Below are positions 1 to 64,000 of a stretch of DNA of 64,000 nt, piece after piece. A model generated the notes under the pieces. The model was not told the origin of the DNA. It made no database searches and saw only the letters and a program-made list of their open reading frames with translations. The stretch is from an uncultured Bacilli bacterium. Its GTDB lineage: Bacteria; Bacillota_I; Bacilli_A; RF39; UBA660. Each line of letters opens with the position of its first letter. Positions within the stretch are counted from its first letter, which is position 1. The position numbers and the translations under genes are program-made. The stretch spans positions 108,562 to 172,561 of the forward strand of contig CAKOHH010000001.1 in NCBI GenBank assembly GCA_934085675.1, written 5' to 3'.

Positions 1-691
1 TAAGAGATTTCGTATTGCTTTTCTTAATAACAAAGGTCATTAAATAATGATTGAACATTAGACGTTCTTTAGATCCTCTTATCACTTTTTTGGTCTTGGT
101 ATTGATGACATAATCATAAAGACAAATTTTGGCATAAACAATTAAAGAAACCACGTTGTTTTCACTCGTGATATTAACAATTTTCATATCAAGATTTTGA
201 TAATCACTCATAATATTTTGCCCATTTTTAAGTTTTAACGTTTCTAATTGGGAAACATAGGTGTTATAAAGTTCGTCCGTACAATACTCTCTTAAAGCAT
301 CATAATCAAAATTCATCCAAGCCTCTTGAATATTTACAAAACAGGCAAAAGCATCTTCTTTTACTTGTTCTATAGTTTTGTCTGGTAAGCATCTTTGTAA
401 ATCTTCTAAAGTAATGTCTTTATAACCTCTATAATGATCTGTCACATTATTTCTAAAGTCTTTATCACCAAAAGCAATTCTAATCACAAATAAAATAATA
501 CAAATAAAAATCAATTGCATAAAGCCTTTTGTATTGCTGCTAAAGTGATGAAACGACGAAGAAACAAAACGACTGTCCCATAGTGAACCATCACTATTAT
601 AAGAAGAATTCAAAACAGAAGGTGCCTTAACAATTAAAGTTGCCAAAATAGTAAAAGCACACAATAAAACACATATTAATTTCTTTTTCAT
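1..691 (-). CDS. Secreted/membrane-anchored hypothetical protein, partial (C-terminus lies beyond the window start); possible Tim44-like domain
   Basis: ATG at 691-689 (minus) preceded by GGAAG RBS. Translation begins MKKKLICVLLCAFTILATL, a signal peptide/TM. Open frame runs to the window edge. Not in the ORF track because it is truncated. Confidence 0.4.
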   Translation of the reverse strand, partial: MKKKLICVLLCAFTILATLIVKAPSVLNSSYNSDGSLWDSRFVSSSFHHFSSNTKGFMQLIFICIILFVIRIAFGDKDFRNNVTDHYRGYKDITLEDLQRCLPDKTIEQVKEDAFACFVNIQEAWMNFDYDALREYCTDELYNTYVSQLETLKLKNGQNIMSDYQNLDMKIVNITSENNVVSLIVYAKICLYDYVINTKTKKVIRGSKERLMFNHYLMTFVIKKSNTKSL

Positions 692-802
692 ACTCTACTT
701 CCTTATATATATTTTAGCAAAGTAGAATTTAAAAAGCCACTTTTATTATTTGTTTTTATTAAATAATCGTCAATTTAGACTTTATTTTTTTTCTAAATAT
801 GG

Positions 803-808
803 TATAAT
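803..808 (+). promoter_or_regulatory. Extended -10 promoter (TGgTATAAT) driving the tRNA genes
   Basis: The sequence tgGTATAAT lies ~20 nt upstream of the tRNA-Lys 5' end. Confidence 0.5.
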
Positions 809-828
809 TCTAAGTACTGGTAGCAAAT

Positions 829-904
829 GTCTCCATAGCTCAGTTGGTAGAGCAACTGACTCTTAATCAGTGGGTCCACGGTTCGAGCCCGTGTGGGGAC
901 ACCA
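829..904 (+). tRNA. tRNA-Lys (anticodon CUU)
   Basis: Cloverleaf folded by hand: acceptor GTCTCCA/TGGGGAC, D arm AGCTCAGTTGGTAGAGC, anticodon stem ACTGA/TCAGT with loop CTCTTAA (CTT), T arm GGTTCGAGCCC, discriminator A plus encoded CCA. Confidence 0.85.
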
Positions 905-917
905 TTATGTGTTTTTT

Positions 918-940
918 AAAAGCCTTTAAAGAGGCTTTTT
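918..940 (+). terminator. Perfect 8-bp hairpin (AAAAGCCT-ttaaag-AGGCTTTT) between the two tRNA genes
   Basis: Inverted repeat seen directly; followed by a T-rich stretch. Confidence 0.4.
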
Positions 941-947
941 AAATTAT

Positions 948-1023
948 TACCCTGTCGCCAAGTGGTAAGGCAATGGGCTCTGACCCCATCATTTCGCCGG
1001 TTCGAATCCAGCCAGGGTAGCCA
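948..1023 (+). tRNA. tRNA-Gln (anticodon CUG)
   Basis: Acceptor TACCCTG/CAGGGTA, D arm GCCAAGTGGTAAGGC, anticodon stem ATGGG/CCCAT with loop CTCTGAC, T loop GGTTCGAATCC, then GCCA. Closely resembles Bacillus tRNA-Gln. Confidence 0.75.
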
Positions 1024-1061
1024 ATAAAAAAAATAAGTCTTGCGAAAATGCAAGGCTTTTT

Positions 1062-1922
1062 CTAGTACCTATCTTTAGGTAAATTATCTAAAATTTGAAC
1101 ATATGACTGATAACGACTTGGTAAAATTTCACCATTTTCTAAAGCTTTTTTAACACCACAATTTCGTTCCTTTAGATGAAAACAATCTTTGAACTCACAA
1201 GGATATTTTTGAAATTCTAGAAAAGCGTTTTTAACTTCTTCTTTAGAAGATGTTAAAATATCTAAGGCTGAAAAACCAGGAGTATCGCAAAAAGAAATGT
1301 TACCAATATTAAAAATCTCTGTATGTCTTGTTGTGTGTTTTCCTCGGTTTAGAGCCTCGGATATCTCTCCGGTTTTAAGGCTTAAATTCTTATCTAATCT
1401 ATTTAACAAAGTACTTTTACCAGCCCCGGTTTGTCCGGTTAAAACAACTAAAGAATTGGCTAAATAATTTTTTAAAGTTTCTAAATCATTATTATTAAAA
1501 CAAGGAATACCAATACTTTCATAGTATTTTTTTACATTTGCATATAAAGTAACATCTTCTAATAAATCTAATTTTGTAAAGCAAATAACTGGTTTAATAT
1601 TAGCTAAAATAATGGAAGTAATTTCTTTATCTAACAAAAGAAAATTAAAATCTGGTTGTTTCATAGAAGTTACAATAAGACCATAATTGACATTGCAAAC
1701 ACTTGGTCTTGAAAGTTCATTTAAACGAGGTAATAGTTCTAAAATGTAGTTGTTTTCTTCATCAATTTCACAATAGTCTCCCACCAAAGGAGTCTTTTTT
1801 TGGGCTCTGAATTTTCCTCTTGGGATGCATTCATAAGAACCATTACTTGTATTCACAAGATAATGGTTACTTATGTTTTTGATGATTTGTCCTTTTAACA
1901 TGTTGCTCCTTCTGTACCACAA
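1062..1922 (-). CDS. rsgA: Ribosome small-subunit-dependent GTPase A (RsgA/YloQ)
   Basis: Circularly permuted GTPase: G4 motif before the P-loop GQTGAGKSTLLN. C-terminal zinc finger CEFKDCFHLKERNC. Sits in the conserved pknB-rsgA neighbourhood. Confidence 0.85.
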   Translation of the reverse strand: MWYRRSNMLKGQIIKNISNHYLVNTSNGSYECIPRGKFRAQKKTPLVGDYCEIDEENNYILELLPRLNELSRPSVCNVNYGLIVTSMKQPDFNFLLLDKEITSIILANIKPVICFTKLDLLEDVTLYANVKKYYESIGIPCFNNNDLETLKNYLANSLVVLTGQTGAGKSTLLNRLDKNLSLKTGEISEALNRGKHTTRHTEIFNIGNISFCDTPGFSALDILTSSKEEVKNAFLEFQKYPCEFKDCFHLKERNCGVKKALENGEILPSRYQSYVQILDNLPKDRY

Positions 1923-3703
1923 ACACGTCCTTCACTATCGGTTTGTTCACCATCATCTTTTGGCTTTGTAGTAGAAGAACCCTTTTTGGTAACTGTGATA
2001 GTTATACTTGTATTTTCAACAATACGACTACCTTTTTCTCTACTTTGACCAATAACAATGCCGGCATCCCGAGAGTTATCTTCTTTTTCAATTTTATTAA
2101 CAGTTACATTATATTTTTTCAAATAATCTACAACATCATTATAAGTATAACTACCCGTTGTAAAATCAGGATATTTATCTACGTTTGGAATATAAAGGGT
2201 AACATAGTCTCCCTTACTTACCTTTTCTCCAGCAGCTGGAGTTTGAGAAAGAATAGTGTTTTCTTCGGCTTTTTCATCAGTTGTACTTTTCTTCTCCACT
2301 AAAACTTGAATATCTAATGCTTCTAATTTACCTTTAATTTCTAAATAGTTTTTACCAGTGTAATCTTCTAAAGTGATTTTAGAGTCTCCTTCACTTACCC
2401 ATAAAGTAACTTCAGTGCCTTTTGTTCTTTTAGTATTGGCAAGAGGAGATGTTTTAACGACATTCCCATAAGGAATAGTATCAGAACTTGTCTTTTGCTG
2501 ATCACTTGCTACTTTAAAACCAGCGTCTTGTAAAGTTTTTAGGGCATCTTCTACCGTATAGCCAGATACATCTGGAATAGTAATTTCTTTATTCGTTGTT
2601 AAAGCTGGAATTAAAATAACAATAGTGGTAATGGCTACAATTAAAAAAGTAAAAATAGAAGTCAAAACAATTAATAATTTATTTTGTTTTTTTAAATCAT
2701 TTTTGGTTATTTGTTTTGCCAAAATTTCACCCTCATCATCTACTGTTTTTTCAATTTTTATATTTTTGGATTTTACCGGTTCATCATTAGAAATTTTCTT
2801 ACTTTCTTTTTTCTTATCGTCTGTAAATTCTGGATAAGGTAAAGTTATCTTAGGTTCATGTAATCTTTCCTCATCTAAACAAGTTAATAAATCCATGTGC
2901 ATTTCTCTAGCGTCAGCATAACGATTTTTAGGATTTTTAGCGGTTGCTTTAATGATGATGTTTTCAACACTTGTTGGAATGTTTGGTAAAATTTCTCGAA
3001 TACTTGGTAAAGGTTCTTTTAAATGTTTTAATGCAATTTCAACGGCATTATCACCGCGGTAAGGAAGAGTTCCTGTTAGAAGTTCATACATAACAATTCC
3101 CATCGAATAAATATCACTTTGTAAAATAGCGCCTTTACCATTGGCTTGTTCAGGAGGAATATAATGAACACTACCCATTACAGAATTTGTTTGAGTAAGC
3201 TGCGTACTATTCATCGCCATGGCAATACCAAAGTCCATGATTTTAACCATACCATTTTCTAAAATCATAATATTTTGAGGTTTAATATCACGGTGAATAA
3301 TATAAGAATCATGAGCCACACTCATGCCATCAGTAATTTGCAGCATAATATCTATGACTTCACTTAAAGTAAGTTTTCCTCTTTTTTTAATTAAGTCCTT
3401 TAAATTTTTTCCTTCCACATATTCCATTACAATGTAGTATTGACCAGCATCTTCTCCTACATCATAAACTTCGACGATATTAGGATGCGATAGGCTACTT
3501 GCTGAAAGTGCCTCACGTTGAAATCTTCTGACAAATTTCTCATCATTAGCAAGATCTCCTCTTAATACTTTAACAGCAACATTACGGTCTAAAATTGTAT
3601 CATAAGCAAGATAAACATTTGCCATACCTCCTTCACCAATTGCTTTGATGATTTGGTAACGGTCACTGATTTTTTGCCCTTTCATTATCATTTTAACACC
3701 CAC
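1895..3703 (-). CDS. prkC: Ser/Thr protein kinase with extracellular PASTA repeats (PknB/PrkC-like)
   Basis: Hanks kinase motifs GEGGMANVY, VAVK, HRDIKPQN, DFGIA. Single TM segment followed by PASTA-like repeats. Lies downstream of a PP2C phosphatase gene. Confidence 0.85.
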   Translation of the reverse strand: MGVKMIMKGQKISDRYQIIKAIGEGGMANVYLAYDTILDRNVAVKVLRGDLANDEKFVRRFQREALSASSLSHPNIVEVYDVGEDAGQYYIVMEYVEGKNLKDLIKKRGKLTLSEVIDIMLQITDGMSVAHDSYIIHRDIKPQNIMILENGMVKIMDFGIAMAMNSTQLTQTNSVMGSVHYIPPEQANGKGAILQSDIYSMGIVMYELLTGTLPYRGDNAVEIALKHLKEPLPSIREILPNIPTSVENIIIKATAKNPKNRYADAREMHMDLLTCLDEERLHEPKITLPYPEFTDDKKKESKKISNDEPVKSKNIKIEKTVDDEGEILAKQITKNDLKKQNKLLIVLTSIFTFLIVAITTIVILIPALTTNKEITIPDVSGYTVEDALKTLQDAGFKVASDQQKTSSDTIPYGNVVKTSPLANTKRTKGTEVTLWVSEGDSKITLEDYTGKNYLEIKGKLEALDIQVLVEKKSTTDEKAEENTILSQTPAAGEKVSKGDYVTLYIPNVDKYPDFTTGSYTYNDVVDYLKKYNVTVNKIEKEDNSRDAGIVIGQSREKGSRIVENTSITITVTKKGSSTTKPKDDGEQTDSEGRVCGTEGATC

Positions 3704-3704
3704 T

Positions 3705-4430
3705 TTATATTTCTAAATAGGCAACCGAGATATTATCAATTCCACCTCGGGCATTACTTTTCTTTATTAATTTTTTCACTTTATCTTCCACCGATAATTC
3801 TTCGTCCAATACCTTTTCAATTTGCTCGACAGTTAACATGTTGGTAAGACCATCACTACAAAGGAAAATACCATCAACATCGGTTTCTACTTCAAAAATA
3901 TCCATGTCAATATTTTCTCCAACACCTAAAGCTTTCATTAAAATATTTTTCTTTGGATGTGTTTTTGCTTCTTCTTCGGTAATATCTCCTGCTTCTACTA
4001 ATAAGTTAACTAAAGTATGATCTTTAGTGACTTTATGTAAACGATTATTTTTTAAAACAAAACCAGAAGAATCACCAATATTACCAAAAATCAAAAAGTT
4101 ATTGGTTCGTAAAGCTAAAACTATTGTTGTGCCTAAACCAGTTGAATCAAAGTGAGTTTTAGCATAATCTAAAATTTCTTCATTAATCTCACTAATATTG
4201 TCATTTAGCCAATTTACCGCATCTAATTTTGAACCCACACTACTGAGTTTTTGAAATCTTTTGCCAAAATGGGTAACAGCCAAAGAAGAAGCTACTTCCC
4301 CAGCGCGGTGTCCGCCCATGCCATCACAAACAAGCATTAAAGTTTCCCCACTGCCATTTTGAATAATTAAAACGCTATCTTCATTATGACTTCTGACTTT
4401 TCCCACATCTGTTAAATAATATGATTTCAT
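3705..4430 (-). CDS. stp: PP2C-family Ser/Thr phosphatase (Stp/PrpC)
   Basis: MKSYYLTDVGKVRSHNEDS ... DGMGGH ... SDGL PP2C motifs. Paired with the kinase gene. Confidence 0.85.
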   Translation of the reverse strand: MKSYYLTDVGKVRSHNEDSVLIIQNGSGETLMLVCDGMGGHRAGEVASSLAVTHFGKRFQKLSSVGSKLDAVNWLNDNISEINEEILDYAKTHFDSTGLGTTIVLALRTNNFLIFGNIGDSSGFVLKNNRLHKVTKDHTLVNLLVEAGDITEEEAKTHPKKNILMKALGVGENIDMDIFEVETDVDGIFLCSDGLTNMLTVEQIEKVLDEELSVEDKVKKLIKKSNARGGIDNISVAYLEI

Positions 4431-4542
4431 AATTCACCTCGTTATCATACTAAGCATATCAAATATTTTTAAAGACGTCTATAAAATTACTTGCAAGTCT
4501 TTTTATTTCTAAAAATTATTTGACATGAAATTGACAACTTTT

Positions 4543-4980
4543 TTATTCCTTTTCTAACCAAATGGTGGTTGGACCAACATTCGTAAAACTTATTTTCATA
4601 TCTGCCCCAAAAACACCCGTTTCAACGTGAACTTGTTTAGACAGTTCTTCTTTAAATTTATCATATAGTTTAATAGCTTCTTCCCCGTTTAAGGCTTTTA
4701 TATAACTTGGGCGATTGCCATTTTTAGTCTCGGCATAAAGTGTAAATTGACTGACAAGTAAAATTGTTCCGTTGACATCTAAGATGCTTTTATTCATAAC
4801 TCCATTGTCATCAGGAAAAATACGTAAGTTTAAGACTTTTCTGGTCATATAAGAAATATGTTCTTCGGTATCATTTTTTGTAAAACCAACCAAGACCATC
4901 AAGCCTTTTTGACAAGTACCTGTCAATTTACCATTGGCTGTAACACTGGCATTTTCACATCTTTGGACTAAAACTCTCAC
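4543..4980 (-). CDS. dtd: D-aminoacyl-tRNA deacylase
   Basis: 145 aa. N-terminus MRVLVQR and the SQFTLYA motif. Overlaps the relA stop, as in the relA-dtd operon. Confidence 0.85.
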   Translation of the reverse strand: MRVLVQRCENASVTANGKLTGTCQKGLMVLVGFTKNDTEEHISYMTRKVLNLRIFPDDNGVMNKSILDVNGTILLVSQFTLYAETKNGNRPSYIKALNGEEAIKLYDKFKEELSKQVHVETGVFGADMKISFTNVGPTTIWLEKE

Positions 4981-7118
4981 TTACGTATCACCTCTTTTAC
5001 AAAGCGGAAAGTCATTAAACTATTCATGAATCCTTCTAATGCTTCTTTACCACTTGTCTTAACAGTAAGCTCATAAAGTGTTTCATTTAAATTATTTTTG
5101 GTTTTCACAGCATCAACATAAACATTTTTACTTGTTGCTTTACCAATAATATCTAACAAATAATTTTTACCTGTTTCGCAAGTCACTAAGACCTTGGCAA
5201 AATAAGAAGATTCTTTTAAGTTGTTCCAACTAACATCAATAAGTCGTTCGGGTTCATTTTTTACATTTTGACAATTTTTTCTATGAATAGTTACACCTTC
5301 GCCTTTGGTGATAAAGCCAACAATTTCATCGCCAAAAATAGGGTGACAACATTTAGCAAGATTGGTCATAATGCCATCTTCACCGTTTACTAAAACCATA
5401 CCCCGTTCTTTTTTATGATTTAAATTTTTACTATCATTATTTAAGACTTTTTCAATTAAAACATCTCTAACATCCTTTTTCTCTTCAGTTGCTAAAGAGA
5501 TAATATAGCTTGCTGTGAAACGTAAAGAGCCAATGGAAAAATAAATATCCTCGACATTTTCTAATTTTAAATCAGCACATATCTTTTTAACATTCTCATT
5601 AGATAAAACTGTATCAAAAGAAAGATGTCTTTTTCTAAGTTCATTATTTAAAATTGTTTTACCTTTTTCGGTATAAATATCTTTTTCTTGCTTACTAAAA
5701 TAAGCTTTTATCTTATTACGAGCATGGCTTGTTTTAACAAAATTTAGCCATTCTTTATTAGGAACACCAGTGGAACTTGTTTTAATTTTAACAATATCAT
5801 TAGTCTGAAGTTCATAATTTAAAGGTACAATCGCATCATTTACAATGGCGCCGACTGTTTTATCACCAACACCAGTATGAATACGATAAGCAAAATCAAG
5901 GGGTGTCGAACCTTTAGGTAGTTCTAAAACGTCTCCTTTTGGTGTAAAAACATAAATACTATCATTTAATAAATCACTTTTGATTTCACTGGCAAACTGA
6001 GCATCTGATAAGTTTTCACTAGATTCAATTAAATTTCTAAAAATTTCCAGTTTTTGTTCCATAATGCTTTTAACATAGTGTTTTTCTTTGTAGGCAAAGT
6101 GAGATGCGACTCCTTTTTCGGCAAATTCATCCATTTCTTCAGTTCTAATTTGCACTTCATAACGGTGACCATCACTACCAAAAACACCCGTATGTAAACT
6201 TTGATACATATTTGCTTTAGGCATAGCAATATAGTCTTTAAAACGTCCTGGAATGGGTCTATATTTAGCGTGAATAAGACCAACTGTTAAATAACATTCA
6301 CTTACCTTTTCAACAATTACCCTTAAAGCTAAAATATCATAGATTTTTTCCCATGTTTTACCATTATTTAATTTGTTATAAATACTATAAACACTTTTTA
6401 CACGACTTTTGATATGAAAAGGAATATTTTGCTCAGTTAACATTTCACTAATTGAATCTTCCATATCCTTTAGGCTTTCTTTTAGTTCTTCTTGAGTAGC
6501 ATTTAAGCGTTCTAATATATCACGATACACATCTGGTTTACTATATTTTAAACATAAATCTTCCATTTCCCCTTTGATTTTATACATACCAAGACGATGG
6601 GCAATAGGAATTAAAACTGTCATTGTTTCATTAACTTTTCTTTTACGATCTTCTTCGCTTAGAGCATCTGCCGTTCTTAAATTATGAAGACGATCTGCGA
6701 GTTTTAAAAATAAAACTCTAATATCTTCACTCATTCCTACTAAAACTTTACGTAAGTTCATTGCTGAATATTCTGAATCATCTTGAAGTTCTAAACGATT
6801 AATTTTAGAAATAGTCCAAACTATATTAGCCACATCCGAGCCAAAAAGGCTTTCAATTTCTTCTTTGGTAGCACCCGCATGATTCATAGTTTCATGAATT
6901 AAAGAAGCCATGATAGTTTCCGCATCAACACACATATCCAAAAGAATTTCCATAACACCAAGGGGATGTGTCATATAAGGAAGCCCATTTAATCTCATTT
7001 TACCAGCGTGTTTTTGTAAGCCAAATTGATAAGCTTCTGTTATTTTACTAATTTCTTCAGAATTATAATATTCTTCACATTTTGTTAATAGTTTATTAAA
7101 AATTTCATCTGTTTGCAT
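4977..7118 (-). CDS. relA: Bifunctional (p)ppGpp synthetase/hydrolase, RelA/SpoT family
   Basis: 713 aa. HD domain (HETMNH ... DRLHNLRT), synthetase domain, TGS and ACT regions. Confidence 0.9.
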   Translation of the reverse strand: MQTDEIFNKLLTKCEEYYNSEEISKITEAYQFGLQKHAGKMRLNGLPYMTHPLGVMEILLDMCVDAETIMASLIHETMNHAGATKEEIESLFGSDVANIVWTISKINRLELQDDSEYSAMNLRKVLVGMSEDIRVLFLKLADRLHNLRTADALSEEDRKRKVNETMTVLIPIAHRLGMYKIKGEMEDLCLKYSKPDVYRDILERLNATQEELKESLKDMEDSISEMLTEQNIPFHIKSRVKSVYSIYNKLNNGKTWEKIYDILALRVIVEKVSECYLTVGLIHAKYRPIPGRFKDYIAMPKANMYQSLHTGVFGSDGHRYEVQIRTEEMDEFAEKGVASHFAYKEKHYVKSIMEQKLEIFRNLIESSENLSDAQFASEIKSDLLNDSIYVFTPKGDVLELPKGSTPLDFAYRIHTGVGDKTVGAIVNDAIVPLNYELQTNDIVKIKTSSTGVPNKEWLNFVKTSHARNKIKAYFSKQEKDIYTEKGKTILNNELRKRHLSFDTVLSNENVKKICADLKLENVEDIYFSIGSLRFTASYIISLATEEKKDVRDVLIEKVLNNDSKNLNHKKERGMVLVNGEDGIMTNLAKCCHPIFGDEIVGFITKGEGVTIHRKNCQNVKNEPERLIDVSWNNLKESSYFAKVLVTCETGKNYLLDIIGKATSKNVYVDAVKTKNNLNETLYELTVKTSGKEALEGFMNSLMTFRFVKEVIRK

Positions 7119-7163
7119 TGTAAACCTCGTTTCTATATTTTTTTCAATTTATATATAAGTTTT

Positions 7164-7814
7164 TTAAATATTTTCTTTCTTATCCTTTTCTTCTAATAAA
7201 ATTTCACAATGAATCGTTGCATCTAATTTTTTTCTAAAAATTAAAGCATCTTTAATAGAACCAGCAACATAGCCATAATGAATAGGAATGGCTAGTTTTG
7301 GCGCGATATAATTGGCCAAATTGGCTGCTTCTAAACAATCCATTGTATAAGTTCCTCCGACAGGAATAAAAAGAACATCGCACACTACTTCTTTGGCTTC
7401 TTTTGTGACATCAGTATCTCCCATAATATAATAAATAACATTGTCTAAATTAACAACATAACCAACCCAGCCACTGGCTTTAGGATGATTTTTTTTATGT
7501 AAATTATATGCTGGAATGGTTTTAAATTCTATATTTTTTAAACTGTAAGTTTTATTTGGTTTAACTACCATAATATATTCTTCATCAAAACCAACACTTA
7601 ATAATTCTTCAACAATATCTTTAGTTGTAATAATAACAGTACCTTCTTTTTTTAACTCTAAAATTGAAAGTAGAGAAAAATGATCAAAATGAGGATGAGT
7701 TATAAAAATGTAGTCAGCATCATGTCTTGTTTTTACTTCTAAAGGGTCAAAATAAAGAACTTTACTTCCCTCTAGACGGATACTGCTTTGTTTATTAACA
7801 CTAATGGGTTGCAT
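7164..7814 (-). CDS. MBL-fold metallo-hydrolase
   Basis: ITHPHFDH metal-binding motif; 216 aa. Confidence 0.7.
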   Translation of the reverse strand: MQPISVNKQSSIRLEGSKVLYFDPLEVKTRHDADYIFITHPHFDHFSLLSILELKKEGTVIITTKDIVEELLSVGFDEEYIMVVKPNKTYSLKNIEFKTIPAYNLHKKNHPKASGWVGYVVNLDNVIYYIMGDTDVTKEAKEVVCDVLFIPVGGTYTMDCLEAANLANYIAPKLAIPIHYGYVAGSIKDALIFRKKLDATIHCEILLEEKDKKENI

Positions 7815-8052
7815 ATATTTCTCCTTTATATTGATAAATAGTTAAACTATCTGTGTTTAAAATGTCATCTACCATAATACCTAAGGTAAGAGCCTTTTGA
7901 CCTTTCCAAATATGTTTACATAAATAATGCCAAATATCATCTTCCGTTATATATAAATATTTTTCACGAATCATTTCATTTTTTTTCGTTCTCAATGCGG
8001 GAAGTAATTTTTGATAAAGCTCCTCTAAACTTGTAAAATTTTCTTCTTTCAT
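7801..8052 (-). CDS. Small protein, possibly ComN/YrzL-like post-transcriptional regulator (DUF1885)
   Basis: 83 aa. The DDIWHYLCKHIWKG...LGIMVDDIL pattern resembles ComN-family proteins. Confidence 0.35.
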   Translation of the reverse strand: MKEENFTSLEELYQKLLPALRTKKNEMIREKYLYITEDDIWHYLCKHIWKGQKALTLGIMVDDILNTDSLTIYQYKGEIYATH

Positions 8053-8130
8053 GCCATCACCTATTCTTAAATACTTTCCATTTGCATAATAATATTATAA
8101 AGCAAATAAAGAGAATAGGAAAGTGATTAT

Positions 8131-9423
8131 TTGAAAAAAGACACCTTTAAAACATCCATTCTTATCTTATTATTAGGGGGCATCATTACCAAAATATTAG
8201 GCTTTGTTATTCGTATTTTAAGCACTCGTATTTTGACTTTGGAAGGGATTAGTTATTTAACTCTTGTCATGCCTACCTATTCTCTTTTTATCACCCTTTG
8301 TTCTTTTGCCTTACCAATTAGTATTTCTAAAATGGTTAGTGAAAAAAAAATTCGCAGTAAAAAAATATTTTTTTCAACATGCTTTTTTATTTTCTTTTTA
8401 GAAATAGTTTTAATTGGAGGTATTTTTCTTTTAGCCCCCTTTATTGCCAATACTCTTTTACATCAGCCTAAAGTTTATCCACTTATCTTAGCAATGACAT
8501 TTACTTTACCTTTTATTTCCATCACTTCTTTTTTTAAAGGATATTTTTTGGGCAAATTTAAAGTTCATCCCAATGTCATTTCTAATTTTTTTGAACAAAT
8601 TACGCGGATTCTTTTTATTGTCTTAATACTACCTAAGATTATTTCTTATGGTCTTATGTATGGCGTCATTTCTTATATTCTTTTAAATGCTGTGACTGAA
8701 TTTATTAGCATTTTAGTGTTTATGGCTTTTCTACCATCCCAAATATGTCTTACTAAAGAAGATATAAAACCATGCAAAAAAATTATTAAAGAAATGCTAG
8801 AAACGAGTCTTCCTTCTATGTCTAGCCGTGTCTTTGGTAATATTGGTTTCTTTTTAGAACCTATTATTTTAACTAATTTCTTGCTTTTAAATGGGTATTC
8901 TTCTTCTTATATTTTACAAGAATATGCTGCCTACAACGCTTACGCGATTGGCTTACTCACTTTACCATCTTTTTTTGTCATGGCTATATGTCAAATATTA
9001 ATTCCCGAAGTAAGTAAATACAAAAGTGAACAAAACACTTTAATGTTAAAAAAAAGAATCAAACAAGCCTTATGTTATTCTTTTTTCATTGGGATAGTTA
9101 GTTGTACCGTTCTTTTTATTTTTAGAAATATTCTTTTAGCCCTTCTTTATAAAACAACTCTTGGAAGTGACTATATATTCACATTGGCCCCTTTTTTTGT
9201 TCTTTTCTATCTAGAAGCCCCTTTATCAAGCATTTTAGAGGCTGGCGGATTTGCTTCCTCTTCTTTTAAAATTACTTTTTGGGGAGTTATCTTAAAATTA
9301 ATTACTTTAAGCATATTGTCTTTTTGTCATATTGGCCTTTACAGCCTTGTTTTTAGTGAAATTATTAATATTATTTTTGTGGTTTTCTTAAGTTTTAAGG
9401 CTCTTAAAAAAGTTATTCAATAG
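8131..9423 (+). CDS. MOP-superfamily flippase (SpoVB/MurJ/polysaccharide-biosynthesis protein family)
   Basis: Polytopic 430-aa membrane protein. N-terminal signature KILGFVIRILSTRIL..EG.SYLTLVMPTYSLFITL...LPISISKMVSEKK is typical of SpoVB/Wzx-like proteins. Confidence 0.55.
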   Translation: MKKDTFKTSILILLLGGIITKILGFVIRILSTRILTLEGISYLTLVMPTYSLFITLCSFALPISISKMVSEKKIRSKKIFFSTCFFIFFLEIVLIGGIFLLAPFIANTLLHQPKVYPLILAMTFTLPFISITSFFKGYFLGKFKVHPNVISNFFEQITRILFIVLILPKIISYGLMYGVISYILLNAVTEFISILVFMAFLPSQICLTKEDIKPCKKIIKEMLETSLPSMSSRVFGNIGFFLEPIILTNFLLLNGYSSSYILQEYAAYNAYAIGLLTLPSFFVMAICQILIPEVSKYKSEQNTLMLKKRIKQALCYSFFIGIVSCTVLFIFRNILLALLYKTTLGSDYIFTLAPFFVLFYLEAPLSSILEAGGFASSSFKITFWGVILKLITLSILSFCHIGLYSLVFSEIINIIFVVFLSFKALKKVIQ

Positions 9424-9937
9424 CCCCTTGAAAGGTAATGGTATTTTTCTTTTTGTTTAAAACAAAACGATATTCTGGCGTTGTTTTAGTTTTATCATGT
9501 TCAAAAAATATTTCTTCATCAGTTTCTTCTTCTAACAATCCATTTTTTAAATCATCAAAAGTTAAATATTTATTTTTTAAAGCTTCTTCTAAAGTCATTT
9601 TGGTCGAGCCGTAACTTAAATAGACTTCATCCACACAATCAAAATAAAAAGTCTTATCTTCAAAAACAAACTTTTCTTTCAGTTGACACCTTTTCTGAGG
9701 CTCATAAGATAACTCATAAGTTGTATAATCATCTATTTTTTCTAATCTTTCTTTTCGTTGTAATTTAAGTAAATAAGTATTTAAGAAAAAAGATAGAACC
9801 AAAAGGCATCCTAGAATAAAAAGTAAGAAGTAATAAACTGCTTTTTTTTGCTTTGCTAAATAATTTTTTCCCTTCATAATACCACCTTCCAACTTGCCTA
9901 TATATAATATCACATACCTGTCAAAAAGTCTTGTCAA
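9413..9937 (-). CDS. Hypothetical membrane-anchored protein
   Basis: 174 aa with a single N-terminal TM segment. Convergently overlaps the flippase gene by 11 nt. Confidence 0.4.
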   Translation of the reverse strand: MTRLFDRYVILYIGKLEGGIMKGKNYLAKQKKAVYYFLLFILGCLLVLSFFLNTYLLKLQRKERLEKIDDYTTYELSYEPQKRCQLKEKFVFEDKTFYFDCVDEVYLSYGSTKMTLEEALKNKYLTFDDLKNGLLEEETDEEIFFEHDKTKTTPEYRFVLNKKKNTITFQGAIE

Positions 9938-10032
9938 AAAAGAGTTAAAATTAATTTTTTTAAGGCAACAAATTGTAATTTAGAAAGGGGTATGATAAAA
10001 TTAAAAAGAATAATAAAGGAGCAAATGATTTT

Positions 10033-11301
10033 ATGTTTACAGAGTATGATTATCAAAATGAACCAATTGTTGATATCGTTAATGAAATGCTAGTGGATGC
10101 TGCCAAAAAAAGGGCCAGTGATATCCACATGGACCCAACCCCTGATGTTTTAAATATAAGAATTAGGGTTGATGGAGAACTTATTTTATACGCTAAAGTA
10201 CCCGCGGCGGTTAAGAAAAATTTAGTCACCCGGGTGAAAATTATTTCAGGCATGAATATTACTGAGTCAAGAGTACCTCAAGATGGAGCTATCAAAATGA
10301 CAGTAGATGGCAAAGATTTAGACTTTCGTGTTTCGACACTGCCAATTGTTTATGGAGAAAAAGTCGTTATTCGTCTTTTAGATTATTCAGCTACCCAAGC
10401 ATCATTAGATAGCCTAGGTTTTTCAGAAGAAAACTTAGGTAAATTAAAAGAAGCAATGAATAAACCAAATGGCATTATTTTAGTAACTGGAGCCACAGGT
10501 TCTGGTAAATCAACAACAGTATATTCTATTTTACAATCTTTAAATTGTGTTGAAAGAAATATTATCACCGTTGAAGACCCCGTCGAGATGAAAATAGCCG
10601 GCATTAACCAAGTCCAAACTATGAGTGAAATTGGTCTTACCTTTGCCAGTGCTCTTCGTTCTATTTTAAGACAAGACCCCGACATTATCATGATTGGTGA
10701 GATTCGTGATAATGAAACTGCCCGTATTGCCGTTCGTGCATCTATCACAGGACACCTTGTCCTATCTACTATCCATACTAATAACTCTTTAACAACTATC
10801 GAAAGACTTGTAGATATGGATGTTGAAAGATATTTACTAGGTTCTGCCTTAGAAGCCATTGTTTCTCAAAGACTTTGCAAAAAACTTTGTCCAAAATGTC
10901 GCCGACCAAGAAAAACGACTGACTATGAAAAAAGAGTTATGAAAGAAGCTTTAAAAATGGATATTGATAACATTTATGAACCGGTCGGATGTGATGAATG
11001 TTACAAAGGCTACAAAGGACGTATTGCTTTACAAGAAGTTTTAGTTTTAAATCAAGAAATAAGAGATGCGATTGTCAATAACGCGACTAAAGAAGAACTA
11101 AGGGTACTTATTTACAACAATGGCCATACTTTAAAGTTATTAGATGATGGTTTAATCAAGGTTATTAACGGTTTAACAAGTTTTGAAGAAGTTTTAAGAG
11201 TTATTGATATTAAAGATGACTTAGGTGAAGGTGAATCTGATTTAAAAGACGCTTTAATTGGTAAAAAATCTTCTAAAACAATAGAGGTTGATACTTTATA
11301 A
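10033..11301 (+). CDS. comGA: GspE/PilB-family secretion ATPase (ComGA-like competence/type IV pilus assembly ATPase)
   Basis: Walker A GATGSGKST, Asp box, Walker B, His box. Tetracysteine motif CKKLCPKC...CDEC. 422 aa. No other comG/pil genes are adjacent. Confidence 0.8.
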   Translation: MFTEYDYQNEPIVDIVNEMLVDAAKKRASDIHMDPTPDVLNIRIRVDGELILYAKVPAAVKKNLVTRVKIISGMNITESRVPQDGAIKMTVDGKDLDFRVSTLPIVYGEKVVIRLLDYSATQASLDSLGFSEENLGKLKEAMNKPNGIILVTGATGSGKSTTVYSILQSLNCVERNIITVEDPVEMKIAGINQVQTMSEIGLTFASALRSILRQDPDIIMIGEIRDNETARIAVRASITGHLVLSTIHTNNSLTTIERLVDMDVERYLLGSALEAIVSQRLCKKLCPKCRRPRKTTDYEKRVMKEALKMDIDNIYEPVGCDECYKGYKGRIALQEVLVLNQEIRDAIVNNATKEELRVLIYNNGHTLKLLDDGLIKVINGLTSFEEVLRVIDIKDDLGEGESDLKDALIGKKSSKTIEVDTL

Positions 11302-11313
11302 AAATTTAAAAAG

Positions 11314-11925
11314 TTATTCGAAGACGGCATCCGTAATAAAATAACTTTTTTTATATTCTTTAACCATTTTTTCTAAATGGTGAATACCATAAATAAATAC
11401 TTCTTTATTTTGACTAATAAAATAATTTTCTAAATGTGAAGTCATAATATTTTCAAGCAAACATATAAAATCATAATTTTGATAATCATTTTCACTATTT
11501 AAGACATAGTTTAAAACACCTACTTTTATTTTTAGATTATTTAAAGCAAGATTATTTATAATTCTATTATAAAAACTCATTACATAAATATTTTGATACT
11601 CGTATTTTTGAAGAATTATACTTAAATGTTTGATATCACAATTCATTTCTTTTATTTCTAATAATATAATCTTATTGGTTTTAAGTTTTAAGACATTTTC
11701 TAAAAGAGGAATATTATCCTTTTTTAATTCTTTATAATTTGTTAAAGAAATAATTTTTCCTTTATAAATAGGATTATGACATATAACAAAAACATGATCT
11801 TTTGTAGTCCTAACATCACATTCAAATCCTACATAGTGAGGATTATTTAAACATTCTTCAAAAGCTTTCAAAGTATTTTCTTTCGCTTCTTTTTTGAGGC
11901 CTCGATGGGCAATTAAATGATTCAT
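11314..11925 (-). CDS. Glycerophosphodiester phosphodiesterase family protein
   Basis: IAHRG..KEAKENTLKAFE GDPD signature at the N-terminus. Confidence 0.7.
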   Translation of the reverse strand: MNHLIAHRGLKKEAKENTLKAFEECLNNPHYVGFECDVRTTKDHVFVICHNPIYKGKIISLTNYKELKKDNIPLLENVLKLKTNKIILLEIKEMNCDIKHLSIILQKYEYQNIYVMSFYNRIINNLALNNLKIKVGVLNYVLNSENDYQNYDFICLLENIMTSHLENYFISQNKEVFIYGIHHLEKMVKEYKKSYFITDAVFE

Positions 11926-11950
11926 AATATATCATATGAAAAAGATGAGT

Positions 11951-12385
11951 TTATAAAACAATAATTTTAAATAAAAGACCAATAATTAAAAAACAGACAA
12001 GAGAAACATACAGTTTTAAATGAGGAATTTCTTTTGGTTTTTCATCTTCTTCATATGTTTCTTTAAAAACAGGAGTAGCTTCTTCTTTTTTATTTATATA
12101 AAAAACATAATTTTCTTCACTCGAATCAGAATTTAGGATATGTAAAATTGTTTTATTTTTTTCTTTTATCACATTGACAGTTGCCTTTTTATCATTTAAA
12201 TCATAAGATAATTTTAATTCTTCTTCATTATCATTTAAAGTAACTGAATATAAATTATTATCTTTATTAAAAGGCATGGAAAGAGTGCCATTTAAAACTT
12301 GAAGATTTGTAATACTTTGAGCAGATGTTAACATTGGCCAAAAAAAGCAAAACAAAAAGAATAAGATTTTTTTCATAAAGTTCAC
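11951..12385 (-). CDS. Hypothetical secreted protein with C-terminal membrane anchor
   Basis: Signal peptide MKKILFFLFCFFWPMLTSAQS; C-terminal hydrophobic segment. Confidence 0.4.
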   Translation of the reverse strand: MNFMKKILFFLFCFFWPMLTSAQSITNLQVLNGTLSMPFNKDNNLYSVTLNDNEEELKLSYDLNDKKATVNVIKEKNKTILHILNSDSSEENYVFYINKKEEATPVFKETYEEDEKPKEIPHLKLYVSLVCFLIIGLLFKIIVL

Positions 12386-12424
12386 CTATATTTAAAGTGT
12401 CCTTTTTTTCTTATTCTATGCTAT

Positions 12425-13510
12425 TTAAATCATTTTTAATAAAATTTCATTCATAATATAAAATTTATCTTTAGGAATAAAGATGTAGCCATTCTCTTCT
12501 TTCAAATCTTTATTTTTTAAAAGAGGTTTAATAGGATAACAATCTTCCATATTTCTGCCAAATTTTTGTTTAAATTTTGTAAGAGAAATGCCCTCACACT
12601 TGCGAAAGCCTAACATAAGTTCATTATCCATCACATCTTTTAAAGACAATATCTCTTCTTCTTTTTGGTAAAAGCCTGCTAAATATTTGGTTAAACTTTT
12701 CGTATTAGTATAACGAATATCATCTATATAACCACTAGCACCTAGACCAAAACCATAATATTCTTCATTGTTCCAATAAGTTAAATTGTGCTTTGACTCA
12801 TAGCCATCTTTAGCAAAATTAGAAACTTCATAATGATGATAGCCCTTCTTTTCGAGCATTTTTATAATTGTTTTATACATCAAAGCATCTACATCTTCAC
12901 TAATGGGCTTTACATTTTGCTTAGAAAGCATCGTATGTGGTTCAATCATTAAACTATAGGTACTAATATGATTGGGCTCTAATTCTAATAAAAGGGTAAG
13001 ATCTTTTTTTAAAATGGAAAGATCTTCTGTTGGTAAAGCATACATTAAATCAATGTTAACATTTTCAAAACCTAAACGACGAATTAAAGCCATTTTTTCT
13101 TTGGCTTCTAAAAAAGTATGTTGTCGATTTAAAAAGGTAAGATTTGTTTCATTAAAAGATTGAATTCCTATACTTAAACGATTAACACCTTTTAGTTTTA
13201 AAAGATAAAGTATTTCTTCAGTAATATCATCTAAATTACATTCAAAAGTAAATTCAACTTGAGATTCTAAATGAAAAACTTGACAAATTTCTAATAATTT
13301 TTTGATTTGACTTAAAGATAAACAAGAAGGCGTACCACCTCCAATATAAATTGTTTTAATTTTTTCATCGAGATAGTGGTCTAAAATTTCCTCATTTAAT
13401 TTATCAAGATAAAGATCTACCCAATCTTTTTTATAATATAATTTGCAAAAATCACAATAGGAACAAATATTTTTACAAAAAGGAATATGAATATAAACGC
13501 TTTTACTCAT
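12425..13510 (-). CDS. hemW: Radical SAM heme chaperone HemW (HemN-like, oxygen-independent coproporphyrinogen III oxidase family)
   Basis: CKNICSYCDFC radical-SAM cysteine motif near the N-terminus. Adjacent to lepA, as in Bacillus. Confidence 0.8.
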   Translation of the reverse strand: MSKSVYIHIPFCKNICSYCDFCKLYYKKDWVDLYLDKLNEEILDHYLDEKIKTIYIGGGTPSCLSLSQIKKLLEICQVFHLESQVEFTFECNLDDITEEILYLLKLKGVNRLSIGIQSFNETNLTFLNRQHTFLEAKEKMALIRRLGFENVNIDLMYALPTEDLSILKKDLTLLLELEPNHISTYSLMIEPHTMLSKQNVKPISEDVDALMYKTIIKMLEKKGYHHYEVSNFAKDGYESKHNLTYWNNEEYYGFGLGASGYIDDIRYTNTKSLTKYLAGFYQKEEEILSLKDVMDNELMLGFRKCEGISLTKFKQKFGRNMEDCYPIKPLLKNKDLKEENGYIFIPKDKFYIMNEILLKMI

Positions 13511-14804
13511 TTTTTCTACTCTTTTTTAAAGTTCTTTGAAAATAATAATCTAGATATTCATTACAACTAGTTAAACTATCTCTCAAATATTCTGGACAAC
13601 GTTCTTTAATGGTATTTCTAGAAACCGGAATTTGTTTGTAAGGGATACAATATTTAATTTTATATTGCACAATATTGGCAATATCTTCATCAGATAAAGG
13701 AGTACGATTTTGGAAATGCTTTTTAATGGTATTACGATAAGCAGTATCATCAAAACGGCCAATAATTTCTTGATATTTTTTATCATATGCACCAGTTACA
13801 CTGCAATAAGCAATATAAAAAATATCTTCATTACATTTATCTTTTTTAGCTTTATCTTTTTCAATAACTTGCTTTTGCATCGCAGTTAATGGTTCTTTTT
13901 GTTGCTCTTTTTTTCTAAAATATTCGACATAGGCTGTTTCAATGCAAAAAAGATATTTTAAGGCAAAAGAGTATTCTGAAGGTGAATTAGATAACATAAA
14001 CGTCTTTAAGCCTTCATGGTCTTGATATCCTAAAATTTCACATAAATCATAAATAGATAAACGATAAGTAAGGGCCAATTGACACCAATAATTAAGACGT
14101 TCAGCTACTTTATCGTAATTTTCTTTGTAATTTTTTTTTACTGGTTTGCACGCAAATAAACTGCAATTAGGATTTGCTTCTCGATTACTTTCCTTCATTT
14201 TTTGATAGTATGTAACAAGTTTTTCTTTTTCACTCGCGGTAAAAAAGTTGTTTAAAAAATGCAATTCATCGTTGCCAAGAAATATTATACGAACGGTACG
14301 TGTTTCAAGTCCACATTGATGGGCTAAATGATCTAAGGTATCCACACAACCATTTTCAATAAATTGTTTAAAAACCGTAATTCTTTGTTTTAAACGTTTA
14401 TAATTTGTTATATCTTGACTAGGGGCAAAACCACTTAAATCAACGTTTTTTTCTTCCAAAAGTTCTAATTTTTTATATAATTCTATTCTTCTTTGAATAG
14501 CTATGTTTCTTTGTAATCCTAATATTCTCTTAGCTGTTTCTTCGTTATATAAACTACTATTAGGCTTAGTGATACAACCTAGATACTTAGCCACATCAAT
14601 TCTGGACATATTTAACTTATTACCAATTTCCTCATTAGAATAACCTTGTAAGGAAAGTTGAACGATTTTATCCGTTATCATTAATAGTTTACCAAAAAAA
14701 GCATTGATTTCTTCAGTTTTTATGTACTCTGGTTTATCGGCTTTTATCTGTTCAAAAGTAAACCCCTTTTTTATTTGAATAATAATTTTAGATTCTTTTA
14801 TCAT
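13503..14804 (-). CDS. Hypothetical protein with N-terminal sigma-70 region-4/LuxR-type HTH
   Basis: SLQGYSNEEIGNKLNMSRIDVAKYLG resembles an HTH. 433 aa and Cys-rich. Occupies the position hrcA holds in Bacillus (between lepA and hemW), but does not look like HrcA. Confidence 0.35.
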   Translation of the reverse strand: MIKESKIIIQIKKGFTFEQIKADKPEYIKTEEINAFFGKLLMITDKIVQLSLQGYSNEEIGNKLNMSRIDVAKYLGCITKPNSSLYNEETAKRILGLQRNIAIQRRIELYKKLELLEEKNVDLSGFAPSQDITNYKRLKQRITVFKQFIENGCVDTLDHLAHQCGLETRTVRIIFLGNDELHFLNNFFTASEKEKLVTYYQKMKESNREANPNCSLFACKPVKKNYKENYDKVAERLNYWCQLALTYRLSIYDLCEILGYQDHEGLKTFMLSNSPSEYSFALKYLFCIETAYVEYFRKKEQQKEPLTAMQKQVIEKDKAKKDKCNEDIFYIAYCSVTGAYDKKYQEIIGRFDDTAYRNTIKKHFQNRTPLSDEDIANIVQYKIKYCIPYKQIPVSRNTIKERCPEYLRDSLTSCNEYLDYYFQRTLKKSRKNE

Positions 14805-14880
14805 AATTTTTTATTACTAACAACTTTAGTAATATCCTCCTTTATTTTAAAATCTTTTTGCTTTTTAAACCAACTGGCTT

Positions 14881-16686
14881 TTATTTATCTTCACCACTTA
14901 ATATGCTTAAAAAGGCTTCACTAGGAATTTCAACACTACCAATCATTTTCATTCTTTTTTTACCCTCTTTTTGTTTTTCTAGCAATTTTCTTTTACGTGT
15001 AATGTCGCCACCATAACATTTTGCTAAAACATTTTTTCGCATAGCACTAATGTTTTCTCTAGCAATTACCTTCGAGCCAATCTGAGCTTGAATAGGTATT
15101 TGAAACATTTGTCTTGGAATTACTTCTTTTAATTTTTCAACAACACTTCTTCCCCTTTGATACGCAAAATCTTTATGAACAATGACCGATAAAGCATCAA
15201 CAATTTCTCCGTTTAACAAAATATTCATCTTAACAAGATTACTTGTCCGATAGCCACAAAGTTCATAATCTAAAGAGGCATAACCTTTAGTATAACTTTT
15301 TAATTTATCGAAAAAATCATAAACTACTTCTGATAAGGGAATTTCATAATGAATATTTACCCGTTTATCATCAATATATTCCATTTCCTTATAAATTCCT
15401 CTTTTATCTTGACACAGATTCATAATAGCCCCGATGTATTCACTTGGGACAATAATATTGGTATAAATATAAGGCTCTTCAATATAGGAAATTTTAACCT
15501 GTTCAGGCATTTTATTAGGACTATCTACCTCAATCATTTCCCCATTTGTTAAAGTAACATGATAAATAACACTAGGGCTAGTAGCAATAACCGAAAGACC
15601 AAATTCTCTTTCTAATCTTGTCGTGATGATATCCATATGTAATAGGCCTAAAAAACCAACACGAAAGCCAAAACCTAAAGCATCGGATGTCTCAGGTTCA
15701 ATTGTTAGTGCCGCATCATTTAATTTCAACTTTTCAAAAGCTTCTTTTAGTGCTTCATATTTATTAGGCTCAATTGGAAAAATTCCTGAATAAACCATTG
15801 GTTTCATTTTTTTATAACCATGAATTGGTTCAGAAGCCTGACGATTTAAATTAGTAATTGTATCCCCAACTTCAACAGAAGTGATGTCTTTAATAGCGCC
15901 AGCAAAGTAACCTACTTCACCACTTAAAAGTTCGTTTACATGTTTTTCTCTTGGACAATGCACACCGAGTTCAGTGACCTCAAATGATTTTTTACCGGCC
16001 ATAAAATACATGTTGTCTTTAAGTTTTAAAGAACCATCTTCTACTTTAATTAAACCAACAACACCTTTATAAGGATCAAAATAACTATCAAAGATTAAAG
16101 CTCTAAGTGGTTTATCATTTTCTATTTTGGGAGCTGGTATTCTTTTAATAACCTCTTCGATAAGTTCTTTTACACCTTGACCAGTTTTACCTGAGCAAAG
16201 AAGAATTTCTTCATCTTTAAATCCCAGCACTCTTTTTAATTCTTCTTTCACTTTAGGAATGTTGGCATTCGGTAAATCTATTTTATTAATAACAGGAATA
16301 ATAGTTAAATCAGCATTCATTGCTAAATAAAGGTTAGCCAATGTTTGGGCCTCAATTCCTTGCGCTGCATCCACTACTAAAATAGCTCCTTCACAAGCAG
16401 CAAGACTACGACTAACTTCATAAGAAAAATCGACATGGCCGGGAGTATCTATTAAATTTAAATAATATTGTTCATTTTCATACTGATAAGTTAAACTTAC
16501 TGCATTTAATTTAATGGTGATACCTCTTTCTCTTTCTAAATCCATACTATCAAGAACTTGGCCAACCATTTCTCTTTCACTTACGGCGCCGGTGATTTCT
16601 AAAATACGATCAGCTAAAGTACTTTTTCCATGATCAATATGCGCAATGATGGAAAAATTTCGAATATTTTCTTGCTTTTTTTTCAT
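14881..16686 (-). CDS. lepA: Elongation factor 4 (LepA)
   Basis: [21 protein letters not shown]1 motif, DTPGHVDF. 601 aa with the characteristic LepA C-terminus. Confidence 0.95.
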
Positions 16687-16751
16687 TTTTCAACACCTTT
16701 TGTTATTATACAAAAAAAGAGCACTTTAGTAAACTTTTTTTAAAAAGTAAT

Positions 16752-17081
16752 TTAAGTAAATAAAATTTTGAAAATATTAACCAATTCATTAATACCTTTA
16801 GACATAAACTTTTCGATAATCTTTGAAAAATCAATCCCTAATTTTGTAGCCCCATTAGAATAATCTTTTTTTATATCAGTCAAATAATCTTTAATATCTA
16901 CATTTTTTCCAGCTCGAACATCTTCTTCAAATTGTTTCATGGCTTCATCAGTAATTGTCGCTTTTTCGCTTAGTTTAGCTTCATAGTATCCTGATGAAAT
17001 AGCAATAGTTAAAGATAAATATAAAATGAATAAAACAGCTAAAATTTTTAAAAAAATAGGTTCTTTTTTTTTACTTTCCAT
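16752..17081 (-). CDS. Small membrane protein, hypothetical
   Basis: 109 aa with an N-terminal TM segment. Confidence 0.35.
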   Translation of the reverse strand: MESKKKEPIFLKILAVLFILYLSLTIAISSGYYEAKLSEKATITDEAMKQFEEDVRAGKNVDIKDYLTDIKKDYSNGATKLGIDFSKIIEKFMSKGINELVNIFKILFT

Positions 17082-18009
17082 TTCCTAATATCACTTCCTT
17101 TAAAACTTTGGCAAGTATTAAAAGTGTATTATTAACTTCACTTATCTTATTATATTGTCCTCCAAGCTCAAAAAGAAGGGCGTTTGATGAAAAATCTTGA
17201 TTGTATATTCCATTTACACCTTGTCCACCTTTTTTTAGAACACCTCTACTCAAATGAGGAATTTCTTTATTCACCATCTCACTTATTTTTTCTGCTAATG
17301 CTAAGTTTTCCCGATAATTATCATGGTCTGTACCTATTACAAATAAAATTTTGGCATAAGATTTATTTTGATAAGAAATCGTACTTGCTTCATAAGAAAT
17401 CGAGTCACGATGAATATCAAAAAAATATTTTAAAGTTTGATTTTTACTTAAAGCATCTTGCATTAAAAATTTGCTTGCTTTATAACTGGAAGCATAATTC
17501 CAACCATTTATTTTTAAAACATTTTTAATAGGCGTTGTTTCCATAATCGTTTTAATATTTAAGTTATTCAGTTCTTCCCTTAATTTATAACCTGCTAACA
17601 TAACAGTTGGAATTACATCATGATTAGAAAGACCATTACTACTATATTCTTCTCCCTGATGAGTATTATATAAATAAACAGCAGGATTAGTTTTATTTTC
17701 TAGAGGCGCAGGATCAGCCAGGTACTCTTGAATAGCCTCTGCCCCATTATAAACTTCATCAACATTTTTACTTTGACCTATCGTATAATTAAGAAGATAA
17801 TCTAAAACATTATTATGTACGGTGATTTGTGAAGATGGTTTAAACATACTTTTTAAAATAAAGTCTAAAAATTTATCCGTGTTAAACAAATGAGCAAAAT
17901 AAGATAAGAAAAAAGCAAAACTTATTACAAGAGCACTTAGATTGAGTAAAAAGAAATTTCTTTTTTTCTTCGTTTTAAATCTCTTAGCCATATTATCACC
18001 TAAAAGCAT
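17071..18009 (-). CDS. spoIIP: Stage II sporulation protein P (SpoIIP) family
   Basis: N-terminal TM; VYLYNTHQGEEYS and LLFELGGQYN motifs characteristic of SpoIIP. Confidence 0.65.
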   Translation of the reverse strand: MLLGDNMAKRFKTKKKRNFFLLNLSALVISFAFFLSYFAHLFNTDKFLDFILKSMFKPSSQITVHNNVLDYLLNYTIGQSKNVDEVYNGAEAIQEYLADPAPLENKTNPAVYLYNTHQGEEYSSNGLSNHDVIPTVMLAGYKLREELNNLNIKTIMETTPIKNVLKINGWNYASSYKASKFLMQDALSKNQTLKYFFDIHRDSISYEASTISYQNKSYAKILFVIGTDHDNYRENLALAEKISEMVNKEIPHLSRGVLKKGGQGVNGIYNQDFSSNALLFELGGQYNKISEVNNTLLILAKVLKEVILGNGK

Positions 18010-18099
18010 TATATAAAAAGATGAAGAAATATATTGTCGGATTTTAATGTTTATATAGCATAAAAAAACACTTAACTAAAAAATTAAGTGTTAATTATA

Positions 18100-18960
18100 T
18101 TAAGACGGTTGCTTCAATTTTTCGATTTCTTTTTCAGTCAAGCCTGTCACTTTAGAAATATAATTGATATCGTTTGTTTCCTTTAATAAGTTTCTGGCAA
18201 CAATATCAATTCCTTTACTCATACCGATACTGATTCCTTGACTTTTACCAATATCAATTCCTTCTTCACGCCCATAATCACGAGCCTTTTTAAACATACT
18301 TCTTTCTTCATTCATTACTTCATCGCTTAAAAGGGCATTCATATACTCATCCATTGTCATAATTGTTCTCCATTTCTGTTTTAGTTTGTCTCGTTCTTCT
18401 TCACTATTTGCTTTTAAATATCTTAAAATATCTAAAAACTCTTCATCACTTATGCCTACATTATAATTAAGTTTATCTAGTAAATCAAGACGTATGTAAT
18501 AAATTTGAATATCATCTGTTAAAGGATAGCCTTGTTCTTCTAAGAAATATCTTTGCACTAATTTATCTTGTAAAACACCTTTTTTAACATGGTCTACTAA
18601 ATTAATTTGGATAAACTTCTTCATTTTATGATATGGCATGCTTTTTTTTAGTTGACTACTATAACCACGACAAAGATAAACATTTGACTTTCTTAAGTTT
18701 TCTTCATTGAATGTTTTATAAGCTTCTAAGTTTAAAATGACATTGTCTCCTAAAAAAGCAAAAACATCGGCCCTGATATTTTTTTCTTTATAAGTTGCTT
18801 TTTTAAATGGATATTCATGACTTTTAATCTCAATTTGTTTTTCTAAGAAACCTTTAGGTAATCTTAAAACATTTTCTGAGATAACTTCAAGTGGTCGGGT
18901 GTATTCTTCATTTCCTAAGATATTTTTCACCCAGTAGTCTTCCATTAAATCAATTTTCAT
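18100..18960 (-). CDS. Rpn/YhgA-like PD-(D/E)XK recombination-promoting nuclease / putative transposase (copy 1)
   Basis: 286 aa. D...E.K nuclease motif (IRADVFAFL...ILNLEAYK). C-terminal Gly-periodic helix region EEGIDIGKSQGISIGMSKGIDIVARNLL...GLTEKEIEKL, typical of the Rpn family. A near-identical copy lies at 21866-22735. Confidence 0.5.
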   Translation of the reverse strand: MKIDLMEDYWVKNILGNEEYTRPLEVISENVLRLPKGFLEKQIEIKSHEYPFKKATYKEKNIRADVFAFLGDNVILNLEAYKTFNEENLRKSNVYLCRGYSSQLKKSMPYHKMKKFIQINLVDHVKKGVLQDKLVQRYFLEEQGYPLTDDIQIYYIRLDLLDKLNYNVGISDEEFLDILRYLKANSEEERDKLKQKWRTIMTMDEYMNALLSDEVMNEERSMFKKARDYGREEGIDIGKSQGISIGMSKGIDIVARNLLKETNDINYISKVTGLTEKEIEKLKQPS

Positions 18961-19054
18961 GATTTCTTTCTCCTTTCTAAGAAGATAAATAAATTACCTT
19001 CTACTTATATATTCAAAAAAAATCCTTGATTTCCTTTTTTTTAGTGAAAAAAAA

Positions 19055-19089
19055 TTGCAATTTCTTGCAATCTTGACATTTATTTGACA
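19055..19089 (-). promoter_or_regulatory. Direct-repeat motifs TTGCAA-N4-TTGCAA and TTGACA-N5-TTGACA in the rpn-like gene's upstream region
   Basis: Seen directly. Repeated in all three cassette copies (19055-19089, 21011-21045, 22833-22867). A8/T8/A8 homopolymers sit just next to them (19015-19054). Confidence 0.4.
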
Positions 19090-20457
19090 CTAATTAACAA
19101 TATAAGGATCTGTCATAGTGCCGGTTCCTGTAATTGTAACGCCAGACTTTAAATTAATAACCGGACGGCATGCCAGATTTCCACCTGAATATGTATCGTC
19201 AATCGCATAAAAACCAGCATTTTGAGCAGAAAAAATTTTAACCTGTGGGCTTTGAAAATAAGCATCATAATAGCCAGATGGTGTCATTGTCCAAAACTCG
19301 TTTCCAGCAACTAAATAATCATTTATATTTTTTTTTGCATTATTATATTTACCATTTACAATTCCACCAGCATGACCAGCAAACATTACTTCATCAATTG
19401 TAATTAATCCAACCGGATATGTTAAAACTTTATTACCTAAAGAAGAGGAAGAAACAGTATAATAATCACTTGCATTCTCACATACAAGTGTTGGCTTACT
19501 TGCCTCAACTCTTACATATGCTTTATAATAAGTTATCGTTTGTCCTATTCCTGTGTTTGAATCATTTGATAATGAACTGCGATCACCACAAAACCCAACA
19601 TTGATATCTAATTTTGATGCGTAACTCGAAAGTTTATCCGTATAGAACTTATCTACATTTGTTTTAATTTTTGATGATGTTCCCGTACCATGAGTTTCTC
19701 CTTCAGTATACATATAGCCTACATACATATTGTTATTAGAACTTGGATTAAATTGACTGGTGCCATATTGTCTATCTGTTGATGATTCGCCATTAGCATG
19801 GGCACTTGTACCATCATAAATCATTCTAATAGAACCATTGCTGTTTATTCTTATGATTCTCCAATAGTAACCTGCAAACTTGACATAATTGTTTTCTACT
19901 GAACCTCGATAATAATAAGTAGGCTTGCCATCATTGTCTGTTGTTTCATAAATTCCTTTTTCGTGGGATTCACATGAAGAATCATCACAGGCTGACTTTG
20001 TAAAATCTGGAGTATAACTATTAACTTCAATGTTTCCTAAAGCCGTTTTTAGTGTTTTAGCTGTTTTATTAAAATATAAAGTACATTTGGTTCTAGTATT
20101 ATCTGTTGCACTATAATTATAATAATCACCAATGAATTTCCAACCAGCATTATCCCAAGTTGGAACAACGCCATTATTACAGTTTGATTTTGTTTCATCT
20201 AAAGTGTAACCTGTATTTTGAAGAGGCATATTTCTTGATATAACCCCATCTATATAATAAGCAAAATAAATGTCTCCTGGATCTTCTACTGTGCCATTTA
20301 TGACATCAAAAGCTTTCTTTTCTTCATATAAAGCATAGGATTTATAAAATAAATAACTGCTTATGGAAAGTAAAAGAAATCCTATGACTAATATGACATA
20401 AGATTTTCTTTTATAATTATTGTCTTTATATCTTTTTAATTCCATTATCTTCACCAT
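19090..20457 (-). CDS. Secreted variable surface/exoprotein, family A1, paralog 1
   Basis: Sec signal with KSYA-LYEEK cleavage site. Conserved core YYYRGSVENNYVKFAGYYWRIIRINSNGSIRMIYDG. C-terminal tail RPVINLKSGVTITGTGTMTDPYIVN. Paralogous to 7 other ORFs in the window. Confidence 0.7.
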   Translation of the reverse strand: MVKIMELKRYKDNNYKRKSYVILVIGFLLLSISSYLFYKSYALYEEKKAFDVINGTVEDPGDIYFAYYIDGVISRNMPLQNTGYTLDETKSNCNNGVVPTWDNAGWKFIGDYYNYSATDNTRTKCTLYFNKTAKTLKTALGNIEVNSYTPDFTKSACDDSSCESHEKGIYETTDNDGKPTYYYRGSVENNYVKFAGYYWRIIRINSNGSIRMIYDGTSAHANGESSTDRQYGTSQFNPSSNNNMYVGYMYTEGETHGTGTSSKIKTNVDKFYTDKLSSYASKLDINVGFCGDRSSLSNDSNTGIGQTITYYKAYVRVEASKPTLVCENASDYYTVSSSSLGNKVLTYPVGLITIDEVMFAGHAGGIVNGKYNNAKKNINDYLVAGNEFWTMTPSGYYDAYFQSPQVKIFSAQNAGFYAIDDTYSGGNLACRPVINLKSGVTITGTGTMTDPYIVN

Positions 20458-20505
20458 AGTTTCCTATGATGATTATAACAGATACCCCCCCCCCGACTGT
20501 CAATA
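20458..20505 (-). promoter_or_regulatory. Promoter with a G10 homopolymer in the -35/-10 spacer (candidate phase-variation switch)
   Basis: Minus strand reads TTGACAgtc-G10-tatcTGtTATAAT-catcatAGGAAActATG. The poly-C run on the + strand spans 20485-20494. Confidence 0.65.
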
Positions 20506-20544
20506 GGTTTTTATTTTATTTGGTTGCTATAATTGTTTTATTTC

Positions 20545-20909
20545 TTTTTTGGAAAGCACCGAAATCATAGCAATGTAATCTAAATCATCGGTTGTTTTTA
20601 ATAGTCGTTCGATAACTGCCTTTTTCTCTGCATCAATTCCTTCTTCACGGCCATAATCATGAGCCTTTTTAAGCTGACTACTATAACCACGACAAAGATA
20701 AACATTTGACTTTCTTAAATTTTCTTCATTGAATGTTTTATAAGCTTCTAAGTTTAAAATGATATCTTTTCTTAAAAAAGCAAAAACATCGGCCCTGATA
20801 TTCTTTTCTTTATAAGTTGCTTTTTTAAATGGATATTCATGACTTATAATCTCAATTTGTTTCCTAAGATATTTTTCACCCAGTAGTCTTCCATTAAATC
20901 AATTTTCAT
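20545..20909 (-). pseudogene. Rpn-like nuclease gene remnant (two internal deletions, altered 3' end)
   Basis: Start codon and the first ~20 codons are identical to the intact copies. About 360 bp and about 80 bp are missing. Both deletion junctions sit at short direct repeats (gcctttttaa / ttctaaga). Confidence 0.7.
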
Positions 20910-21250
20910 GATTTTTGTCTCCTTCCTAAGAAGATAAATAAATTACCTTCTACTTATATATTCAAAAAAAATCAGCAATTTCCTTTTTTTTAATGAAAAA
21001 AGATTGCAATTTCTTGCAATCTTGACACTTATTTGACATCAATTAACAATATAAGGATTTATTATAATGACTATTCCAATAAAACTAAAGTCTGAGTAAA
21101 TATTGACGCAGTCCTTAAAAACTATTTAAGCCATAACCATCATAAGTTCTTAAATCATATTTTAAAGTATAGGAAAAATTAAAGTCAAATCAACTTAACT
21201 TGATGAAGTCATTATTCAATAGGATATGCCTGCTAAATAAATACTATTTT

Positions 21251-21814
21251 TCACTTTCTCAATTCTTTATTTTTTTCTTTTTCTATATTTGATTCTAATA
21301 TGCTTTCTAAATTTTTATAATAATAAATATTTTCAAGACCTACATGGACTCCTAAAGGTTCAAATTCTATTTGATTAACTAGTACTCCTCCTAAAGATTT
21401 ATGAAATTCATTTGACGGATTACCATCTAGGCAAGCAGTTATAAGTTCAGTATATCCTAGTTTTAATAATTCCTTCATACACTCAATTGCCATTTTTCTA
21501 CCTAGTCCTAAATTTTGAAATTCATCTAAAATATATTCAGAATATATTTCACCAGCATTTGGATAACCATCAAATTTAGTTTTACCAAAAGTACTAAAAC
21601 CGACAATTTTACCATCTACTAATGCCACATATGTATTATTTTTTTGCCTAATGCTATTTTCTTTCTTTTTTATTCTTTCTTCATCCTTGTATTGTAATTT
21701 ATCAATTATCTCTTTTGGTATCAAATCTTTATATGTGCTATTCCATACTTTAATATGTATATCAATTATTCTTTCAGCATCTTCTGGAATGGCTTTTCTA
21801 ATTTCTGTGTTCAT
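21251..21814 (-). CDS. GNAT-family N-acetyltransferase
   Basis: 187 aa with the acetyl-CoA-binding motif Q/RNLGLGRKM. Confidence 0.7.
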   Translation of the reverse strand: MNTEIRKAIPEDAERIIDIHIKVWNSTYKDLIPKEIIDKLQYKDEERIKKKENSIRQKNNTYVALVDGKIVGFSTFGKTKFDGYPNAGEIYSEYILDEFQNLGLGRKMAIECMKELLKLGYTELITACLDGNPSNEFHKSLGGVLVNQIEFEPLGVHVGLENIYYYKNLESILESNIEKEKNKELRK

Positions 21815-21865
21815 TTAATTACTCCTCTCATTTCTTGTTATTATAACACTTTTGTATCCGTATAT

Positions 21866-22735
21866 CTATACTAACACAATTTTCTCTAATTCTTCTTTAG
21901 AAAGTCCTGTGGCAGCAGAAATCTTTTCTAAAGAAAAGTTCATTTTTAAAAGTTCTTTGGATATTAGGATACGTTCCTCTTTTTTGCCAACATCAATTCC
22001 TTTACTCATGCCGATACTGATTCCTTTATCAATTCCTTCTTCACGACCATAATCACGAGCCTTTTTAAACATACTTCTTTCTTCATTCATTACTTCATCG
22101 CTTAAAAGGGCATTCATATACTCATCCATTGTCATAATTGTTCTCCATTTCCATTTTAGTTTGTCTCGTTCTTCTTCACTATTTGCTTTTAAATATCTTA
22201 AAATATCTAAAAACTCTTCATCACTTATGCCTACATTATAATTAAGTTTATCTAGTAAATCAAGACGTATGTAATAAATTTGAATATCATCTGTTAAAGG
22301 ATAGCCTTGTTCTTCTAAGAAATATCTTTGCACTAATTTATCTTGTAAAACACCTTTTTTTACATGGTCTACTAAATTAATTTGGATAAACTTCTTCATC
22401 TTATGATATGGCATGCTCTTTTTTAGTTGACTACTATAGCCACGACAAAGATAAACATTTGATTTTCTTAAATTTTCTTCATTAAATGTTTTATAAGCTT
22501 CTAAGTTTAAAATGATATCTTTTCTTAAAAAAGCAAAAACATCGGCCCTGATATTCTTTTCTTTATAAGTTGCTTTTTTGAATGGATATTCATGACTTTT
22601 AATCTCAATTTGTTTTTCTAAGAAACCTTTAGGTAATCTTAAAACATTTTCTGAGATAACTTCAAGTGGTCGGGTGTATTCTTCATTTCCTAAGATATTT
22701 TTCACCCAGTAGTCTTCCATTAAATCAATTTTCAT
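21866..22735 (-). CDS. Rpn/YhgA-like PD-(D/E)XK recombination-promoting nuclease (copy 2)
   Basis: More than 90% identical to 18100-18960 over most of its length. The C-terminal Gly-repeat region is diverged. Confidence 0.5.
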   Translation of the reverse strand: MKIDLMEDYWVKNILGNEEYTRPLEVISENVLRLPKGFLEKQIEIKSHEYPFKKATYKEKNIRADVFAFLRKDIILNLEAYKTFNEENLRKSNVYLCRGYSSQLKKSMPYHKMKKFIQINLVDHVKKGVLQDKLVQRYFLEEQGYPLTDDIQIYYIRLDLLDKLNYNVGISDEEFLDILRYLKANSEEERDKLKWKWRTIMTMDEYMNALLSDEVMNEERSMFKKARDYGREEGIDKGISIGMSKGIDVGKKEERILISKELLKMNFSLEKISAATGLSKEELEKIVLV

Positions 22736-22864
22736 GATTTCTTTCTCCTTTCTAAGAAGATAAATAAATTACCTTCTACTTATATATTCAAAAAAAATCC
22801 TTGATTTCCTTTTTTTTAGTGAAAAAAAATTGCAATTTCTTGCAATCTTGACATTTATTTGACA

Positions 22865-24229
22865 CTAATTAACAATATAAGGATCTGTCATAGTGCCGGT
22901 TCCTGTAATTGTAACGCCAGACTTTAAATTAATAACCGGACGGAGACCATTGTTATAAACTGTAGCTCCATCGCCAAAAGCACCTAAACCACCGACGCCG
23001 ATTACACTAGTAAACCAGCTAGTTCCGCAGAACGGATAATAACCTCCTGCTGGTGTCATTGTCCAGTAAGAAATTCCCATTATCAAATAACTATCTGCAT
23101 TTTCCTTTTGATGACTATATTCACCATCAAAGACACCACCGGCATGACCTGCATACATAGCTTCATCAGCGGTTATTAAGCCAATCGGGTAGTTTAATTT
23201 TTTATTACCGCTTGCCGCACTAGAAACCGTATAATAATCTTTTATATTTTCACAGGTAAGTGTTGGTGTACTTTCTTCTACCCTTATGTATCCTTTATTA
23301 TAAGTAGTTACCGTGCCGGTTCCGACACCACTTTGCTGAGTTAGGCTAGAACGGTCTCCACAAAAACCTGCATTCGTATCTAATTTTGAAACGTAACTTG
23401 AAAGTTTATCTGTATAGAACTTGTCCACATTTATTTTAACGGCTGAAGCTGTACTCGTGCCATAGGCTTCTCCGGATGTGTACATATAGCCGACATACAT
23501 ATTGTTATCTGATGATGTATTAAATGGACTGGTACCGTATCGTCTATCTTCAGAAGCCTCTCCGTTTTTATGAGCTACTGTCCCATCATAAAGCATTCTA
23601 ATTGAACCATTGCTGTTTATTCTTATGATTCGCCAGTAAAAGCCTGCAAACTTAACATAATTATTTTCGACAGAACCACGATAGTAATAAGTTGGCTTTC
23701 CATCATTGTCTGTTGTTTCAAAAATGCCTTTTTCATGGGATTCACATAAAGAATCATCACAGGCTGACTTTGTAAAATCTGGAGTATAACTATTCACTTC
23801 AATATTTCCTAAAGCCGTTTTTACTGTTTTTGCTGTTTTATTAAAATATAAAGTACATTTAGTTCTTGTATTTGTGGTTGCACTATAATTTTTGTAATTC
23901 ATTTTGGCTTCCCAAGAAGCATTATTCCAAGTTGGAACAACACCATTATTACAATTTGATTTTGTTTCATCTAAAGTATAACCCGTATTTTGAGCTGGCA
24001 TATTTCTTGATATAACACCATCTATATAATAAGCAAAATAGATATCTCCTGGATCTTCTACTGTTCCATTTATGACATCAAAATCTTTCTTTTCTTCATA
24101 TAAAGCATAGGATTTATAAAATAAATAACTATTTACAGAAAGTAAAAGAAATCCTATGACTAATATGACATAAGATTTTCTTTTATAATTATTGTCCTTA
24201 TATTTTTTTAATTCCATTATCTTCACCAT
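22865..24229 (-). CDS. Secreted variable surface/exoprotein, family A1, paralog 2
   Basis: N-terminal ~330 aa nearly identical to paralog 1. The C-terminal third has diverged. The C-terminal tail is the same. Confidence 0.7.
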   Translation of the reverse strand: MVKIMELKKYKDNNYKRKSYVILVIGFLLLSVNSYLFYKSYALYEEKKDFDVINGTVEDPGDIYFAYYIDGVISRNMPAQNTGYTLDETKSNCNNGVVPTWNNASWEAKMNYKNYSATTNTRTKCTLYFNKTAKTVKTALGNIEVNSYTPDFTKSACDDSLCESHEKGIFETTDNDGKPTYYYRGSVENNYVKFAGFYWRIIRINSNGSIRMLYDGTVAHKNGEASEDRRYGTSPFNTSSDNNMYVGYMYTSGEAYGTSTASAVKINVDKFYTDKLSSYVSKLDTNAGFCGDRSSLTQQSGVGTGTVTTYNKGYIRVEESTPTLTCENIKDYYTVSSAASGNKKLNYPIGLITADEAMYAGHAGGVFDGEYSHQKENADSYLIMGISYWTMTPAGGYYPFCGTSWFTSVIGVGGLGAFGDGATVYNNGLRPVINLKSGVTITGTGTMTDPYIVN

Positions 24230-24280
24230 AGTTTCCTATGATAATTATAACAGATACCCCCCCCCCCGACTGTCAAGAGG
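24230..24280 (-). promoter_or_regulatory. Promoter with a G11 homopolymer in the spacer (candidate phase-variation switch)
   Basis: Same TTGACAgtc-Gn-tatctgTTATAAT architecture. The C run on the + strand spans 24257-24267, which is 11 nt. Confidence 0.65.
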
Positions 24281-24291
24281 CTTTTGGGAGT

Positions 24292-25641
24292 TTAATTCAC
24301 TATATATGGATCTGTTTTGGTTCCTGTTCCTGTGATTGTTACATCTGAGCAAATGTTAACAACAGGTTTTATACCTACAGTAGCAGTACATGTCCAGTCA
24401 TTTATTTGACCAACACCCCCATTAAGAAAGAGAGACGTAGACCAATACCCATCACCAATGATAAAAGTTCCAGAAACTGGAGTTATAGTCCAAAAATTTG
24501 TTCCTGATGTATAAATATTTAAACTTTTAGGTTGTATATTTAAAACACCTTCAAACATTCCTCCTCCAGAGCCTGATAGCATTAACTCATCTACCGTGAT
24601 TAAGCCAATATTATACTTTAAACTTCTATTTCCAATGTTTGCTGATGAAATTGTATAATAATCATCATTCATACATGACAAATCAGGATTACTTTGAACA
24701 ACACGCTTATATCCTTCAAAAATGGTGTCATTATTATTAATTCCAGCATTATTGTTATTCGATGTTAAGATAATTCTACGATCCCCACAGAAACCGACAT
24801 TTGTATCTAATTTTGATGCGTAACTCGAAAGTTTATCCGTATAGAACTTATCTACATTTGTTTTAATTTTTGATGATGTTCCCGTACCATGAGTTTCTCC
24901 TTCAGTATACATATAGCCTACATACATATTGTTATTAGAACTTGGATTAAATTGACTGGTGCCATATTGTCTATCTGTCGATGCCTCCCCATTAGCATGA
25001 GCACTTGTCCCATCATAAATCATTCTTATTGAGCCATTACTGTTTATCCTTATGATTCGCCAATAAAAGCCTGCAAACTTAACATAATTGTTTTCTACTG
25101 AGCCACGATAGTAATAGGTTGGATTGCCATCATAGTCTGTTGTTTCAAAAATGCCTTTTTCATGGGATTCACATAAAGAATCATCACAGGCTGACTTTGT
25201 AAAATCTGGAGTATAACTATTCACTTCAATATTTCCTAAAGCCGTTTTTACTGTTTTAGCTGTTTTATTAAAATACAAAGTGCATTTGGTTCTAGTATTT
25301 GTGGTCGCACTATAATTATGATAATCACCAATAAATTTCCAACCAGCATTATCCCAAGTTGGAACAACGCCATTATTACAGTTTGATTTTGTCTCATCTA
25401 AAGTATAACCTGTATTTTGAAGAGGCATATTTCTTGATATAACGCCATCTATATAATAAGCAAAATAAATATCCCCTGGATCTTCTACGGTTCCATTTAT
25501 GACATCAAAATCTTTCTTTTCTTCATACAAGGCATAACTCGGGGATAAAACTAGATATCCTGCTACTACCCCTAATAAAAAAAATAAGAAAAAAATTAGT
25601 ATCTTCTTATAATTTATTTGTTTAAACTTTTTCAAAGACAT
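24292..25641 (-). CDS. Secreted variable surface/exoprotein, family A1, paralog 3
   Basis: Different signal peptide (MSLKKFKQINYKKILIFFLFFLLGVVAG). Same core as paralogs 1/2. Divergent C-terminal third. Tail KPVVNICSDVTITGTGTKTDPYIVN. Confidence 0.7.
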   Translation of the reverse strand: MSLKKFKQINYKKILIFFLFFLLGVVAGYLVLSPSYALYEEKKDFDVINGTVEDPGDIYFAYYIDGVISRNMPLQNTGYTLDETKSNCNNGVVPTWDNAGWKFIGDYHNYSATTNTRTKCTLYFNKTAKTVKTALGNIEVNSYTPDFTKSACDDSLCESHEKGIFETTDYDGNPTYYYRGSVENNYVKFAGFYWRIIRINSNGSIRMIYDGTSAHANGEASTDRQYGTSQFNPSSNNNMYVGYMYTEGETHGTGTSSKIKTNVDKFYTDKLSSYASKLDTNVGFCGDRRIILTSNNNNAGINNNDTIFEGYKRVVQSNPDLSCMNDDYYTISSANIGNRSLKYNIGLITVDELMLSGSGGGMFEGVLNIQPKSLNIYTSGTNFWTITPVSGTFIIGDGYWSTSLFLNGGVGQINDWTCTATVGIKPVVNICSDVTITGTGTKTDPYIVN

Positions 25642-25710
25642 AAAAAAATCACCACAGTTTCCCTATGATGATTATAACAGATACCCCCCCCCCGACTGTC
25701 AAGAGTATCT
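25642..25710 (-). promoter_or_regulatory. Promoter with a G10 homopolymer in the spacer (candidate phase-variation switch)
   Basis: TTGACAgtc-G10-tatctgTTATAAT. The C run on the + strand spans 25684-25693. Confidence 0.65.
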
Positions 25711-25727
25711 TTTAAAGCATTAAATTT

Positions 25728-26288
25728 TTACGCTCTACTTGAATATTTACCATCGCTAGTTGAGATAATAATTCTTTCGCCTTGGCTAATGAATAATGGC
25801 ACTTTAACAGTATAGCCTGTTTCAATTTTAGCATCTTTCATAGCATTGTTAGTTGTATTACCTTTAACAGCTGGTTCTGTTTCAACAACTTCGAATTCGA
25901 TTTTTTCAGGTAAAGTAACACCTAATAATTCGCCTTCATAATAATCAAGTTTGATTTCGATTCCTTCTTTTAAGAAACGTTTTTCATTTTCTAATTTACT
26001 TCCTGGAACTTCTACTTGATCATAAGTTTCTGTGTTCATGAACACATAGTTATCTCCATTAGCATATAAAAATTGCATTGGATTATGTTCCACACGAGCT
26101 CTTTCAATTTTAATATTAGTATTGTAAGAGTTTTCAACAACAGCACCTGTTCTTAAGTTCTTAGTTTTCATACGAACAAAAGCACTGCCTTTTCCAGGTT
26201 TAACATGTTGGAATTCAATAATTTGACAAAGATTACCGTCTAAAATAATTGTCATTCCATTTTTAATATCGTTGATATTAATATTCAT
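25728..26288 (-). CDS. efp: Elongation factor P
   Basis: 186 aa; KPGKG loop motif (HVKPGKGSAFVRMK). Confidence 0.9.
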   Translation of the reverse strand: MNININDIKNGMTIILDGNLCQIIEFQHVKPGKGSAFVRMKTKNLRTGAVVENSYNTNIKIERARVEHNPMQFLYANGDNYVFMNTETYDQVEVPGSKLENEKRFLKEGIEIKLDYYEGELLGVTLPEKIEFEVVETEPAVKGNTTNNAMKDAKIETGYTVKVPLFISQGERIIISTSDGKYSSRA

Positions 26289-26303
26289 AATCTTCTCTCC
26301 TTA

Positions 26304-26477
26304 CTATTTTCCAAGTTTAGTTTCTTTAAATACTGTTACTTGATGACAAGTAGGACAATATTTTTTCATTTCCATTTTATCTGGAGTATTTTTTTTGTTC
26401 TTAATTGTTGGACGAATTTGTTTTCCACAACGAGAACATTTTAATCCAAAAAATTGTCTATTTTCATTTTTTGCCAT
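26304..26477 (-). CDS. rpmG: 50S ribosomal protein L33
   Basis: 57 aa: MAKNENRQFFGLKCSRCGKQIRPTIKNKKNTPDKMEMKKYCPTCHQVTVFKETKLGK. Has the CxxC...CxxC zinc ribbon. GGAGG RBS. Too short for the ORF track. Confidence 0.75.
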   Translation of the reverse strand: MAKNENRQFFGLKCSRCGKQIRPTIKNKKNTPDKMEMKKYCPTCHQVTVFKETKLGK

Positions 26478-26589
26478 TATTTTTTACCTCCTCACATCAA
26501 AACTATATGTATTTTAGCATAGTTAGAACCTAAGTTCAAGCGAAAATAGTTTATCTAAAACTTAGGTTAAACTAATTTTTTATTTCTTT

Positions 26590-29500
26590 TTAAAAAACAC
26601 CATCAAATAAACTTAATTGACTTGTCTCAGGCATTGAGCCAAAGATGCCCATAGAGCGCATTTTTTCAACTGTTGTTTGATTTACTTTACCACGACTGGC
26701 AAAATCTTCAATACTATAGAAGGCTTTTTCTTGTCTTTCTTTAATAATTTGGGTAGCAACAGAGTCTCCAAGACCATCTAAACTTCTAAATGGCATAATA
26801 AGGCCATTTTCTTTCTCGTCCATTACAAAGTTTGCACCATCACTTTTTTCAATATCTATAGTTTCAAATTTGATACCCCGGGCAGTTGCTTCAAGTGCTA
26901 ATTTTAAGGTTTCAAGTAAAGATGATTCTTTGTTTGTCGCATCATAACCTTTCGCTTGAATTTCGACCATTTTAGCTTTTATCGCGTCATATCCTTTACA
27001 CATAACATCGATATCAAAATCTTGAAAACGGGTTGAAAAATAACTGCAATAATAAACAAGTGGTTTATGAACTTTATACCAGGCAATACGAAAAGCACTC
27101 GTAACATAAGCGGCGGCATGAGCCTTTGGGAACATGTATTTTATCTTTTGACAAGAAGCAATAAACCAATCCGGAATATTTGCTTTTTTCATTGTTTCAA
27201 CATAACCTGCCCATGTTTCAGGGTCTTTACTGGCCTTTCCTTTACGAACAAACTCCATAATTTTAAAGGCCGTATATGGTTCTAGACCACCATACATAAG
27301 CTCAACCATGATGTCATCACGACAGCCAATAACTTTGGCAAATGGTACAATATTTTTTTGAATAAGCTCTTGGGCATTACCTAACCATACATCAGTACCA
27401 TGAGCAAGACCAGATATTTTAATAAGCTCGGCAAAAGTGGTTGGTTTTGTATCTTTAACAAGTTGGATGGTAAATGGCGTACCAAACTCCGGAACGCCTA
27501 AGGTACCCGTATCACACATAATTTGTTCTTTGGTAACACCTAGGGCTTTTGTACTAGTAAAAATACTCATGGTTTCTTTATCATCTAAAGGCACTTCGGT
27601 AATATTATCACCCGTTAAATCCTGAATCATTCGCAGTTGAGTTGGGTCGGTATGACCTAAAATATCGAGTTTTAAAACGTCTTGGTCGATAGCATGGTAT
27701 TCAAAATGGGTTGTTCGCCAAGCACTCGTTGGGTCATCAGCGGGATACTGGAAAGGTGAAAAATCATAAACATCCATGTATCCTGGAATAACAACGATTC
27801 CTCCTGGGTGTTGACCAGTTGTTCTTTTACATCCTGTGCAACCGATAGCTAAACGTTCAATCTCAATGTTACGCATAATAATATTTTTATTTTCACAGTA
27901 ACCTTTGACATAACCAAAGGCTGTTTTTTCGGCAACGGTACCAATCGTTCCAGCCCGGTAAACATTATCGACACCAAATAGTACCTTGGTATATTCATGA
28001 GCACTGGCTTGGTTTAAATCAGAGAAATTTAAGTCAATATCTGGTACTTTATCGGCGTTAAAACCAAGGAAAGTTTGGAATGGTATATCATGACCATCTT
28101 TGTGCATTCTGGTCCCACACTTAGGACATTTTTTATCCGGAAGGTCAAAACCGTCTTTACAACTATTACCTAAAGGTTCTCCATTATCATCATTAAACTG
28201 GCTATATTGGCATTTAGGACAACGATAATGAGGAGCCAAACTATTTACCTCAGTAATTCCCATAAGGTTGGCAACAAAAGATGATCCTACTGAACCACGT
28301 GATCCTACTAAAAAGCCTTCATCATTGGAGTGTTTAACAAGCTTTTGGGCAATTAAATAAATAACGTCAAAGTTAGCACCAATAATTGCGGTCATTTTGT
28401 CTTTGGCTTTTTTTAAAGCTTCTTCTTTACTAAGTTCTGGTTCTTCTTTTAACACGGCTAAAGAGATTTCTTCTTGGACACTTTCTGGTCCTTTTAAAAT
28501 TACATCATGAAGTCTTTTATATATTTCTGCTTCATCACTAGAAGCATTTTTCTTAACCGCATCAATTAAAGGAGCGCCGTATAACTCTAAGGCGATACGT
28601 TCCTCAATATGATAAGGTAAAGGTTCGCCGTACCATTCTTTGGCTTTATTATAAACCATTTCGGTAACAATCATTTGAGAGTTTTCAATCTTGGGAGCAA
28701 AAGGAATACCACCTGTATCAATAATAACTTCGATTTCTTCAACCATCTCGGCTATTTTATTAGTATTTGTAACAACAATTTCATAAGCTAAATCTTCGCC
28801 TAAGAATTTGAAATCATCTAGCATTTCTGCGGTTGTTTTCAAATACATATTAGGCACATTAATACCTCTTCTATTTAATGGGTGTAACTTACCATTGAAT
28901 TTTTGGTTAACAATAATTTCCCGATAGATTTTATCATCTTTCGTTAAGTTATGAACATCACCTGTTGCAACTACAGGTTTACCTGCTTCTTTCGCAACTC
29001 GCACAATTCTTTTAAGATATTCTTCAGCTTCATAGACACTTTGAAATTTTCTTTCAGGGCCAATTAAGTGTTCAAAGGCACTAATAGGTTGAACCTCGAT
29101 ATAATCATAGAAACTCATCATGTTAACGAGTTCTTCGTCTTCTTTACTGCCGGCTTTATCAAAAATTTCACCATTAATACAACCTGAACCAATTAATAAA
29201 CCCTCTCTTAATTTAGAAATATCCCGTCTAGGAATCTTAGGCTGTTCATTTTTGTATAAATATTTGGTGTTAGCCATAGAGATAATTTTAAAGAGATTTT
29301 TAAGTCCCACCTTATTTTTAGCAATCACGCAGGCATGAAAAGGATAACTAAATCTGACTAAGGCATCCATATCCACTTCTTCTAATAAGTGATCGGTTGT
29401 TTCAATATTACGATCATTTAACACTTTACACATTTTATAGAAGCATATAGCGGTTCCTTCGGCATCATAATCGGCACGGTGGTGTTTTTCTTCATCCCAA

Positions 29501-31134
29501 GGTACATCAAGTCTTTTGGTTAAGGTTTGTAATTTATGGTTTGGCCAATCAGGATGAAGCATACGAGCTAGGCTCATGGTATCTAAAACGGTCGCATCAA
29601 ATTCTTTTAAACCATATTTATTGCAAGCGGCTTTCATGAAAGAAATATCGAACTTGGCATTATGCGCAACCATTGGAAGGTCCCCTGTCCACTCTAAAAA
29701 TCTTTTTGTGACATTTTCTTCATTATCTTTACCATGAAGCATTTCATCGGTGATAAATGTTAATTCGGTAATCTTTTTAGGTATTGGACGATGGGGGTCT
29801 ATAAGTTCATCAAAACGATCAAGAATCTTGCCATTTTGGATTTTAACGGCGCCAATTTCAATCATTTGGTCAGAACCGGCATAAAAACCTGTCGTCTCGG
29901 TATCGAAAACAACATAGGTATCATCAAGTAAAGAAAAGGTTCTGGGATTAAAAATAAAGTCAACATCGTCATTGACGATATTCATCTCGGCTCCATAAAG
30001 AACTTTAAAACGGTCTTTACCTTCTTTTCCTTTATTATAAGCCTCAACACTATGGAATAAATCAGGGAAAGATTGAACACAGTTATGATCGGTTATAGCA
30101 ACTGCTTTTTGTCCCATCTTTGAAACATAGGAAACAATCTTTGTCGCATCAATAACACCATCCATGGCACTCATCATCGTATGCATGTGAAGTTCTACTC
30201 TTGGTATTTCAGCCTCATCTTTAACAACTTCATCTTGGCTATCAATTTTTTCCATATTACGAACACCTAAAACAAAGTCACGAGCAAAGTTATCATATTC
30301 GACATTTCCTTGAAATCGAAACCACTTACCTACTTTTAAAGTACTCATTACTGCTTGATATTCTTTTTTATCCTTTTTAAAGATTTTTGCCAGTAAAGAG
30401 TTTGTTTTATCACTTATTTTTAAAGTAATAATATTAATATTTTCTCTTTCTAAAGTATCAATGCCAAACACATAGGCTTCTAAAATAACCCCTTTTTGTT
30501 CGCCCATAATATTATTAATAGCTGTTTTTTCCCCATTAATTTCTTTACCAACTATAATATTTCCTTCAATTTTTGGCTTTTCTTCAACTACTTTTGTTTC
30601 CATTTTTTCTTTTTCAATTTCTTCTTGAATACTTTTTTTAAGTTCTTCATTTAAAGATACCGAAAAAGTAATATCCGTGATACCAAAACGTTCTAAGTCT
30701 TCTTCCATATAATAAAACTCTCTTTTTAAATCTTCTTCTTCTGCTTTATTACTTACTTCAAAAGACACATGATTTTCTTTAACTATAGGAGCAGTACTTA
30801 AAACACCACTTAAAGATGGTTTTTTCATTTTATATATTTTTAAAATATTTTCTAAATAATCTTGTAAAGTTTCATCTTTGCTATGATTAAATTTTAAAGT
30901 TATCGTGCAATTTTCTTTACCATGAATTTTATTTTGACAGGCTAAAAGAAGCGAAGAAGCTACTTCATAAGGAAGTAAATTTTCACTTACCATGACCACA
31001 TTAAATAATTTTTTAGCCTTATTTAAATAAACTTTTTCAATTTCAATTTGTTTTAATTCTTCATATTCTTTATCATAAGAAATACTATCTAAAAATCTTT
31101 TTACATCTTCTTGCATAAACACACTTCCTCTCAA
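26590..31134 (-). CDS. polC: DNA polymerase III PolC-type (Gram-positive replicative polymerase with embedded 3'-5' exonuclease)
   Basis: About 1500 aa, PHP domain. Exonuclease motifs (VVFDTETTG ... H..YDAE). Polymerase core and C-terminal HhH region. Confidence 0.95.
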   Translation of the reverse strand: MRGSVFMQEDVKRFLDSISYDKEYEELKQIEIEKVYLNKAKKLFNVVMVSENLLPYEVASSLLLACQNKIHGKENCTITLKFNHSKDETLQDYLENILKIYKMKKPSLSGVLSTAPIVKENHVSFEVSNKAEEEDLKREFYYMEEDLERFGITDITFSVSLNEELKKSIQEEIEKEKMETKVVEEKPKIEGNIIVGKEINGEKTAINNIMGEQKGVILEAYVFGIDTLERENINIITLKISDKTNSLLAKIFKKDKKEYQAVMSTLKVGKWFRFQGNVEYDNFARDFVLGVRNMEKIDSQDEVVKDEAEIPRVELHMHTMMSAMDGVIDATKIVSYVSKMGQKAVAITDHNCVQSFPDLFHSVEAYNKGKEGKDRFKVLYGAEMNIVNDDVDFIFNPRTFSLLDDTYVVFDTETTGFYAGSDQMIEIGAVKIQNGKILDRFDELIDPHRPIPKKITELTFITDEMLHGKDNEENVTKRFLEWTGDLPMVAHNAKFDISFMKAACNKYGLKEFDATVLDTMSLARMLHPDWPNHKLQTLTKRLDVPWDEEKHHRADYDAEGTAICFYKMCKVLNDRNIETTDHLLEEVDMDALVRFSYPFHACVIAKNKVGLKNLFKIISMANTKYLYKNEQPKIPRRDISKLREGLLIGSGCINGEIFDKAGSKEDEELVNMMSFYDYIEVQPISAFEHLIGPERKFQSVYEAEEYLKRIVRVAKEAGKPVVATGDVHNLTKDDKIYREIIVNQKFNGKLHPLNRRGINVPNMYLKTTAEMLDDFKFLGEDLAYEIVVTNTNKIAEMVEEIEVIIDTGGIPFAPKIENSQMIVTEMVYNKAKEWYGEPLPYHIEERIALELYGAPLIDAVKKNASSDEAEIYKRLHDVILKGPESVQEEISLAVLKEEPELSKEEALKKAKDKMTAIIGANFDVIYLIAQKLVKHSNDEGFLVGSRGSVGSSFVANLMGITEVNSLAPHYRCPKCQYSQFNDDNGEPLGNSCKDGFDLPDKKCPKCGTRMHKDGHDIPFQTFLGFNADKVPDIDLNFSDLNQASAHEYTKVLFGVDNVYRAGTIGTVAEKTAFGYVKGYCENKNIIMRNIEIERLAIGCTGCKRTTGQHPGGIVVIPGYMDVYDFSPFQYPADDPTSAWRTTHFEYHAIDQDVLKLDILGHTDPTQLRMIQDLTGDNITEVPLDDKETMSIFTSTKALGVTKEQIMCDTGTLGVPEFGTPFTIQLVKDTKPTTFAELIKISGLAHGTDVWLGNAQELIQKNIVPFAKVIGCRDDIMVELMYGGLEPYTAFKIMEFVRKGKASKDPETWAGYVETMKKANIPDWFIASCQKIKYMFPKAHAAAYVTSAFRIAWYKVHKPLVYYCSYFSTRFQDFDIDVMCKGYDAIKAKMVEIQAKGYDATNKESSLLETLKLALEATARGIKFETIDIEKSDGANFVMDEKENGLIMPFRSLDGLGDSVATQIIKERQEKAFYSIEDFASRGKVNQTTVEKMRSMGIFGSMPETSQLSLFDGVF

Positions 31135-31186
31135 GTTTATAACACTTATTTTTTCTTTTGTCTACTAAAGTAGGCACAATTTGACA

Positions 31187-34126
31187 CTACGACTGCTTTT
31201 TTATACTGTTGATATTAATTTGATAATTAGAAAGACGTCTAGCAACACGACCTTGTATAAAGACAAGATTGCCTTCTTTTAAATCGTCTAACTCTTTCAT
31301 AAGGCTTGGAAAACAAACAAAACTTAAAGAACCAGTTTCATCACTAGCTGTAATAAAAGCCATATCTTCGTTTTTCTTCGTTTTTATTTTTCTTATTTTT
31401 TCTAATAAAACGACACAGCTAACTTGTTTATCATAAAGGCTTTTAACATTTGCAAGTTTACATATATTAGAACCTATAAAAGCACTAGACGGATGATTGC
31501 CTAAATAAAAGCCAAAACTTTCATATTCATCCTGTCTTTTCTCTTCAGGAGTTTCTTCTAATATTACTTTTATTTCAGGTTTTAAAATGAAATCTTCTTC
31601 TAAATCACACGCTAAAGTGGCATAACTTAAAGCATTGTCAATATTGTTTAAAAGAGTTTTATGGTTTAAACCAAACGCATCAAAAACGCCAGCTTTAGTT
31701 AATACTTCCAAAGTTTTTTTATTAAAACCATTTTTAATATTTCTTTTGGTAAAATCATAAAAGTCTTGATATGGTTTGTCTAGACGATTAGAGACGATCG
31801 TTTCACTGGCGACTATTCCTAAGTTGCGAATGATATTAAAAGGTGTCCTTAAAGATGTCCCTTCTATTTGATAACTTGAAGTACTCTTATTAATATCAGG
31901 AGGCAAAACTTTTATTTTATAACGCTTTGCTAAGGCCAAATATTCTTGGGTTTTAATAGTACTATCTAAAGACATGTTTAAAATACTGGTAATAAAGTAA
32001 AGCGGATAATAATATTTTAAATAAGCCATTAAATAGCCCATATAGGCATAAGCAACCGAATGGGATTTATTAAAACCATAGTTAGCAAATTTGCTAATTA
32101 ACTCGTAAACTTCGCTAGCTAAAGTCTTGTCGTAGCCTTTTTGAATAGCTCCTTCGATAAATTTTTCCTGAAACATTTCTATTTTGTCTTTTTTCTTTTT
32201 ACTCATGGCTCTTCTTATAGTATCTGCTTCCGCATAAGTAAAGCCTCCCATCAAACTTAAGATTTGCATAATTTGTTCTTGATAAACAATAATGCCATAA
32301 GTTTCTTTTAAAATGGGCTCTAAATCAGGATGAGGGTAAGTAACTATTTCTTTTTTTTCTTTTCTTTTAATAAATTTAGGAATATTATCCATTGGTCCTG
32401 GTCGATATAAGGCAATGGCATTAATCATATCTTGAAAAGAAGTTGGTTTTAATTGCCTTAAAAAGTTTTTCATTCCTTCACTATCAAACTGAAAAACACC
32501 TAAAGTATCCCCTTCTCTAAAGCATTTTAAAACGTTATCATCCGAAAGATTGATGTTTCGTAAATTGATTTTTTGTTTTGTTTTCTCATAAATTAAATTA
32601 GTGACATTTTTGATGATATCTAAATTCGTAATGACGAGAAAATCCATTTTAAGTAAACCTAAATCTTCTAAGTAATTCATAGTAAAACCTGTTAAGCGTT
32701 CGTTATTTAAGTATCTTACAGGAATCACGTTATCAAGGGGTTCTGAAGAAATAACAACCCCAGCAGCATGAACAGAGATATGTTTTTTTAAGCCTTCTAA
32801 GGCTAAAGCATATTTGGCAAGTTCTTTTAAGCTAGGATTAGCCAAAATCTTTTGCCTAAGTTCTTGATTTTCCAGATTTTCTTTAAGAGTCATTCTCGCA
32901 TCAAGTAACCTTGTAAATGAATCAACTAAAGAAGGATTAATATTTAAGGCTTTACCAACACACCGAATTACCAACCGACTTTTTAAAGTACCAAAGGTAA
33001 TAATATGCGATACATTATCTATGCCATAGCGATTTTTAACATATGTTATAACGTCTTCTCTTCTTTTTTCTTCAAAGTCAATATCAATATCTGGCATGGT
33101 AACCCGGTCAGGATTTAAAAATCTTTCAAAAAGTAAATGATATGGCATAGGATCAATATCCGTAATTCCTAAAGAGTAACTCACTAAAGAACCAACGGCA
33201 CTACCACGGCCAACTCCAACCATAATATCATTTTTTTTAGCAAATAAAACGTAATCATAAACAATTAAAAAATAATCATCAAAACCCATTTTAGAAATGA
33301 CAGACAATTCATAAATAAGTCTATCTTGATATTCTTTAGTGACATTACCCTTAAGTCTTTTAAAAAGACCTTTTTGGGCTAGTTTCTTTAAATATTCACC
33401 TGAATTTTCTTCGGGTAAATATTTAGGAATGTAACGTTTATTATTGGGAAAAATAATATCAATACTTTCAATAAATTCCTTTGTTTTATCATTAAATTTT
33501 TCTTTAATATAATATTCAATGGTATTTTTTTCATAATTTTCAAGTTCAATATCTTCCAAAGAACTATTCTTGGAAATAGCTTCTAAAATTTGTAAAAGTT
33601 TGTTTTCTTTTATAAAGAAAGCTTTAAAATCAGGACAAAAAATAACTTGTTCTGTTTTTATAAGAGCATTATTTTCTTGATTAAATGTTGTATAGCCAAC
33701 ATATAAATGAGAAATATTTTCTTTTAAAAGGTCATAACTATCTAAATATGTAAAAGGTAAAATGATGTTGCATAAAGAAGAATGTTTATAAATATCCTCA
33801 AGGGTTAACTCACCCTTTTCATATAAGGTATTAATTTTTAAAAGGTCTTGATATCCTTCGTAATTTCTAGGGTATATATATAGTCTTATTTCATCAATGA
33901 TTACATCAAGACCAATTAAAGGTTTGATATTTTCTTTTTGTAGGGCCTTATAAAACTCCATAACTCCCGATAGGTTCGTATCACAAATACCACAAGTTTT
34001 TATTTGATATTTTGTTAAAAAAGTCAGTAATTTAGAAATCGTTATTGTACTTTTTAATAACGTATAATCAGTTGTAACCTTGAGAGGTATCATAACACTC
34101 ACCTTCTTTCTTTTGTAGTATATCAT
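31187..34126 (-). CDS. dnaE: DNA polymerase III alpha subunit DnaE
   Basis: 979 aa; PHP and polymerase-core motifs (GVGRGSAVGSLVSY). Confidence 0.9.
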   Translation of the reverse strand: MIYYKRKKVSVMIPLKVTTDYTLLKSTITISKLLTFLTKYQIKTCGICDTNLSGVMEFYKALQKENIKPLIGLDVIIDEIRLYIYPRNYEGYQDLLKINTLYEKGELTLEDIYKHSSLCNIILPFTYLDSYDLLKENISHLYVGYTTFNQENNALIKTEQVIFCPDFKAFFIKENKLLQILEAISKNSSLEDIELENYEKNTIEYYIKEKFNDKTKEFIESIDIIFPNNKRYIPKYLPEENSGEYLKKLAQKGLFKRLKGNVTKEYQDRLIYELSVISKMGFDDYFLIVYDYVLFAKKNDIMVGVGRGSAVGSLVSYSLGITDIDPMPYHLLFERFLNPDRVTMPDIDIDFEEKRREDVITYVKNRYGIDNVSHIITFGTLKSRLVIRCVGKALNINPSLVDSFTRLLDARMTLKENLENQELRQKILANPSLKELAKYALALEGLKKHISVHAAGVVISSEPLDNVIPVRYLNNERLTGFTMNYLEDLGLLKMDFLVITNLDIIKNVTNLIYEKTKQKINLRNINLSDDNVLKCFREGDTLGVFQFDSEGMKNFLRQLKPTSFQDMINAIALYRPGPMDNIPKFIKRKEKKEIVTYPHPDLEPILKETYGIIVYQEQIMQILSLMGGFTYAEADTIRRAMSKKKKDKIEMFQEKFIEGAIQKGYDKTLASEVYELISKFANYGFNKSHSVAYAYMGYLMAYLKYYYPLYFITSILNMSLDSTIKTQEYLALAKRYKIKVLPPDINKSTSSYQIEGTSLRTPFNIIRNLGIVASETIVSNRLDKPYQDFYDFTKRNIKNGFNKKTLEVLTKAGVFDAFGLNHKTLLNNIDNALSYATLACDLEEDFILKPEIKVILEETPEEKRQDEYESFGFYLGNHPSSAFIGSNICKLANVKSLYDKQVSCVVLLEKIRKIKTKKNEDMAFITASDETGSLSFVCFPSLMKELDDLKEGNLVFIQGRVARRLSNYQININSIKKQS

Positions 34127-34171
34127 GGATATTTATGTGTGTAAATAAGGCTATAAAAGAAAAAATTCAAC

Positions 34172-34813
34172 CTATTTTTTAGATTGAATCAAAGTAACGG
34201 CTACTAAAACAATAACAACGCCAATTAGGCCAATGATAATATAATTAACACTTTGAGGATTATTAACAGCATCATTTACGACCGCACCTGTTAAAAAATA
34301 ATCAGAACAATGTTCTATTTCAAAAGTTACCTTGCCATTTTTAACTTCCACATTTTTTGTTATATATTCAATAGTGTCATTATCTGGATTGTAATAATAA
34401 AGATAAAGTTCATCACCATTTTTAAATTCATTTTGAACATCCAAAGTAACCATAGTCTTTAAAGGAAGCGTACCATGATAATCAAAAGAAACAATTAATT
34501 TTTTTTGACTCACTTTATCCTCAATCCTTGAAGCTCCTGTTGTCGTTTCATTTAAAGATAATCTTAAATCTTCATCAATGTATAAACTGTCTTCCACCGA
34601 TATTTTTTTAGCTTTATCTTTTATAAATTGCCAACTATACTCTAAACCTCTTTCATAGTCTTTAATTTCATAAGTATAATAATCATTTGATTCTGTCTTT
34701 GTTATCGAAATATTTTTTTCTAAGGCTTTTACCTCTTTAAACGAAAAAAGAGAAATAGATATCACAAATATTTCTAAAAGACAAAACAGAATTTTTCTTC
34801 CCCTTTTTTTCAT
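34172..34813 (-). CDS. Hypothetical membrane protein (TM segments at both ends)
   Basis: Hydrophobic N- and C-terminal segments; no recognisable domain. Confidence 0.35.
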   Translation of the reverse strand: MKKRGRKILFCLLEIFVISISLFSFKEVKALEKNISITKTESNDYYTYEIKDYERGLEYSWQFIKDKAKKISVEDSLYIDEDLRLSLNETTTGASRIEDKVSQKKLIVSFDYHGTLPLKTMVTLDVQNEFKNGDELYLYYYNPDNDTIEYITKNVEVKNGKVTFEIEHCSDYFLTGAVVNDAVNNPQSVNYIIIGLIGVVIVLVAVTLIQSKK

Positions 34814-34831
34814 GTATCTATCCTCTTTCTT

Positions 34832-35533
34832 TTATTTATTTACAAATAATCCAATTAGAGGTATTAAATTATAAGTAAATTTAATTAACATAACTAAAAT
34901 AATGTTACGATCATTTTTAATATAAATCGTTCCTAAAAGGATAGCTAAAAACACATATGGAAGGACTTGAAAAATATTAGTTGGCGCACCGACAAAAACA
35001 AAGTGCATACCTGTATAAATAACGGTACTTATAATAACAAATAAAATATTATTTGTTAGCACTTTATTTAAGGATTCTCTAAATAATATTTCTTCAGCAA
35101 CAACGCCAAAAATCATCATTTTAAAAATAGTATAAATCATAGATTGATTAGCTAACACTTGAATAGACGCAGTATTATCATCCATTAAAACATTAGAATT
35201 AAATACTTGTGCTAATAAAGCTGTAAAAGCATTTAAAGCAATCATTGTTACAACACCTAATAAAACAATCTTTATAATTCTTCCTGTTTTATATTTTGCT
35301 TTTAATTCTTCTAAATCTTGTTTTAACTCTCCCCTATAGCAAAATATAGCAATAAAAATAAACAATATATCCAAAACAGCCATAATCACTTGACCATTAA
35401 TCATTGGCAATAAAGATATAATTGCTGATGCAAAATAAGTATACAAAAAATAAAGCAAATAAAGCGATACTGTTTTTAGTAGTGTTTCACTTTTAAGCAT
35501 AACTCTCACCTTCTTATAAAATGATTGTATCAT
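34832..35533 (-). CDS. CPBP-family (CAAX protease-like) intramembrane metalloprotease
   Basis: Polytopic; conserved EEILFRE motif (VAEEILFRESL). Confidence 0.6.
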   Translation of the reverse strand: MIQSFYKKVRVMLKSETLLKTVSLYLLYFLYTYFASAIISLLPMINGQVIMAVLDILFIFIAIFCYRGELKQDLEELKAKYKTGRIIKIVLLGVVTMIALNAFTALLAQVFNSNVLMDDNTASIQVLANQSMIYTIFKMMIFGVVAEEILFRESLNKVLTNNILFVIISTVIYTGMHFVFVGAPTNIFQVLPYVFLAILLGTIYIKNDRNIILVMLIKFTYNLIPLIGLFVNK

Positions 35534-35588
35534 TTTTTATTAAATTTTAAAATAATTACTATATATTTTGACAATATTTGACAAAAAA

Positions 35589-35619
35589 GAAATGAACTTT
35601 TCAAAAGTTCATTTCTAAG
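35589..35619 (-). terminator. Rho-independent terminator (14-bp perfect inverted repeat) for the rplU-prp-rpmA operon
   Basis: AGAAATGAACTTTT-c-AAAAGTTCATTTCT. On the minus strand it is followed by a T run. Confidence 0.7.
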
Positions 35620-35751
35620 TATTTTCTAGAAGAAAATTTTCCAAATCCATGACCACATAATATTGTCACACCCTTTCCTATTACATCTAAAGTGTAGCAC
35701 AAATTTTAAGAAAAAACAAGTTGACAAATATTTTACACAGAAAAAAAGTGC

Positions 35752-36039
35752 TTACTTAACTTCGTAAACACTAACTTTTTTCTTATCTTTTCCTAATCTT
35801 TCAAAACGAACAACACCATCTACTTTAGCAAATAATGTGTGGTCTTTACCCATTCCAACGTTTGTTCCTGGATAAATTTTTGTTCCTCTTTGACGATATA
35901 GAATGTTTCCGGCCGTAACCATTTGTCCATCGCTTCTTTTAGCACCTAATCTACGTCCAGCAGAATCTCTACCGTTGTCTGTAGAACCTTGGGCTTTAAC
36001 GTGAGCAAATAATTGAAGATTTAAAACCATTTTTTTCAT
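35752..36039 (-). CDS. rpmA: 50S ribosomal protein L27
   Basis: The [17 protein letters not shown]-terminal propeptide ([26 protein letters not shown]) is typical of Firmicutes L27. Confidence 0.95.
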
Positions 36040-36350
36040 CAGTTATCCCTCTTTCTAATTGCAATATTTTTGGGATAGGACTCCTCAAGTTCATAAAGTA
36101 AATCTACCATATTTTCTAGTAGTTTAGAAGTAACCTCATCCTCGCTTAAAACTGTTAAAACAATATCTTTTTCTTGTGATAGTTCAATTGCTTGATCATT
36201 AAATTTCAAAATAGCATTAACGGTTGTTGTAAGTATTGTTGAAACACCTGCACAAACAATATCTTTACCATAATCATCATACATAGCATGACCATGAAAA
36301 ATAATTTGTTTTAAAGTTTTTCCTTCATTTTTTAAAGTAATTGTAATCAT
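36039..36350 (-). CDS. prp: Ribosomal-processing cysteine protease Prp (L27 N-terminal propeptide protease)
   Basis: 103 aa, sits between rplU and rpmA; GHA..D.....VCAGVS motif. Confidence 0.8.
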
Positions 36351-36649
36351 TATTTAACAATTTTCTTAATCGTAACTTTAGTATAAGGTTGTCTATGACC
36401 TTGAGTTTTACGATATTTTTTCTTAGGACGATATTTGAAGACAATAATCTTCTTTTGACGACCATGTTTTTCAACAGTACCAACTACTTTAGCACCTTTA
36501 ACAGTAGGATTTCCAGATTTTCCATCAACAAATAAAACGTCTGTAAATTCTACTTCTGTACCAGCTTCATTAGGTAATTTTTCAACATAGATAGTATCTC
36601 CTTCAGAAACATAATATTGTTTACCACCTGTAACAAATATAGCTTTCAT
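36350..36649 (-). CDS. rplU: 50S ribosomal protein L21
   Basis: 99 aa; [12 protein letters not shown] start. Confidence 0.9.
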
Positions 36650-36810
36650 TTTTTACCTCCTTTATTAATTAAGACACGCCGAAGTAAGGTAACCAAATGG
36701 TCTTTATAACCCAGTTCGTGCGGTTTTATAAAAGCTAATGGCTTTCAAAAACATATATATTCTATCAAATTCCTATATTCCTGTCAAATTAAATATAAGC
36801 AATGATGTTC
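36650..36810 (-). ncRNA. Possible L21 (rplU) ribosomal-protein leader
   Basis: About 160 nt of structured non-coding sequence directly upstream of rplU. Firmicutes are known to carry an L21 leader here. Cannot be verified without a covariance model. Confidence 0.3.
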
Positions 36811-36863
36811 TAAAATTATACCTATGCTATAATACACACGATTTATAGACTAAATTCCTTGGT

Positions 36864-37433
36864 TTAGTTTTTTTTACCTAAATTTTTTGTTCGATAATGC
36901 TTACGACATAAAGAAGTATAAGATTCATTACCTCCCAAAAGAATTTGGCTTCCTTCATCAACCATTTCACCATCAATCACTCTGGCATTCATGATAGCTT
37001 TTTTACCACACCAGCAGATGGTAGGAATTTCTTCAATCACATTAGCAAGTTCTAATAGTCTTTTACTGCCTTCAAATAAGTGACTTTGAAAATCTGTTTT
37101 AAGTCCATAACAAATAACCGGAATATCATAGTCATCCACAATCATTGCTAAAGCATCCACTTGTTCTTCAGTTAAAAATTGGGCTTCATCTACTAAAATA
37201 CAAGCATACCTATAAGGGTTATTAAAAAAGTCATCAAGGAAAGTTTCAACATAAGTACATTCTGCTTCTAAACCAACCCGAGATTTAATCGTCATTTTGC
37301 CATCTCTTTTTTCACAACTTGGCTTTAGAAGAACAATTTCTTGACCTCTTTCAATATAATTATAGCGAACCATAAGCATATTGGCTGTTTTACTAGCCCC
37401 CATGGCTCCGTAACGAAAGTAAAGTTTTGCCAT
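36864..37433 (-). CDS. tdk: Thymidine kinase
   Basis: GAMGASKT P-loop and a C-terminal Zn ribbon (CxxC....C..H). Confidence 0.9.
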   Translation of the reverse strand: MAKLYFRYGAMGASKTANMLMVRYNYIERGQEIVLLKPSCEKRDGKMTIKSRVGLEAECTYVETFLDDFFNNPYRYACILVDEAQFLTEEQVDALAMIVDDYDIPVICYGLKTDFQSHLFEGSKRLLELANVIEEIPTICWCGKKAIMNARVIDGEMVDEGSQILLGGNESYTSLCRKHYRTKNLGKKN

Positions 37434-38815
37434 TACATATCTACTCTTTCATGAATATAAGCTTTTAAATCGTTTAAATCCATCGTGATTTGTTCCATAG
37501 TATCTCTATCACGAACCGTAACCGTATTATTGTTTAAAGTTTCATCATCTACTGTTACACATAAAGGCGTTCCAACGGCATCACTTCGGCGATATCTTTT
37601 ACCAATAGAACCAGCTTCATCATAAGTGCACATAAAGTCTTTTGCTAAATCGCCATAAATTTCCATAGCTTTTTCACTATGATGTTTTTTAATTAAAGGT
37701 AAAATAGTCACTTTTAAAGGTGCTAATACAGGATTAATTTTTAAAACCAAACGTGTTTCATTTTCTAATACTTCCTCTTTATAAGCATCAGAAAGTAAAG
37801 CAAGAACTAAACGATCTAAACCAACAGACGGTTCAATAACATAAGGTAAATATTTTTCATTCGTAACAGGATCTAAATATCTTAAATCTTGTTTAGAATG
37901 TTCTTGGTGAACACTTAAATCATAATCAGTACGATCAGCAATTCCCCAAAGTTCACCCCAACCCATTGGGTATTTATATTCAATATCGGTTGTTGCTTTA
38001 CTATAGAAAGATAATTCTTCTTTTTCATGATCACGGTATCTTAAGTTATCTTTGTTAATCCCTAAATCTTTTAAAAATTCTAAACAAAAACTTTTATAAT
38101 AACCAAACCACTCTAAATCAGTGCCCGGTTTACAGAAAAATTCTAATTCCATTTGTTCAAATTCCCGTGTTCTAAAAGTAAAGTTTCCTGGTGTAATTTC
38201 ATTTCTAAAACTTTTACCTGTTTGACCAATACCAAAAGGAACTTTTGCTCGCATACTTCTTTGAACATTTAAAAAGTTAACAAATATTCCCTGTGCCGTT
38301 TCTCCTCTTAAATAAACTTTACTTTTTGTATCTTCTGTCACACCTTGATGTGTTTCAAACAAAAGATTAAATTGTCTAATAGGAGTGAAATCACAGGCAC
38401 CACAATTAGGGCAAATAATATGTTTGTCTTTAATATAATTTTCTAGTTTTTCAGCATCCCAACCATCACCTGCTTCCGCACCATCAGTAAACTCTTCAAT
38501 AAGTTTATCGGCTCTATGACGAGTTTTACATCTTTTACAGTCAATTAATGGATCAGCAAAAGAAGCCACATGACCACTTGCTACCCAAACTTCTGGATTC
38601 ATCAAAATAGCAGAATCAAGTCCATAGTTGTAAGGATTTTCTTGAATAAATTTTTTCCACCACATCTTACGAACATTATTTTTAAGTTCTACACCTAAAG
38701 AACCATAATCCCAAGTATTAGATAAACCTCCATAAATTTCACTTCCTTGGAAAATATAACCATATTGTTTACAATAATTAACTAACATTTCCATTGTTAC
38801 ATTCATTTTTCTCAT
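37433..38815 (-). CDS. glyQS: Glycine--tRNA ligase (alpha2-type GlyQS)
   Basis: 460 aa class II aaRS. Preceded by a T-box leader. Confidence 0.9.
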   Translation of the reverse strand: MRKMNVTMEMLVNYCKQYGYIFQGSEIYGGLSNTWDYGSLGVELKNNVRKMWWKKFIQENPYNYGLDSAILMNPEVWVASGHVASFADPLIDCKRCKTRHRADKLIEEFTDGAEAGDGWDAEKLENYIKDKHIICPNCGACDFTPIRQFNLLFETHQGVTEDTKSKVYLRGETAQGIFVNFLNVQRSMRAKVPFGIGQTGKSFRNEITPGNFTFRTREFEQMELEFFCKPGTDLEWFGYYKSFCLEFLKDLGINKDNLRYRDHEKEELSFYSKATTDIEYKYPMGWGELWGIADRTDYDLSVHQEHSKQDLRYLDPVTNEKYLPYVIEPSVGLDRLVLALLSDAYKEEVLENETRLVLKINPVLAPLKVTILPLIKKHHSEKAMEIYGDLAKDFMCTYDEAGSIGKRYRRSDAVGTPLCVTVDDETLNNNTVTVRDRDTMEQITMDLNDLKAYIHERVDM

Positions 38816-38995
38816 CCTCTTTCTTTTAAAAAGAAAAAAACTTCTTCAAATAATGTAAGGACGAGCTAAAACCCGCGGTTCCACCTTACTTATTCAAAGA
38901 AGAATCCCTTTTATTTATATAGCTCCAGTTTTCCACACCTTCATCGCTTGTATGAATTAATTATATAATAGTAACCATTAAAAGTTCAAGCATTT
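38816..38995 (-). promoter_or_regulatory. T-box riboswitch leader of glyQS, plus its promoter (TTGAAC-N16-TATATAAT)
   Basis: The minus strand contains AAGGTGGAACCGCGGG, matching the conserved T-box sequence AGGGTGGNACCGCG (+ strand 38866-38881). The promoter sits immediately 3' of the upstream gene's stop codon. Confidence 0.7.
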
Positions 38996-40588
38996 TTAAC
39001 CAATCGTATACGGATTTTCAGGAGTGCCTTCCCCACTTAAAATCTTTGTAGTGGATAAAAGATATACTGAAGGACGGATCAAACCATCATCGGCCGCGTC
39101 ACCGTTGTCGACACGACCAGAAACAGTGACAACGAATATAAGGTCTGCACTTGGAAAATCAGAACCTGGAGAATAGCCAACGGGAGAAATAGTATGCTGC
39201 ATTGTGCTTGAATTATAAAGCCAATCATTATTTTTGCAATCATCATAAGAAGTATCATGCCAGTCATTTAAAGGTTTCCATAAACATTTTGATCTGTCGA
39301 TGGTACTTCCACCACTTGTGGCATAGCCATAGTCACTTGGATACATTAAGCCTATTTGGCCTTCCCACGTCGTTGTTCTTTCGACTGTATCATTACAATA
39401 ATCCCCTGTCGTACATATCTTTCCTGTATCGCTACTTCTTTCATACCTATAAAATTGATTAGCCTGACCTCCATCTAAATCAGTAATATAAGGTGATTGC
39501 CAACTGTTTGTACCATTGCTTCCGGTATTCCATAAAGTGTTTCCTACTAAATTTTTTAAATTTGGTTTTAAGCCAGTTGTAGTAAAATCACAGGCTTCTG
39601 TTTTATTCTTCCAATAAGAATAGCAGTTTCCTGAACTATTATTATAATACAATGAACCGCCAACACTTTCACTTTCATAGCCATGATTTAAAAGTTTCAT
39701 TAAATCAGCCTGACTCCATTCATTGACACCAAAACCTTCATTTACTGATGACTCTGAAGAGTCCCATGAATATTCTCCAATGGCTTCATTTCTTATTAAT
39801 TTTAATCTTGATTCTTTTTCGCCTGTGCCATCATCTATGTTATTCATAGCACCTATAATACGCCAGTACTCATTATCTATTTTGACATAGTTACAAGGAT
39901 TTTTCCCAACATATCTTAAGTTGTTATCACTTGTAAGATCATAGGCTAAGGTGTAAGTACATGTATCACTTGTTTTATCTGGAACAGTATAGACATCTTC
40001 TGAAGAAGCACTGGCCTTTGACGCTAAATCTTTAATAACATCTACGGCTGTAATAATGTGATAACTTGCTGTAACGGTTATTTTGCCTTCAAAACTTTTA
40101 TTCATTGTTTCATTTGGAGCAAAATAGTCAAGCCATATATTTAAGGCATAACTTTTTGTTTCTTTGGCGTTTAAAGTGCCTGTTTCTAGCATTCTTGAAT
40201 CTGTCGCATTAGACAATGTTTTGGTAACTGCCGTGTTACTACCTAAAACGCTTGTGGTATTATTTAGTTTTACTATAAGATAATTAATATCTAAAGTAGA
40301 ACCTGTTAGGGTTTCTAAATTAATTTGATATTTTGCGGCATCATTACATTCGTTTTTTAAAGTAAAAGTATAAGGGGTTAATTTTTCACCTTCCTCATCT
40401 TCCATCGGATATGTTTTTTGTAAATTTATGGCATCTCCTTCTGTAAAAGTGATATTTAAACATTTCGTACTCATTACGTTTTTACTGTCTTGATTTAAAT
40501 TCAAAAGCCAATAGGCATAAGACATACCAATTGATACACTCAAAACAAGTAAAATAATAATTACAATCAAAATCACTTTCTTTTTCAT
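38996..40588 (-). CDS. Secreted variable surface/exoprotein, family B, paralog 1
   Basis: Signal peptide MKKKVILIVIIILLVLSVSIGMSYA-YWLLNL. N-module KLTPYTFTLKNEC. Core CNYVKIDNEYWRIIGAMNNIDDGTG. Tail RPSVYLLSTTKILSGEGTPENPYTIG. 69% identical to 54957-56585 over the C-terminal part. Confidence 0.7.
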   Translation of the reverse strand: MKKKVILIVIIILLVLSVSIGMSYAYWLLNLNQDSKNVMSTKCLNITFTEGDAINLQKTYPMEDEEGEKLTPYTFTLKNECNDAAKYQINLETLTGSTLDINYLIVKLNNTTSVLGSNTAVTKTLSNATDSRMLETGTLNAKETKSYALNIWLDYFAPNETMNKSFEGKITVTASYHIITAVDVIKDLASKASASSEDVYTVPDKTSDTCTYTLAYDLTSDNNLRYVGKNPCNYVKIDNEYWRIIGAMNNIDDGTGEKESRLKLIRNEAIGEYSWDSSESSVNEGFGVNEWSQADLMKLLNHGYESESVGGSLYYNNSSGNCYSYWKNKTEACDFTTTGLKPNLKNLVGNTLWNTGSNGTNSWQSPYITDLDGGQANQFYRYERSSDTGKICTTGDYCNDTVERTTTWEGQIGLMYPSDYGYATSGGSTIDRSKCLWKPLNDWHDTSYDDCKNNDWLYNSSTMQHTISPVGYSPGSDFPSADLIFVVTVSGRVDNGDAADDGLIRPSVYLLSTTKILSGEGTPENPYTIG

Positions 40589-40663
40589 AAATAAACTCTC
40601 CTACCCTACTATTTATTACATTTAAATTTTAACACATTACCGCACGTCTTAGCAACTAGATAT

Positions 40664-40726
40664 TTTGGAAATATTTTTCCAGAACTACACTAAATCTTCA
40701 AGTTTTGGAAATATTTTTCCAAAACT
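40664..40726 (-). promoter_or_regulatory. Two copies of a palindromic operator-like site TTTTGGAAAtATTTTTCCAaAACT, 39 bp apart, upstream of the family-B gene
   Basis: Copies at 40664-40687 and 40703-40726. Each is an inverted repeat GGAAAAATATTTCC. Confidence 0.45.
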
Positions 40727-40891
40727 CACAAAAAGCAGCAACTTTTAAAACAGCATAATTTTACATAAAAAAATTGCTTCTATATTAAGAAACAAGATTT
40801 TTAATAATTTATTTAATTCAACCTGTATAATAAATCATCATATCGTTATTATTTTCATGTTATTCTCCATTTTGCGTGTTCTAAAAAAGTA

Positions 40892-43039
40892 TCAAGCTTC
40901 TAAAGTGATTTCTAAAGTCATATTAGTAACATCAATCACCGTGTTAACCGGAATGTTTGTTTGTTTTACTTTACCATAACCCGTTAATTTATAAGGTAAG
41001 TTTATGAGTTCACAAAATCTTATAATTTCATTTGTACTCCAACCTGTTACATCAGGCATAGTATAAGTTTTATCATTCGTAAGTAAGAATACTTTAGAAC
41101 CTGTAATTGTTTTAGTATTGGCTAAAGGATACTGATTAATAATATATTTGCCATTTCCTAAAGTAATGGGATTTAAACCTAATTTTTTAATTTCTTCTTG
41201 AACAACACTAGTTTCTTTACTTAAGTACTGTGTAACAGTTACAATTTTGTTATGGTCCACATCATTTTGTTCATTAGTAACACTTAAAATATTAGCGATA
41301 TCTTTAACAGCGTTGGCAATGGTACTTGTAATTTTAGTCGAAGATGCTGTTGATTTTTTTGCTACAAAATAAACAACATACTCTGGGTCTTCATAAGGAA
41401 ATAGGCCTAAGAAAGATTTAATATAATCATATGTACCCGTTTGATATCCTCCTGTTGATGACGCTATCTGGGCCGTTCCGGTTTTACCAATTAAAGTAAC
41501 ATTAGAAGGGGCATAGCCTTTATTATAATCAAAACCGTTATAAACAACATTATACATAAGCTGTTTCATTCTATTAATAGATTCAGTACTTGCTACTTTA
41601 CCTACTTCTGCTTTTTTAGCCTCATAAACAGTGTTTTTGTTTTCATCAACAATTTTATCAACAATATAAGGTTTTAACATCACGCCATCATTAGCAAAAA
41701 TTGTCATGGCTTGAAGAAGTTGAATAGGCGTTACTAAGACACCTTGGCCAAAAGATGCATTCGCAAGTTCAGATTCATAAGTGATATCAACTAAGCCATC
41801 GGATTCAGCAGGAAGGGTAATACCTGTTTTATGGCCAAAACCTAAAGTATCATAAAAATCACTTAATTTGGCTGCGCCTAGTTTAAGACCTAAATTAGTT
41901 GCGGCAACATTAGAAGAATACGCAAAACCTGTGTCATAAGTAATATCGCCCCATCCAACGGTGTTAAAGTCTTTAATCTTAGTTTTACCATCACTTAAAG
42001 TAATAGAACCAGATCTAAATTTATCCTCTCCGTTATATAAGCCGTTTTCTAAAGATGCTAGCCAAGAAAATATTTTCATGGTACTACCTGGTTCGTAAGC
42101 ATAACCAACCAAAGGACTCATGTAATTATTTAAACCTTCTAAGGTATTTGGGTTAAAGTTTGGATTAGAGGCACTTCCGACAATCGCCCCTGTTTTAGCA
42201 TTCATCACCGTGAAACTAGCCCAATCTAAAGTCGTATCTTTAGAAAAACCGGCAATCGCATTTTCCAAAATATTTTGCACATCACTATTTAAAGTTAAAT
42301 AAATGTCATTACCACTTTTAGCCTCAATTCCTTGAGCCTCACTAGTAGGCATTTTATAGCCATACGCATCTTTTTCATATTCGGTATAACCATTAGTACC
42401 TTTTAGCTCATTATTAAAGTAACTTTCAACACCCATTTCACCAGTTATTTCCCCATCGTCATTACTTCTAGCATAGCCAAGAATATATGACGCCCAAGAA
42501 GAATTAATATATTGTCTTCTTTTAGCTAACGTTTCAAAAATAATACCTGGTAAGTTTTCCTTTAACAATGCTTGTCTTTCATCTTCACTAATTTTACCCC
42601 AGATACCTAACTCTACTTGATATAAATTTTGACTAAAATAACCTTTTAAATCACTTTGACATTTAGTTTTATTTTCGTCTGTTGAGGCAACAACATTACA
42701 AATCTTCGTAGCGGTTTGTTCTTTATCTACCACATGCATGGGATTTTCCATATCTGTTGTTCTAGAAGGAGATAAAATAGCAATAATTTTATAAGAATTG
42801 GTGTTTTTAGCTAGGGGTTTGCCATCCACATCATAAATAATACCCCGACTGGCATATAAAGTTTCTTTAGTTGTATTACGATTACTTGCAAACTCAGTCA
42901 AATTAATACCATCTACTTTAGGACTTAAAACGACATAGGAAAGTTTAAGAATAATAACAAGAAAAAAAAGGCCCACAATGAGTATCGTAATCTTTACATT
43001 TAAATTGCTTTTTCTTTTATACTTGCCGCCTTTTTTCAC
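40892..43039 (-). CDS. pbpB: Penicillin-binding protein 2B-like (class B transpeptidase, FtsI family) with C-terminal PASTA domains
   Basis: N-terminal TM; SxxK (STMK), SSN and KTGT motifs; two PASTA-like repeats. Located in the mra/dcw cluster. Confidence 0.85.
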   Translation of the reverse strand: MKKGGKYKRKSNLNVKITILIVGLFFLVIILKLSYVVLSPKVDGINLTEFASNRNTTKETLYASRGIIYDVDGKPLAKNTNSYKIIAILSPSRTTDMENPMHVVDKEQTATKICNVVASTDENKTKCQSDLKGYFSQNLYQVELGIWGKISEDERQALLKENLPGIIFETLAKRRQYINSSWASYILGYARSNDDGEITGEMGVESYFNNELKGTNGYTEYEKDAYGYKMPTSEAQGIEAKSGNDIYLTLNSDVQNILENAIAGFSKDTTLDWASFTVMNAKTGAIVGSASNPNFNPNTLEGLNNYMSPLVGYAYEPGSTMKIFSWLASLENGLYNGEDKFRSGSITLSDGKTKIKDFNTVGWGDITYDTGFAYSSNVAATNLGLKLGAAKLSDFYDTLGFGHKTGITLPAESDGLVDITYESELANASFGQGVLVTPIQLLQAMTIFANDGVMLKPYIVDKIVDENKNTVYEAKKAEVGKVASTESINRMKQLMYNVVYNGFDYNKGYAPSNVTLIGKTGTAQIASSTGGYQTGTYDYIKSFLGLFPYEDPEYVVYFVAKKSTASSTKITSTIANAVKDIANILSVTNEQNDVDHNKIVTVTQYLSKETSVVQEEIKKLGLNPITLGNGKYIINQYPLANTKTITGSKVFLLTNDKTYTMPDVTGWSTNEIIRFCELINLPYKLTGYGKVKQTNIPVNTVIDVTNMTLEITLEA

Positions 43040-43051
43040 AAGATACCCCTC

Positions 43052-43348
43052 CTATTCATCAATATTCTTGATGTTATTGTTATTATAAGTCATGCCCTTT
43101 TCTTGGGCTACCTCTTGTATTTTATCTAAGCTGGCTAATTCATCCACTTGCATACTTAATGATTCATTAATGCCTTCTTGTTCATTAATTTGATTTTTTA
43201 ACTTTTCTAATTCAATATTAGATTCTGATAAAATGGCTTTTGTAAAAACCGTAGAAAGAGGAAACATCAAAATCGTCAAAAGAAGAAAAATCGTCATTAT
43301 TTTTTCACCTTTTAATAATTTTATCATTTTCTTTTTTTGTTTACTCAT
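43052..43348 (-). CDS. ftsL: Cell division protein FtsL
   Basis: 98 aa, single TM then a coiled coil. Sits between rsmH and the pbp gene. Confidence 0.7.
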   Translation of the reverse strand: MSKQKKKMIKLLKGEKIMTIFLLLTILMFPLSTVFTKAILSESNIELEKLKNQINEQEGINESLSMQVDELASLDKIQEVAQEKGMTYNNNNIKNIDE

Positions 43349-44270
43349 AATTTATCCTTTCTGCCACTCTTAACTTAGCACTTTTACTACGAGTATTTTC
43401 TTCTAGTTCTTTTTGACTAGGCAAAATAGGCTTTTTTGTAATTACTTTTATTTTAGGAAGATATTCTTTAGGAATATTAGGTAATCCTTTTACCATATCA
43501 TCTACTTCACTATACTTTTTAAAAGTTTGTTTAGTTATACGATCTTCTAAAGAATGAAAAGTAACTACCACTAATCTTCCTTTATCCTTTAATAAATCAA
43601 TAGCATCTGGTAAAACTTGTTCTAAACCTGTTAATTCTTCATTCACTTCAATACGAATAGCCTGAAAAATATTACGTTCAGGATGTGTTTTATAAAAATA
43701 GTTTTCGCCAACTGCTTTTTTGATACAATCTACTAATTCTTTCGTTGTTGTAATTGCTTTTTTCTCTCTTTCATTCACAATTTCTTTAGCAATAAAAGGA
43801 CTTTTCTTTTCTTCGCCATATTTATAAAAAAGCATTTTTAATTCTTCATAAGAATAATTATTTACAATATCTTTGGCTGTTATTTTATCTTCTTGATTCA
43901 TTCGCATATCAAGTGTTTCATCTCTCATGAAACTAAAGCCGCGATTTTCATCTAACTGGGGAGAAGATACTCCAAGGTCAAACAAAATACCATCTACTTT
44001 AGTAATGCCATATTCTTGTAAACGTTCTTTCATATTGACATATTTATCATGAATAATAGTAAAATTATCGCCAATTTGGGATAATTTTTCCTGACTATAT
44101 AAACAAGCCTCGCTATCTCTATCAAAGGCGAATAAATGCCCCTTTTTGATTCTTTTTAAAATTTCACTAGAATCTCCTGCATAACCTAAAGTAGCATCCA
44201 CATAGATACCATCTTCTAAAATATTTAAATTGGCAATTGATTCTTCTTTTAAAACTGTATAATGTTTCAT
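43341..44270 (-). CDS. rsmH: 16S rRNA (cytosine1402-N4)-methyltransferase RsmH (MraW)
   Basis: HYTVLKEE...DATLGYAG...FDLGVSSPQLD motifs. Confidence 0.9.
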   Translation of the reverse strand: MKHYTVLKEESIANLNILEDGIYVDATLGYAGDSSEILKRIKKGHLFAFDRDSEACLYSQEKLSQIGDNFTIIHDKYVNMKERLQEYGITKVDGILFDLGVSSPQLDENRGFSFMRDETLDMRMNQEDKITAKDIVNNYSYEELKMLFYKYGEEKKSPFIAKEIVNEREKKAITTTKELVDCIKKAVGENYFYKTHPERNIFQAIRIEVNEELTGLEQVLPDAIDLLKDKGRLVVVTFHSLEDRITKQTFKKYSEVDDMVKGLPNIPKEYLPKIKVITKKPILPSQKELEENTRSKSAKLRVAERINYE

Positions 44271-44709
44271 AGATTCTCACATCCATATATATTAAAAAAT
44301 ATTTTTAAATATTGTTGGGGTGCTGTCCAAAAGAAGGGAACAGTAACTTCATTTTAGACTAACACCGCCCTAAAACAGCGCATAAGAAAAGCAAACCTGC
44401 TTTTTCTTATTAAAGGGTAAAATGTATTTAAAACTATCCTTTGCCAAACTTTTGAAAGAGTAAGTATAAAAGCAAAGATAGTATTAGAAGACAAACATAC
44501 TTCTTAAAACATCGCGAAAGTTTAACCGAAGGACTAACTGCGTCTATCTTTTCTACTACCACTTTTCATCACTGTTCACATATAGATTACTAGATTTTTA
44601 AAGTGTTGTAAAGTAAATAGTGTGAAAATAAAGCAAACTTTACATAGTTTTAAATATTCGTATTTAAAATTTATAAAAAGTTCTATATAATAATTTTGGT
44701 GGTGATGTT

Positions 44710-46359
44710 ATGAAAAAGAAGAAATATTTTCTTTTAGTTTTAATCTTTCTTTCTTTTATTATGTTTTTTTATTTTAATCAAAAGAAAGGGTTTCATGAAG
44801 ATGAAATTTATTCTTATGGTTCTTCTAATTATAAATATGATAATATTTATAAAAGTTATGGTTATACCAGTAAGGAATTAGATTATTTTTGGAATGTTAC
44901 TTTCAAAGGCAATTTGTTTAACCGTGTTGGTAATTCTTTAGATTTTCTTTTAAATATGAATAAAAAAGATTTTTCTTATCGTGAAGATTTAACTAAGAAA
45001 GAACCTATTTTAAAAACGAAAGAAGACGCAAATGAATATTTAAGTATTCAAAAAGAAGACCTTGGAAACTATTTTAGTGTGTGGCTTAACCAAGCCATTG
45101 ATGTTCACCCTCCTTTATTTTACTTTTGTCTTCATTTTTTCTCTATCTTTTCTTTTAATCATTTTTCGAAAATCGTTGGCTTTGCTTTAAATTTACTCTT
45201 TTTCATTTTAACTCTTATTGGCATGAAAAAAATCTTAACTTTAGAGGGCAAAGACGAATTTTCTTTACCCGCGATTATTTTTTATGGTATGAGTATGGCT
45301 GCTATAAGTACAGTTATGTTTCAAAGAATGTATATGATGCTTACATGTTTTACAGTGTGGTATCTTTATTATTTATGGAAATTTACAAAAGAAGATTTAA
45401 GTAAAAAAGACAAAAGAATTTTTAGTCTCATTATTACAGGTGGCTTTTTAACTCAATATTATTTTTGTATTTATGTCGTTACTTCTTTTATCACTTATGT
45501 CATTTTAAATTGGCCTGATAAAAGGAAAATAAAAGACCTTTTTCTAATTCATTTTAAAGGAGCTATACTAGGACTTATTCTTTATCCTGTCGCGATTTAC
45601 CAAGTTTTATTTTCTTCACGAGGTATTGTTGGTCATGAAAATATTGCTAAAACATATTTAGAAATGCTTACCTACTTCATTCAAAATATTTTTTCAAAAT
45701 TAAATTTGAATATTATTTTAACTGTTATCTTAAGTATTGGCCTTGTTTATGTAGTTTGGAAAAAGAAATTGTTTAAGCAAAAAGAATTTCATTTACTTTT
45801 ACTACCTATCATTCTTTCTTTACTTATCATTTCTAAAATTTCCCCTTTTTTAGGTAATAGTTTTACATTCCGATATATAATGTTACTTTATCCTCTTATT
45901 GTTATTTTAATATTCTATATTTTAAGCTTTATTAAAAGTAAAAAACTTCCAGTGGTATTATTAGTAATCAGTATTTTACTAGGAGTATCAGGAATGATTT
46001 TAGAACGTCCAACTTACTTATATGAAGAGTATCAAGAGTCACTTGATATTGCCCAAAATAACAAAGATGATAATATCATTTATGTAGTTGATAACGATTT
46101 TACTTTTTTAAACGCTATGCCTGAATTCTTAATTTATAAAAAACATCTTATTATTGACATTAATGAAAATGATTTAGGACAAATAAAGGCTTTAAAAGAA
46201 GTTAGCCAAGACAATGAAGCAATCTTATGTATTAAAAGTTGGTTGGATACGGATAAAATTAAAGACGATATTTTAAACAATACAGATTTTACAAAGGCAG
46301 AACTTATCGCTGATGTTTCAAAAGATACCTTATCTACTTATTACAAATTAACAAAATAA
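44710..46359 (+). CDS. Polytopic membrane protein, GT-C-fold glycosyltransferase-like (ArnT/PMT family-like)
   Basis: 549 aa with more than 10 TM segments. N-terminal loop acidic motif HEDEIYSYG and a DVHPPLFYF motif, both reminiscent of GT39/GT83. Confidence 0.4.
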   Translation: MKKKKYFLLVLIFLSFIMFFYFNQKKGFHEDEIYSYGSSNYKYDNIYKSYGYTSKELDYFWNVTFKGNLFNRVGNSLDFLLNMNKKDFSYREDLTKKEPILKTKEDANEYLSIQKEDLGNYFSVWLNQAIDVHPPLFYFCLHFFSIFSFNHFSKIVGFALNLLFFILTLIGMKKILTLEGKDEFSLPAIIFYGMSMAAISTVMFQRMYMMLTCFTVWYLYYLWKFTKEDLSKKDKRIFSLIITGGFLTQYYFCIYVVTSFITYVILNWPDKRKIKDLFLIHFKGAILGLILYPVAIYQVLFSSRGIVGHENIAKTYLEMLTYFIQNIFSKLNLNIILTVILSIGLVYVVWKKKLFKQKEFHLLLLPIILSLLIISKISPFLGNSFTFRYIMLLYPLIVILIFYILSFIKSKKLPVVLLVISILLGVSGMILERPTYLYEEYQESLDIAQNNKDDNIIYVVDNDFTFLNAMPEFLIYKKHLIIDINENDLGQIKALKEVSQDNEAILCIKSWLDTDKIKDDILNNTDFTKAELIADVSKDTLSTYYKLTK

Positions 46360-46380
46360 GCCATGATATAAAATTAATAA

Positions 46381-46412
46381 AGAACAGAAGTAGTTAATTC
46401 CTGTTCTTTTTT
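46381..46412 (+). terminator. Rho-independent terminator (AGAACAG...CTGTTCT + T6)
   Basis: 7-bp stem, 13-nt loop, followed by a T run. Lies downstream of the 44710-46359 gene. Confidence 0.6.
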
Positions 46413-46432
46413 ATATTTAAGTTTTTTACTTT

Positions 46433-46472
46433 ATTGAACTTTTTTGCCGTTTCCGGCAGTTTTGTTCAATGA
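46433..46472. repeat. 40-bp palindromic repeat element, copy 1 (ATTGAAC-TTTTTT-GCCG-TTTC-CGGC-AGTTTTG-TTCAAT)
   Basis: Identical copies at 47764-47804 and 47841-47880. It is a nested hairpin with a GC core inside AT-rich arms. Confidence 0.8.
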
Positions 46473-46496
46473 AGTTGTATAAAAATTATTTTTATT

Positions 46497-47837
46497 TTAT
46501 AAATCTAAACTGTTTTTATTTAGCAAAAATTCTTGAATTCCGATTATTAAAATTCCTGCTTCATTTCTCCATAATTTAATGTTATCTTTAACAACAACAA
46601 TTTTTTTGAAATTATCATCAATATTATTTAAAGATTTAGTTTCCTGTAATGTTTTTTCAGGAGTATCTAAATTAAGCGCTGATTGAATATAATATCTCTT
46701 ATTTCCTTGATTGCATACAAAGTCAACTTCTAATTGCTTTCTAGTATCATCTTCTCTTACTTCAACAACTCCAACATCTACATTGTAGCCTCTAATTAAT
46801 AATTCATTATAAATGATATTCTCCATCAAGTGATTTTCTTCTTGTTGCCTGAAATTTAATTTTGCATTTCTTAAACCAATATCTGCAAAATAATATTTTT
46901 GAGGTGTTTGAATATATTTTTTACCCTTAACATCATATCTTTCTGCTTTTTCTATTAAAAAGGAATCTAATAAGTAATTCATATACGAAGTAATTGTATT
47001 TTTGGAAATATCAGTTATTCCATTACTAATAAAAGTATTATAAATTTTTTGAGGATTTGTTAATGAGCCTACTGATGAAGAAAGAATATTTATTAATGTA
47101 TCAAGCACATCTGGTTTATCTATATTATTTCTATCGATAATATCTTTTTTATATGTCAACTCATATAGACTTGTTAAATACTTACTTTTTTGTTCATCAG
47201 TGTGTTGTTTTAATATTAAAGGCATACCACCATACGTTATATATTCATTCCATGCTTCATATCTATCACCTTCATAAGCTTCAACAAATTCTGAAAATGA
47301 TAACGGAAATATTCTAATCTCATCTCCACGTCCTCTAAACTCAGTAATAATATCCGAAGAAAGAAATTTTGAATTACTTCCAGTCACATATACATCAACA
47401 TTTTTCTCATACAATAAACCATTTAATACAAATTCAAAACCATTTGCCAATTGAATTTCATCTATTAGTACATAATACATGTCATTGTCTTTAATTTGAG
47501 ATAAAATATATTCATTTAATAATTTTGAATCATGATATTTTCTATTTTCTTCTCTATCTAAAGCTAATTTAATAATGTGATCTTCTTTAGTTCCGTTTTC
47601 AATTAAATAATTATAGAAAATTATATTAAGCATATAGGATTTTCCACATCTTCTGATACCTGTTAGTATTTTAATTAATCCATTTCCTTTTCTTACAATT
47701 ATCTTGTTTAAATAGTCATTTCTTGCAATTATTTTTTCTTTCATAAAAATTTCTCCATTTCTCATTGAACTTTTTTGCCGTTTCCGGCAGTTTTGTTCAA
47801 TGACATTATATATTTTTTTTTTGAAATTTTCAAGCAA
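46497..47837 (-). CDS. AAA-family ATPase with DUF4143 C-terminal region ('ATP-binding protein'), paralog 1
   Basis: Walker A GIRRCGKS; approximately 400 aa core. The likely true start is the internal Met at ~47743 (MKEKIIARND, RBS GGAGAAAT). The annotated N-terminal extension reads through palindrome copy 2. Confidence 0.6.
   Translation of the reverse strand: MLENFKKKIYNVIEQNCRKRQKSSMRNGEIFMKEKIIARNDYLNKIIVRKGNGLIKILTGIRRCGKSYMLNIIFYNYLIENGTKEDHIIKLALDREENRKYHDSKLLNEYILSQIKDNDMYYVLIDEIQLANGFEFVLNGLLYEKNVDVYVTGSNSKFLSSDIITEFRGRGDEIRIFPLSFSEFVEAYEGDRYEAWNEYITYGGMPLILKQHTDEQKSKYLTSLYELTYKKDIIDRNNIDKPDVLDTLINILSSSVGSLTNPQKIYNTFISNGITDISKNTITSYMNYLLDSFLIEKAERYDVKGKKYIQTPQKYYFADIGLRNAKLNFRQQEENHLMENIIYNELLIRGYNVDVGVVEVREDDTRKQLEVDFVCNQGNKRYYIQSALNLDTPEKTLQETKSLNNIDDNFKKIVVVKDNIKLWRNEAGILIIGIQEFLLNKNSLDL
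47764..47804. repeat. 40-bp palindromic repeat element, copy 2
   Basis: Identical to the 46433-46472 copy. Confidence 0.8.
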
Positions 47838-47840
47838 TCC

Positions 47841-47880
47841 ATTGAACTTTTTTGCCGTTTCCGGCAGTTTTGTTCAATGA
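47841..47880. repeat. 40-bp palindromic repeat element, copy 3
   Basis: Identical to the 46433-46472 copy. Confidence 0.8.
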
Positions 47881-47932
47881 AATCATATAAAAACCTGTTT
47901 CAATACTTGAGAAACAGGATTCATATTTAAAA

Positions 47933-48826
47933 TTAATTATTCTTTTTACTATCTTTCGTACTATCTAAAACTGTTCCAAATGAGGCAATCCCATTTAATT
48001 CAGCTGGTAAAATAATTTTAGTAGCTTGGCCTTCAGCCATTTTACTAAGTGTTTCATAAGACTTTAATTTTAAAATAGCTGTATCAGGATCTGCTTCTTT
48101 TAAAAAACGTATACCCTCAGCTTCAGCTTGCTTAATTTTTAATAAGGCTTCAGCTTCTCCTTCTGCTCTTTTAATTTTAGTTTCTTTTTCAGCTTCAGCT
48201 CTTAAAATAGCACTTTCTTTTTCACCTTCAGCAATTAAAACAGATGATTTCTTTTCACCTTCAGCTTGTAAAATCTTTTCTCTTCTTTCACGTTCAGCAC
48301 GCATTTGTTTTTCCATGGCATCTTGAATATCTCTTGGTGGTAAAATATTTTTGACTTCGACACGATTTACTTTGATTCCCCATGGATCAGTTGCTTCATC
48401 TAAGATAGAACGCATTTTAGCATTAATAATATCACGAGATGTTAAAGTTTGGTCTAATTCTAATTCACCAATAATATTACGTAACGTGGTAGCTGTTAAA
48501 GATTCAATAGCACTAATAGGATACTCCACACCATAAGTGTAAAGTTTGGCATCCGTGATTTGAAAATAAACAACGGTATCAATTTGCATTGTAACATTAT
48601 CTTTAGTAATAACTGGTTGGGGTTCAAAATCCCTTACTAATTCTTTTAAGGTTACAACATTAGCAATTCTATCAACAAAGGGAATTCTAACATGAACCCC
48701 ATTATGCCAAGTCGTATAATAAGAACCTAATCTTTCAATAACATATACCTTTGATTGAGGTACGACCTTGATACAAGGAATAACAAATAAAATAACTAAA
48801 ATAAATAATATAATTAAAAATGGCAT
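47933..48826 (-). CDS. SPFH/band-7 (stomatin/prohibitin-like) membrane protein
   Basis: N-terminal TM plus SPFH domain, with a C-terminal coiled-coil EA-rich repeat. Confidence 0.8.
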   Translation of the reverse strand: MPFLIILFILVILFVIPCIKVVPQSKVYVIERLGSYYTTWHNGVHVRIPFVDRIANVVTLKELVRDFEPQPVITKDNVTMQIDTVVYFQITDAKLYTYGVEYPISAIESLTATTLRNIIGELELDQTLTSRDIINAKMRSILDEATDPWGIKVNRVEVKNILPPRDIQDAMEKQMRAERERREKILQAEGEKKSSVLIAEGEKESAILRAEAEKETKIKRAEGEAEALLKIKQAEAEGIRFLKEADPDTAILKLKSYETLSKMAEGQATKIILPAELNGIASFGTVLDSTKDSKKNN

Positions 48827-49413
48827 TATTTTTCACTCTCCTTTTTAGTTGTTGTTTTTTTACGTGTTGTACTTTTTGTTGGCTTTTTTTTCGTAGTTGT
48901 TTTTTTAGCAGGAGCTTTTTTCTTTGGCTCTTCTTTTTTTACTTTTTCAACAACTAATTTAACCCCGTCAATTTCTTTAATAAGGACAGGTTCATTTTCT
49001 TTAATAGAACCATTGGCAACAGCACTCCATAATTTACCATCTACTTTGACTTCACCAATTTCATTTTTTGTAATTTTTTGGGTAACTATACCTTCCATAC
49101 CAATAACTCTTTCTAAATTAAGTTTGGCATCTTCTGCTGTTTGATAATCTAGTAATTTCTTTCTTGTAGCAATTAAAAAAACAATTCCTAAAATTACAAA
49201 AACAGCAAATTGGATAACAAATGAGGATACAAATAAAGATAAGAATAAAGTAATAATACCACTTGCGATAAACCAAATAGAAACTAAATTCACGGTGGCA
49301 GCTTCTACTAAGCCTAATAAAATAACAATAACTAACCATATCATCCAATATGACATAACATAACACTTCCTTCTTCTTGATATTAACATAAAATTCCTTT
49401 TTTGAATAGTCAT
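48826..49413 (-). CDS. NfeD-family membrane protein (partner of the SPFH protein)
   Basis: Polytopic N-terminus, C-terminal OB-like domain, Lys/Thr-rich tail. Directly upstream of the SPFH gene in the same operon. Confidence 0.7.
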   Translation of the reverse strand: MTIQKRNFMLISRRRKCYVMSYWMIWLVIVILLGLVEAATVNLVSIWFIASGIITLFLSLFVSSFVIQFAVFVILGIVFLIATRKKLLDYQTAEDAKLNLERVIGMEGIVTQKITKNEIGEVKVDGKLWSAVANGSIKENEPVLIKEIDGVKLVVEKVKKEEPKKKAPAKKTTTKKKPTKSTTRKKTTTKKESEK

Positions 49414-50391
49414 TTTACATATTTATGTGATAAAATAATTAAACGAAAGAGGTGTATGATATTGATAAAATTTTATGATTTAAATAACAAAACGCAAAAA
49501 GAAACAAAAGAACTTGCGCAAAACTATTGGATTGATATGATAGATCCTAGTGAAGAGGAAATTAAAAGTGTTTGTAATCTTTTAAAATTAGAAGAAATTG
49601 ACTTAAAAAAAGTTCTCGATAAATCAGAACTTCCTCATATTGAACAAGAGCAAAATGCCACCCTTTATATTTTTAATATTCCCTATGTCATCATAAATAA
49701 CGGTAAGAAAAAGTATCGTTCCTATCCTTTTGGTATCTTTTATCAAGAAAAAGGACTTATCAGTGTTTCTTTAAAAGAACACCCTCTTAAAGAAGTTTTA
49801 CAAAAGGAACTTTTAGGAGAAAATAACTGGCGAAATATAGAAGATTTTTCTATTTTCTTTATAGCCAAGGCAACAGAATACTTTATTCGTTATCTAAATG
49901 AAATTCAAGAAGATATTATTGAAAAAGAAAAAGATTTAATCAAATCTCCAAGTAATAAAGATTTAGAACGAATGCTTGCCTTACAAAAAAGTTTACTTTA
50001 TTTTACTACCTCTTTACAAGGTAATGAAATGCTTTTAGAAAAACTAGAAAACAATAGTAATTTAAAAGAGACCTCTCTTGATAATTTAAAAGATGCTCAA
50101 ATTGAAATAAAACAAGCAATTCGAATGGGTAGTATTTATAGGGAAATTTTAGAAAATACTATGGATACATATAGTTCTATTATTTCTAATAATTTAAATG
50201 ATATTATGAAATTTTTAACTTCCATTACCCTTGTCATTTCCATACCTACCATGATTTCTTCTTTTCTAGGAATGAATGTTACTATTGGTGACTTTGCTAG
50301 TAATCCTTACTCCTTTTTACTTATTATTTTAATATGTCTTTTAGTTACTCTTTTAATTGTTATTCTATTAAAAAAGAAAAATCTTTTGTAA
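49402..50391 (+). CDS. corA: CorA-family Mg2+/Co2+ transporter
   Basis: C-terminal two TM segments with the GMN motif (FLGMNV). The true start is probably the internal MILIKFYDL. Confidence 0.8.
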   Translation: MNSHFTYLCDKIIKRKRCMILIKFYDLNNKTQKETKELAQNYWIDMIDPSEEEIKSVCNLLKLEEIDLKKVLDKSELPHIEQEQNATLYIFNIPYVIINNGKKKYRSYPFGIFYQEKGLISVSLKEHPLKEVLQKELLGENNWRNIEDFSIFFIAKATEYFIRYLNEIQEDIIEKEKDLIKSPSNKDLERMLALQKSLLYFTTSLQGNEMLLEKLENNSNLKETSLDNLKDAQIEIKQAIRMGSIYREILENTMDTYSSIISNNLNDIMKFLTSITLVISIPTMISSFLGMNVTIGDFASNPYSFLLIILICLLVTLLIVILLKKKNLL

Positions 50392-50408
50392 GACTTTTCT
50401 TTTTTTGT

Positions 50409-51683
50409 TTAATCCTTTAAGCAGCCTATTGGAACAACAAAAATGCCATCTTCTCTTTTATAAGCATAATTTCCTGTCGCTGTTAATATCATCATAAAAG
50501 CTGGATTATTCATCTTTTCTGTATCTATTTTACTTCGAAGTTTTAATAAATTTTCTGCACCTTCTTGTATTAGTTTGTCCCCACCTAACTTTATTTCTAT
50601 TAGTCCATAAGAGCCATTTCTTAAATGAATGACAGCGTCACATTCTAGTCCTGAAGAATCTCTATAATGATAAACTTTACCATTATTTGCATCAGCATAA
50701 ACTCTTAAATCTCTAATACACATTGCTTCAAACACCAAGCCAAATGTTCTTAAATCATTTATTAAATCATCTGGGCCTATTCCTAAAGCAGCCACGCCTA
50801 TAGAAGGATCCACAAAATATCGTGTTTCAGATGTCCTGGTAGCTATTTTACTTCTTAAATTTGGATTCCATGCAGGACTTTCCTCAACGACAAATATTTT
50901 TTTTAAGGCATTAATATAGGAATATACTGTATCAGAATCAAGAGAATTTGTATCATTTTTTATCATATCTTCCTTAATAGTTTCATAACTGGCTTGTGTA
51001 CCAATATTTCTTGCATAACTCCTCATTAAATTTTTTACTCTTTCTGGAGTTCGATTTATTCCATCCACTCTTGAAATATCTGAATTTACAACAGCATCAT
51101 AATAATCATATGCTTGTTCTAAAGCAATGTCATTATCCATAAAAACACTTCTAGGCCAACCACCGCGGCAGCATAAAAAAGCAATATCGTTCAGAGTTAA
51201 GTTATTTATCGCACTTATTCTTTGAGGATTGTTAAAAAGATTATTTAAACTAACTTCCCCATTTGATTCTCCTGACTCAAATAATGCCATAGGTCGCATA
51301 GTAAGCCATGAAAATCGTCCGGTTCCTGTATGACTAACATTTTCCATGCTGGCAGGAACTGAAGAACCTGTTAGTATAAATTGTCCTTCTTCACCACGAT
51401 GATCAACTTCAAATCTAACAGCATCCCATAATTTTGGGGCTAATTGCCATTCATCTATCAATCTTGGAACCTCTCCCGCTAATAATAAACTAGGATTTAT
51501 ATCTGCTAGAGTAAGATTTTGTTCTTTGTCCTCTGGCCTAGCCATATACAAAATACTCTTAGCTATTTGCTCGGCCGTTGTGGTTTTTCCACACCATTTA
51601 GCTCCCTCAATTAAAACAGCTCCTTTTCCTTTTAATTTTTTTTCAAGTATTTGATCAGCAATTCTTTTTTTATATTCTTTCAT
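50409..51683 (-). CDS. AAA-family ATPase with DUF4143 region ('ATP-binding protein'), paralog 2
   Basis: Walker A GAKWCGKTT. Same architecture as 46497-47837. Confidence 0.6.
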   Translation of the reverse strand: MKEYKKRIADQILEKKLKGKGAVLIEGAKWCGKTTTAEQIAKSILYMARPEDKEQNLTLADINPSLLLAGEVPRLIDEWQLAPKLWDAVRFEVDHRGEEGQFILTGSSVPASMENVSHTGTGRFSWLTMRPMALFESGESNGEVSLNNLFNNPQRISAINNLTLNDIAFLCCRGGWPRSVFMDNDIALEQAYDYYDAVVNSDISRVDGINRTPERVKNLMRSYARNIGTQASYETIKEDMIKNDTNSLDSDTVYSYINALKKIFVVEESPAWNPNLRSKIATRTSETRYFVDPSIGVAALGIGPDDLINDLRTFGLVFEAMCIRDLRVYADANNGKVYHYRDSSGLECDAVIHLRNGSYGLIEIKLGGDKLIQEGAENLLKLRSKIDTEKMNNPAFMMILTATGNYAYKREDGIFVVPIGCLKD

Positions 51684-51737
51684 TTAATGACCTCCTCATA
51701 TTTATATATTATACACTTTTTTGAGGTTATCGCCAAC

Positions 51738-51806
51738 CGTTTTCGGTGATTTGATGATTTCTTTTCGGTGATTTGATTGATTTTTGTTCGGTGATTTGCT
51801 GATTTT
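51738..51806. repeat. Three tandem copies of a ~22-bp unit TTTTCGGTGATTTG(N)TGATTT
   Basis: Seen directly. The repeats lie between the stop of 51805-52455 and the start of the ATPase gene, i.e. in its promoter region. Confidence 0.7.
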
Positions 51807-52455
51807 AACTTATCCTATAATGGCCAATGATGTCATTATGATGCTCTAGGATATCTTCCTCATAATATTTTTGATAAGGATTAGCGTGATGAATAACAAA
51901 ATTAATTCCGTGATGATTTCTTTTGTCAGATACAATGCCAATATGCTTTTTAAAAACCACAATATCGCCACCTTGCCACTCCTTTATTTTATGAATATCA
52001 GTTGTTAGACTAATTGCATTATAATCAAAATAAGTCTTTAAATTTAATACTCTTCGAAAATCAATATTTTTATCAACAACATCAATATCATATAAGTTTC
52101 GATGGGCATTTATATGTTCATTAACAAGTTCTCTTAAATCATAACCAGCATCTAAAAAAGCAAAAGCAACGACATCAGTACAAACGCCATAAGAATCATC
52201 AGGATAACCACTACTATAATATTTACTTTTATATTTTGGATGAGTTTTTACATAATTTCTAGCATTCATTAAGATATCTGTTTGATCATCTATCCCATCA
52301 TTATCTTTATCTATCAAACTAACATATGTTTTAATGCCAAAAAATTCATTTGTGTACTTTTTATGAGGTAGCAAATTAAAATAATAAAGTAAGTATAAAA
52401 GAATTAATAAACTTATCGTAATAATACTTAAAATAATTAGTTTTTTCTTTTTCAT
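51805..52455 (-). CDS. Secreted protein, DUF1287/NlpC-P60-like (Cys/His) domain
   Basis: Signal peptide; YGVCTDVVAFAF contains a candidate catalytic Cys; downstream HIGIV His. Confidence 0.4.
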   Translation of the reverse strand: MKKKKLIILSIITISLLILLYLLYYFNLLPHKKYTNEFFGIKTYVSLIDKDNDGIDDQTDILMNARNYVKTHPKYKSKYYSSGYPDDSYGVCTDVVAFAFLDAGYDLRELVNEHINAHRNLYDIDVVDKNIDFRRVLNLKTYFDYNAISLTTDIHKIKEWQGGDIVVFKKHIGIVSDKRNHHGINFVIHHANPYQKYYEEDILEHHNDIIGHYRIS

Positions 52456-52544
52456 ATTCCCTCGTATCTATTTAAAATTAAAGATAAGTAAACAATTATT
52501 AATAAGTTAAAAATACCCAGTTTTTTTACAACTGAGTATTTTTA

Positions 52545-54680
52545 TTATTTTGTATGAATTGTGAAATTATCATTATTCACATCTACAACTAAAATATCAT
52601 TAGGTTTTAAATCTTGTTCAATCATATATTTAGCAAGTAAAGTTTCAATGTTTTTCGTAACATATCTTCTAATTGGTCTTGCACCATAATTTTCATCAAA
52701 TGATTCATCAATAACTTTTTGACGAGCCTTATCTGTTAATTCTAAAGATATTTGTTTGTCTTTTAAACGACTATTAATTTCCCCAATAATTTTATTTAAA
52801 ATTGCTCCTACGACATCTTTATGTAAAGAATGGAAGACAATAATTTCGTCAATACGATTGATAAATTCGGGACGGAAGTTATTTTTAAGTTCATTTAAAA
52901 CTTTTTCTTCTGCATTATCTTCATTGTCTAAGATGTATTCACTACCTAAATTACTTGTCATAATAATGATGGTATTTTTAAAGTCAACGGTTCTTCCTTG
53001 GGAATCGGTAAGACGTCCATCGTCTAAGATTTGTAATAAAATATTAAAGACATCTTTATGTGCTTTTTCTATCTCATCAAATAAGACAATACTATAAGGA
53101 TTTCTTCTTACTGCTTCCGTTAAGACGCCACCTTCATCATATCCGACATATCCTGGAGGAGCACCAATTAAACGAGAAACATTAAATGATTCCATATACT
53201 CCGAACAATCAATTCGAATCATATGACGTTCATCATCAAATAATTCATAAGCAAGACTTTTAGCTACTTCGGTTTTACCAACACCGGTTGGACCTAAGAA
53301 GATAAAAGAACCAATAGGACGATTAGGGTCTTTAATACCACTTCTCGCTCTTAAAATGGCATCACTTACTCTTCTTAAAGCATCATCTTGGCCAATAACT
53401 CTTTCTTTTAATCGGTCATATAAGTGAAGTAGTTTTTCTTTTTCACTACTAACTAATTTAGAAACAGGAATCTTTGTCCAACGTGAAATAATACTTGCAA
53501 TTCCTTCTTCATCGACAACGTCGGATAAAATAGTACCTTTCTCTTCTTTACGAAGTTCTTCTAATTCTTTTTCAAGTTTTGGAATCGTACCATGACGAAG
53601 ACGAGCACTTGTTTCCAAATCATAACTATTTTCGGCATTTTGTAAATCAAAACGAGCTCTTTCTAATTCACTCTTCTTTTGATTTATTTTATCTTTAATA
53701 CCCTTTTCTTCTTCCCATTTATGACGCATTTCACTTTCTTCTTTTTTCAAAGTAGAAAGTTCTTCATCAATTTTCATAACTCTTGCGCGAGATAAATCAT
53801 CTTTTTCTTTTTTCAAAGCCTGACGTTCAATCTCTAAAGACATAATCTTACGAGTTAATTTATCAAGAGGTACAGGAACAGAATCAAGTTGCATCTTAAT
53901 AGTAGCACAAGCTTCATCGACAAGATCAATGGCTTTATCTGGTAAATATCTATCAGTGATATATCTATCTGATAAAGTAGCTGCAGCGACTAGTGCACTA
54001 TCTTTAATAGTAACACCATGAAAGATTTCAAATCTTTCTTTTAAACCTCTTAAAATAGTAATCGTATCCATAACAGTTGGTTCAGAAACTAAAACTTTTT
54101 GAAATCTTCTTTCCAACGCCCCATCTTTTTCAATGTATTTACGATACTCATTTAAAGTAGTTGCGCCGATTAAATGAATTTCACCACGAGCAAGCATTGG
54201 TTTTAACATATTAGAAACATCCATAGCACCTTCAGCCCCATTACCAACAATCATATGAATTTCATCAATGAACATAATAATGTTGCCATCACTTTTTTCA
54301 ATTTCTTTTAAAACGGCTTTTAGACGTTCCTCAAACTCACCACGATATTTAGCACCAGCCACTAAAGCACCTAAGTCAAGTTCCCAAATTGTTTTATTTT
54401 TAAGACTATTAGGAACATCTCCGGCAACTATTCTTTGGGCAAGTCCTTCGACTATAGCTGTTTTACCAACACCTGGTTCACCAATTAAAACAGGATTATT
54501 TTTACTTTTACGTGATAAAATACGAATAACATTTCTGACTTCTTCATCACGACCTATAACAGGATCAACCTTGTTATCACGAGCATTCTTTGTAATATCA
54601 CGTCCATATTTATCTAAGACATTTTTTAATTCTTCATTATTTTCATTATACATATTTAAACCCTCCTTTTTAAACATCAT
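52545..54680 (-). CDS. clpB: ATP-dependent chaperone ClpB (short form lacking N-domain)
   Basis: Two AAA+ modules ([18 protein letters not shown]) with an intervening coiled-coil M-domain. Confidence 0.9.
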
Positions 54681-54696
54681 TATTATATCTCAATCA

Positions 54697-54723
54697 TTAG
54701 CACTTGTCAATATAGAGTGCTAA
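54697..54723 (-). promoter_or_regulatory. CIRCE element (HrcA operator) upstream of clpB
   Basis: TTAGCACT-tgtcaatat-AGAGTGCTAA matches the CIRCE consensus TTAGCACTC-N9-GAGTGCTAA. Confidence 0.85.
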
Positions 54724-54851
54724 TGATTGCTATAAAAAGATACCTAACCGAAGTTAGATATACGTTACCAACTTGTTTAGACTATTTTAAAATTAAAATA
54801 ATCAAGTTCATCAGTTATAAATCTTAGAATATCATCTTCACTAATAGACTA

Positions 54852-54936
54852 AATCACACTTTTGCATAAAATATTCAAGAAATTATCACACTTTTGCAAA
54901 GTTTTTTGGTATATTTATCACATTTTTGCAATATTT
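54852..54936. repeat. Three direct repeats of ATCACAcTTTTGCAa with exact 32-bp periodicity
   Basis: Copies at 54855, 54887 and 54919, lying between the surface-gene array and the clpB promoter. Confidence 0.65.
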
Positions 54937-54956
54937 ACTTAAATTATTTGATAGCA

Positions 54957-56585
54957 TTAATCCCCTGATAACTCGTACGGACTTTCTTTAGAGCCATTGC
55001 CATTAACAATTGCAACAGAGGATTTTAAATAAACGGATGGGCGTATCAGAACAGAATTTGCTGCACTAAGGCCATCATCAATGTTACATCCGACATTACC
55101 ACCATTACCTACGTCAAACACATTAGTAGTATCTGATGTATCAGTTCTAGAAGAAATAGTCCATTGAAAATTACTTGAAACATAAAACCAATCATTATTT
55201 TTACAATCGCTATAAGAACTATCATTCCAATTAAGCAATTCTTTGGTTAAACAGCTACTTCGATTATTTTTGCTTCCCCCACTGGTTGCAAATCCATAAT
55301 CACTTGGATACATTAAGCCAACTTTCCCTTGCCATGTACTAGTTCTTGTCACAGTATCATTGCAAAAAACACCTGACGTACATATTTTTCCTGTATTATC
55401 GCTTCGCTCATAACTATAAAAATGAATAGTTAATCCATTGCTCGCTGTTGTCCAACCGTTTGTACCTTGACTTCCCGTGTTCCATAAAGTGTTTCCTATT
55501 AATTTTTTTAAATTTGGTTTTAAGCCACTACTTGTAAAATCACAGGCTTTTGTGGCATTATCACTATAAGAATAGCAGTTTCCAGAACTATTATTGTAGT
55601 ATAATGAACCACCAACACTTTCACTTTCATAGCCTGGATTTAAAAGTTTCATTAAATCAGCCTGGCTCCATTCATTGACACCCCAACCACTATTTACCGA
55701 TGAATCTGAAGTATCCCATGAATAATTTCCTATTGATTCATTTCTTATTAATTTTAGTCTTGATTCTTTTTTTCCTGTTCCATCATCTATATTATTCATA
55801 ACACCTATAATACGCCAAAACTCATTATCTATTTTGACATAGTTACAAGGATTTGCTCCAACATATCTTAAATTGTTATCACTTGTTCCATCATAGGCTA
55901 AGGTATAAGTACAACTATCACTTGTTTTATCCGGAACAGTATAGACGTCTGTTGAAGAAGTATCTGCTTTGGCTGCTAAATTAGAAACCACACTTGTGGC
56001 ATATGGTATTTCTGTTTCATATTTTGCTGTTACAATAACTTTTGAATTAAAAGTTGTATTTTGAATATTTAATGTTTCTGTTGTTACATTTTCATCTAAC
56101 CATAATCTTAAATCATAAGTTTTACTTTCTTTAGAGTCTAAATAACCTGTTGTTAAATTAAAAGCAGATTTAGCGTTATTAAGTGTTTTTGTTACAGTTT
56201 CATAATTTGATAATAAATCTAATTTTAATTCATTTTCAACATTACCTTCTTTTTTAGAAAACATAACTTTAATAGCATTATTATTTGTTAAAGTTGAAGT
56301 ATTTAATACTTCTAAATTAACAGCGTATGAAGCAGAAGAATCACAGTTATTTGTTATGGTAAATTCATATGGAGTTAACTTTTTTCCATCTTTATCATAC
56401 AAAGGATAACTCTTTTGTAAACTTATATTATCTTTTTCAGTAAAACTAATATTAAAACAAGTAGAAGCAATATCATTTTCACTTGTTTGAGTTAAATTTA
56501 AAGTCCATATAGCATAAGATATACCAATTACACTTAATATTAGGACAATACTAATCATTATTATTAATACTTTTTTCTTTTTCAT
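54957..56585 (-). CDS. Secreted variable surface/exoprotein, family B, paralog 2
   Basis: Signal peptide MKKKKVLIIMISIVLILSVIGISYA-IWTLNL. Same core as 38996-40588. Tail RPSVYLKSSVAIVNGNGSKESPYELSGD. Confidence 0.7.
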   Translation of the reverse strand: MKKKKVLIIMISIVLILSVIGISYAIWTLNLTQTSENDIASTCFNISFTEKDNISLQKSYPLYDKDGKKLTPYEFTITNNCDSSASYAVNLEVLNTSTLTNNNAIKVMFSKKEGNVENELKLDLLSNYETVTKTLNNAKSAFNLTTGYLDSKESKTYDLRLWLDENVTTETLNIQNTTFNSKVIVTAKYETEIPYATSVVSNLAAKADTSSTDVYTVPDKTSDSCTYTLAYDGTSDNNLRYVGANPCNYVKIDNEFWRIIGVMNNIDDGTGKKESRLKLIRNESIGNYSWDTSDSSVNSGWGVNEWSQADLMKLLNPGYESESVGGSLYYNNSSGNCYSYSDNATKACDFTSSGLKPNLKKLIGNTLWNTGSQGTNGWTTASNGLTIHFYSYERSDNTGKICTSGVFCNDTVTRTSTWQGKVGLMYPSDYGFATSGGSKNNRSSCLTKELLNWNDSSYSDCKNNDWFYVSSNFQWTISSRTDTSDTTNVFDVGNGGNVGCNIDDGLSAANSVLIRPSVYLKSSVAIVNGNGSKESPYELSGD

Positions 56586-56617
56586 TTTACTATCCTTTCA
56601 TCTAATAAAAAACAAAA

Positions 56618-58597
56618 CTAATTGGTTACAATCTCGTAAGGACTAGAAGATGTTCCTATTCCTCCGCTTATTTTGGCATCTCCTTTGATATTTATAACAG
56701 GACGAACACCATAGCCGCCGGTCACCCAGTCGCTGTTAGGAGAGCCTGAGCTGCCCAAATAGAACTCACCTACCGCCGCATCCGAGATATAGAAACTCCT
56801 CGGAGACAAAGTCCAATAAGTTGACGTACTATAAGTATAAGCAGATTTATTAATATAACCATTGGCATACCCTGAAAGCATTAATTCATCGACTGTAATT
56901 AAGCCAATCGGATAAGTTAAGGCTTTATTTCCTTTAGTATTTGTACTTAAGGTAAATAAATCGTTTATTTGAACGCATTTTAAAGTTGGCTGTTTTGTAT
57001 AAAAATATCTACTATAAGGTCCATAGTTAGTATTAGACCCTGTTGTTGAATATCCATTTCCCGAATCTAGACTTCTATCATTACAGAAACCGGCATCAGC
57101 GATGACTGATTCATTGCTTGTTCCTAAAATATGGGTTTTATACCAATTATCTAATACTTTTTTGATATTGCTATCGTTTTCATTGGCATTTGTTTTTTCA
57201 TAACTTGTATTTAAAGTACTGCCAGACATGTATCCTACATAAGCTGGGTTATCTCTTTTACTATTAAAGGAAGCTGATTTTATATTTAATCCTGAACCAC
57301 TGGCATTGGCTGTTGCTCCCGCATATAAAAGTCTGACACTGCCATCACCATTGATACGAATAATTTGCCAGTAAGCATCAGCATATTTTACATAGTTGTT
57401 ATTTACTGAACCACGATAGTAATAACTTATACCATCAGCATCGGCCATTTGATAAAGTCCTTTATCTGATTTATCACTTTCTCTTTCTGTTTGGTTCAGT
57501 AAATAACCTTTTAAATTATATCTTCTCATTTTGAAAGAAGTTCCTCCTGAACCTGTTGCTGTTCCATCCGTAACACTAGCACTGGTGATTTCATAAATAT
57601 TTGCACAACCTGAGGTATTTTTCCATATTGATATAACATCAGCAGAACTTGTGCGATATCCAGCACCACAGAAATAATACTTAGTATTTCCACCATATGT
57701 TAAAGTAGTTGGATCTACTTGCTGAACATTTGTAATGGTATATGTTCCTGTCTCAGAATTAAAGGTATAACTAGAACCAATGGGAAGTAAAACGGCTGAG
57801 GCAGACAAGTTTTTAAATCTTGCATCTGTATCTTTTTGAGCAACTAAATCTGGATGAGGCATTGTTGATGATGGACTACTTAGACTTGTGGCTTTATTTT
57901 CATTCCAAATAAGAATAGGAGCAGTCCTACTAAAATCAACTGTTTGTTTAGCCGCTATTTTTTGTTTAGATATTTCAGGCGTTGTTTGATATTCGTTAGC
58001 AAGAATAACGTCCGCTAGGGTTGTATAGCCTTGCTCTACTGGGCTATAGTTACTTACTGATGCTGTTACAACTACTTTTGATTTAAAGTTTTTGTTCATA
58101 GCGTCTGTATCTTCTGGCGTAACATCTTCACTCATCCATAATCTTAAGTTATAATCAACACTGTCACCTGAACCTAAAGAACCTTTGGCAAGTATTTTTG
58201 ATGTTACAGAACCATTTATTGTTGTTTTAGCATCTTCTAATTCACTTAGTTTAATAACGCTTTCATTATTTATCATAGAACTAATATATTTTATTGGTAA
58301 CGTATTGTTTTCTAATATTTCTAAATTAACAGTGTAACTGGCAAATAAATCACAAGTATTTGTTATCGTAAAACTATAAGGCGTTAACTTTTTGCCTTCT
58401 TCATTTGTTATAGGGTAAGCATTAACTAAATTAATATTATTTTTTTCATTTGTTAACGATAAACTAAAACAACTTCCTGCTATTTTATTAAAACCTTTTT
58501 GAGACAAATTTAAAGTCCATATAGCATAAGAAATACCAATTATACTTAATATTAGAACAATACTTATCACTATTATTAATACTTTTTTCTTTTTCAT
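56618..58597 (-). CDS. Secreted variable surface/exoprotein, family A2, paralog 1
   Basis: Has the N-module of family B (KLTPYSFTITNTCDLFASYTVNLEIL) and the core of family A (YYYRGSVNNNYVKYADAYWQIIRINGDGSVRLLYAG). Tail RPVINIKGDAKISGGIGTSSSPYEIVTN. Confidence 0.7.
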   Translation of the reverse strand: MKKKKVLIIVISIVLILSIIGISYAIWTLNLSQKGFNKIAGSCFSLSLTNEKNNINLVNAYPITNEEGKKLTPYSFTITNTCDLFASYTVNLEILENNTLPIKYISSMINNESVIKLSELEDAKTTINGSVTSKILAKGSLGSGDSVDYNLRLWMSEDVTPEDTDAMNKNFKSKVVVTASVSNYSPVEQGYTTLADVILANEYQTTPEISKQKIAAKQTVDFSRTAPILIWNENKATSLSSPSSTMPHPDLVAQKDTDARFKNLSASAVLLPIGSSYTFNSETGTYTITNVQQVDPTTLTYGGNTKYYFCGAGYRTSSADVISIWKNTSGCANIYEITSASVTDGTATGSGGTSFKMRRYNLKGYLLNQTERESDKSDKGLYQMADADGISYYYRGSVNNNYVKYADAYWQIIRINGDGSVRLLYAGATANASGSGLNIKSASFNSKRDNPAYVGYMSGSTLNTSYEKTNANENDSNIKKVLDNWYKTHILGTSNESVIADAGFCNDRSLDSGNGYSTTGSNTNYGPYSRYFYTKQPTLKCVQINDLFTLSTNTKGNKALTYPIGLITVDELMLSGYANGYINKSAYTYSTSTYWTLSPRSFYISDAAVGEFYLGSSGSPNSDWVTGGYGVRPVINIKGDAKISGGIGTSSSPYEIVTN

Positions 58598-58630
58598 TTT
58601 TACTATCCTTTCATCTAATAAAAAATAAAA

Positions 58631-60646
58631 CTAATTGGTTACAATCTCATAAGGACTAGAAGATGTTCCTATTCCTCCACTTATTTTGGCATCTCCTTTG
58701 ATATTTATAACAGGACGAACACCACAGCCACCGTCCACCCAGCCATTGAAGTAAGGATAGCCTGCACTATTCAAACTGAACTCTCGTACCACTACATTAA
58801 AATAACTTGGAGATATAGTCCAATAGTTAGACGTACTATAAGTATAAGTTGACTTGTTAATATAACCATCTGCATAGCCTGAAAGCATTAATTCATCGAC
58901 TGTAATTAAGCCAATCGAATAAGTTAAGGCTTTATTTCCTTTAGTACTTGCCCTTAAGGTAAATAAATCATTTGTTTGAGAGCATTTTAAAGTTGGCTGT
59001 TTTGTTTGAAAATATCTTCTCCGAGGTCCATAGATGATGCTAGATTCTGTTGTAGAATAACCATTTCCAAAAGATAAACTTCTATCGTTACAGAAACCAG
59101 CATCAGCGATGACTGATTCGTTATTTGTGCCGAAAATATTGGTTTTATACCAATTATCTAATTCTTTTTTGATATTACTGTCGTTTTCATTGGCTGTTGT
59201 TTTTTCGTAACTTGTATTTAAAGTACTACCATACATGTATCCTACATAGGCTGGGTTATCTCTTTTACTATTAAAAGCAGCTGATTTTATATTTAAACCT
59301 GAACCACTTGCATTACCCGTTGTTCCCGCATATAAAAGTCTGACACTGCCATCACCATTCATACGCATAATACGCCAATAAGCACCTGCATATTTCACAT
59401 AATTGTTGCTTACCGAACCACGGTAGTAATAACTTATGCCATCATCATCTGCCATTTGATAAAGTCCTTTATCCGACTTGTCACTTTCTCTTTCTGTTTG
59501 ACTCATGCTGTATGCTTTTAAATTATATTTTCTGGTTTTGAAAGAAGTTCCACCTGAACCTGTGGCTGTTCCATCAGTATAGGTAGTACTGGTTATTTCA
59601 TAAATATTTGAACAGTCTGATGTAGTTTTATAAACACCAATAACATCATCTGAACTGATATTATAGCCTGAACTGCAGAAATAATACTTAGTATTCCCTC
59701 CATATGTTAAAGTGGTAGGATCTAATTGTTGCACATTTGTTATATCATATTTTCCTGTTTCAGGATTAAAAGTATAACTAGAACCGATAGGAAGTAAAAC
59801 TGATTCAGAAGTCAAGTTTTTAAACCTCGGATCTGTATCTTTTAAAGCTACTAAATCTGGATGAGGCATTATTACTGACTTACTACTTAAGTTAGAATCT
59901 TTGCTTTCGCTCCATATTAAAATTGGAGCTGTCTTACTAAAATCAACTGCTTGTTTGGCCGCTATTTTTTGCTTAGATATTTCGGGTGTTGTTTGATATT
60001 CGTTTGCTAGTATGGCATCTGCTAAGGTTGTATAGCCTTGTTCTGATGGGATGTAAGTACTTCTTTGGGCTCCTATGGTTACTTTTGATAAAAAGGTGGT
60101 ATTCATAGAGTCTGTATCATTTATGGTGACATCTTCATCCATCCATAGTCTAATGTTATAATCAGTACTGTCACCGGAACCAAGGGTTCCTTTAAAAAGA
60201 ACTTTGGAAGAAGAAGCATTATCTAAAGTTGTTTGGGTATCTTCTAAATCTTTTAATTTAGCGATGGCTTCATTATTTACCATTGCTTTAATATATTTAT
60301 AAGGCATCGTAGAATCATTTAAAATTTCTAGGTTAACTGTGTAACTTAAAAATAAATCACAAGTATTTGTTATCGTAAAACTATATGGTGTTAGTTTTTT
60401 TCCTTCGGCATCAGATATGGGATAAGCCTTGGTAAGATTAATATCATTTTTTTCATTAGTTAATGATAAATTCAAACAACTTGTTACAAGTTTTGAAGGA
60501 TTATGACTACTAAAAGTTAAAAGCCAATAAGCATAGGATACACCTATAACTGTCATCATTACTAATAGTATTACAATAATTAAAATAATCTTTTTCTTTT
60601 TGCTCATCTTCTTATACTCCCTTAAGACTAGTATGTAACATAACAT
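58631..60646 (-). CDS. Secreted variable surface/exoprotein, family A2, paralog 2
   Basis: About 75% identical to 56618-58597, with an identical C-terminal tail. The intergenic junction is duplicated. Confidence 0.7.
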   Translation of the reverse strand: MLCYILVLREYKKMSKKKKIILIIVILLVMMTVIGVSYAYWLLTFSSHNPSKLVTSCLNLSLTNEKNDINLTKAYPISDAEGKKLTPYSFTITNTCDLFLSYTVNLEILNDSTMPYKYIKAMVNNEAIAKLKDLEDTQTTLDNASSSKVLFKGTLGSGDSTDYNIRLWMDEDVTINDTDSMNTTFLSKVTIGAQRSTYIPSEQGYTTLADAILANEYQTTPEISKQKIAAKQAVDFSKTAPILIWSESKDSNLSSKSVIMPHPDLVALKDTDPRFKNLTSESVLLPIGSSYTFNPETGKYDITNVQQLDPTTLTYGGNTKYYFCSSGYNISSDDVIGVYKTTSDCSNIYEITSTTYTDGTATGSGGTSFKTRKYNLKAYSMSQTERESDKSDKGLYQMADDDGISYYYRGSVSNNYVKYAGAYWRIMRMNGDGSVRLLYAGTTGNASGSGLNIKSAAFNSKRDNPAYVGYMYGSTLNTSYEKTTANENDSNIKKELDNWYKTNIFGTNNESVIADAGFCNDRSLSFGNGYSTTESSIIYGPRRRYFQTKQPTLKCSQTNDLFTLRASTKGNKALTYSIGLITVDELMLSGYADGYINKSTYTYSTSNYWTISPSYFNVVVREFSLNSAGYPYFNGWVDGGCGVRPVINIKGDAKISGGIGTSSSPYEIVTN

Positions 60647-60781
60647 GTATTTTAAACTACCTTTATTATTACTTTATAAGTATAGCACTTTATCGCACAT
60701 TTTAGCAACTTGTTTTCAAATAAAAAAACGAGTAAGTCTCGCTTTTTTAGAATAAATATTTTATGTTGTATCTTTAAAAAA

Positions 60782-62768
60782 TTAGTTTGTTACAATCTCA
60801 AATGGACTAGAAGATGTTCCTATTCCGCCACTTATTTTAGCATCTCCTTTGATATTTATAACAGGACGAATACCATTGTCGTCGGTCACCAAGCGGTCGC
60901 TAGGATAGCCTGAGCTGCTCAAAGCGAACCCACTCGCCTCCGTATTCGAGCCACGGAACTTCCTCGGAGACAGAGTCCAATAAGACCTTGTACTGTATGT
61001 ATAAGCAGATTTATTAATATAACCATCAGCATATCCTGAAAGCATTAGTTCATCGACAGTAATTAGGCCAATCGGATAAGTTAAGGCTTTATTTCCTTTA
61101 GTACTTGTGCTTAAGGTAAATAAATCGTTTGTTTGAGCACACTTTAAAGTTGGTTGTTTAGTTTCATAATATCTATAATGTGACCCGTAGTATGTAGAAG
61201 AACCTGTTGTAGAATATCCATTTCCTGAAGACAAACTTCTATCATTACAGAAACCGGCATCAGCGATGACTGATTCATTGCTTGTTTCTAAAATATTGGT
61301 TTTATACCAATTGTCTAATTCTTTTTTGATATTGCTGTTGTTTTCATTGGCTGTTGTTTTTTCATAACTTGTATTCAAGGTACTACCATACATATAACCG
61401 TTGTAGGCTGGATTATCTTCTTTAACATTAAAGGTTTCCGATTTTATTCTTAATCCTGAACCACTGGCATTGGCTGTTGTTCCCGCATATAGAAGTCTGA
61501 CACTGCCATCACCATTGATACGAATAATTCGCCAGTAAGCACCAGCATATTTTACATAGTTGTTATTCACTGAACCACGATAGTAATAACTTATACCATC
61601 ATCATCTTCACTTTTGTATAGTCCTTTATCCGATTTGTCGCTTTCTCTTTCTGACTGAGTCATACGATAACCTTTTAAATTATATGTTCTGGTTTTGAAA
61701 GAAGTTCCGCCTGAACCAGTTGCTGTTCCATCTTCAAAACTGGCACTGGTGATTTCGTAAATACTTGAACATCCTGAGGTATCTCCCCATATAGATATAA
61801 CATCAGCAGAACTTGTATTATATCCCGCACTACAGAAATAATACTTCGTAGTCCCACCATATGTTAAAGTGGTTGGATCTACTTGTTGAACATTTGTGAT
61901 ATCATATTTTCCTGTTTCAGAATTAAAAGTATAACTAGAGCCAATTGGCAGTAAAGGTGATTCAGCATTTAACTTTTCAAATCTCGCATCTGTATCTTTT
62001 AAGGCAACTAAATCGGGATGAGGCATCGTTGCAGTTTTAGTACCTAGGTTAGTGTCTTTATATTCACTCCATGTTAAAATTGGAGCCGATTTACTAAAAT
62101 CTACGGTTTGTTTGGTGGCGATTTTTTGTTTAGATATTTCAGGAGTTGTTTGATATTCGTTGGCTAGTATGGCATCGGCAATGGTTGTATAGCCTTGTTC
62201 TACTGGACTATAATTACTTCTTTGGGCTCCTATGGTTACCTTAGATAAAAAGGTGGTATTCATAGAGTCTGTATCATTTACGGTGATATCTTCATCCATC
62301 CATAGTCTAATGTTGTAATCAGTACTGTCGCCTGAACCAAGAGTTCCTTTAAAAAGAACTTTGGAAGAAGAGGCATTATCTAAAGTTGTTGGGGTATCTT
62401 CTAAATCTTTTAATTTAGTAATGGCTTCATTATTTACCATAGACTTAATATATTTATAAGGCATCGTGGAATCATTTAAAATTTCTAGGTTAACTGTATA
62501 ACTTAAAAATAAATCACAAGTATTTGTTATTGTAAAACTATAGGGAGTTAACTTTTTTTCCTTCTTCATCAGATATAGGATAGGCTTTGGTAAGATTAAT
62601 ATCATTTTTTTCATTTGTTAATGATAAACTCAAACAACTTGTGACAAGTTTTGAGGGATTATGACTACTAAAAGTTAAAAGCCAATAAGCATAAGAAACA
62701 CCTATAGCCAACGACATCATTATTAATAGTATTATAATAATTAAAATAATCTTTGTCTTTTTGTGCAT
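60782..62768 (-). pseudogene. Family A2 paralog 3, frameshifted (ORFs 62538-62768 and 60782-62614)
   Basis: The reading frame is broken at an A7 run (plus-strand T run 62555-62561). The intact paralogs have A6 plus G at this position (gga aaa aag tta ac). The upstream region is homologous to 60647-60781. Confidence 0.65.
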
Positions 62769-62870
62769 CTTCTTTTACTCCCTTAAAACATATCATATAT
62801 TTTAAACTACCTTTATTATTACTTTACAAGTATAACACTTTTAGCCAAATTTTGACAACTTGTTTTCCAA

Positions 62871-62901
62871 TAAAAAAAAGTACAGTTTTATTCTTCTGTA
62901 C
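62871..62901 (-). terminator. Rho-independent terminator of rpoC (stop codon lies within the hairpin loop)
   Basis: GTACAG-tttt att ctt-CTGTAC, followed on the minus strand by T9. Confidence 0.6.
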
Positions 62902-64000
62902 TTTCTTTTTCATCTGTAGATGATACTTCATCATGAGCATCATCACTCATAAGATTTTCTTCTAAGACTTCACTTGCTTCATCATCCATGAATTGTTTTT
63001 GAAGAACAAGTTCAATGTCACTATATTCTTTAGCGCCTGTTCCAGCTGGAATAAGTTTACCAATAATAACATTTTCTTTTAAGCCTCTTAAATAATCTGT
63101 TGAGCCTTTAATAGCTGCTTCCGTTAAGACACGAGTTGTCTCTTGGAAAGATGCTGCTGATAAGAATGAATCAGTTTGTAAAGAACTCTTTGTGATACCA
63201 AGCATGATTGGTCTTCCTTTGGCAGGAACGCCACCTCTTAAGATAACTGGTTTATTCGCATCTGTAAATTCTTTTAAGGATACACTTAAACCTTCTACTA
63301 AATCAGTATCACCAGCATCTACAATTCTTACTTTATTAATCATACGTTTAACAATAATTTCAATATGTTTATCATTAACGTCAACACCTTGTAATTTGTA
63401 AACGCTTTGAATTTCTTTTAAGATATATTCTTGGGCTGTGATTGGGTTTGTAACAGCAAGTAATTCTTTAGGTGAAATAACACCTTCGGTTAATTTATCG
63501 CCTGCTTTAACCACATCACCTACATTAACACGAACTTTCATGTTGTAGTTTGTAACATGTTCACGAGCTTCAACATCATTTTCCACGATAATTTTATGTT
63601 TACCATTATCTTCTGTAATAGCAGTAACTTTACCGTTAATTTCAGAAATAGTTGCTTTACCTTTTGGATTACGTGCTTCAAACAATTCTTCAACACGAGG
63701 AAGACCTTGTGTGATATCGTCTCCAGCAACACCACCTGAGTGGAATGTACGCATGGTAAGTTGGGTACCTGGTTCACCAATAGATTGAGCAGCCATAATA
63801 CCAACAGCCTCACCTGTTTCAACAAGGTTACCTGTTGCAAGGTTAAGACCATAACATTTTTGACAAACACCATTTTGGGTTTTACATGTTAGAATGCTTC
63901 TGATTTCCACAGATTTGATACCAGCAGCGGTAATTTTCTTAACCATATTTTCTGTGATTAAAGCACCTTTTTCACAGATAACTTCTTTTGTTTCTGGATT
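62888..64000 (-). CDS. rpoC: DNA-directed RNA polymerase beta' subunit, C-terminal part (5' end lies beyond the window)
   Basis: The conserved beta' C-terminal region ([13 protein letters not shown], trigger loop, acidic tail). The ORF is open to the window edge. Confidence 0.9.

Follow-up and report, generated by a model that had tools for sequence, protein, structure and literature searches.

Results

The stretch of DNA analysed here, referred to as the window, spans 64,000 nt and comes from an uncultured gut Bacilli, kin of Candidatus Ventrenecus, of 30% G+C. Its minus strand carries, between efp and spoIIP, an array of three paralogous genes of about 450 aa, termed surf, each with its own promoter, together with two intact Rpn-family genes, a third Rpn cassette that has decayed, and an inserted GNAT gene. 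The array is headed by promoter P3 (25671..25702), which reads TTGACA-GTC-G10-TATCTGT-TATAAT with the poly-G at 25684-25693, a 20-nt spacer and an extended -10 (TGn). P3 precedes surf3 (24292..25641), which encodes a variable protein of 449 aa predicted to be secreted or anchored and has no rpn behind it, so that P3 and surf3 alone make up unit 3. Unit 2 consists of P2 (24244..24276; the same architecture, with G11 at 24257-24267), surf2 (22865..24229; a 454-aa paralog that probably starts at an ATG four codons further downstream, MELK...), a 129-nt spacer (22736..22864) and rpn2 (21866..22735), whose 289-aa product, a PD-(D/E)XK protein of the Rpn family, ends in a distinct tail (four-residue repeat/HTH). 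Unit 1 is built likewise from P1 (20472..20503; G10 at 20485-20494), surf1 (19090..20457; 455 aa, with an in-frame A9 tract at 19328-19336), a 129-nt spacer identical to that of unit 2 (18961..19089) and rpn1 (18100..18960; 286 aa), in which D8, D65 and E79 are present and Tyr81 occupies the Q/K position.

The two cassettes and the additional promoter-gene unit described in an earlier note on this DNA are all present, on the minus strand. To that description we add a decayed unit (20520..21070, minus strand), the GNAT acetyltransferase gene (21251..21814, minus strand) and the divergence of the rpn C-termini. The decayed unit holds the final ~20 nt of a surf gene, a spacer of 94% identity and an rpn pseudogene with two internal deletions, residues ~19-33 and ~111-220 being gone. 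The GNAT gene was found at the efp-spoIIP locus of no other strain examined. Three larger paralogs (659, 671 and 610 aa) lie elsewhere in the window (56618..62614, minus strand); a ~290-aa C-terminal domain is shared at 36% identity, and they have neither a poly-G promoter nor an rpn.

The surf proteins belong to a very large, uncharacterised, weakly DUF6273-like family with 6,979 matches in 90% clusters; at 50% identity it comprises 8,242 clusters. Within the examined loci of about a dozen species-level MAGs of Candidatus Ventrenecus-like gut Bacilli, a genome holds several to 23 copies. The first ~300 residues are conserved and the C-terminal ~150 residues contain hypervariable stretches; the predicted structure is of low confidence (pLDDT 40). 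A surface location is suggested by an N-terminal hydrophobic segment and a conserved SYA|LYEE junction. In the spacer behind surf1 and surf2, a hairpin rich in AU (AAGAUUGCAA-GAAA-UUGCAAUUUU) precedes a U8 run; together they resemble a terminator for surf. Past the U8 lies a predicted rpn promoter/leader with another hairpin and the ribosome-binding site AAAGGAG, and the 3' ~80-130 nt of the spacer accompany rpn even at sites that have no surf gene.

Both intact rpn products match PF12784 (PDDEXK_2; E = 1e-14 for rpn1 and 9.6e-14 for rpn2) and TIGR01784 (for rpn2, 53.8 bits with a cut-off of 52.1), and the predicted model combines a PD-(D/E)XK nuclease fold with an RpnA-S-like tail. The earlier assignment of the 286-aa protein to the Rpn-type nucleases is thereby borne out; the Pfam family it matches is PF12784 and not PF04754, against which the earlier note had suggested comparing it. 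At the position of RpnA Q84 the rpn products have Tyr. Candidate internal starts in rpn1 are M201, preceded by GGAG, and M216/M222. A GIxx four-residue repeat varies from 1 to 6 copies among close homologs, in keeping with what is described for the Rpn family (PMC10400941). Many homologs are fragments of 166-194 aa. Judged by sequence, what diverges at the C-terminus is the four-residue-repeat region for whose hypervariability the family is known, and which marks Rpn toxin-antitoxin/defence biology (PMC10400941). The array rpn genes appear to be ordinary toxin/defence-type members of the Rpn family (PDDEXK_2, COG5464). Such genes are gene-within-gene toxin-antitoxin/antiphage nucleases that spread through tandem duplication and hitch-hiking.

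Identity between the units is strikingly uneven. Overall, 18201-20512 and 21988-24285 align by BLASTN at 86.9% over 2330 nt, yet identity falls along the surf gene from about 90-95% in the 5' ~650 nt to about 70-80% in the middle and to 38-73% per 60-nt interval in the 3' third, the last figure agreeing with the divergence that had been noted there. It then rises to an exact block of 363 bp (18806-19168 = 22581-22943) that runs from 79 nt before the end of surf across the entire spacer to 155 nt into rpn. Beyond this block rpn1 and rpn2 are about 97% identical and diverge over their last ~150 nt. The earlier description of the cassettes as nearly identical therefore fits the spacer (100%) and rpn (about 97%, its C-terminus aside), but is too strong for the surf gene over its first two-thirds (about 90%). 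Exact inter-unit blocks of 363, 175 and 123 bp abut stretches of 40-60% identity.

Footprints of recombination are also present between loci and strains. Gene 1 of L001 equals surf3 exactly in columns 360-810 of the alignment, and from column 720 onwards, up to its end, it equals surf1; the 3' 640 nt of surf1 have this 100% match at another locus. Strain L090 carries one gene, composed of the surf3 5' part and the surf1 3' part and followed by rpn and spoIIP. The window and the near-identical strain L091 differ at 18 positions in 13.6 kb, namely twelve SNPs within 25306-25600, another five within 24131-24197, and a poly-G indel, with zero differences in ~10 kb of flanking housekeeping genes. 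At the SNP clusters, L091 carries alleles with a 100% match in paralogs A2 and A3 of the same sample. These comparison sequences are mostly short-read metagenome contigs, in which mis-joined or consensus-mixed paralogs would mimic mosaics and SNP clusters. Taken together, the alternation of identical and divergent blocks supports segmental recombination among the paralogs, as had been proposed.

Each array promoter has the form TTGACA-G10/11-TATAAT. The seven (overlapping) G9 matches in the window all fall within the three array promoters, with 0.03 expected from shuffles. Related loci totalling 1.28 Mb contain 73 unique runs of G>=8, of which 63 lie at most 160 nt upstream of a surf-family gene, these having tract lengths of 9 (8 cases), 10 (41), 11 (13) and 12 (1). 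Two tract lengths occur within identical flanks in three cases. Among 10 other strains with the P3-type promoter after efp, nine have G10 and one has G11, and the P2 tract is G11 in the window and G10 in L091, with no other indel in 13.6 kb. Tracts that have lost their downstream surf gene are interrupted (GGGGGAGTGGGG in L002, GGGGGGTGGGTGGGG in L094). All ~25 promoters of the window's class have spacers of 20-22 nt and none is canonical, whereas the same two half-sites in unrelated sequences are separated by a gap of 6-7 nt (a 16-17-nt spacer) in 99 of 120 cases; the assembled state is thus predicted to be always weak or off, and an ON tract length was found in none of these ~25 assembled promoters. 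In other poly-G promoters of related genomes (L049, L051, L047, L066), G9 gives spacers of 18-19 nt.

Adjacency of rpn to surf is recurrent but partial. It is seen for 2/10 surf genes in CAJLEF, 2/12 in CAKOHG, 2/5 in CAKOOQ and 1/6 in CAKOQM, that is, for about 7/33 in the four closest species-level genomes, leaving about 80% without an adjacent Rpn. The more distant species give 0/37 (CAKOMI 0/23, DVGF 0/4, DVHP 0/3, URPE 0/7), or 1/50 if CALVOL (1/13) is included with its 31%-identical relative. An rpn with its own leader stands where surf is absent in L007-L012 and L227-8, and leftover spacers or rpn stubs occur in L001. The frequency of mosaic gene pairs across genomes does not track Rpn presence. 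The dedicated Rpn per cassette that the earlier note had envisaged is therefore not the rule, even within this array, where unit 3 has none.

Discussion

We consider it reasonably probable that this array is a contingency locus, in which poly-G switching and segment exchange both operate and rpn is a passenger. Slipped-strand changes in the G9-12 tract between -35 and -10 would shift the spacer length and with it promoter strength, turning individual surf copies up or down; the effect of tract length on surf expression is what we infer from this arrangement. The copies would trade segments by homologous recombination, presumably RecA-dependent, in the form of unequal crossing-over as well as gene conversion. 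Homology would be provided on one side by the conserved 5' two-thirds of surf and on the other by the conserved gene end with spacer and rpn, or by the next promoter. Such exchange would reshuffle the variable 3' part and alter copy number. As for rpn, it would have landed downstream of surf and since been co-duplicated, homogenised and repeatedly deleted alongside it, contributing most likely passively, as about 1 kb of portable homology.

The predicted weakness of every window-class promoter speaks against this reading, and it lends some weight to a poly-G that is a fixed cis-element, a binding site or structural feature held near 10 G, with ±1 variants as homopolymer sequencing or assembly noise. 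A canonical 17-18-nt spacer occurs in no copy of this promoter class, and three promoter classes with unlike flanks have G10 as their commonest length, which could reflect a length-specific role of the tract apart from spacing. Illumina errors are also frequent at long G runs. Nevertheless, we regard a fixed element as quite unlikely. Lengths from 9 to 12 exist, the sole indel separating the window from L091 falls in a poly-G, and G9 with 18-19-nt spacers fits spacing control. Decay of the tract by point substitutions coincides precisely with loss of the downstream gene, indicating that tract purity is kept only while that gene is present. Moreover, uninterrupted tracts of this kind would be intrinsically unstable: to our knowledge, every bacterium studied shows hypermutability of G>=9 tracts (for simple-sequence contingency loci see, e.g., PMC11868660). 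Assembly error could likewise be invoked against segment exchange, the paralogs then being static products of an old tandem duplication, their uneven identity due to varying constraint and the mosaics, chimeras and SNP clusters due to short-read artefacts. Contigs of related strains often stop at the poly-G promoter or within surf or rpn, which indicates that assemblers struggle with these repeats; the crossovers fall within exact shared tracts exceeding typical k-mers; and the sliding-window pN/pS has a maximum of 0.73 and never exceeds 1. However, constraint cannot yield the three exact blocks beside 40-60% identity in one contiguous sequence, particularly as these blocks take in synonymous sites and non-coding spacer. 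In addition, gene 1 of L001 has unique 5' and 3' flanks, so an artefact would need two switches. Orthologous loci also differ between strains: within consistent flanks, a single locus holds 1, 2 or at least 3 surf copies depending on strain or sample, and rpn is intact, stubbed or absent. Static paralogs are accordingly very improbable.

The linkage to rpn admits readings other than a passenger. The surf-to-rpn order at several chromosomal sites (efp-spoIIP, uvrB, rbfA and others), unrelated to one another and in at least 4-5 species-level genomes, far exceeds random adjacency, which counts against a mere passenger and is compatible with a functional link. Rpn might nick or cut nearby DNA, the spacer hairpin and the 3' end of surf being possible targets, with paralog-templated repair producing conversion tracts in the variable region. 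The sharpest identity step in the window, from ~60% into the 363-bp block, indeed lies 79 nt before the surf stop, beside rpn, and the fraction of mosaic pairs is highest (40%) in the gene set of the window and L001. Furthermore, overexpressed RpnA-D of E. coli raise RecA-independent recombination (PMC5350276), and Zhong et al. speculate that rpn-duplicating recombination may be initiated by RpnL (PMC10400941). We still judge such an engine, which the earlier note had proposed as built in, to be unlikely, and an active nuclease role in surf variation possible but unsupported. Adjacent rpn is missing from most family genes, and the family is still expanded, poly-G-controlled and variable in genomes without it; mosaic pairs are similarly frequent, at 8% in CALVOL and 1% in CAKOMI versus 7% and 0% in the Rpn-bearing CAJLEF and CAKOHG. 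The conversion tracts separating the window from L091 sit in surf 5' regions at least 1 kb from any rpn, one of them in surf3, and many rpn copies are truncated or deleted, while some lie apart from surf. Tyr replaces the residue whose change in RpnA abolished recombination promotion, with Q84A still toxic (PMC5350276). RpnA is also a nuclease of low sequence specificity that is able to work in trans, so that one copy per cassette would be unnecessary. Finally, rpn could be a transposase-like mobile gene that inserts downstream of surf, takes surf 3' ends along and builds cassettes. Family members are widely annotated as putative transposase, a PHROG "transposase" matches with E = 8e-10, rpn with its leader stands at unrelated sites (once beside an IS3 transposase), and the remnant at 20520-21070 begins with merely ~20 nt of surf. 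Against this, a search for terminal inverted repeats found none, the left similarity boundary varies by site (unit positions 1, 24, 45, 82, 102 and 150), and a search of viral contigs gave 0 relatives. Published analysis likewise found rpn genes to lack defined ends, target-site duplications or evidence of autonomous transposition (PMC10400941), and mobility of this kind is highly improbable. Co-duplication of a defence/toxin-antitoxin gene best explains the linkage.

Comparison with known systems

The window Rpn proteins resemble E. coli RpnA-E and plasmid RpnP2 in their N-terminal PD-(D/E)XK domain with a D...E-x-(Q/K) core, in a C-terminal three-helix domain after a hypervariable four-residue repeat, and in being encoded by multi-copy genes whose arrays arise by tandem segment duplication without defined ends; RpnA-E and RpnP2 also carry intragenic RpnS antitoxins (PMC5350276, PMC10400941). 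They differ in belonging to PDDEXK_2 (PF12784) rather than Transposase_31/PDDEXK_1 (PF04754) and in the Tyr at the Q84 equivalent. The recurrence of rpn directly downstream of one putative surface-protein family has not previously been reported.

Segmental non-reciprocal transfer among paralogs, bounded by conserved blocks, is shared with Neisseria pilE/pilS, Borrelia vlsE and Treponema tprK. These systems use one expression site and promoterless silent donors, some with a cis-initiator (pilE G4), whereas each surf copy is complete with its own promoter and neither an expression site nor silent cassettes were seen in the array. The position of the tract between -35 and -10 is that of M. hyorhinis Vlp, M. 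capricolum/M. mycoides Vmc/Vmm and N. meningitidis porA/opc. In Vlp, Vmc/Vmm, porA (poly-G) and opc (poly-C), the length of a homopolymer or dinucleotide tract sets promoter activity, and the Vlp family consists of tandem paralogs with their own switch each. Their tract lengths straddle the optimal 16-18-nt spacing, in contrast to the 20-22 nt of all window-class copies, and Vlp varies in repeat number, surf in shuffled 3' segments. Neisseria Opa differs in that its switch is translational, through coding-region CTCTT repeats rather than a promoter-spacer poly-G, in that Opa is a beta-barrel and surf an unrelated protein of a Gram-positive-type gut commensal, and in that opa loci have no interleaved nuclease gene. 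Nevertheless, Opa and surf alike comprise several complete genes per genome in scattered and tandem loci, each with an independent simple-sequence-repeat switch (predicted for surf), and in both, hypervariable segments flanked by conserved regions are recombined within the genome into mosaics and chimeras.

Results

Arrangement of the locus

All genes of the locus lie on the minus strand. In the direction of transcription, efp (26288-25728) is followed by surf3 behind its promoter P3 (25641-24292; 449 aa), surf2 behind P2 (24229-22865; 454 aa), a 129-nt spacer and rpn2 (22735-21866; 289 aa), then by a GNAT acetyltransferase gene (21814-21251), a decayed cassette (~21070-20520) that retains a surf gene's final ~20 nt, the spacer and an rpn from which two internal segments have been lost, surf1 behind P1 (20457-19090; 455 aa), a 129-nt spacer identical to that between surf2 and rpn2, rpn1 (18960-18100; 286 aa), spoIIP and lepA. 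Here surf1-3 are paralogous genes for predicted secreted or anchored variable proteins, rpn1 and rpn2 are Rpn-family nuclease genes, and units 1-3 each comprise a promoter, its surf and, except in unit 3, which has no rpn, the nuclease gene. The G+C content of the window is 30.4%. When the open reading frames and the sequence of the window were re-examined, the coordinates and parts listed in the earlier note proved correct, while the decayed cassette, the GNAT gene and the divergent C-termini of the rpn genes had been missed. The ORF-finder starts of surf1 and surf2 (MVKIMELK...; 20446-20457 and 24218-24229) are probably four codons too far upstream, given that a putative GGTGA ribosome-binding site precedes the second ATG (MELK...), a start that also agrees with the N-termini of homologs.

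Exact-sequence look-ups of surf1 and rpn1 found no record, and the genomic context was taken from homologs and from look-ups of efp and spoIIP. The GNAT segment is absent from this locus in all other sequences compared; the gene with its flanks (21060-21870) is unique to the source strain among these loci. Its junction with the decayed cassette lies ~20 nt before the surf stop codon and has no obvious homology, which suggests, on the sequence, an illegitimate recombination or insertion event. An IS-like element as the basis of the units was rejected because no inverted repeats bounding them were found in the window.

Poly-G promoters

The promoter of each surf gene has the form TTGACA-GTC-G(n)-TATCTGT-TATAAT, with G tracts of 10, 11 and 10 nt in its three occurrences in the window, so that an uninterrupted homopolymer lies between the -35 and -10 hexamers in every case. 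Runs of at least nine G occur in the 64 kb only in these promoters, where 0.03 would be expected by chance. The -10 is of the extended type (TGn) and the spacer between the hexamers is 20-21 nt long, which is why a consensus scan with 16-18-nt spacers did not call P1-P3. Normal spacer length was controlled with a metagenome pattern scan for TTGACANTC-N5-16-TATCTGYTATAAT, used for this purpose solely: among the 120 matches listed, two were related and the rest were unrelated canonical promoters, and the gap between the same half-sites was 6-7 nt in 99 of the 120, giving a spacer of 16-17 nt.

Members of the surf family were followed across 75 loci belonging to about twelve species-level metagenome-assembled genomes (MAGs): Candidatus Ventrenecus avicola and stercoripullorum, several MAGs recorded as "uncultured Bacilli", which come from Hadza and Brazilian gut metagenomes, and "uncultured Tenericutes UMGS1217". 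These loci and further related ones amount to 1.28 Mb. In this set there are 73 distinct runs of at least eight G, 63 of which lie at most 160 nt upstream of a family gene, with lengths of 9 (8 runs), 10 (41), 11 (13) and 12 (1). The tract is retained even where the flanking promoter sequence differs strongly. As far as short-read assemblies allow tract lengths to be compared, three flank-identical pairs in the 1.28 Mb differ in tract length; the orthologous P3 has G10 in nine strains and G11 in one (contig L095), and another tract is G12 in L002 and L003 versus G11 in L004. Poly-G tracts interrupted by substitutions were found in L002 (GGGGGAGTGGGG, ~1300-1330) and L094 (GGGGGGTGGGTGGGG, ~10600-10630), and in both contigs the surf gene behind the efp-proximal promoter has been lost and replaced by other genes. 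We conclude from these comparisons that the poly-G tract is a maintained, hypermutable element.

The tract would presumably switch transcription through spacer length. This reading is weakened because no assembled promoter of the window's class has the functional 16-18-nt spacer of an ON state, all being 20-22 nt. There is also a second promoter class, TTGAC-Gn-N10-TACAAT, in which G9 gives an 18-nt spacer (L047, L066). It is worth noting that further G9-10 tracts lie in promoter-like sequence with no surf-family gene after them (L049:4393, L051:9193, L082:9668, L050:8538, L046:195 and L033:5622); one such promoter in a related genome reads TTGACAAATTGTTT-G9-TTATAAT, in which the spacer is 18 nt. 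Switching by poly-G promoters may be a general feature of the lineage.

Folding places the GGUGA Shine-Dalgarno sequence of the surf mRNA leader within a predicted hairpin (z = -5.3). The hairpin, of 9-11 bp with a GAAA-type loop and GGUGA in its 3' arm, is kept for every surf gene (minus strand, 20440-20478, 24212-24250 and 25647-25673); in surf3, with U7 after it, the hairpin was marked as resembling a terminator. Control of translation or stability by the hairpin may be superimposed on the poly-G switch.

The surf protein family

The surf proteins have no match in Pfam, NCBIfam, PHROG or PDB sequences. Their N-terminus consists of a basic stretch, a hydrophobic segment of ~20 residues and an invariant SYA-(L/F)-YEE junction, and is read as a putative signal peptide or signal anchor; neither an LPXTG motif nor a lipobox was found in them. 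Residues ~50-300 are highly conserved, and variability is concentrated at 299-323 and 374-444. Sliding-window pN/pS peaks at 0.73 (pN 0.49) over residues 399-420, no window exceeding 1 as positive selection would require.

A profile search retrieved 8,242 clusters at 50% identity, 2,413 of them at E < 1e-30. The C-terminal domain of ~290 residues occurs in one to eleven copies per protein, in proteins of up to 4,905 aa. The window itself encodes three larger tandem paralogs on the minus strand (56618-62614; 659, 671 and 610 aa) that have this domain in common with surf1-3 at ~36% identity and are without a poly-G promoter or rpn; one of them is 100% identical to P0203, a protein encoded on a 188-kb NCBI/ENA contig. 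The DUF6273 profile (PF19789) does not match surf1-3, and two of the larger paralogs score 19.6 and 18.4 bits, below the cut-off of 23.5. The family representatives P0326 (32.4 bits) and P0353 (27.4 bits) exceed it, only over the last ~50-100 profile positions. An AlphaFold2 model of surf1 from a 40-sequence alignment was unusable (pLDDT 40, pTM 0.25), and a PDB sequence search with the surf profile and with rpn1 gave no match even at E = 10.

Mosaic identity and ongoing change

Units 1 and 2 align at 86.9% identity over 2330 nt with a profile that is far from uniform, bearing out the repeat structure proposed earlier. In 60-nt windows, identity is ~90-98% across the initial ~650 nt of surf, 68-88% in the middle and 38-73% in the 3' third, and then rises abruptly to 100%. 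The longest exact match, of 363 bp (18806-19168 = 22581-22943), spans the final 79 nt of surf, the entire spacer and the initial 155 nt of rpn; beyond it rpn1 and rpn2 are ~97% identical, except for the final ~150 nt, which are divergent. Units 1 and 3 have an exact tract of 175 bp in common inside the gene, and units 2 and 3 one of 123 bp. Because these exact tracts include synonymous sites and non-coding DNA and adjoin sequence of 40-60% identity, differential constraint alone is insufficient to explain them. Identity blocks within the window cannot be cross-sample artefacts.

The cassettes are not static across strains. Contig L091, from another sample, differs from the window at 18 positions over 13.6 kb, an interval that extends from housekeeping genes upstream, across efp, surf3 and surf2, as far as the spacer: 12 SNPs fall in 25306-25600 (5' part of surf3), five in 24131-24197 (5' part of surf2), and the sole indel is one G in the P2 tract (G11 in the window, G10 in L091). 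No difference was found in the ~10 kb of flanking housekeeping genes. At both SNP clusters the L091 alleles are 100% identical to the paralogs A2 and A3 on L001, a contig of the same sample on which three surf genes form a further array downstream of rbfA. This pattern looks like short conversion tracts together with homopolymer slippage. Gene 1 of L001, whose 5' and 3' flanks are unique, matches surf3 exactly in alignment columns 360-810; from column 720 onwards, through its end and into the spacer, it is an exact match to surf1.

The arrays themselves also vary. Strains with identical EF-P carry different arrays at the efp locus (a single surf gene, two, or other arrangements); in L090, a lone gene with the 5' part of surf3 and the 3' part of surf1 is followed by rpn and spoIIP, and more distant strains have one surf with a start-less rpn (L002-L004) or a surf with a 241-aa rpn (L006). 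The uvrB locus reads surf-HTH-surf-rpn in one form, and in another a broken surf precedes rpn and an additional gene. The identical beside divergent blocks proposed earlier among surf paralogs are seen as mosaic identity within the window, and chimeras occur at other loci and in other strains. Nearly all comparison sequences are short-read metagenome contigs, and some mosaics could be assembly products, because such contigs often end in the surf/rpn repeats. Ends at the poly-G promoter or within surf/rpn are seen, for instance, in L096-L099, L088, L089 and L007-L012. The gene counts of the surf family are likely underestimates, since repeats fragment short-read MAGs.

The variable part of surf1 contains an in-frame A9 tract (19328-19336; surf1 nt 1122-1130). 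L090 has A8 at this position (~11760), which splits the gene into 372 and 65 aa; the difference stems from a sequencing error in the homopolymer or else from a second slippage switch, located inside the gene.

The rpn genes and their products

Both rpn products, tested for membership of the Rpn family (COG5464), match PF12784 (PDDEXK_2; 55.1 bits for rpn1 and 52.1 for rpn2, cut-off 27.4). TIGR01784, named [quoted passage not shown], is matched by rpn2 at 53.8 bits, above its cut-off of 52.1, and scores 46.5 bits, below it, for rpn1. PF04754, the family of E. coli YhgA, which the earlier note had expected to match, is not listed among the matches. A PD-(D/E)XK nuclease fold is predicted for the N-terminal domain. 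Of the residues required for RpnA catalysis, D11, D63, E82 and Q84 (PMC5350276), the first three correspond to D8, D65 and E79 of rpn1, and D65 and E79 are invariant in the alignment; the equivalent of Q84 is Tyr81 throughout the Ventrenecus clade (codon 81 at 18718-18720 and 22493-22495), and the distant homologs P0200-P0202 keep Q.

The C-terminus is an RpnS-like helical HTH domain preceded by GIxx-type four-residue repeats, which number from one to six between close homologs; the difference between rpn1 and rpn2 sits exactly at these repeats. A variable number of four-residue repeats is a published hallmark of the Rpn family, in which translation of the C-terminal domain on its own yields the antitoxin RpnS and repeat number sets toxin-antitoxin specificity (PMC10400941). 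Candidate internal starts in rpn1 are the in-frame M201 after GGAG-N7, and M216 and M222, 11-17 residues before the repeats. A truncated Rpn arising by frameshift at the A8 tract of rpn1 (nt 312) was ruled out: other strains read A6GA there, with no shift.

The rpn genes are themselves mosaic. On comparing 18736-18795 (rpn1), 22511-22570 (rpn2) and 20750-20790 (decayed copy), a patch of six nucleotide differences (GDNV vs RKDI, residues 71-74) is alike in rpn2 and the decayed copy and not in rpn1, and the homolog P0121 combines an rpn1-type patch with an rpn2-type tail. PADLOC gave no meaningful match for the locus, the sole PHROGs match was a generic "transposase" to the Rpn C-terminus, and no Rpn relatives were found in viral contigs.

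Association of rpn with surf

The order surf-spacer-rpn is repeated at several loci besides efp-spoIIP, uvrB and rbfA, where it is also present, and this adjacency is far above random expectation. The link is nevertheless partial, being neither universal nor obligatory. Among the loci compared, an adjacent rpn accompanies 2/10 family genes in genome CAJLEF, 2/12 in CAKOHG, 2/5 in CAKOOQ and 1/6 in CAKOQM, none of 23 in CAKOMI, 4 in DVGF, 3 in DVHP and 7 in URPE, and 1/13 in CALVOL, that one being a relative of 31% identity. Given these counts and the lack of rpn in unit 3, the suggestion that each cassette has a dedicated Rpn does not stand. Where rpn of this clade occurs free of surf, it keeps its own upstream leader of ~80-130 nt; such copies adjoin an IS3 transposase, come immediately after rbfA or precede a sortase-substrate gene. 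Many of the 82 rpn homologs are fragments of 166-194 aa, and arrays keep spacers or rpn stubs where rpn has been deleted. On L227 (1320-4022) and L228, a 55%-identical rpn lies directly upstream of a gene for a 900-aa protein and then a sortase gene; that protein carries a hydrophobic anchor at its C-terminus as well as a signal peptide, so that here a different surface-protein family stands beside rpn.

Discussion

The best-supported reading is that of a contingency locus, in which the surface-protein genes form one multigene family and are all complete and equipped with their own promoters. On this reading, poly-G slippage probably switches the expression of surf, and the variable 3' parts are reshuffled by homologous recombination between paralogs. 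An Rpn-family defence or toxin-antitoxin gene has been co-duplicated with some surf copies, homogenised among them and repeatedly lost. According to published work, rpn genes act in phage defence, are not transposases and build arrays when genomic segments are duplicated in tandem (PMC10400941). The spacer, the conserved gene end and rpn jointly provide ~1 kb of homology 3' of the variable region, and this, we infer, would aid double crossover or conversion without any nuclease activity.

The earlier note had given Rpn an active part, as a built-in recombination engine that diversifies the surf family. In one form of this model, an rpn beside surf would be expressed or de-repressed and would make a break near the 3' end of surf or in the spacer, which would then be repaired from a paralog. 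In favour of this, overexpression of RpnA-D raises RecA-independent recombination (PMC5350276); RpnL as the initiator of duplications is a speculation of Zhong et al. (PMC10400941). Counting as mosaic, by a crude measure, any pair of genes with one 90-nt window of at least 99% identity and another of at most 70%, 40% of pairs are mosaic for the window and L001 together, compared with 7, 0, 0 and 10% in other Rpn-bearing genomes (the last being CAKOQM, with an rpn fragment only) and 1, 8 and 0% in genomes without an adjacent rpn of this clade. Since rates are similar with and without an adjacent rpn, mosaicism does not track Rpn, and no dose-response across genomes was found in these small samples with this measure. 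The two conversion tracts separating the window from L091 are situated in the 5' regions of surf genes, with no rpn closer than 1 kb. We therefore consider a local initiating role of Rpn quite unlikely, and the recruitment of the nuclease in this lineage for that role, in the service of a phase-variable surface-protein family, seems to us similarly improbable. If it were true, the "recombination-promoting" activity of Rpn would have its first natural function in a cell, and a Gram-positive-type gut commensal would have a new type of machinery for programmed antigenic variation. We found no publication that connects Rpn genes with variable surface-gene families. The locus provides a natural setting to test Rpn function in a native host, and the linkage of surf and rpn can be used to distinguish recombination promotion in cis from a defence or toxin-antitoxin passenger.

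On the reading as a contingency locus, a very large unannotated family appears to be run as a contingency system across a whole lineage, in human and chicken guts, and in public metagenomes both poly-G slippage and conversion tracts can already be seen when near-identical strains are compared. Such change points to a surface structure under strong diversifying pressure, whether from phage, IgA or competitors. On the practical side, the surf/rpn repeats break short-read MAG assemblies and can yield chimeric gene calls. Repeat-switched, recombining surface-gene families are textbook contingency loci in the pathogens Neisseria, Haemophilus and Mycoplasma; to our knowledge they have hardly been described for uncultured Firmicutes-type gut commensals, and we found no literature on this lineage beyond its naming. 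The kind of system is already known; new are its protein family and lineage, its non-canonical spacer lengths and the recurring link to Rpn. Unlike pilE/pilS and vlsE, which combine a single expression site with promoterless silent cassettes, the locus has neither, and therefore is not of that type: all three copies in the window, and nearly all in related loci, are full-length open reading frames with their own promoter. In how it works the locus instead resembles the Opa family of Neisseria and the Vlp-type families of Mycoplasma. Its poly-G promoters are like the homopolymer promoters of the porA/opc type, and its mosaic blocks, chimeras and paralog-donor changes between near-identical strains are those of a recombination-driven, Opa-like family.

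Follow-up and report, generated by a model that had tools for sequence, protein, structure and literature searches.

An uncultured, small-genome gut bacterium carries a family of eight genes that probably encodes phase-variable, recombining, exported binding proteins with a lectin-like head, and that seems to form a switchable surface or binding repertoire not described before. In the window analysed (the whole stretch of 64 kb) all eight open reading frames (ORFs) reported in a first-pass annotation were present at their coordinates, every one on the minus strand, and their lengths total 13,288 nt, or 20.8% of the window, in line with the share of about 20% estimated earlier. That annotation had interpreted the family as a diversifying surface or secreted antigen system; diversification is supported by a variable patch, mosaic genes, poly-G tracts and a frameshift, whereas the terms surface and antigen are kept here as suggestions.

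Reduced-genome gut Bacilli (“Tenericutes”, “Mycoplasma sp. CAG”) are frequent inhabitants of humans and animals that have never been cultured, and the reported absence of the sortases srtA/B in related orders has been read as a sign of few surface proteins (PMC10868615). In this window a fifth of the DNA is given to one uncharacterised exported family, which counts thousands of relatives and combines a lectin-like head with built-in candidate switches. If confirmed, the system would offer a handle on attachment to host or partner microbes and on escape from IgA and phages, a second, retroelement-independent way to diversify the DUF6273 lectin face that gut phages diversify, and an easily recognised sequence marker, G9-G11 between -35 and -10, by which contingency genes can be found in metagenomes.

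Family members and genomic setting

In all-vs-all BLASTP comparisons, identity amounts to 68-76% among A1a, A1b and A1c, 74-82% among A2a, A2b and A2c, and 60% between Ba and Bb (Table 1). The proposed relationships between these groups were recovered by BLASTP as well: A1 and A2 have a common core (30-40% identity, E 1e-48 to 1e-59), and A2 and B have a common N-terminus comprising residues 1-190 of A2 (40-51% identity, E 1e-37 to 1e-52). No extra family members or fragments were found elsewhere in the 64-kb window. By comparison with the sequence of A1c, the true starts of A1a and A1b are probably Met5 (20445 and 24217, respectively). A2b probably starts at Met14.

The tandem duplication suggested in the first pass is borne out: the genes form a true multigene family whose products carry an export signal, and units consisting of a poly-G promoter, an A1 gene and an Rpn gene have been duplicated in it, the Rpn gene at 18100..18960 being part of such a unit. 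The genes around the family are housekeeping and not phage genes, and no relatives were found by tblastn or megablast among phage and plasmid records, of which tblastn covered 50,697 and 72,556, respectively. At 50% identity the family falls into 7,811 clusters; it occurs in gut MAGs that bear the labels Bacilli, Tenericutes or “Mycoplasma sp. CAG”, with sister strains carrying different family arrays.

Table 1. Features of the eight-gene family and its surroundings (window coordinates)
Feature	Position	Strand	Description
Rpn gene	18100..18960	(-)	Rpn-family PD-(D/E)XK nuclease/putative transposase, directly downstream of A1a
A1a gene	19090..20457	(-)	ORF 455 aa; N-terminal signal/anchor, A1-specific N-domain, predicted C-type-lectin-like core
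A1a hypervariable segment	19195..19605	(-)	~aa 285-421; A1 paralogues 18-67% identical (aa) here, indels
A1a promoter	20472..20503	(-)	TTGACA 20498-20503, GTC, G10 20485-20494, TATCTGT, TATAAT 20472-20477; 20-nt spacer, extended -10 TGT
Third Rpn copy	~20518-20909		Degraded
Second Rpn-family gene	21866..22735	(-)	Directly downstream of A1b
A1b gene	22865..24229	(-)	454 aa
A1b promoter	24244..24276	(-)	A1a-type architecture, G11 24257-24267, 21-nt spacer
A1c gene	24292..25641	(-)	449 aa
A1c promoter	25671..25702	(-)	A1a-type architecture, G10 25684-25693, 20-nt spacer
Ba gene	38996..40588	(-)	530 aa; A2-type N-domain and divergent, predicted lectin-like core ~aa 210-530
Ba promoter	40626..40655	(-)	Ordinary: TTGCTA-17-TTAAAAT
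Two palindromes	40663-40724		~22 nt, before the Ba promoter
Bb gene	54957..56585	(-)	542 aa; last in the A2b-A2a-Bb run
A2a gene	56618..58597	(-)	659 aa
A2a lectin-like core (predicted)	56621-57460	(-)	aa 380-659
Family-wide conservation minimum of core	56705..56794	(-)	A2a aa 602-631, between YWTxSP and GVRPVINLK
A2a middle beta domain	57479-57913	(-)	aa 229-373
A2a beta-sandwich N-domain	58055-58468	(-)	aa 44-181
A2a signal	58523-58597	(-)	aa 1-25
A2b gene	58631..60646	(-)	ORF 671 aa
A2b promoter	60679..60708	(-)	Ordinary: TTGCTA-18-TATACT, TG-extended
A2c gene	60782..62768	(-)	Broken by +1 frameshift
A7 run with extra base in A2c	62553..62559	(-)	T7 on + strand
A2c promoter	62829..62858	(-)	Ordinary: TTGTCA-17/18-TGTTATACT, homopolymer absent

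Export signal, modules and the predicted head fold

As described earlier, all eight proteins contain an SYA tripeptide; it follows a Lys-rich hydrophobic N-terminus, and an assessment by rule-based features found the basic n-region, the 15-20-aa h-region and the small residues at -3 and -1 that are typical of Sec/type I signal-peptidase substrates. Residue -1 is A, S or G in 39/39 family sequences, -2 is Y in 37 of the 39 and +2 is aromatic in all of them, while -3 is S or T among the sequences listed; invariant Cys pairs are present as well. No lipobox was detected in the eight window proteins, none of whose N-termini has a Cys, and an LPXTG motif or C-terminal anchor or helix is absent from all eight as well as from the giant homologues (ending ...G.GT...PY.I.). 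Since lipobox, LPXTG and C-terminal helix are all missing, the surface location is putative. The antigen role and cleavage after SYA are putative too. Comparison of the window N-termini with NCBIfam gave no match to the SipW-type signal model and just weak look-alikes (FliL, MltG, TagU); given that these are N-terminal anchors, an uncleaved N-terminal anchor is possible.

The conserved core, which had been left without a named domain, can be assigned: based on Pfam and structure comparison, it is modelled as a DUF6273-type domain, C-type-lectin-like and enlarged. AF2 predicts A2a with a pLDDT of 87.6, DUF6273 proteins rank top (prob 1.00) in a Foldseek search of the A1a model against viral proteins, and the C-type-lectin-like fold is common with annotated DUF6273 domains. 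The Pfam model DUF6273 (PF19789) matched weakly at the C-terminus of A2a (19.6 bits, E 8.6e-4) and in A2b (18.4 bits), in both over HMM positions 118-172 alone and below its gathering score of 23.5 bits, and did not match A1 or B. This was the sole Pfam match; NCBIfam and PHROGs gave none, and no PDB sequence matched the family, profiles included. A housekeeping enzyme, the outcome that would have contradicted the earlier interpretation, found no enzyme family match in Pfam, NCBIfam or PDB. A phmmer hit to pertussis toxin S1 (E 0.03, A2a 336-470) was gone when profiles were used and is attributed to chance. The nearest solved domain is the N-terminal domain of the Thomasclavelia ramosa IgA peptidase (IgAse/ThomasA; PDB 9qa6), which is annotated DUF6273. 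The first half of the core holds the invariant charged/polar residues Y-x-R-G, R-x-N, FC-x-DR and D-E.

The earlier view that B is devoid of the A1/A2 core has to be abandoned, as a divergent core was detected in B by hhalign (Prob 99.9%, E 2.1e-31, 243 columns), with just 21-23% identity to the other cores by BLAST (E 1e-5 to 1e-9). Because B also has a core, the mosaic arrangement of modules is confined to the N-terminal ones: an A1-specific N-domain (pLDDT 33-60 in the A1a model, low confidence), an N-domain common to A2 and B, and an additional middle domain in A2. Similarly, the related tail of about 25 aa does end all eight proteins (RP(V/S)(I/V)xLK...G.G....PY) but is not a separate module; it represents the last strands of the core and closes each copy in modular relatives with up to 11 core copies per protein.

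Variation in promoters and coding sequences

Upstream of A1a, A1b and A1c, tracts of G10, G11 and G10, respectively, are placed between TTGACA and TGTTATAAT. These are the only three G/C runs of at least 7 in the 64 kb, all within A1 promoter spacers, and G8 matches number 10 against 0.21 expected from shuffles, none of which attained the observed count. Among the 13 tracts of at least eight G in 746 kb of related genomes, 12 are located just upstream of a family gene on the sense strand, and other assemblies have poly-G promoters ahead of A1-, A2- and B-like genes. Look-ups for proteins identical to A2a and A1c matched no recorded contig. Across assemblies, with conserved flanks, the tract length is G9 (L121), G10 (most) or G11 (window A1b; L135, two copies), a small range of differences that includes the same locus in different assemblies. 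Recognisable -35 and -10 elements flank the homopolymer, as in contingency loci, where runs of at least 9 G slip at high rates, and slippage-driven ON/OFF switching may operate at the A1 promoters. Promoter switches, claimed earlier for the family, therefore find candidates in the G10/G11 spacers of A1a, A1b and A1c and not in A2 and B of this window. An inverted-repeat scan around the genes gave no convincing invertons that could act as invertible promoters, turning up just a CIRCE-like element and palindromes upstream of Ba. The A2b promoter probably drives A2b-A2a-Bb, and A2a and Bb are preceded just by ribosome-binding sites.

The pseudogenisation noted in the first pass corresponds to one frameshifted copy, A2c, with a single +1 in an A7 run; removal of one base yields an intact 661-aa ORF. 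In-frame A5-A7 runs are present at this site in paralogues and sister strains (A6 in sister strains), and an error of assembly may account for the frameshift in A2c.

The A1 paralogues are 90-100% identical across most of aa 46-285, with a few blocks at 70-77% vs A1b, and past aa 285 identity drops for ~135 aa to the values given in Table 1; after this variable segment the tails of A1a and A1b are near-identical again. A 175-nt block identical between A1a and A1c ends exactly at 19605, a 79-nt block identical between A1a and A1b occupies 19090-19168, and exact shared tracts of 175, 123 and 79 nt join different paralogue pairs. Such mosaic blocks of identical DNA indicate gene conversion, and together with a hypervariable patch on a binding-type fold they uphold the diversification proposed earlier. 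The same C-terminal region of the core is hypervariable in A1, A2 and B, and the presumed ligand-binding variable surface would thus lie at the C-terminal end of the domain. Between A1a and A1c dS is 0.29 in the conserved part and 1.66 in the variable part. Values of dN/dS are mostly <1, because the variable segment is saturated, and exceed 1 in two short segments only, so that positive selection is not demonstrated and dN/dS is here evidence neither for nor against it.

Proposed mechanism, alternatives and known systems

It can be proposed that these proteins cross the membrane by means of an N-terminus that is hydrophobic, rich in Lys and marked by a conserved [S/T]-[Y/F]-[A/S/G] site, followed by one or two beta-rich spacer domains, of their own type in A1 and a common beta-sandwich in A2 and B, with an additional middle spacer in A2. 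The working part would be the C-terminal enlarged C-type-lectin-like (DUF6273-type) head, with a strongly conserved scaffold and, before its last strand, beta-hairpins that differ nearly completely between paralogues and may provide each protein with its own binding surface. Variation would arise in three ways. Slipped-strand changes in the length of the G10-G11 run that separates the -35 from the extended -10 in each A1 promoter would alter the spacer, so that each A1 gene may be switched or tuned independently; recombination or gene conversion between paralogues would move the hypervariable cassette between near-identical flanks; and copies would be gained, lost, moved or inactivated, as suggested by the A2c frameshift in an A run and by the arrays of sister strains. 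In a gut bacterium with a reduced genome and poor in sortases, such proteins probably serve variable adhesion or the capture of ligands, and the evasion of host IgA or phages.

A rather unlikely alternative is that the proteins build lectin-tipped fibres, the A2/B beta-sandwich being a TasA/camelysin-type module exported by a SipW-type signal peptide; the peptide exposed by cleavage would act as donor strand into the neighbouring subunit, polymerising or capping the fibre and displaying variable lectin heads with no need of a sortase or lipid anchor, in a family that has no other anchor. N-domains with their signal peptides aligned to 59 TasA/CalY proteins (hhalign Prob 75%, E 2.6e-5), which matches SYA to the TWA|A site at which TasA is known to be cleaved, and positions +2, +8, +12 and +18 after this site are conserved though AF2 pLDDT is 27-49 there. 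Homologue P0181 matched the NCBIfam TasA model at its N-terminus (E 0.0014, 18 bits, cut-off 450 bits) and homologue P0254 the SipW-signal model TIGR04088 (E 0.59, 10.4 bits, cut-off 19). However, hhalign found no TasA/CalY similarity once signal peptides were removed (E 0.13), and homology of the mature N-domain to TasA is then not supported; Pfam Peptidase_M73 (PF12389) and TIGR04088 did not match the window proteins, a motif search of the window and of 1.2 Mb of related loci found no signal-peptidase gene, and A1 has no TasA-type N-domain. The full version, in which donor-strand fibres with interchangeable hypervariable heads are varied by poly-G tracts and cassette recombination, possibly with assistance from Rpn, has a similarly low probability; if true, these display fibres would be the main organ of host or partner recognition in a large, uncultured group of gut Bacilli with reduced genomes.

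There is also a small chance that the family consists of secreted enzymes or nutrient-capture proteins (glycan- or peptide-processing accessories) with the conserved polar core residues as active site. The many such residues in the first half of the core, the lack of an anchor and a nearest solved relative that is part of a peptidase fit this idea, but that N-terminal domain is dispensable for catalysis and has no assigned function (PMC12237041). Enzyme family matches are lacking, and hypervariable loops, poly-G promoters and multicopy arrays typify binding or antigen repertoires rather than enzymes. That the G tracts are fixed promoter/operator elements or a recurrent assembly feature in a family of merely diverged paralogues seems improbable: G10 predominates, and a 20-nt spacer, exceeding those of ordinary promoters in the window by 2-3 nt, is ill-suited to a simple ON state, but G9, G10 and G11 occur with identical flanks, in tracts long enough to slip, and are seen inside contigs of independent assemblies from several projects. 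Diversification by a retroelement, or an origin of the genes as prophage receptor-binding proteins, is very improbable. Retroelements of gut phages are known to target lectin-like DUF6273 domains (PMC10743442, PMC11792537), and phage DUF6273 proteins give the best viral fold matches; nevertheless, no reverse transcriptase was found among the scanned window ORFs of at least ~100 aa, the window has no template repeat, its only repeats being the paralogues, and the variable segments differ by indels with saturated synonymous sites. With housekeeping neighbours and neither phage, plasmid nor PHROG matches, both readings were rejected for this window.

The preferred reading, a switchable repertoire of lectin-like binding proteins, can be compared with several known systems. 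The IgAse N-terminal domain has 19% identity to the core, with no sequence-level match, profiles included; there, one such domain is joined to an M64 peptidase in a sortase-anchored protein, whereas the window family is multigene and carries the domain as a C-terminal head. The lipobox Cys of Mycoplasma-type variable lipoproteins and the C-terminal LPXTG with hydrophobic, charged tail of sortase-anchored adhesins are missing from all eight proteins. SipW-dependent TasA/CalY proteins (PF12389) have a similar signal peptide and cleavage-site pattern and a weak fold similarity to the A2/B N-domain but, unlike them, the window proteins carry a lectin head and show no detectable sequence similarity in the mature part or to the family models. 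Phage DUF6273/C-type-lectin-fold receptor-binding proteins (tentaclins, Mtd-like) belong to the same fold class, and the region that retroelements diversify in them lies at the domain's C-terminus (bioRxiv 10.1101/2024.10.15.618418; PMC10743442), as is the hypervariable region of the window family. Unlike them, the window genes are chromosomal and bacterial, with a larger domain of sub-threshold Pfam score, and diversity would come from paralogues, recombination and promoter slippage with no retroelement in the window.

Poly-G tracts of Campylobacter jejuni are mostly inside coding regions of contingency genes; the family resembles that organism in its G9-G11 tracts, ~30% G+C genome and concentration in surface-structure genes, and differs in that the tracts are in promoters and the single coding-region slip is in an A run. 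Homopolymers in promoter spacers are present in Mycoplasma hyorhinis vlp (poly-A) and Neisseria meningitidis porA (poly-G) and opc (poly-C). The window family belongs to a different uncultured lineage, its proteins are unrelated to these and have no lipobox, and the observed spacers of 19-21 nt are above optimal length; as in vlp, porA and opc, each gene (A1 in the window) has its homopolymer between -35 and -10, so that each gene could be controlled independently.

Family membership and fold of the shared core

The eight ORFs that the first-pass annotation assigned to one secreted family are all present where they had been placed, on the minus strand, and sum to 13,288 nt, i.e., 20.8% of the window, close to the ~20% proposed. 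All-vs-all BLASTP of the eight proteins gave 68–76% identity among A1a, A1b, and A1c, 74–82% among A2a, A2b, and A2c, and 60% between Ba and Bb. A1 and A2 share their C-terminal ~290 aa (30–40% identity, E 1e-48 to 1e-59, BLASTP), and the first ~190 aa of A2 are 40–51% identical to B (E 1e-37 to 1e-52, BLASTP). By BLAST, B reaches only 21–23% identity to the core, the C-terminal lectin-like (DUF6273-type) domain; a profile of the B C-terminal halves, however, matched the profile of the A cores over 243 columns (hhalign Prob 99.9%, E 2.1e-31). The mosaic architecture proposed earlier holds in that the N-terminal modules differ, and was mistaken in denying group B the core: because of the profile match, one core is common to all eight proteins and the mosaic is confined to the N-terminal modules. 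Searching the window by tblastn with the family revealed no further copies. A2c is frameshifted by a single additional A within an A7 run; a one-base deletion yields a clean 661-aa ORF, and the runs at this site are in-frame in sister strains and paralogues.

A phmmer search of 1.84 billion representatives with A2a found relatives in 7,811 clusters (E ≤ 1e-3), or in 1,317 when the cut-off was E ≤ 1e-30, with no named protein among the homologues in the searches. Single proteins, the longest of 4,905 aa, contain as many as 11 repeats of the ~280-aa core plus tail. In multi-copy relatives the RPVINLK...G.GT...PY motif closes each core copy; the tail originally described is therefore not a separate module, nor a sorting signal, and represents the last strands of the core domain.

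In Pfam, DUF6273 matched below threshold and only the last ~60 aa of A2a and A2b, and sequence profiles of the family reached no PDB entries. The AlphaFold2 model of A2a (26 diverse homologues in the alignment; domains in the table) has a mean pLDDT of 87.6 and a pTM of 0.77. The A1a model, with a confident core and a low-confidence N-domain, found phage "DUF6273 domain-containing" proteins as its top matches (Foldseek against viral proteins, prob 0.98–1.00). An early match to pertussis toxin was dismissed as chance. The nearest solved relative, the N-terminal domain (residues 31–321) of the Thomasclavelia ramosa IgA peptidase (PDB 9qa6), carries the annotation DUF6273 (PMC12402451) and is described as C-type-lectin-like, ~2x the canonical size and without known function; it contains a structural zinc site, and the peptidase cleaves IgA without it (PMC12237041).

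Coordinates of the family genes, the A2a model and neighbouring features
Feature	Position	Remarks
A1a, A1b, A1c	19090-20457, 22865-24229, 24292-25641	group A1
A2a, A2b, A2c	56618-58597, 58631-60646, 60782-62768	group A2
Ba, Bb	38996-40588, 54957-56585	group B
A7 run	62553-62559	in A2c
C10, C11, C10 runs	20485-20494, 24257-24267, 25684-25693	+ strand
Palindrome, ~22 nt, two copies	40663-40724	TTTTGGAAAAATATTTCCAAAA; immediately upstream of Ba promoter -35
Identical block, 245 nt	18911-19155 = 22686-22930	100% identical
Rpn-family genes	18100-18960, 21866-22735	directly downstream of A1a and A1b
Degraded third Rpn copy	~20518-20909	in 790-nt gap upstream of A1a
177-aa gene, sister strains	L127 2727-3260, L128 2426-2959	MKTPLLYQLSEFDCGP...; between rpoC and A2 genes
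GspE/PilB-type ATPase	10033-11301 (+)	T2SSE, E 1e-126
Small proteins	34172-34813, 34832-35533, 11951-12385	signal peptide and C-terminal membrane helix
AAA_14/DUF4143 ATPase genes	46497-47837, 50409-51683	<4 kb apart
Multi-pass membrane protein, 549 aa	44710-46359 (+)	strand opposite to family
Inverted repeat	54683-54737	ATTAGCACT-N11-AGTGCTAAT; just upstream of ClpB gene (52545-54680)
A2a N-terminal helix	residues 3-26	AlphaFold2
A2a low-confidence stretch	residues 27-41	AlphaFold2
A2a beta-sandwich	residues 44-181	AlphaFold2
A2a two helices	residues 194-215	AlphaFold2
A2a second beta domain	residues 229-373	AlphaFold2
A2a mixed alpha/beta domain	residues 380-659	AlphaFold2

Variable patch and exchange between copies

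The A1 paralogues are 90–100% identical over most of residues ~46–285, a few blocks being at 70–77% against A1b; identity falls to 18–67%, with indels, over the next ~135 residues, before A1a and A1b return to near-identity in the final ~25. The same dip before the tail is seen in A2 and B. Among 48 diverse cores the conservation minimum lies at A2a residues 602–631, between YWTxSP and GVRPVINLK, modelled as beta-hairpins. Diversity-generating retroelements that act on phage DUF6273 proteins likewise rewrite a region at the domain C-terminus, which forms a surface hairpin (bioRxiv 10.1101/2024.10.15.618418; PMC10743442). By analogy, the variable patch would be the ligand-binding face.

Between A1a and A1c, dS rises from 0.29 in the conserved to 1.66 in the variable part, and an exact tract of 175 nt ends precisely at the conserved/variable boundary (19605/24804). 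A1b and A1c share an exact tract of 123 nt, A1a and A1b one of 79 nt at the 3' end that runs on into the gene downstream as the 245-nt identical block, and patchwork identity is also found in A2. Read from the sequence, exact tracts together with uneven dS are the pattern left by gene conversion, or by exchange of cassettes with conserved flanks. A retroelement as the source of variation was rejected, since the search of the window's larger ORFs yielded no reverse transcriptase and indels distinguish the variable parts.

The array itself also changes. Sister strains carry two A2 genes, not three, an unrelated 177-aa gene replacing A2c (its sequence looks like that of a putative papain/C39-type peptidase), and in one strain the three A1 genes adjoin IF-2/RbfA, not EF-P. 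Some strains have an insertion between B and clpB with a weak DDE_Tnp_1 (transposase) match. The genes following A1a and A1b encode Rpn-family PD-(D/E)XK nucleases/putative transposases (PF12784; TIGR01784 at E 4e-12, below cut-off). From their position and the 245-nt identity, what was duplicated is therefore a unit of poly-G promoter, A1 and Rpn. Rpn remnants also lie between the A1 copies of strain L135, and the Rpn genes may be linked to recombination of the family.

Promoter tracts

The window has just three runs of ≥7 G or C, each in the sense-strand context TTGACA-GTC-G(10/11/10)-TATCTGT-TATAAT, with the A1a, A1b, and A1c start codons ~15–30 nt downstream. G8 matches numbered 10 vs a mean of 0.21 in window shuffles, and the full promoter motif 3 vs none. 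Sequence around family genes at 79 other genome loci (746 kb) contains 13 G≥8 tracts; every one runs in the sense orientation of the family gene, and 12 directly precede a family ORF. A metagenome scan with the promoter pattern found poly-G promoters preceding A1-like, A2-like, and B-like genes. With flanks otherwise conserved, the tract is G9 at one locus (L121), G10 at most, and G11 at A1b of the window and at two of the three copies in L135. Switch-type promoters, as proposed for the family, are thus present at A1 and not elsewhere in the window: the promoters of A2c, A2b, and Ba are of the ordinary kind, their spacers measuring 17–18 nt and lacking a tract, and upstream of A2a and Bb there are only ribosome-binding sites.

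We infer that the A1 genes are contingency genes, in which slipped-strand changes in spacer length would set transcription. At G10 the spacer spans 20 nt, which exceeds the optimum: the promoter would either be silent or weak in its usual state, or draw basal activity from an extended -10 (TGTTATAAT), with the tract tuning it. The palindromes upstream of the Ba promoter, absent from the A2 promoters, resemble an operator bound by a dimeric regulator. Seven JGI-style metagenome contigs with near-identical flanks carry the promoter TTGACA-AGC-G(8/9/10)-AAC(A/T/G)G-TATAAT, its tract ranging from G8 to G10 and its spacer from 16 to 18; no family gene was detected downstream in these contigs, which may point to a wider occurrence of poly-G promoter spacers in metagenomes.

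Export, host and comparison with known systems

All members start with a Lys-rich segment followed by a 17–20-aa hydrophobic stretch. Among 39 diverse N-domains, the predicted cleavage site has Y at -2 (37/39), A/S/G at -1 and an aromatic residue at +2 (both 39/39), then Q at +8 (28/39), N at +12 (34/39), and Cys at +18 (39/39); -3 is S/T among the sequences listed. The small -3/-1 residues fit cleavage by signal peptidase, and the conserved Cys pairs in N-domain and core would fit an extracytoplasmic protein. A relationship of the N-domain to TasA/CalY is a lead, not a finding: the N-domain family with signal peptides aligned to 59 TasA/CalY proteins (hhalign Prob 75%, E 2.6e-5), SYA falling on the TasA TWA|A cleavage site, and the NCBIfam TasA model matched one homologue (E 0.0014). 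Once signal peptides were removed, however, no match was left (E 0.13), the TasA family and signal models matched no window protein, and no signal peptidase was found nearby.

No lipobox, LPXTG or C-terminal helix occurs in the eight proteins or the giant homologues. The organism seems to anchor some exported proteins by C-terminal helices, unlike the lectin-like family; one of the small proteins with such a helix adjoins a CAAX/Rce1-like protease. The GspE/PilB-type ATPase lacks the usual N-terminal domain, with no pilin or platform genes seen adjoining. The AAA_14/DUF4143 pair flanks an SPFH/NfeD pair and a CorA gene, and the multi-pass membrane protein weakly matches the putative glycosyltransferase family LA_3751/LA_3752 (E 3.5e-11, below cut-off). 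The repeat upstream of the ClpB gene resembles the CIRCE heat-shock operator (TTAGCACTC-N9-GAGTGCTAA).

A prophage or plasmid origin of the window (G+C 26–35%) was rejected, as its gene content besides the family is chromosomal housekeeping: RsgA, PASTA kinase and PP2C phosphatase, RelA/SpoT, LepA, SpoIIP, EF-P, PolC, DnaE, thymidine kinase, a class II tRNA synthetase, PBP, RsmH, ClpB, and the end of RpoC. Among species-representative genomes, at least 550 relatives were confirmed. Those among the matches listed are gut MAGs titled uncultured Bacilli, Tenericutes, "Mycoplasma sp. CAG:956 / CAG:776" and Candidatus Ventrenecus avicola, from human gut (Hadza), chicken, rabbit ("Lapin"), and roe-deer rumen according to their titles; we take these labels to denote the RF39/RFN20 orders, which are uncultured and related to Mycoplasmatales. 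Some members of such orders are reported to be walled and some to sporulate, with sortases absent from RFN20 and ML615J-28 (PMC10868615).

A full-text literature search found no paper describing the family. What is new is the protein family itself, which is uncharacterised and has a lectin fold of enlarged DUF6273 type, together with how abundant it is in an uncultured gut lineage, the regularity with which G9–G11 promoter tracts accompany it, and the apparent diversification of the face which phages diversify by retroelements. The class of mechanism is known: vlp of Mycoplasma hyorhinis and porA/opc of Neisseria likewise combine homopolymer promoter switches, a multigene exported family and recombination, the switching in A1 being predicted from its promoter sequences, and Campylobacter likewise has poly-G contingency genes in an AT-rich genome.

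Follow-up and report, generated by a model that had tools for sequence, protein, structure and literature searches.

Poly-G tracts in the promoter spacers of a large extracytoplasmic protein family: a candidate slippage-driven phase-variation system in uncultured gut Bacilli

Uninterrupted poly-G tracts lie between the -35 and -10 hexamers upstream of three paralogous genes in the window (the whole 64-kb stretch of DNA analysed here), and tracts of the same kind differ in length between strains that are otherwise nearly identical. [quoted passage not shown] The modules appear to be a well-supported candidate phase-variation system of a known class, in a protein family and an uncultured gut lineage that are both new.

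As read from its sequence, the window derives from the chromosome of a low-GC, spore-forming bacterium of the Bacillota; the neighbouring genes and elements are efp, rpmG, polC, dnaE, lepA, spoIIP and an L21 leader. The closest public DNA was found in human-gut MAGs labelled 'uncultured Bacilli bacterium', from the Hadza and other cohorts, and for one homologue the source gives the name 'Candidatus Ventrenecus sp.'. The features of the locus, with coordinates in the window, are as follows.

18100..18960, minus strand: PD-(D/E)XK / Rpn-like gene, directly downstream of gene A
19090..20457, minus strand: gene A, 455 aa from the first ATG
20443..20455, minus strand: probable RBS GGTGA (20455-20451) and probable true start ATG (20445-20443)
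Downstream of the module 1 -10, minus strand: catcat, AGGAAA (20465-20460), ct and ATG (20457-20455)
20464..20465, minus strand: predicted transcription start, 7-8 nt after TATAAT, from standard sigma-A geometry
20472..20480, minus strand: TGtTATAAT, that is, the -10 hexamer TATAAT (20477-20472) with the upstream TG
Between tract 1 and the -10, minus strand: tatc (20484-20481), TG (20480-20479) and t (20478)
20485..20494, minus strand: G10 tract 1 in the promoter spacer (direct sequence reading)
20497-20495, minus strand: gtc between the -35 and the tract, module 1 (direct sequence reading)
20498..20503, minus strand: -35 hexamer TTGACA, module 1 (direct sequence reading)
20530-20909: truncated Rpn-like copy
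21866-22735: second Rpn-like copy
22865..24229, minus strand: gene B, 454 aa, paralogue with 76% identity to A
24244..24276, minus strand: module 2, with TTGACA (24276-24271), G11 (24267-24257), TATAAT (24249-24244) and a 21-bp spacer
24292..25641, minus strand: gene C, 449 aa, paralogue with 71% identity to A
25647..25673, minus strand: hairpin and U7 overlapping the module 3 RBS, terminator-like for transcripts from efp
25671..25702, minus strand: module 3, with TTGACA (25702-25697), G10 (25693-25684) and TATAAT (25676-25671)

An earlier note on this DNA had read module 1 as a G10 run within a 20-bp spacer between the -35 and the -10, and the minus-strand sequence matches that reading exactly (3+10+7 = 20 bp). 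The note had also held that such a tract is improbable by chance. This was borne out in the window, where GC is 30.4% over 64 kb and where four overlapping matches to G10 were observed, compared with none in 100 dinucleotide-preserving shuffles. Only three G/C runs of at least 6 are present, at 20485-20494 (10), 24257-24267 (11) and 25684-25693 (10), and there is no run of length 6-9 anywhere in the 64 kb. The note described a single tract; that tract is there, but the description was incomplete, because the same module also precedes two further paralogues. All three runs lie inside one module type, TTGACA-GTC-Gn-TATCTGT-TATAAT, located 5' of the paralogous genes that encode proteins of ~450 aa. 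Alignment of the three modules sets in abruptly, a few bases 5' of the -35, and extends into the coding region. A standard promoter scan, which accepts spacers of 16-18 bp, reported none of them, as expected for spacers of 20-21 bp.

Copies of the module were collected from one scan of a genome collection and from public gut metagenome contigs encoding identical proteins, which gave 87 complete copies in at least 29 sequence contexts, at least 3 MAG species and many samples. The tract was an uninterrupted G9-G12 in 84 of these (G9 in 9 copies, G10 in 60, G11 in 14 and G12 in 1), and the remaining copies had either an interrupted tract (GGCGGGGGG, two copies) or a decayed one (GGGGGGTGGGTGGGG, one copy). 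TTGACA stood 3 nt upstream of every G/C run of at least 9 seen in the examined loci, TATAAT was retained in 86 of the 87 copies, and GTC followed TTGACA in 70 of the first 72 copies tallied. The fixed parts of the spacer, 3 and 7 bp, were constant across copies, so tract length alone sets the spacer length, which ranged from 19 to 22 bp among the 84 uninterrupted copies, with its mode at G10. The TG upstream of the -10 is part of the window-type TATCTGT and is not conserved in the TATCCGT, TATCCAT and TATCAGT variants. Therefore, the extended -10 described earlier, although present in module 1, is not a conserved requirement. The decayed tract, in L175 (10587-10660), is the single natural example of decay, and there the module is followed by unrelated sequence and not by a family gene. 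We conclude that tract purity is apparently maintained where a gene follows. A separate scan of viral contigs gave no match to the module, and a loosened pattern, TTGACA-N6-30-TATCTGTTATAAT, returned at least 120 unrelated promoters from the metagenome collection, with no G-tract locus among the matches listed. L157-L161 carry a tandem array of at least seven paralogues, each with its own poly-G module (tracts at ~1163, 2589, 4009, 5114, 6532 and 7952).

Tract length was compared between close strains. As the consensus of Illumina assemblies, in which some contigs have 2-5x coverage and an error of 1 is possible, the lengths at loci with identical proteins and identical flanks were 10, 11, 10, 10 and 11 at the P0035 locus; 10, 10, 10, 9 and 9 at the P0067 locus; 9, 10 and 10, together with two interrupted tracts, at the P0056 locus; and 11, 11, 11, 10, 12 and 10 at the P0091 locus, which is the orthologue of window tract 2 (L181-L186). 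At the efp-adjacent module, the orthologue of tract 3, the 11 loci with G10 come from 10 contigs, since L171 and L196 sample a single contig; L176 has G11, and the tract of L175 is decayed. When contigs were aligned in pairs over 7-13 kb, with 0-51 SNPs per pair, all indels fell in poly-G tracts, except one in the retroelement variable region described below. For example, L142 and L144 differed by one tract change and no SNPs, and L159 and L161 by two tract changes and one SNP; no length variation was seen in the A/T runs of 8 that these contigs contain. The earlier note had proposed a comparison of isolates, and in such a comparison tract length turned out not to be invariant between near-identical contigs. 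L172 was 99.867% identical to the window over 22766-36288 (~13.5 kb), with 17 mismatches and a single gap, and that gap was G10 in L172 against G11 in the window at tract 2. Since lengths differ between near-identical strains while the flanks are unchanged, we conclude that the tracts are evidently hypermutable and change length far faster than the surrounding DNA. No orthologue of tract 1 was present in the public contigs retrieved, and the contigs anchored on the 109-aa neighbour break in the Rpn-like repeat before tract 1; the sister tracts and those in similar contexts, with lengths of 9 to 12, suggest that tract 1 is itself variable.

A variable tract with constant flanks and perfect hexamers is the signature expected of slipped-strand mutation, and the position of the tract between the -35 and the -10 suggests that it controls transcription. 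In the proposed mechanism, each ~450-aa paralogue would have its own sigma-A-type promoter (three in the window, and up to at least seven in tandem in related genomes), with uninterrupted poly-G accounting for roughly half of the -35/-10 spacer. Replication slippage would add or remove single G's at high frequency and so move the spacer in 1-bp steps over the 19-22 bp observed. Each step would shift and rotate the -35 relative to the -10 and change promoter strength independently for each gene, so that a clonal population would contain cells with different expressed subsets of a variable extracytoplasmic family. Transcription would start ~7 nt after TATAAT. Shorter tracts would be the more active, in the order G9 > G10 > G11, and the modal G10 would be a low or OFF state, which would suit a multigene family in which most copies are silent.

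Compared with the class of promoter-spacer homopolymers, the tract has the expected position and is polymorphic between strains (at sister tracts and other loci), whereas a length that gives a 16-18 bp spacer was not found. The earlier note had predicted an ON state at G7-8, that is, a spacer of 17-18 bp after the loss of 2-3 G. Neither length was seen in any of the 87 complete copies, in which lengths are 9-12; among the 84 uninterrupted copies there was no natural spacer of 16-18 bp and no tract shorter than 9. Canonical spacing does occur elsewhere in the genome, with TTGACA-17-TAGAAT in the rplU leader and TTGTCA-18-TATACT at a distant, tract-free paralogue. The absence of natural 16-18 bp spacers lowers our confidence in a simple optimum of the porA type, but not in a length-dependent switch. 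Either nearly all copies would be weak or OFF, or the promoter would work with an unusual geometry, and a multigene family that is mostly silent at G10 is plausible. Partial independence from -35 spacing could also come from the TG of the extended -10 where modules are of the window type. Alternative -35 elements that would place the spacer at 17-18 bp with G9-G11 were considered and rejected, since ACAGTC, GACAGT and TGACAG match TTGACA at 0-1 positions only. We think it unlikely that the functional lengths are the observed G9-G11, with 19-21 bp spacers made workable by poly(dG).poly(dC) geometry or by some factor; on that reading, arrays of at least six genes would typically have one short tract, and the switch would act together with retroelement mutagenesis and cassette turnover in a three-layer surface variation.

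A related explanation, which seems to us distinctly improbable, is a slippage switch that depends on an activator. It would have functional lengths of G9-G11, and a factor at or over TTGACAGTC, or poly(dG).poly(dC) structure, would permit spacers of 19-21 bp. It would be comparable to the Bordetella fim promoters, where a C-stretch determines how the BvgA site is phased with the -10. The tight clustering of lengths at 9-12 with none at 7-8, and the GTC kept after TTGACA in 70 of 72 copies, fit a factor of this kind. The modules have no linked regulator gene, however, and the spacer GTC-G10-TATCTGT has no dyad symmetry, and there is no adjacent MerR gene that would indicate a long-spacer promoter of the MerR type. 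The interrupted allele GGCGGGGGG also favours this explanation, as it is 9 nt long, presumably length-locked, and located 5' of an intact gene in two samples (L152, 4965-4973, and L155, 88-96); orthologues of this tract are G9 or G10. Further support came from five complete six-tract arrays, in each of which a single tract is G9 and the others are G10. The G9 tract belongs to gene 2, 4 or 5, according to sample, and thus to three different genes in all, but the pattern does not reach significance (p ~0.05, and 0.26 once related strains are collapsed). A rule of one G9 per array was rejected on these values (p = 0.05 to 0.26) and is suggestive only. In addition, mutational bias alone can give a modal length, as has been argued for G9 in C. 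jejuni (PMC3401435), and the poly-G spacer of porA still follows the 17-bp optimum (PMC7864442).

The number of cassettes in the efp-spoIIP interval varies between genomes. L187 has one cassette, as does the contig sampled as both L171 and L196; L172 and L181 have at least two family genes, and the window has three family genes, two Rpn-like genes, one truncated Rpn-like gene and one GNAT gene; in L195 the interval holds an IS110 transposase. This variable copy number is consistent with recombination between promoter modules. Genes A and B are each followed at 129 bp by an Rpn-like 'recombination-promoting nuclease' gene, and positions 21041-21058 of the window hold 18 nt left over from the 3' end of a family gene. 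Many public contigs end at the module or inside an Rpn-like gene, and it is in the latter that public assemblies of the species usually break. One could therefore suppose that the module is primarily a homology block or hotspot for recombination, perhaps aided by the Rpn-like proteins, and that the tract has little effect on expression, with the promoter firing through TATAAT, TG and A-rich upstream DNA. The range of 1 to 3 family genes in the interval would fit this supposition, as would the efp-proximal module of L171 that is joined directly to an A-like gene, the PD-(D/E)XK / Rpn-like genes after A and B with the truncated copy between them, and the many contigs that break at the module. 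Yet arrays of at least six modules occur without an Rpn-like gene, and recombination has no need of a pure homopolymer, although 84 of 87 tracts are pure. TTGACA is kept even though TG is absent in many variants, and the tract lies exactly between the hexamers in every copy. We regard this explanation as very unlikely. One precedent nevertheless counsels caution about the switch itself: a T-tract next to the vpma promoter of M. agalactiae has no role in switching (PMC2268961).

Least probable is a G-rich element of fixed length with another conserved role, at which the length differences would be errors of sequencing or assembly. Illumina accuracy does drop in long G/C homopolymers, coverage is low (2-9x) in several contigs, and the differences are mostly plus or minus 1. 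Against this, the range is the same across assemblers and cohorts (SPAdes NODE, MEGAHIT k141, scaffolds), contigs at 30-40x among them, and independent samples share the same alternative state (L159 and L160; L157 and L161). Nor does a fixed-length element explain the interrupted and decayed alleles. A slippage switch in which the tract itself would set promoter strength is the reading that we prefer.

The leader of gene A was read differently from the earlier note, which had taken AGGAAA as the RBS and placed the start at 20457. AGGAAA is an unlikely RBS, being 2 nt from the ATG at 20457 and placed where the transcript is predicted to begin. Gene A is probably translated from GGTGA and the second ATG, at 20445, because (A/G)TGGTGA followed by ATG after 5-7 nt is conserved in 19 of 19 leader variants, M5 is near-invariant in the family alignment, and the gene C module has an out-of-frame GTG where the first 'ATG' would be. 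The start ATG of gene C (25641) follows GGTGA after 7 T. A hairpin, UCAUCAUAG/CUAUGGUGA, is present at 20451-20471, 24226-24243 and 25647-25673 of the window (-11.8 kcal/mol, z = -5.4), and it buries GGTGA only when transcription begins 5' of the start predicted for the module itself. The possibility that this hairpin is a conserved insulator was rejected, since its strength in window-type modules is not shared by some variants, in which it is weak, and no compensatory changes were seen.

The N-termini of proteins A, B and C consist of a basic stretch and a hydrophobic helix of ~20 residues, followed by a conserved S-Y-A motif, and the remainder is Cys-rich; the product of gene A is predicted to be extracytoplasmic, with an N-terminal signal or anchor helix and a Cys-rich domain. 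The family can reasonably be taken as extracytoplasmic because of the N-terminal hydrophobic helix and the domain partners of its relatives. More than 6,979 close homologues were found, and at 50% identity the family comprises 5,569 clusters. Its C-terminal ~300 residues are present once or up to 12 times in giant proteins, and remote relatives combine them with Listeria-Bacteroides repeats, GH3, a camelysin-type N-terminus or DUF6273. Searches of Pfam and NCBIfam assigned no family to proteins A, B and C, and DUF6273 (PF19789) matched none of the three; a distant paralogue in the window scored 19.6 against PF19789, below the gathering score of 23.5, and the remote relatives P0124 and P0162 pass that score. 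A profile search of PDB sequences with the family gave nothing significant, and an AlphaFold2 model of protein A, built from a 49-sequence alignment, was of low quality (mean pLDDT 37.7). Exact look-ups of genes A and C in public records gave no match.

Three longer paralogues, of 610-671 aa, are encoded at 56618-62614 of the window, and they have only the C-terminal ~300 residues in common with A, B and C (36% identity). Their promoter is an ordinary TTGTCA-18-TATACT, and one of them has the sub-threshold DUF6273 match. A second type of locus was seen in L131-L140 (for example, L131 4580-11350), where 3-5 paralogues, 12 bp apart, lie downstream of a divergent HTH gene and differ in copy number among samples. 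No G/C run of at least 7 was found in this second locus type, and the poly-G switch therefore belongs to a subset of the family only.

One relative of the window family carries a diversity-generating retroelement (DGR). In L146, the variable region of the gene lies at 8687-8787 and the template at 8972-9072, with bAvd and reverse transcriptase downstream at 9268-10747. The 101-nt template repeat differs from the C-terminal region of the gene only at template adenines, and L146 and L147 differ only inside the variable region. Judged by these repeats, the L146 paralogue is a genuine, active DGR target. The C-terminus of gene B is similar to this retroelement-targeted region. In the window itself, a tblastn search found no reverse transcriptase or Avd, and there was no template-like repeat.

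Phase variation in gut commensals is mostly brought about by invertible promoters, and slippage-driven promoter switches are known mainly from pathogens of the genera Neisseria, Mycoplasma, Treponema and Haemophilus. The uncultured, AT-rich, spore-forming gut Bacilli described here, from the Hadza and other human cohorts, appear to run many independent poly-G promoter switches. These would act on a very large extracytoplasmic family that has no Pfam model and that is diversified by a retroelement in one relative. If the switch is confirmed, it would mark the proteins as strongly selected interface molecules, that is, as phage, host or immune targets, and the tracts, counted at the level of reads, would be a simple marker of how populations are structured within a host. 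The tracts also account for the breaks that assemblies of these genomes show at these loci.

The literature searched contained no prior account of the family or of such a switch for it, the latter in agreement with the earlier note. In the C-stretch of the B. pertussis fim2 and fim3 promoters, a homopolymer lies between an upstream recognition element and the -10 and makes the spacing unusually long, and the promoter works with BvgA. The fim2 and fim3 genes need BvgA, whereas no activator is evident for the window modules. In the vlp genes of M. hyorhinis, the ON length gives a near-canonical spacer, whereas the spacers observed here are 19-22 bp. The vlp system is nevertheless the closest analogue, since it consists of paralogous surface-protein genes, often in tandem, each with its own highly conserved promoter containing a spacer homopolymer, and single-nucleotide indels in that homopolymer turn each gene ON or OFF independently (PMC2268961, which cites Citti and Wise 1995). 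The two systems differ in that vlp has poly(A), encodes lipoproteins and has experimentally proven switching, whereas the window modules have poly(G), precede a Cys-rich, signal-anchored family and are candidate switches with length polymorphism between strains. Spacer homopolymers also switch maa2 in M. arthritidis and vmm in M. mycoides (PMC2268961).

In N. meningitidis, porA has a poly-G tract between the -10 and the -35, and its expression level tracks the length of the tract (as summarised in PMC7864442). Both porA and opc are single genes for proteobacterial outer-membrane proteins, porA with a canonical 17-bp optimum and opc with a poly-C over the -35, whereas the modules described here form a multigene array. 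In T. pallidum, the tract of tp0126 lies between the -35 and the -10 and varies from 7 to 11 G within isolates, with G8 or fewer being permissive (PMC7864442). The tprE/G/J/L genes and tp0126, an OmpW homologue, resemble the window module in that a paralogous surface family has poly-G promoters, but in the tpr genes the tract lies by the start site or the -10 and not in the spacer. Furthermore, the T. pallidum genome is GC-rich, so that G runs are less exceptional there, and a CRP-like factor takes part. C. jejuni has many poly-G tracts in an AT-rich genome, with a narrow mode at G9 that is attributed to mutational bias, in which G8 gains and G11 loses (PMC3401435); its tracts are mostly intragenic frameshift switches, whereas those of the window lie in promoter spacers. 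Finally, a slippage-driven G-tract acts as an ON/OFF switch in the pilus gene clusters of Bifidobacterium breve, as reported in PMC9187656. B. breve is an Actinobacterium, and its tract is not reported to lie in a promoter spacer, but there, as here, the tract concerns a surface structure of a gut commensal.

Follow-up and report, generated by a model that had tools for sequence, protein, structure and literature searches.

We analysed a 64,000-nt stretch of DNA (the window) from an uncultured, spore-forming gut member of the Bacilli with a genomic GC content of 30%, probably a near relative of 'Candidatus Ventrenecus'. Between efp and spoIIP, it carries a tandem array in which the repeating unit is a promoter, a surface-protein gene, a spacer, and a gene of the PDDEXK_2/Rpn family (rpn). 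A preliminary description of this DNA had proposed a decayed third cassette beside two intact ones. Alignment of positions 20500-21100 (minus strand) with both intact cassettes, and with a relative of the same tail type (L034), bears this out: a pseudogene copy of an rpn gene lies at 20516-21058 on the minus strand, with its upstream spacer complete, and pairwise alignment with an intact cassette confirmed the homology that had been read by eye.

The array and its intact genes

The following features frame the relic.

18100-18960 and 21866-22735, within the window: intact PDDEXK_2/Rpn-family genes (rpn1 and rpn2)
20472-20503, minus strand: poly-G (G10) promoter-like element of surf1, the next surface gene, starting about 13 nt past the end of the relic

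Both intact rpn genes encode the N-terminal PD-(D/E)XK domain expected of the family, with PF12784 scores of 55.1 bits for rpn1 and 52.1 bits for rpn2 against a threshold of 27.4, and the relic aligns to them at 95-97% nucleotide identity. On the narrower model TIGR01784, rpn1 was covered over its full length (E 4e-12) and scored 46.5 bits, below the curated cut-off of 52.1, and a search of the array Rpn proteins with PF04754 gave no match at E <= 0.01. The Rpn protein likewise had no PADLOC match and no sequence relative in the PDB. The array copies carry the four-amino-acid repeats characteristic of Rpn proteins (PMC10400941), in which an internal start for the small antitoxin RpnS lies 8-20 residues before the repeats (PMC10400941). 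The intact copies have a methionine (MFKKARDYGREEGID) 12 residues ahead of their repeats, a putative internal start. A faint precomputed match to PF27070 (HTH_Rpn_C) falls on the C-terminal fragment of rpn1, and a Pfam scan of the rpn tails at E <= 10 returned noise only, with nothing significant.

In the array, these rpn genes and the surface-protein genes come in regular alternation, the latter under the control of poly-G promoters. No surface gene lacks a start codon or a promoter-like element of its own; the element, TTGACAGTC-G(10-11)-TATCTGTTATAAT, stands upstream of 18 of the 18 surface genes examined, with a spacer of 20-21 nt that exceeds the sigma-70 optimum. The G-tract of one and the same promoter reads G11 in the window and G10 in a related contig (L038), a difference that homopolymer sequencing error could also produce. 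Since there is a promoter at every surface gene, the array is not an expression-site/silent-cassette system for antigenic variation of the vls, pilS or MgPa type. The surface protein had no match in Pfam, NCBIfam or PADLOC and no sequence relative in the PDB, and an AF2 model built from a 24-sequence alignment reached a pLDDT of 34, with no usable fold. Our search of the literature turned up no account connecting Rpn genes with antigenic or phase variation.

All three surface genes of the array are mosaic with respect to one another, and a relative that is 94% identical (L037) has a single cassette between efp and spoIIP. Judged from these two comparisons, the locus has clearly been rearranged; together with the deletions in the relic, they agree with the earlier proposal that deletion and recombination take place here.

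The rpn relic and its deletion junctions

Four lesions distinguish the relic from its relatives: two deletions of 73 and 357 nt, a 72-nt repeat contraction, and the loss of a single nucleotide near the stop codon.

20844-20909, minus strand: residual rpn start, an ATG plus 21 codons and then a TAA made by the frameshift
20527-20898, minus strand: rpn-homologous frame, open for 123 codons, in which residues 34-110 are joined to the C-terminal tail ...AEKKAVIERLLKTTDDLDYIAMISVLSKKEIKQL
20860-20869, minus strand: junction of deletion 1 (73 nt, frameshifting), inside TCTTAG[G/A]AAA (alignment to the intact cassettes)
20665-20672, minus strand: junction of deletion 2 (357 nt, in frame, approximately residues 111-229), inside TTAAAAAG (alignment to L034)
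20632-20640, minus strand: 72-nt contraction (six four-amino-acid units) between GGAATTGAT repeats (comparison with L034 and P0011)
20531-20532, minus strand: 1-nt deletion where relatives have G (alignment); KQL-stop replaces KQCIATR-stop

The rpn start codon and 5' end that had been recognised at 20909 are present, as an ATG at 20909-20907 followed by the first 16 rpn codons in alignment, and the shifted frame ends in the TAA at 20846-20844. Of the nuclease domain, only residues 1-16 and 34-110 are retained. The copy is dead because the frameshift brings a TAA after 21 codons and the homologous frame at 20527-20898 has no start codon, with ATG, GTG and TTG all absent until 13 codons before the stop; no normal start codon can give rise to either the long or the short Rpn product. 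An open stretch of 123 codons in an AT-rich genome fits a very recent inactivation and could also hint at residual use.

The earlier claim that two internal segments are missing, with both junctions at short direct repeats, holds. Deletion 1 lies in an imperfect 10-nt direct repeat with a 73-nt period, matching at 9 of 10 positions (3 nt exact). Deletion 2 lies in a repeat that is exact over 8 nt, TTAAAAAG, with a 357-nt period in L034 (left copy CAACTTAAAAAGAGC, right copy ATGTTTAAAAAGGCT); it removed most of the nuclease domain together with the ATG of MFKKARDYG, the likely internal RpnS start. Repeats thus flank the missing segment in the intact relative and one copy stays at the junction, as in pseudogenes formed by deletion between repeats. 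Microhomology at both junctions exceeds chance: for random deletion ends in rpn2, the probability of an exact microhomology of at least 8 nt is 0.0011, and that of a match of at least 9/10 at the junction is 0.0017. One of the decayed rpn copies in another locus, remnant A of L036, has its right-hand junction site in common with the relic and a different left-hand one. In the repeat region, the shared GREE is followed by GIDI-GKSQ-GISI-GMSK-GIDI in rpn1, by GIDK-GISI-GMSK-GIDV in rpn2, by seven units in L034 and P0011, and by GIDA alone in the relic, a difference from L034 of exactly 72 nt.

The body of the relic is 96.8% identical to rpn2, 95.2% to rpn1, and 93.1% to L034. Gene conversion of the rpn body (concerted evolution) was considered as a cause of this pattern, and the differences in identity are too small for it to be claimed firmly. 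The C-terminal tail is 95.9% identical to that of the L034 gene and 95.4% identical to L036 remnant B; with P0011, these are the orthologues of its tail type. By its tail, the relic belongs to the lineage of a third rpn type ("rpnX") and is not copied from rpn1 or rpn2.

In L034, the order of surface gene, spacer, rpnX, poly-G promoter and surface gene is the layout predicted for the ancestor. The suggestion that another strain might carry an intact third cassette at this site led to none: the GNAT-anchored contigs were all identical to the window, and a metagenome scan with the neighbouring GNAT acetyltransferase gene gave only homologues of at most 70% identity in unrelated contexts. Exact-protein look-ups of rpn2 and surf1 returned no record, and most of the contigs with spoIIP or efp as anchor break off within the array. 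Because an intact third cassette was not found at the exact site, the ancestral state is drawn from other loci and species. Two further contigs (L041 and L052) were left out as evidence for their low-quality or chimeric look (an interrupted G-tract; 1.3x coverage). Elsewhere, rpn copies have decayed independently, in L036 (A and B), L034 (a nonsense codon), L011, L008 and L009.

The spacer, the surface-gene remnant and the GNAT gene

Upstream of the relic rpn start, the minus strand carries the following features.

20910-20999, minus strand: conserved rpn leader with an A8 tract, TATAAG, a 5'-UTR hairpin and a Shine-Dalgarno sequence (alignment of 16 leaders)
21000-21023, minus strand: terminator-like hairpin AAGATTGCAA-GAAA-TTGCAATCTT with a T-run (folding)
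21022-21048, minus strand: three phased direct repeats, TGTTAA (21048-43), TGTCAA (21038-33) and TGTCAA (21027-22)
21039-21058, minus strand: well-conserved surface-gene end, with the final 17 nt, ATCCTTATATTGTTAAT (21058-21042, PYIVN codons), and the TGA stop (21041-21039)
21059-21138, minus strand: strongly decayed 3' end of the lost surface gene surfX, with a fuzzy upstream limit at about 21100-21140
21235-21829, minus strand: the GNAT gene with 15 nt on either side, the only part in common with a GNAT in a different genomic context (L049-L051), at 89.7% nucleotide identity
21866-21878, minus strand: last four rpn2 codons, non-homologous to other rpn genes; the upstream limit of the GNAT-bearing replacement

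The surface-gene stub, spacer and rpn 5' end match an intact cassette at 187 of 199 positions. The spacer and its TTGCAA-N4-TTGCAA motif are therefore present as the preliminary description had it, with the correction that the TTGCAA feature is a terminator-like hairpin. Its 10-bp stem, GAAA loop and following TTTTTT have the form of an intrinsic (Rho-independent) terminator, and one is predicted here. The folding energy is -11.6 kcal/mol (z -4.6) in the relic versus -9.0 in the intact cassettes, and one stem pair has gone from G-U to G-C through a T-to-C change at 21002. An Rfam search of the relic region found no RNA family. The leader contains a -10-like TATAAG at 20958-20953, a 5'-UTR hairpin at 20951-20929 (a predicted fold) and a Shine-Dalgarno sequence, GGAAGGAG, at 20926-20919, and it is kept even ahead of rpn paralogues that are merely 52% identical (L012 and L013). 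The phased TGT(T/C)AA repeats are spaced 10 and 11 nt apart, the first within the last surface-gene codons; they are kept across species, and analogous ones occur upstream of solo rpn genes with no surface gene (L004, L012 and L013). This distribution suggests a candidate protein-binding site of the rpn module.

The preliminary description had taken the surface-gene stub to be 17 nt long and the sequence beyond it to be unrelated. The PYIVN codons and the TGA are indeed there, matching intact genes at 18 of 20 positions over 21039-21058, and this bin is as well conserved (mean 17.1/20) as among intact genes (17.5/20). The sequence beyond is related after all. Compared in register and without gaps, 21059-21138 is identical to the 3' end of surf3 at 41 of 80 positions, while all of some 4000 other registers averaged 23 +/- 4 and never exceeded 36. 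The decayed homology was detected by this fixed-register test only; Smith-Waterman comparison of 21059-21250 with the 3' regions of the surface genes gave no significant score (z -0.1 to 1.7). Matches per 20-nt bin fall from 11.1 to 10.6 and 7.6 in the remnant, as against 15.7, 15.0 and 13.6 between intact genes. The remnant reads VNIYSDFSFIGIVIII... where intact genes read VNICSDVTITGTGTKTD..., its GC content is 0.26 versus 0.36-0.45, GC-to-AT changes outnumber AT-to-GC changes by 9 to 3, and G446 and T447, (nearly) invariant in the surface family, are replaced. On this register comparison, the surface-gene remnant is about 80-100 nt long, the part beyond 17 nt having kept only about 50% identity, with a shift in composition towards AT. 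Since the remnant continues past 17 nt, the step at 21058/59 is where a conserved or homogenised block ends and not a deletion breakpoint. Gene conversion and a functional DNA site are candidate reasons for the conservation of the last 17 nt.

Past the stub, 21251-21814 encodes the GNAT acetyltransferase (PF00583) noted earlier. It is not a conserved neighbour of the array in related loci. The homology of four related loci stops at 21878/79, and comparison of the rpn2 tail with P0007 and L036 remnant A shows its last four codons to be non-homologous. The ancestral cassette boundary that had been placed at the stub is thus not one in the strict sense; the limits of the rearrangement lie near 21100-21235 on one side and at about 21877/78, inside the last rpn2 codons, on the other. 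Given these limits, the GNAT gene appears to be a derived insertion or replacement that also removed the last rpn2 codons. Downstream of the gene, no terminator-like site comes before the spacer hairpin, which now probably terminates GNAT transcripts.

History of the relic and comparison with known systems

We consider it likely, with a probability of roughly 85%, that the region is the non-functional relic of a third unit of promoter, surface gene, spacer and rpn, shaped by both the deletions and the GNAT replacement. The 73-nt and 357-nt deletions between short A-rich direct repeats inactivated rpnX. Replication slippage and other RecA-independent illegitimate recombination are the standard route for deletions between repeats of 8-10 nt, and may have operated here. 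In a separate event, which would be the older one if order and age are read from divergence levels alone, a GNAT-bearing segment of about 0.75 kb probably took the place of most of the surface gene and its poly-G promoter, together with the last rpn2 codons. The leftover 80-100 nt of surface-gene 3' end would then have decayed neutrally towards AT, while the adjoining block of 17 nt, phased repeats, hairpin, leader and rpn body remained 92-97% similar to the other copies. This similarity would be explained by a recent loss of rpnX function, or else by gene conversion and constraint at the DNA level acting on the block.

A compatible extension, which adds a function to this history, is that the relic was co-opted: its coding part is dead, and the spacer is kept as a GNAT terminator that insulates the putatively phase-variable surf1 promoter from read-through. 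We think this possible, if somewhat unlikely. The hairpin is the sole terminator-like site between the GNAT stop (21251) and surf1, it is stronger in the relic through the new G-C pair, and the spacer is kept and the rpn body lost in all L036 and L034 relics. However, the surf3-surf2 junction (24230-24291) has neither spacer nor hairpin, so surface-gene promoters tolerate read-through, and retention of the spacer may merely reflect where the deletion-driving repeats lie.

The Rpn nucleases of the array might themselves have produced the deletions and the GNAT replacement as by-products, with double-strand breaks being mended through template switching that does not depend on RecA. In E. coli, Rpn proteins act as endonucleases of no sequence specificity and increase RecA-independent recombination (PMC5350276, Kingston et al. 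2017), RpnL has been suggested to initiate recombination that duplicates rpn genes and alters their repeat number (PMC10400941, Zhong et al. 2023), and independent rearrangements are dense around the rpn genes here, next to mosaic surface genes. This support is correlative only, and we regard the idea as improbable: at 30% GC, A-rich repeats of 8-10 nt are just where slippage is classically seen, and it requires no nuclease of its own; homologous recombination of the usual kind between copies with 75-100% identity is expected to produce mosaics; and many rpn copies are themselves dead. Slightly more doubtful still is a broader proposal, in which the phased TGT(T/C)AA repeats, leader and rpn would form an active recombination module driving surface-gene duplication, deletion and mosaic exchange. 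If true, the poly-G phase-variable surface proteins of an uncultured gut lineage of Bacilli would be varied by a nuclease-assisted system that works without RecA; the identity step at 21058/59 would be the edge of the module's target site, and the abundance of dead rpn copies would be the price paid for a toxic nuclease.

It is very unlikely that the truncated copy still makes a useful small protein, whether an antitoxin resembling RpnS or the N-terminal fragment fused to the tail. Stand-alone RpnS genes are known downstream of rpn genes in E. coli (PMC10400941), and the homologous frame keeps the entire C-terminal tail over its 123 codons; against this stand the want of a start codon in that frame, the early stop after the ATG at 20909, the loss of the MFKKARDYG start to deletion 2, and a window with no full-length rpnX partner bearing the relic's tail. 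An assembly artefact, with short reads across near-identical repeats collapsing or mis-joining cassettes, is hardly credible: although the source is probably a metagenome-assembled genome and contigs from related samples very often break inside the array, three independent assemblies (L001-L003: ERZ27287180 from megahit, an ERZ28614142 scaffold, and Logan ERR7745994), made from different samples with different assemblers, read through the relic into the unique GNAT flank and are 99.9-100% identical there, so the structure is not an artefact, and the relic, which has 12 private substitutions over 199 nt as well as a distinct tail type, cannot be a chimera of rpn1 and rpn2.

As a pseudogene the relic is ordinary, and the type of array in which it lies, that of tandem Rpn duplications, is known. 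By itself it matters little, and its value is that of a dated marker in an unusually dynamic locus. It indicates that the same A-rich hotspots encoding (F/L)KK are sites of repeated rpn inactivation in these arrays, that a third Rpn tail type was once present here, and that the array took up a GNAT gene of a housekeeping type. The wider system comprises thousands of unannotated surface-protein variants behind G10-11 tracts, interleaved with Rpn toxin/nuclease genes; it belongs to a common, uncultured human-gut lineage and may bear on commensal surface variation or phage resistance.

Among known systems, the relic resembles pseudogenes of multigene families made by slipped-strand or illegitimate (RecA-independent) recombination. 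It keeps one copy of an 8-10-nt repeat at each junction, in A-rich motifs at low GC, and its hotspot recurs in the independent L036 remnant A; nothing substantial sets it apart from this textbook pattern. The array also resembles the Rpn (YhgA-like) nuclease systems with RpnS and tandem arrays, in that the intact paralogues have the N-terminal PD-(D/E)XK domain (PF12784) and an in-frame methionine 12 residues before the repeats, and the copies form a tandemly duplicated array with variable ends and truncated and fused derivatives. It differs from them in that the Pfam family is PDDEXK_2 and not Transposase_31, with a TIGR01784 score below the cut-off, in the alternation of rpn with poly-G-promoter surface genes, an association not described for Rpn, and in the relic copy, which is dead and has no internal start. 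Contingency loci such as Mycoplasma vlp/vsa and Neisseria opa/pil share with the array tandem, mosaic surface-protein paralogues, a G10-11 homopolymer inside a promoter-like element whose length appears to differ between otherwise identical contigs, copy number that varies between strains, and decayed units. In contrast to those loci, the relic here keeps no surface-gene sequence that could be donated, the surface location and function of the protein are only putative, and the host is a spore-forming gut commensal lineage.

Organization of the locus

All genes of the locus lie on the minus strand, with transcription running from high to low coordinates. Its repeating unit, the cassette, consists of a surface gene, a spacer, and an rpn gene, and the features are listed below in transcription order.

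Features of the locus
26288-25728, minus: efp
25671-25702, minus: poly-G promoter-like element of surf3
25641-24292, minus: surf3, a surface gene
24245-24276, minus: poly-G element of surf2
24229-22865, minus: surf2, a surface gene
between surf2 and rpn2, minus: spacer of 129 nt
22735-21866, minus: rpn2 (289 aa)
21814-21251, minus: GNAT acetyltransferase gene, then about 190 nt up to the relic
21058-20516, minus: relic region, a decayed third cassette between the GNAT side and the poly-G element of surf1
20472-20503, minus: poly-G element of surf1
20457-19090, minus: surf1, a surface gene, followed by a spacer
18960-18100, minus: rpn1 (286 aa)
beyond rpn1, minus: spoIIP, a yqxA-like gene, and lepA

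The window has a GC content of 30.4%, and the nearest genomes are human gut MAGs; a surface-protein homologue with 72% identity carries the UniRef label 'Candidatus Ventrenecus sp.' Rfam matches in the window are ordinary, comprising only two tRNA genes and an L21 ribosomal leader (829-1020, 36662-36735). Both rpn1 and rpn2 match Pfam PF12784 (PDDEXK_2; 55 and 52 bits, threshold 27.4), and NCBIfam TIGR01784, 'Rpn family recombination-promoting nuclease/putative transposase', matches over the full length at 46.5 bits, under its cut-off of 52.1.

The rpn pseudogene and its ancestry

The relic is an Rpn-family pseudogene, an ordinary kind of feature, that arose by deletions between short repeats and retains an intact spacer next to a decayed surface-gene end. 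A preliminary description had reported an rpn-like start codon and 5' end and two missing internal segments with junctions at short direct repeats, and pairwise alignment with the intact cassettes bears this out. The stub, spacer, and 5' end are identical at 187/199 positions to each intact cassette, and the middle part at 179-182/188. In alignment A1, against both cassettes, the relic's ATG falls at 20909-20907 and the first 16 codons are present. The first deletion (73 nt) has its junction in an imperfect direct repeat, TCTTAG[G/A]AAA (9/10 match, 3 nt exact), and shifts the frame, so that the reading frame from the ATG stops at a TAA (20846-20844) 21 codons on. The second deletion (357 nt) is in frame; when aligned with L034, a related locus with the same tail type (alignment A2), its junction lies in an exact 8-nt repeat, TTAAAAAG, with CAACTTAAAAAGAGC as the left site and ATGTTTAAAAAGGCT as the right. 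For random end points in rpn2, an exact microhomology of at least 8 nt has a probability of 0.0011 and a 9/10 match one of 0.0017, and chance is therefore rejected for these junction repeats. Relative to L034 and the related protein P0011, the relic also has a third gap, of 72 nt between GGAATTGAT repeats and equal to six four-amino-acid units, and lacks one base four codons ahead of the normal stop. Since the second deletion also removed the internal Met, neither Rpn product can be made. A one-off assembly artefact is ruled out as the source, because three assemblies (L001-L003) from differing samples and pipelines span the relic and its unique GNAT flank at 99.9-100% identity.

The relic's C-terminal tail, ...GIDAEKKAVIERLLKTTDDLDYIAMISVLSKKEIKQL, is unlike those of both rpn1 and rpn2 and instead has 95.9% nucleotide identity to the rpn tail of L034 and 95.4% to an rpn remnant of L036, which is a further array in the sample that yielded the 100%-identical L002; the same tail type occurs in proteins P0010 and P0011. 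The relic thus derives from a third type, which we call rpnX, and is not a partial copy of its neighbors. L034 has the predicted ancestral order (surface gene, spacer, rpnX, poly-G promoter, surface gene), and its rpnX contains both segments gone from the relic but is also disabled, codon 71 having changed from AGA to the nonsense codon TGA.

Disruption affects about 7 of the approximately 17 rpn copies examined. L036 carries rpn relics in two gaps between surface genes. In remnant A, a 5' deletion leads to a stop after 14 codons, and a second, large deletion runs between CCATTTAAAAAAGC and TGTTTAAAAAGGC; its right-hand site is that of the window relic and its left-hand site differs, which shows that this hotspot was used independently in the two relics. 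In remnant B, nothing but the spacer and an rpnX-type tail is left. In related locus L011, rpn is reduced to a 14-codon stub, and in L008 and L009 it is without the leader and first 40-50 codons. The motif T(T)AAAAA(A/G)(A/G)(G)C occurs three times in frame in each rpn gene, encoding PFKKA, QLKKS, and MFKKA, which accounts for the recurrence of in-frame deletions. The relics between surface genes elsewhere lie at 11354-11795 and 13161-13446 in L036 and at 3514-3752 in L034, with one deleted at the window relic's right-hand site, TTTAAAAAGGC.

The surface-gene remnant and the GNAT segment

Upstream of the relic's spacer, the preliminary description had seen a 17-nt surface-gene stub followed by unrelated sequence. 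The stub is real, with 18/20 matches to intact surface genes in the last 20 nt up to the stop (21058-21039), but homology does not end there: over the following 80 nt, 41/80 positions agree with the 3' end of surf3 in the same register and free of gaps, while about 4000 other registers give 23 +/- 4 and at most 36. The remnant translates as VNIYSDFSFIGIVIIINPYIVN*, compared with VNICSDVTITGTGTKTDPYIVN* in intact surface genes, and its match decays with distance from the stop.

Matches per 20-nt bin upstream from the stop
Bin 1: relic vs intact 17.1; intact vs intact 17.5
Bin 2: relic vs intact 11.1; intact vs intact 15.7
Bin 3: relic vs intact 10.6; intact vs intact 15.0
Bin 4: relic vs intact 7.6; intact vs intact 13.6

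GC content is 26% in the remnant and 36-45% in the corresponding part of surf1-3; where surf1-3 agree, nine changes are GC-to-AT and three AT-to-GC, and G446 and T447, (nearly) invariant across the family, are replaced. Together these features identify the remnant as a surface-gene fragment that is old and decaying neutrally. At 21058/59, where identity drops from about 94% to about 52%, a block that remained conserved comes to an end; this is not the site at which the gene was cut.

The segment with GNAT is a derived feature. The rpn genes of four related loci are homologous to rpn2 only as far as 21878/79, which lies four codons short of the rpn2 stop, and the related tails extend 6-10 residues further. 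We found no GNAT gene in related arrays; in L037, where EF-P is identical and nucleotide identity is about 94%, a single cassette lies between efp and spoIIP. The nearest other GNAT (88% amino acid, 89.7% nucleotide identity) belongs to another genome and has a different neighborhood, and homology is confined to the ORF +/- 15 nt (window 21235-21829; L049 7986-8580), which suggests that this gene moved on its own. In L049 it sits between recG-side genes and a block with transglutaminase, Abi_C, and an integrase fragment. Among more distant homologues, no neighboring gene is in common with the window. In the simplest history, a GNAT-bearing segment of about 0.75 kb would have displaced the rpn2 end together with a poly-G promoter and some 1.3 kb of surfX, the relic's lost surface gene.

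Spacer elements, surface-gene arrays, and known Rpn systems

Both motif pairs previously noted in the spacer are present. A 10-bp hairpin, AAGATTGCAA-GAAA-TTGCAATCTT, has TTGCAA-N4-TTGCAA at its core; it precedes a T-run and is terminator-like (folding energy -11.6 kcal/mol in the relic, -9.0 kcal/mol in intact cassettes). On the coding strand, TTGACA-N5-TTGACA is TGTCAA-N5-TGTCAA; the final codons of the surface gene add a TGTTAA, making a set of three direct repeats at spacings of 10 and 11 nt. Analogous phased repeats, without the hairpin, occur at solo rpn genes lacking an upstream surface gene (L004, L012, L013), a pattern suggesting that the repeats are part of the rpn module and that the hairpin goes with the surface gene. 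The gene surf3, which no rpn follows, ends ATAGTGAAT, without the TGTTAA repeat. In the spacer, the 95 nt after the repeats and terminator-like hairpin are the rpn leader; they contain an A8 tract, a TATAAG box, a 5'-UTR hairpin, and a Shine-Dalgarno sequence, and are kept even ahead of rpn paralogues that are just 52% identical as proteins; in distant paralogues (L012, L013), leader conservation exceeds that of the coding sequence. The 5'-UTR hairpin, AGAAGGTAA-N5-TTATCTTCT, is conserved immediately upstream of the rpn ribosome-binding site, at 20929-20951 (equivalents 18980-19002 and 22755-22777), with a compensatory variant, AGAAAGTAA/TTACTTTCT, in L012. The 17 nt conserved in a dead cassette may be explained by membership in the cis element just described or as the end point of gene-conversion tracts.

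The surface-protein family is unannotated and has more than 6,975 clusters at 90% identity. Surf1 and surf2 are 93-98% alike in the first ~180 nt and 100% alike in the last 66 nt and spacer, while surf1 and surf3 share two internal blocks that are 97-100% alike. Such block switching clearly indicates that the paralogues have exchanged sequence by recombination or gene conversion. In all three genes (19090-20457, 22865-24229, 24292-25641), the conserved 3' end comes after a hypervariable stretch (alignment columns ~960-1380). Every surface gene in the window and in L034 and L036-L044 is preceded by TTGACAGTC-G(10 or 11)-TATCTGTTATAAT, in which the 20-21-nt spacing to TATAAT is above the sigma-70 optimum. 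The tract of the surf2 promoter is G11 in the window and G10 in the otherwise identical contig L038, and the efp-adjacent tract is G11 in L042 and G10 elsewhere; these differences look like homopolymer phase variation. The single cassette of L037 sets array size between strains at 1 to at least 3 units; there (10562-13072, against window 17071-26288), the surface gene is split into 372 + 65 aa and rpn encodes 278 aa. The surf2 promoter element follows surf3 within 13 nt (24230-24291), with no trace of spacer, hairpin, or rpn, so this unit either lost the rpn module wholly or never had it. A second tandem family (54957-62614, minus strand) has four larger paralogues (542-671 aa) whose C-terminal half is ~36% identical to surf1-3, with no poly-G tracts or rpn genes; the copy at 60782-62614 is apparently truncated at its N terminus.

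In Escherichia coli, Rpn proteins act as endonucleases of the PD-(D/E)XK type and increase RecA-independent recombination (PMC5350276). Zhong et al. described them as toxins blocked by RpnS, a small protein from an internal start; four-amino-acid repeats in the shared C-terminal domain vary, beginning 8-20 residues past that start, and rpn arrays arise by tandem duplication with variable ends, with small stand-alone or fused derivatives that appear and are then lost (PMC10400941). Our literature search found no paper tying Rpn genes to surface-protein genes that follow G10-11 tracts. The more novel possibility, for which the basis is correlation and which we consider improbable, would be that the rpn module is an active driver of rearrangement in these putatively phase-variable arrays. 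The rpn 3' parts (18100-18330, 21866-22100; P0010, P0011) carry the hallmark described for Rpn toxin/intragenic antitoxin pairs. In keeping with the account of Zhong et al., the rpn genes here have four-amino-acid units (GIDI, GKSQ, GISI, and GMSK, 1 to 7 per copy), a Met 12 residues ahead of the repeats, and a tandem array with decayed members; unlike described Rpn systems, they alternate regularly with surface-protein genes behind G10-11 tracts.
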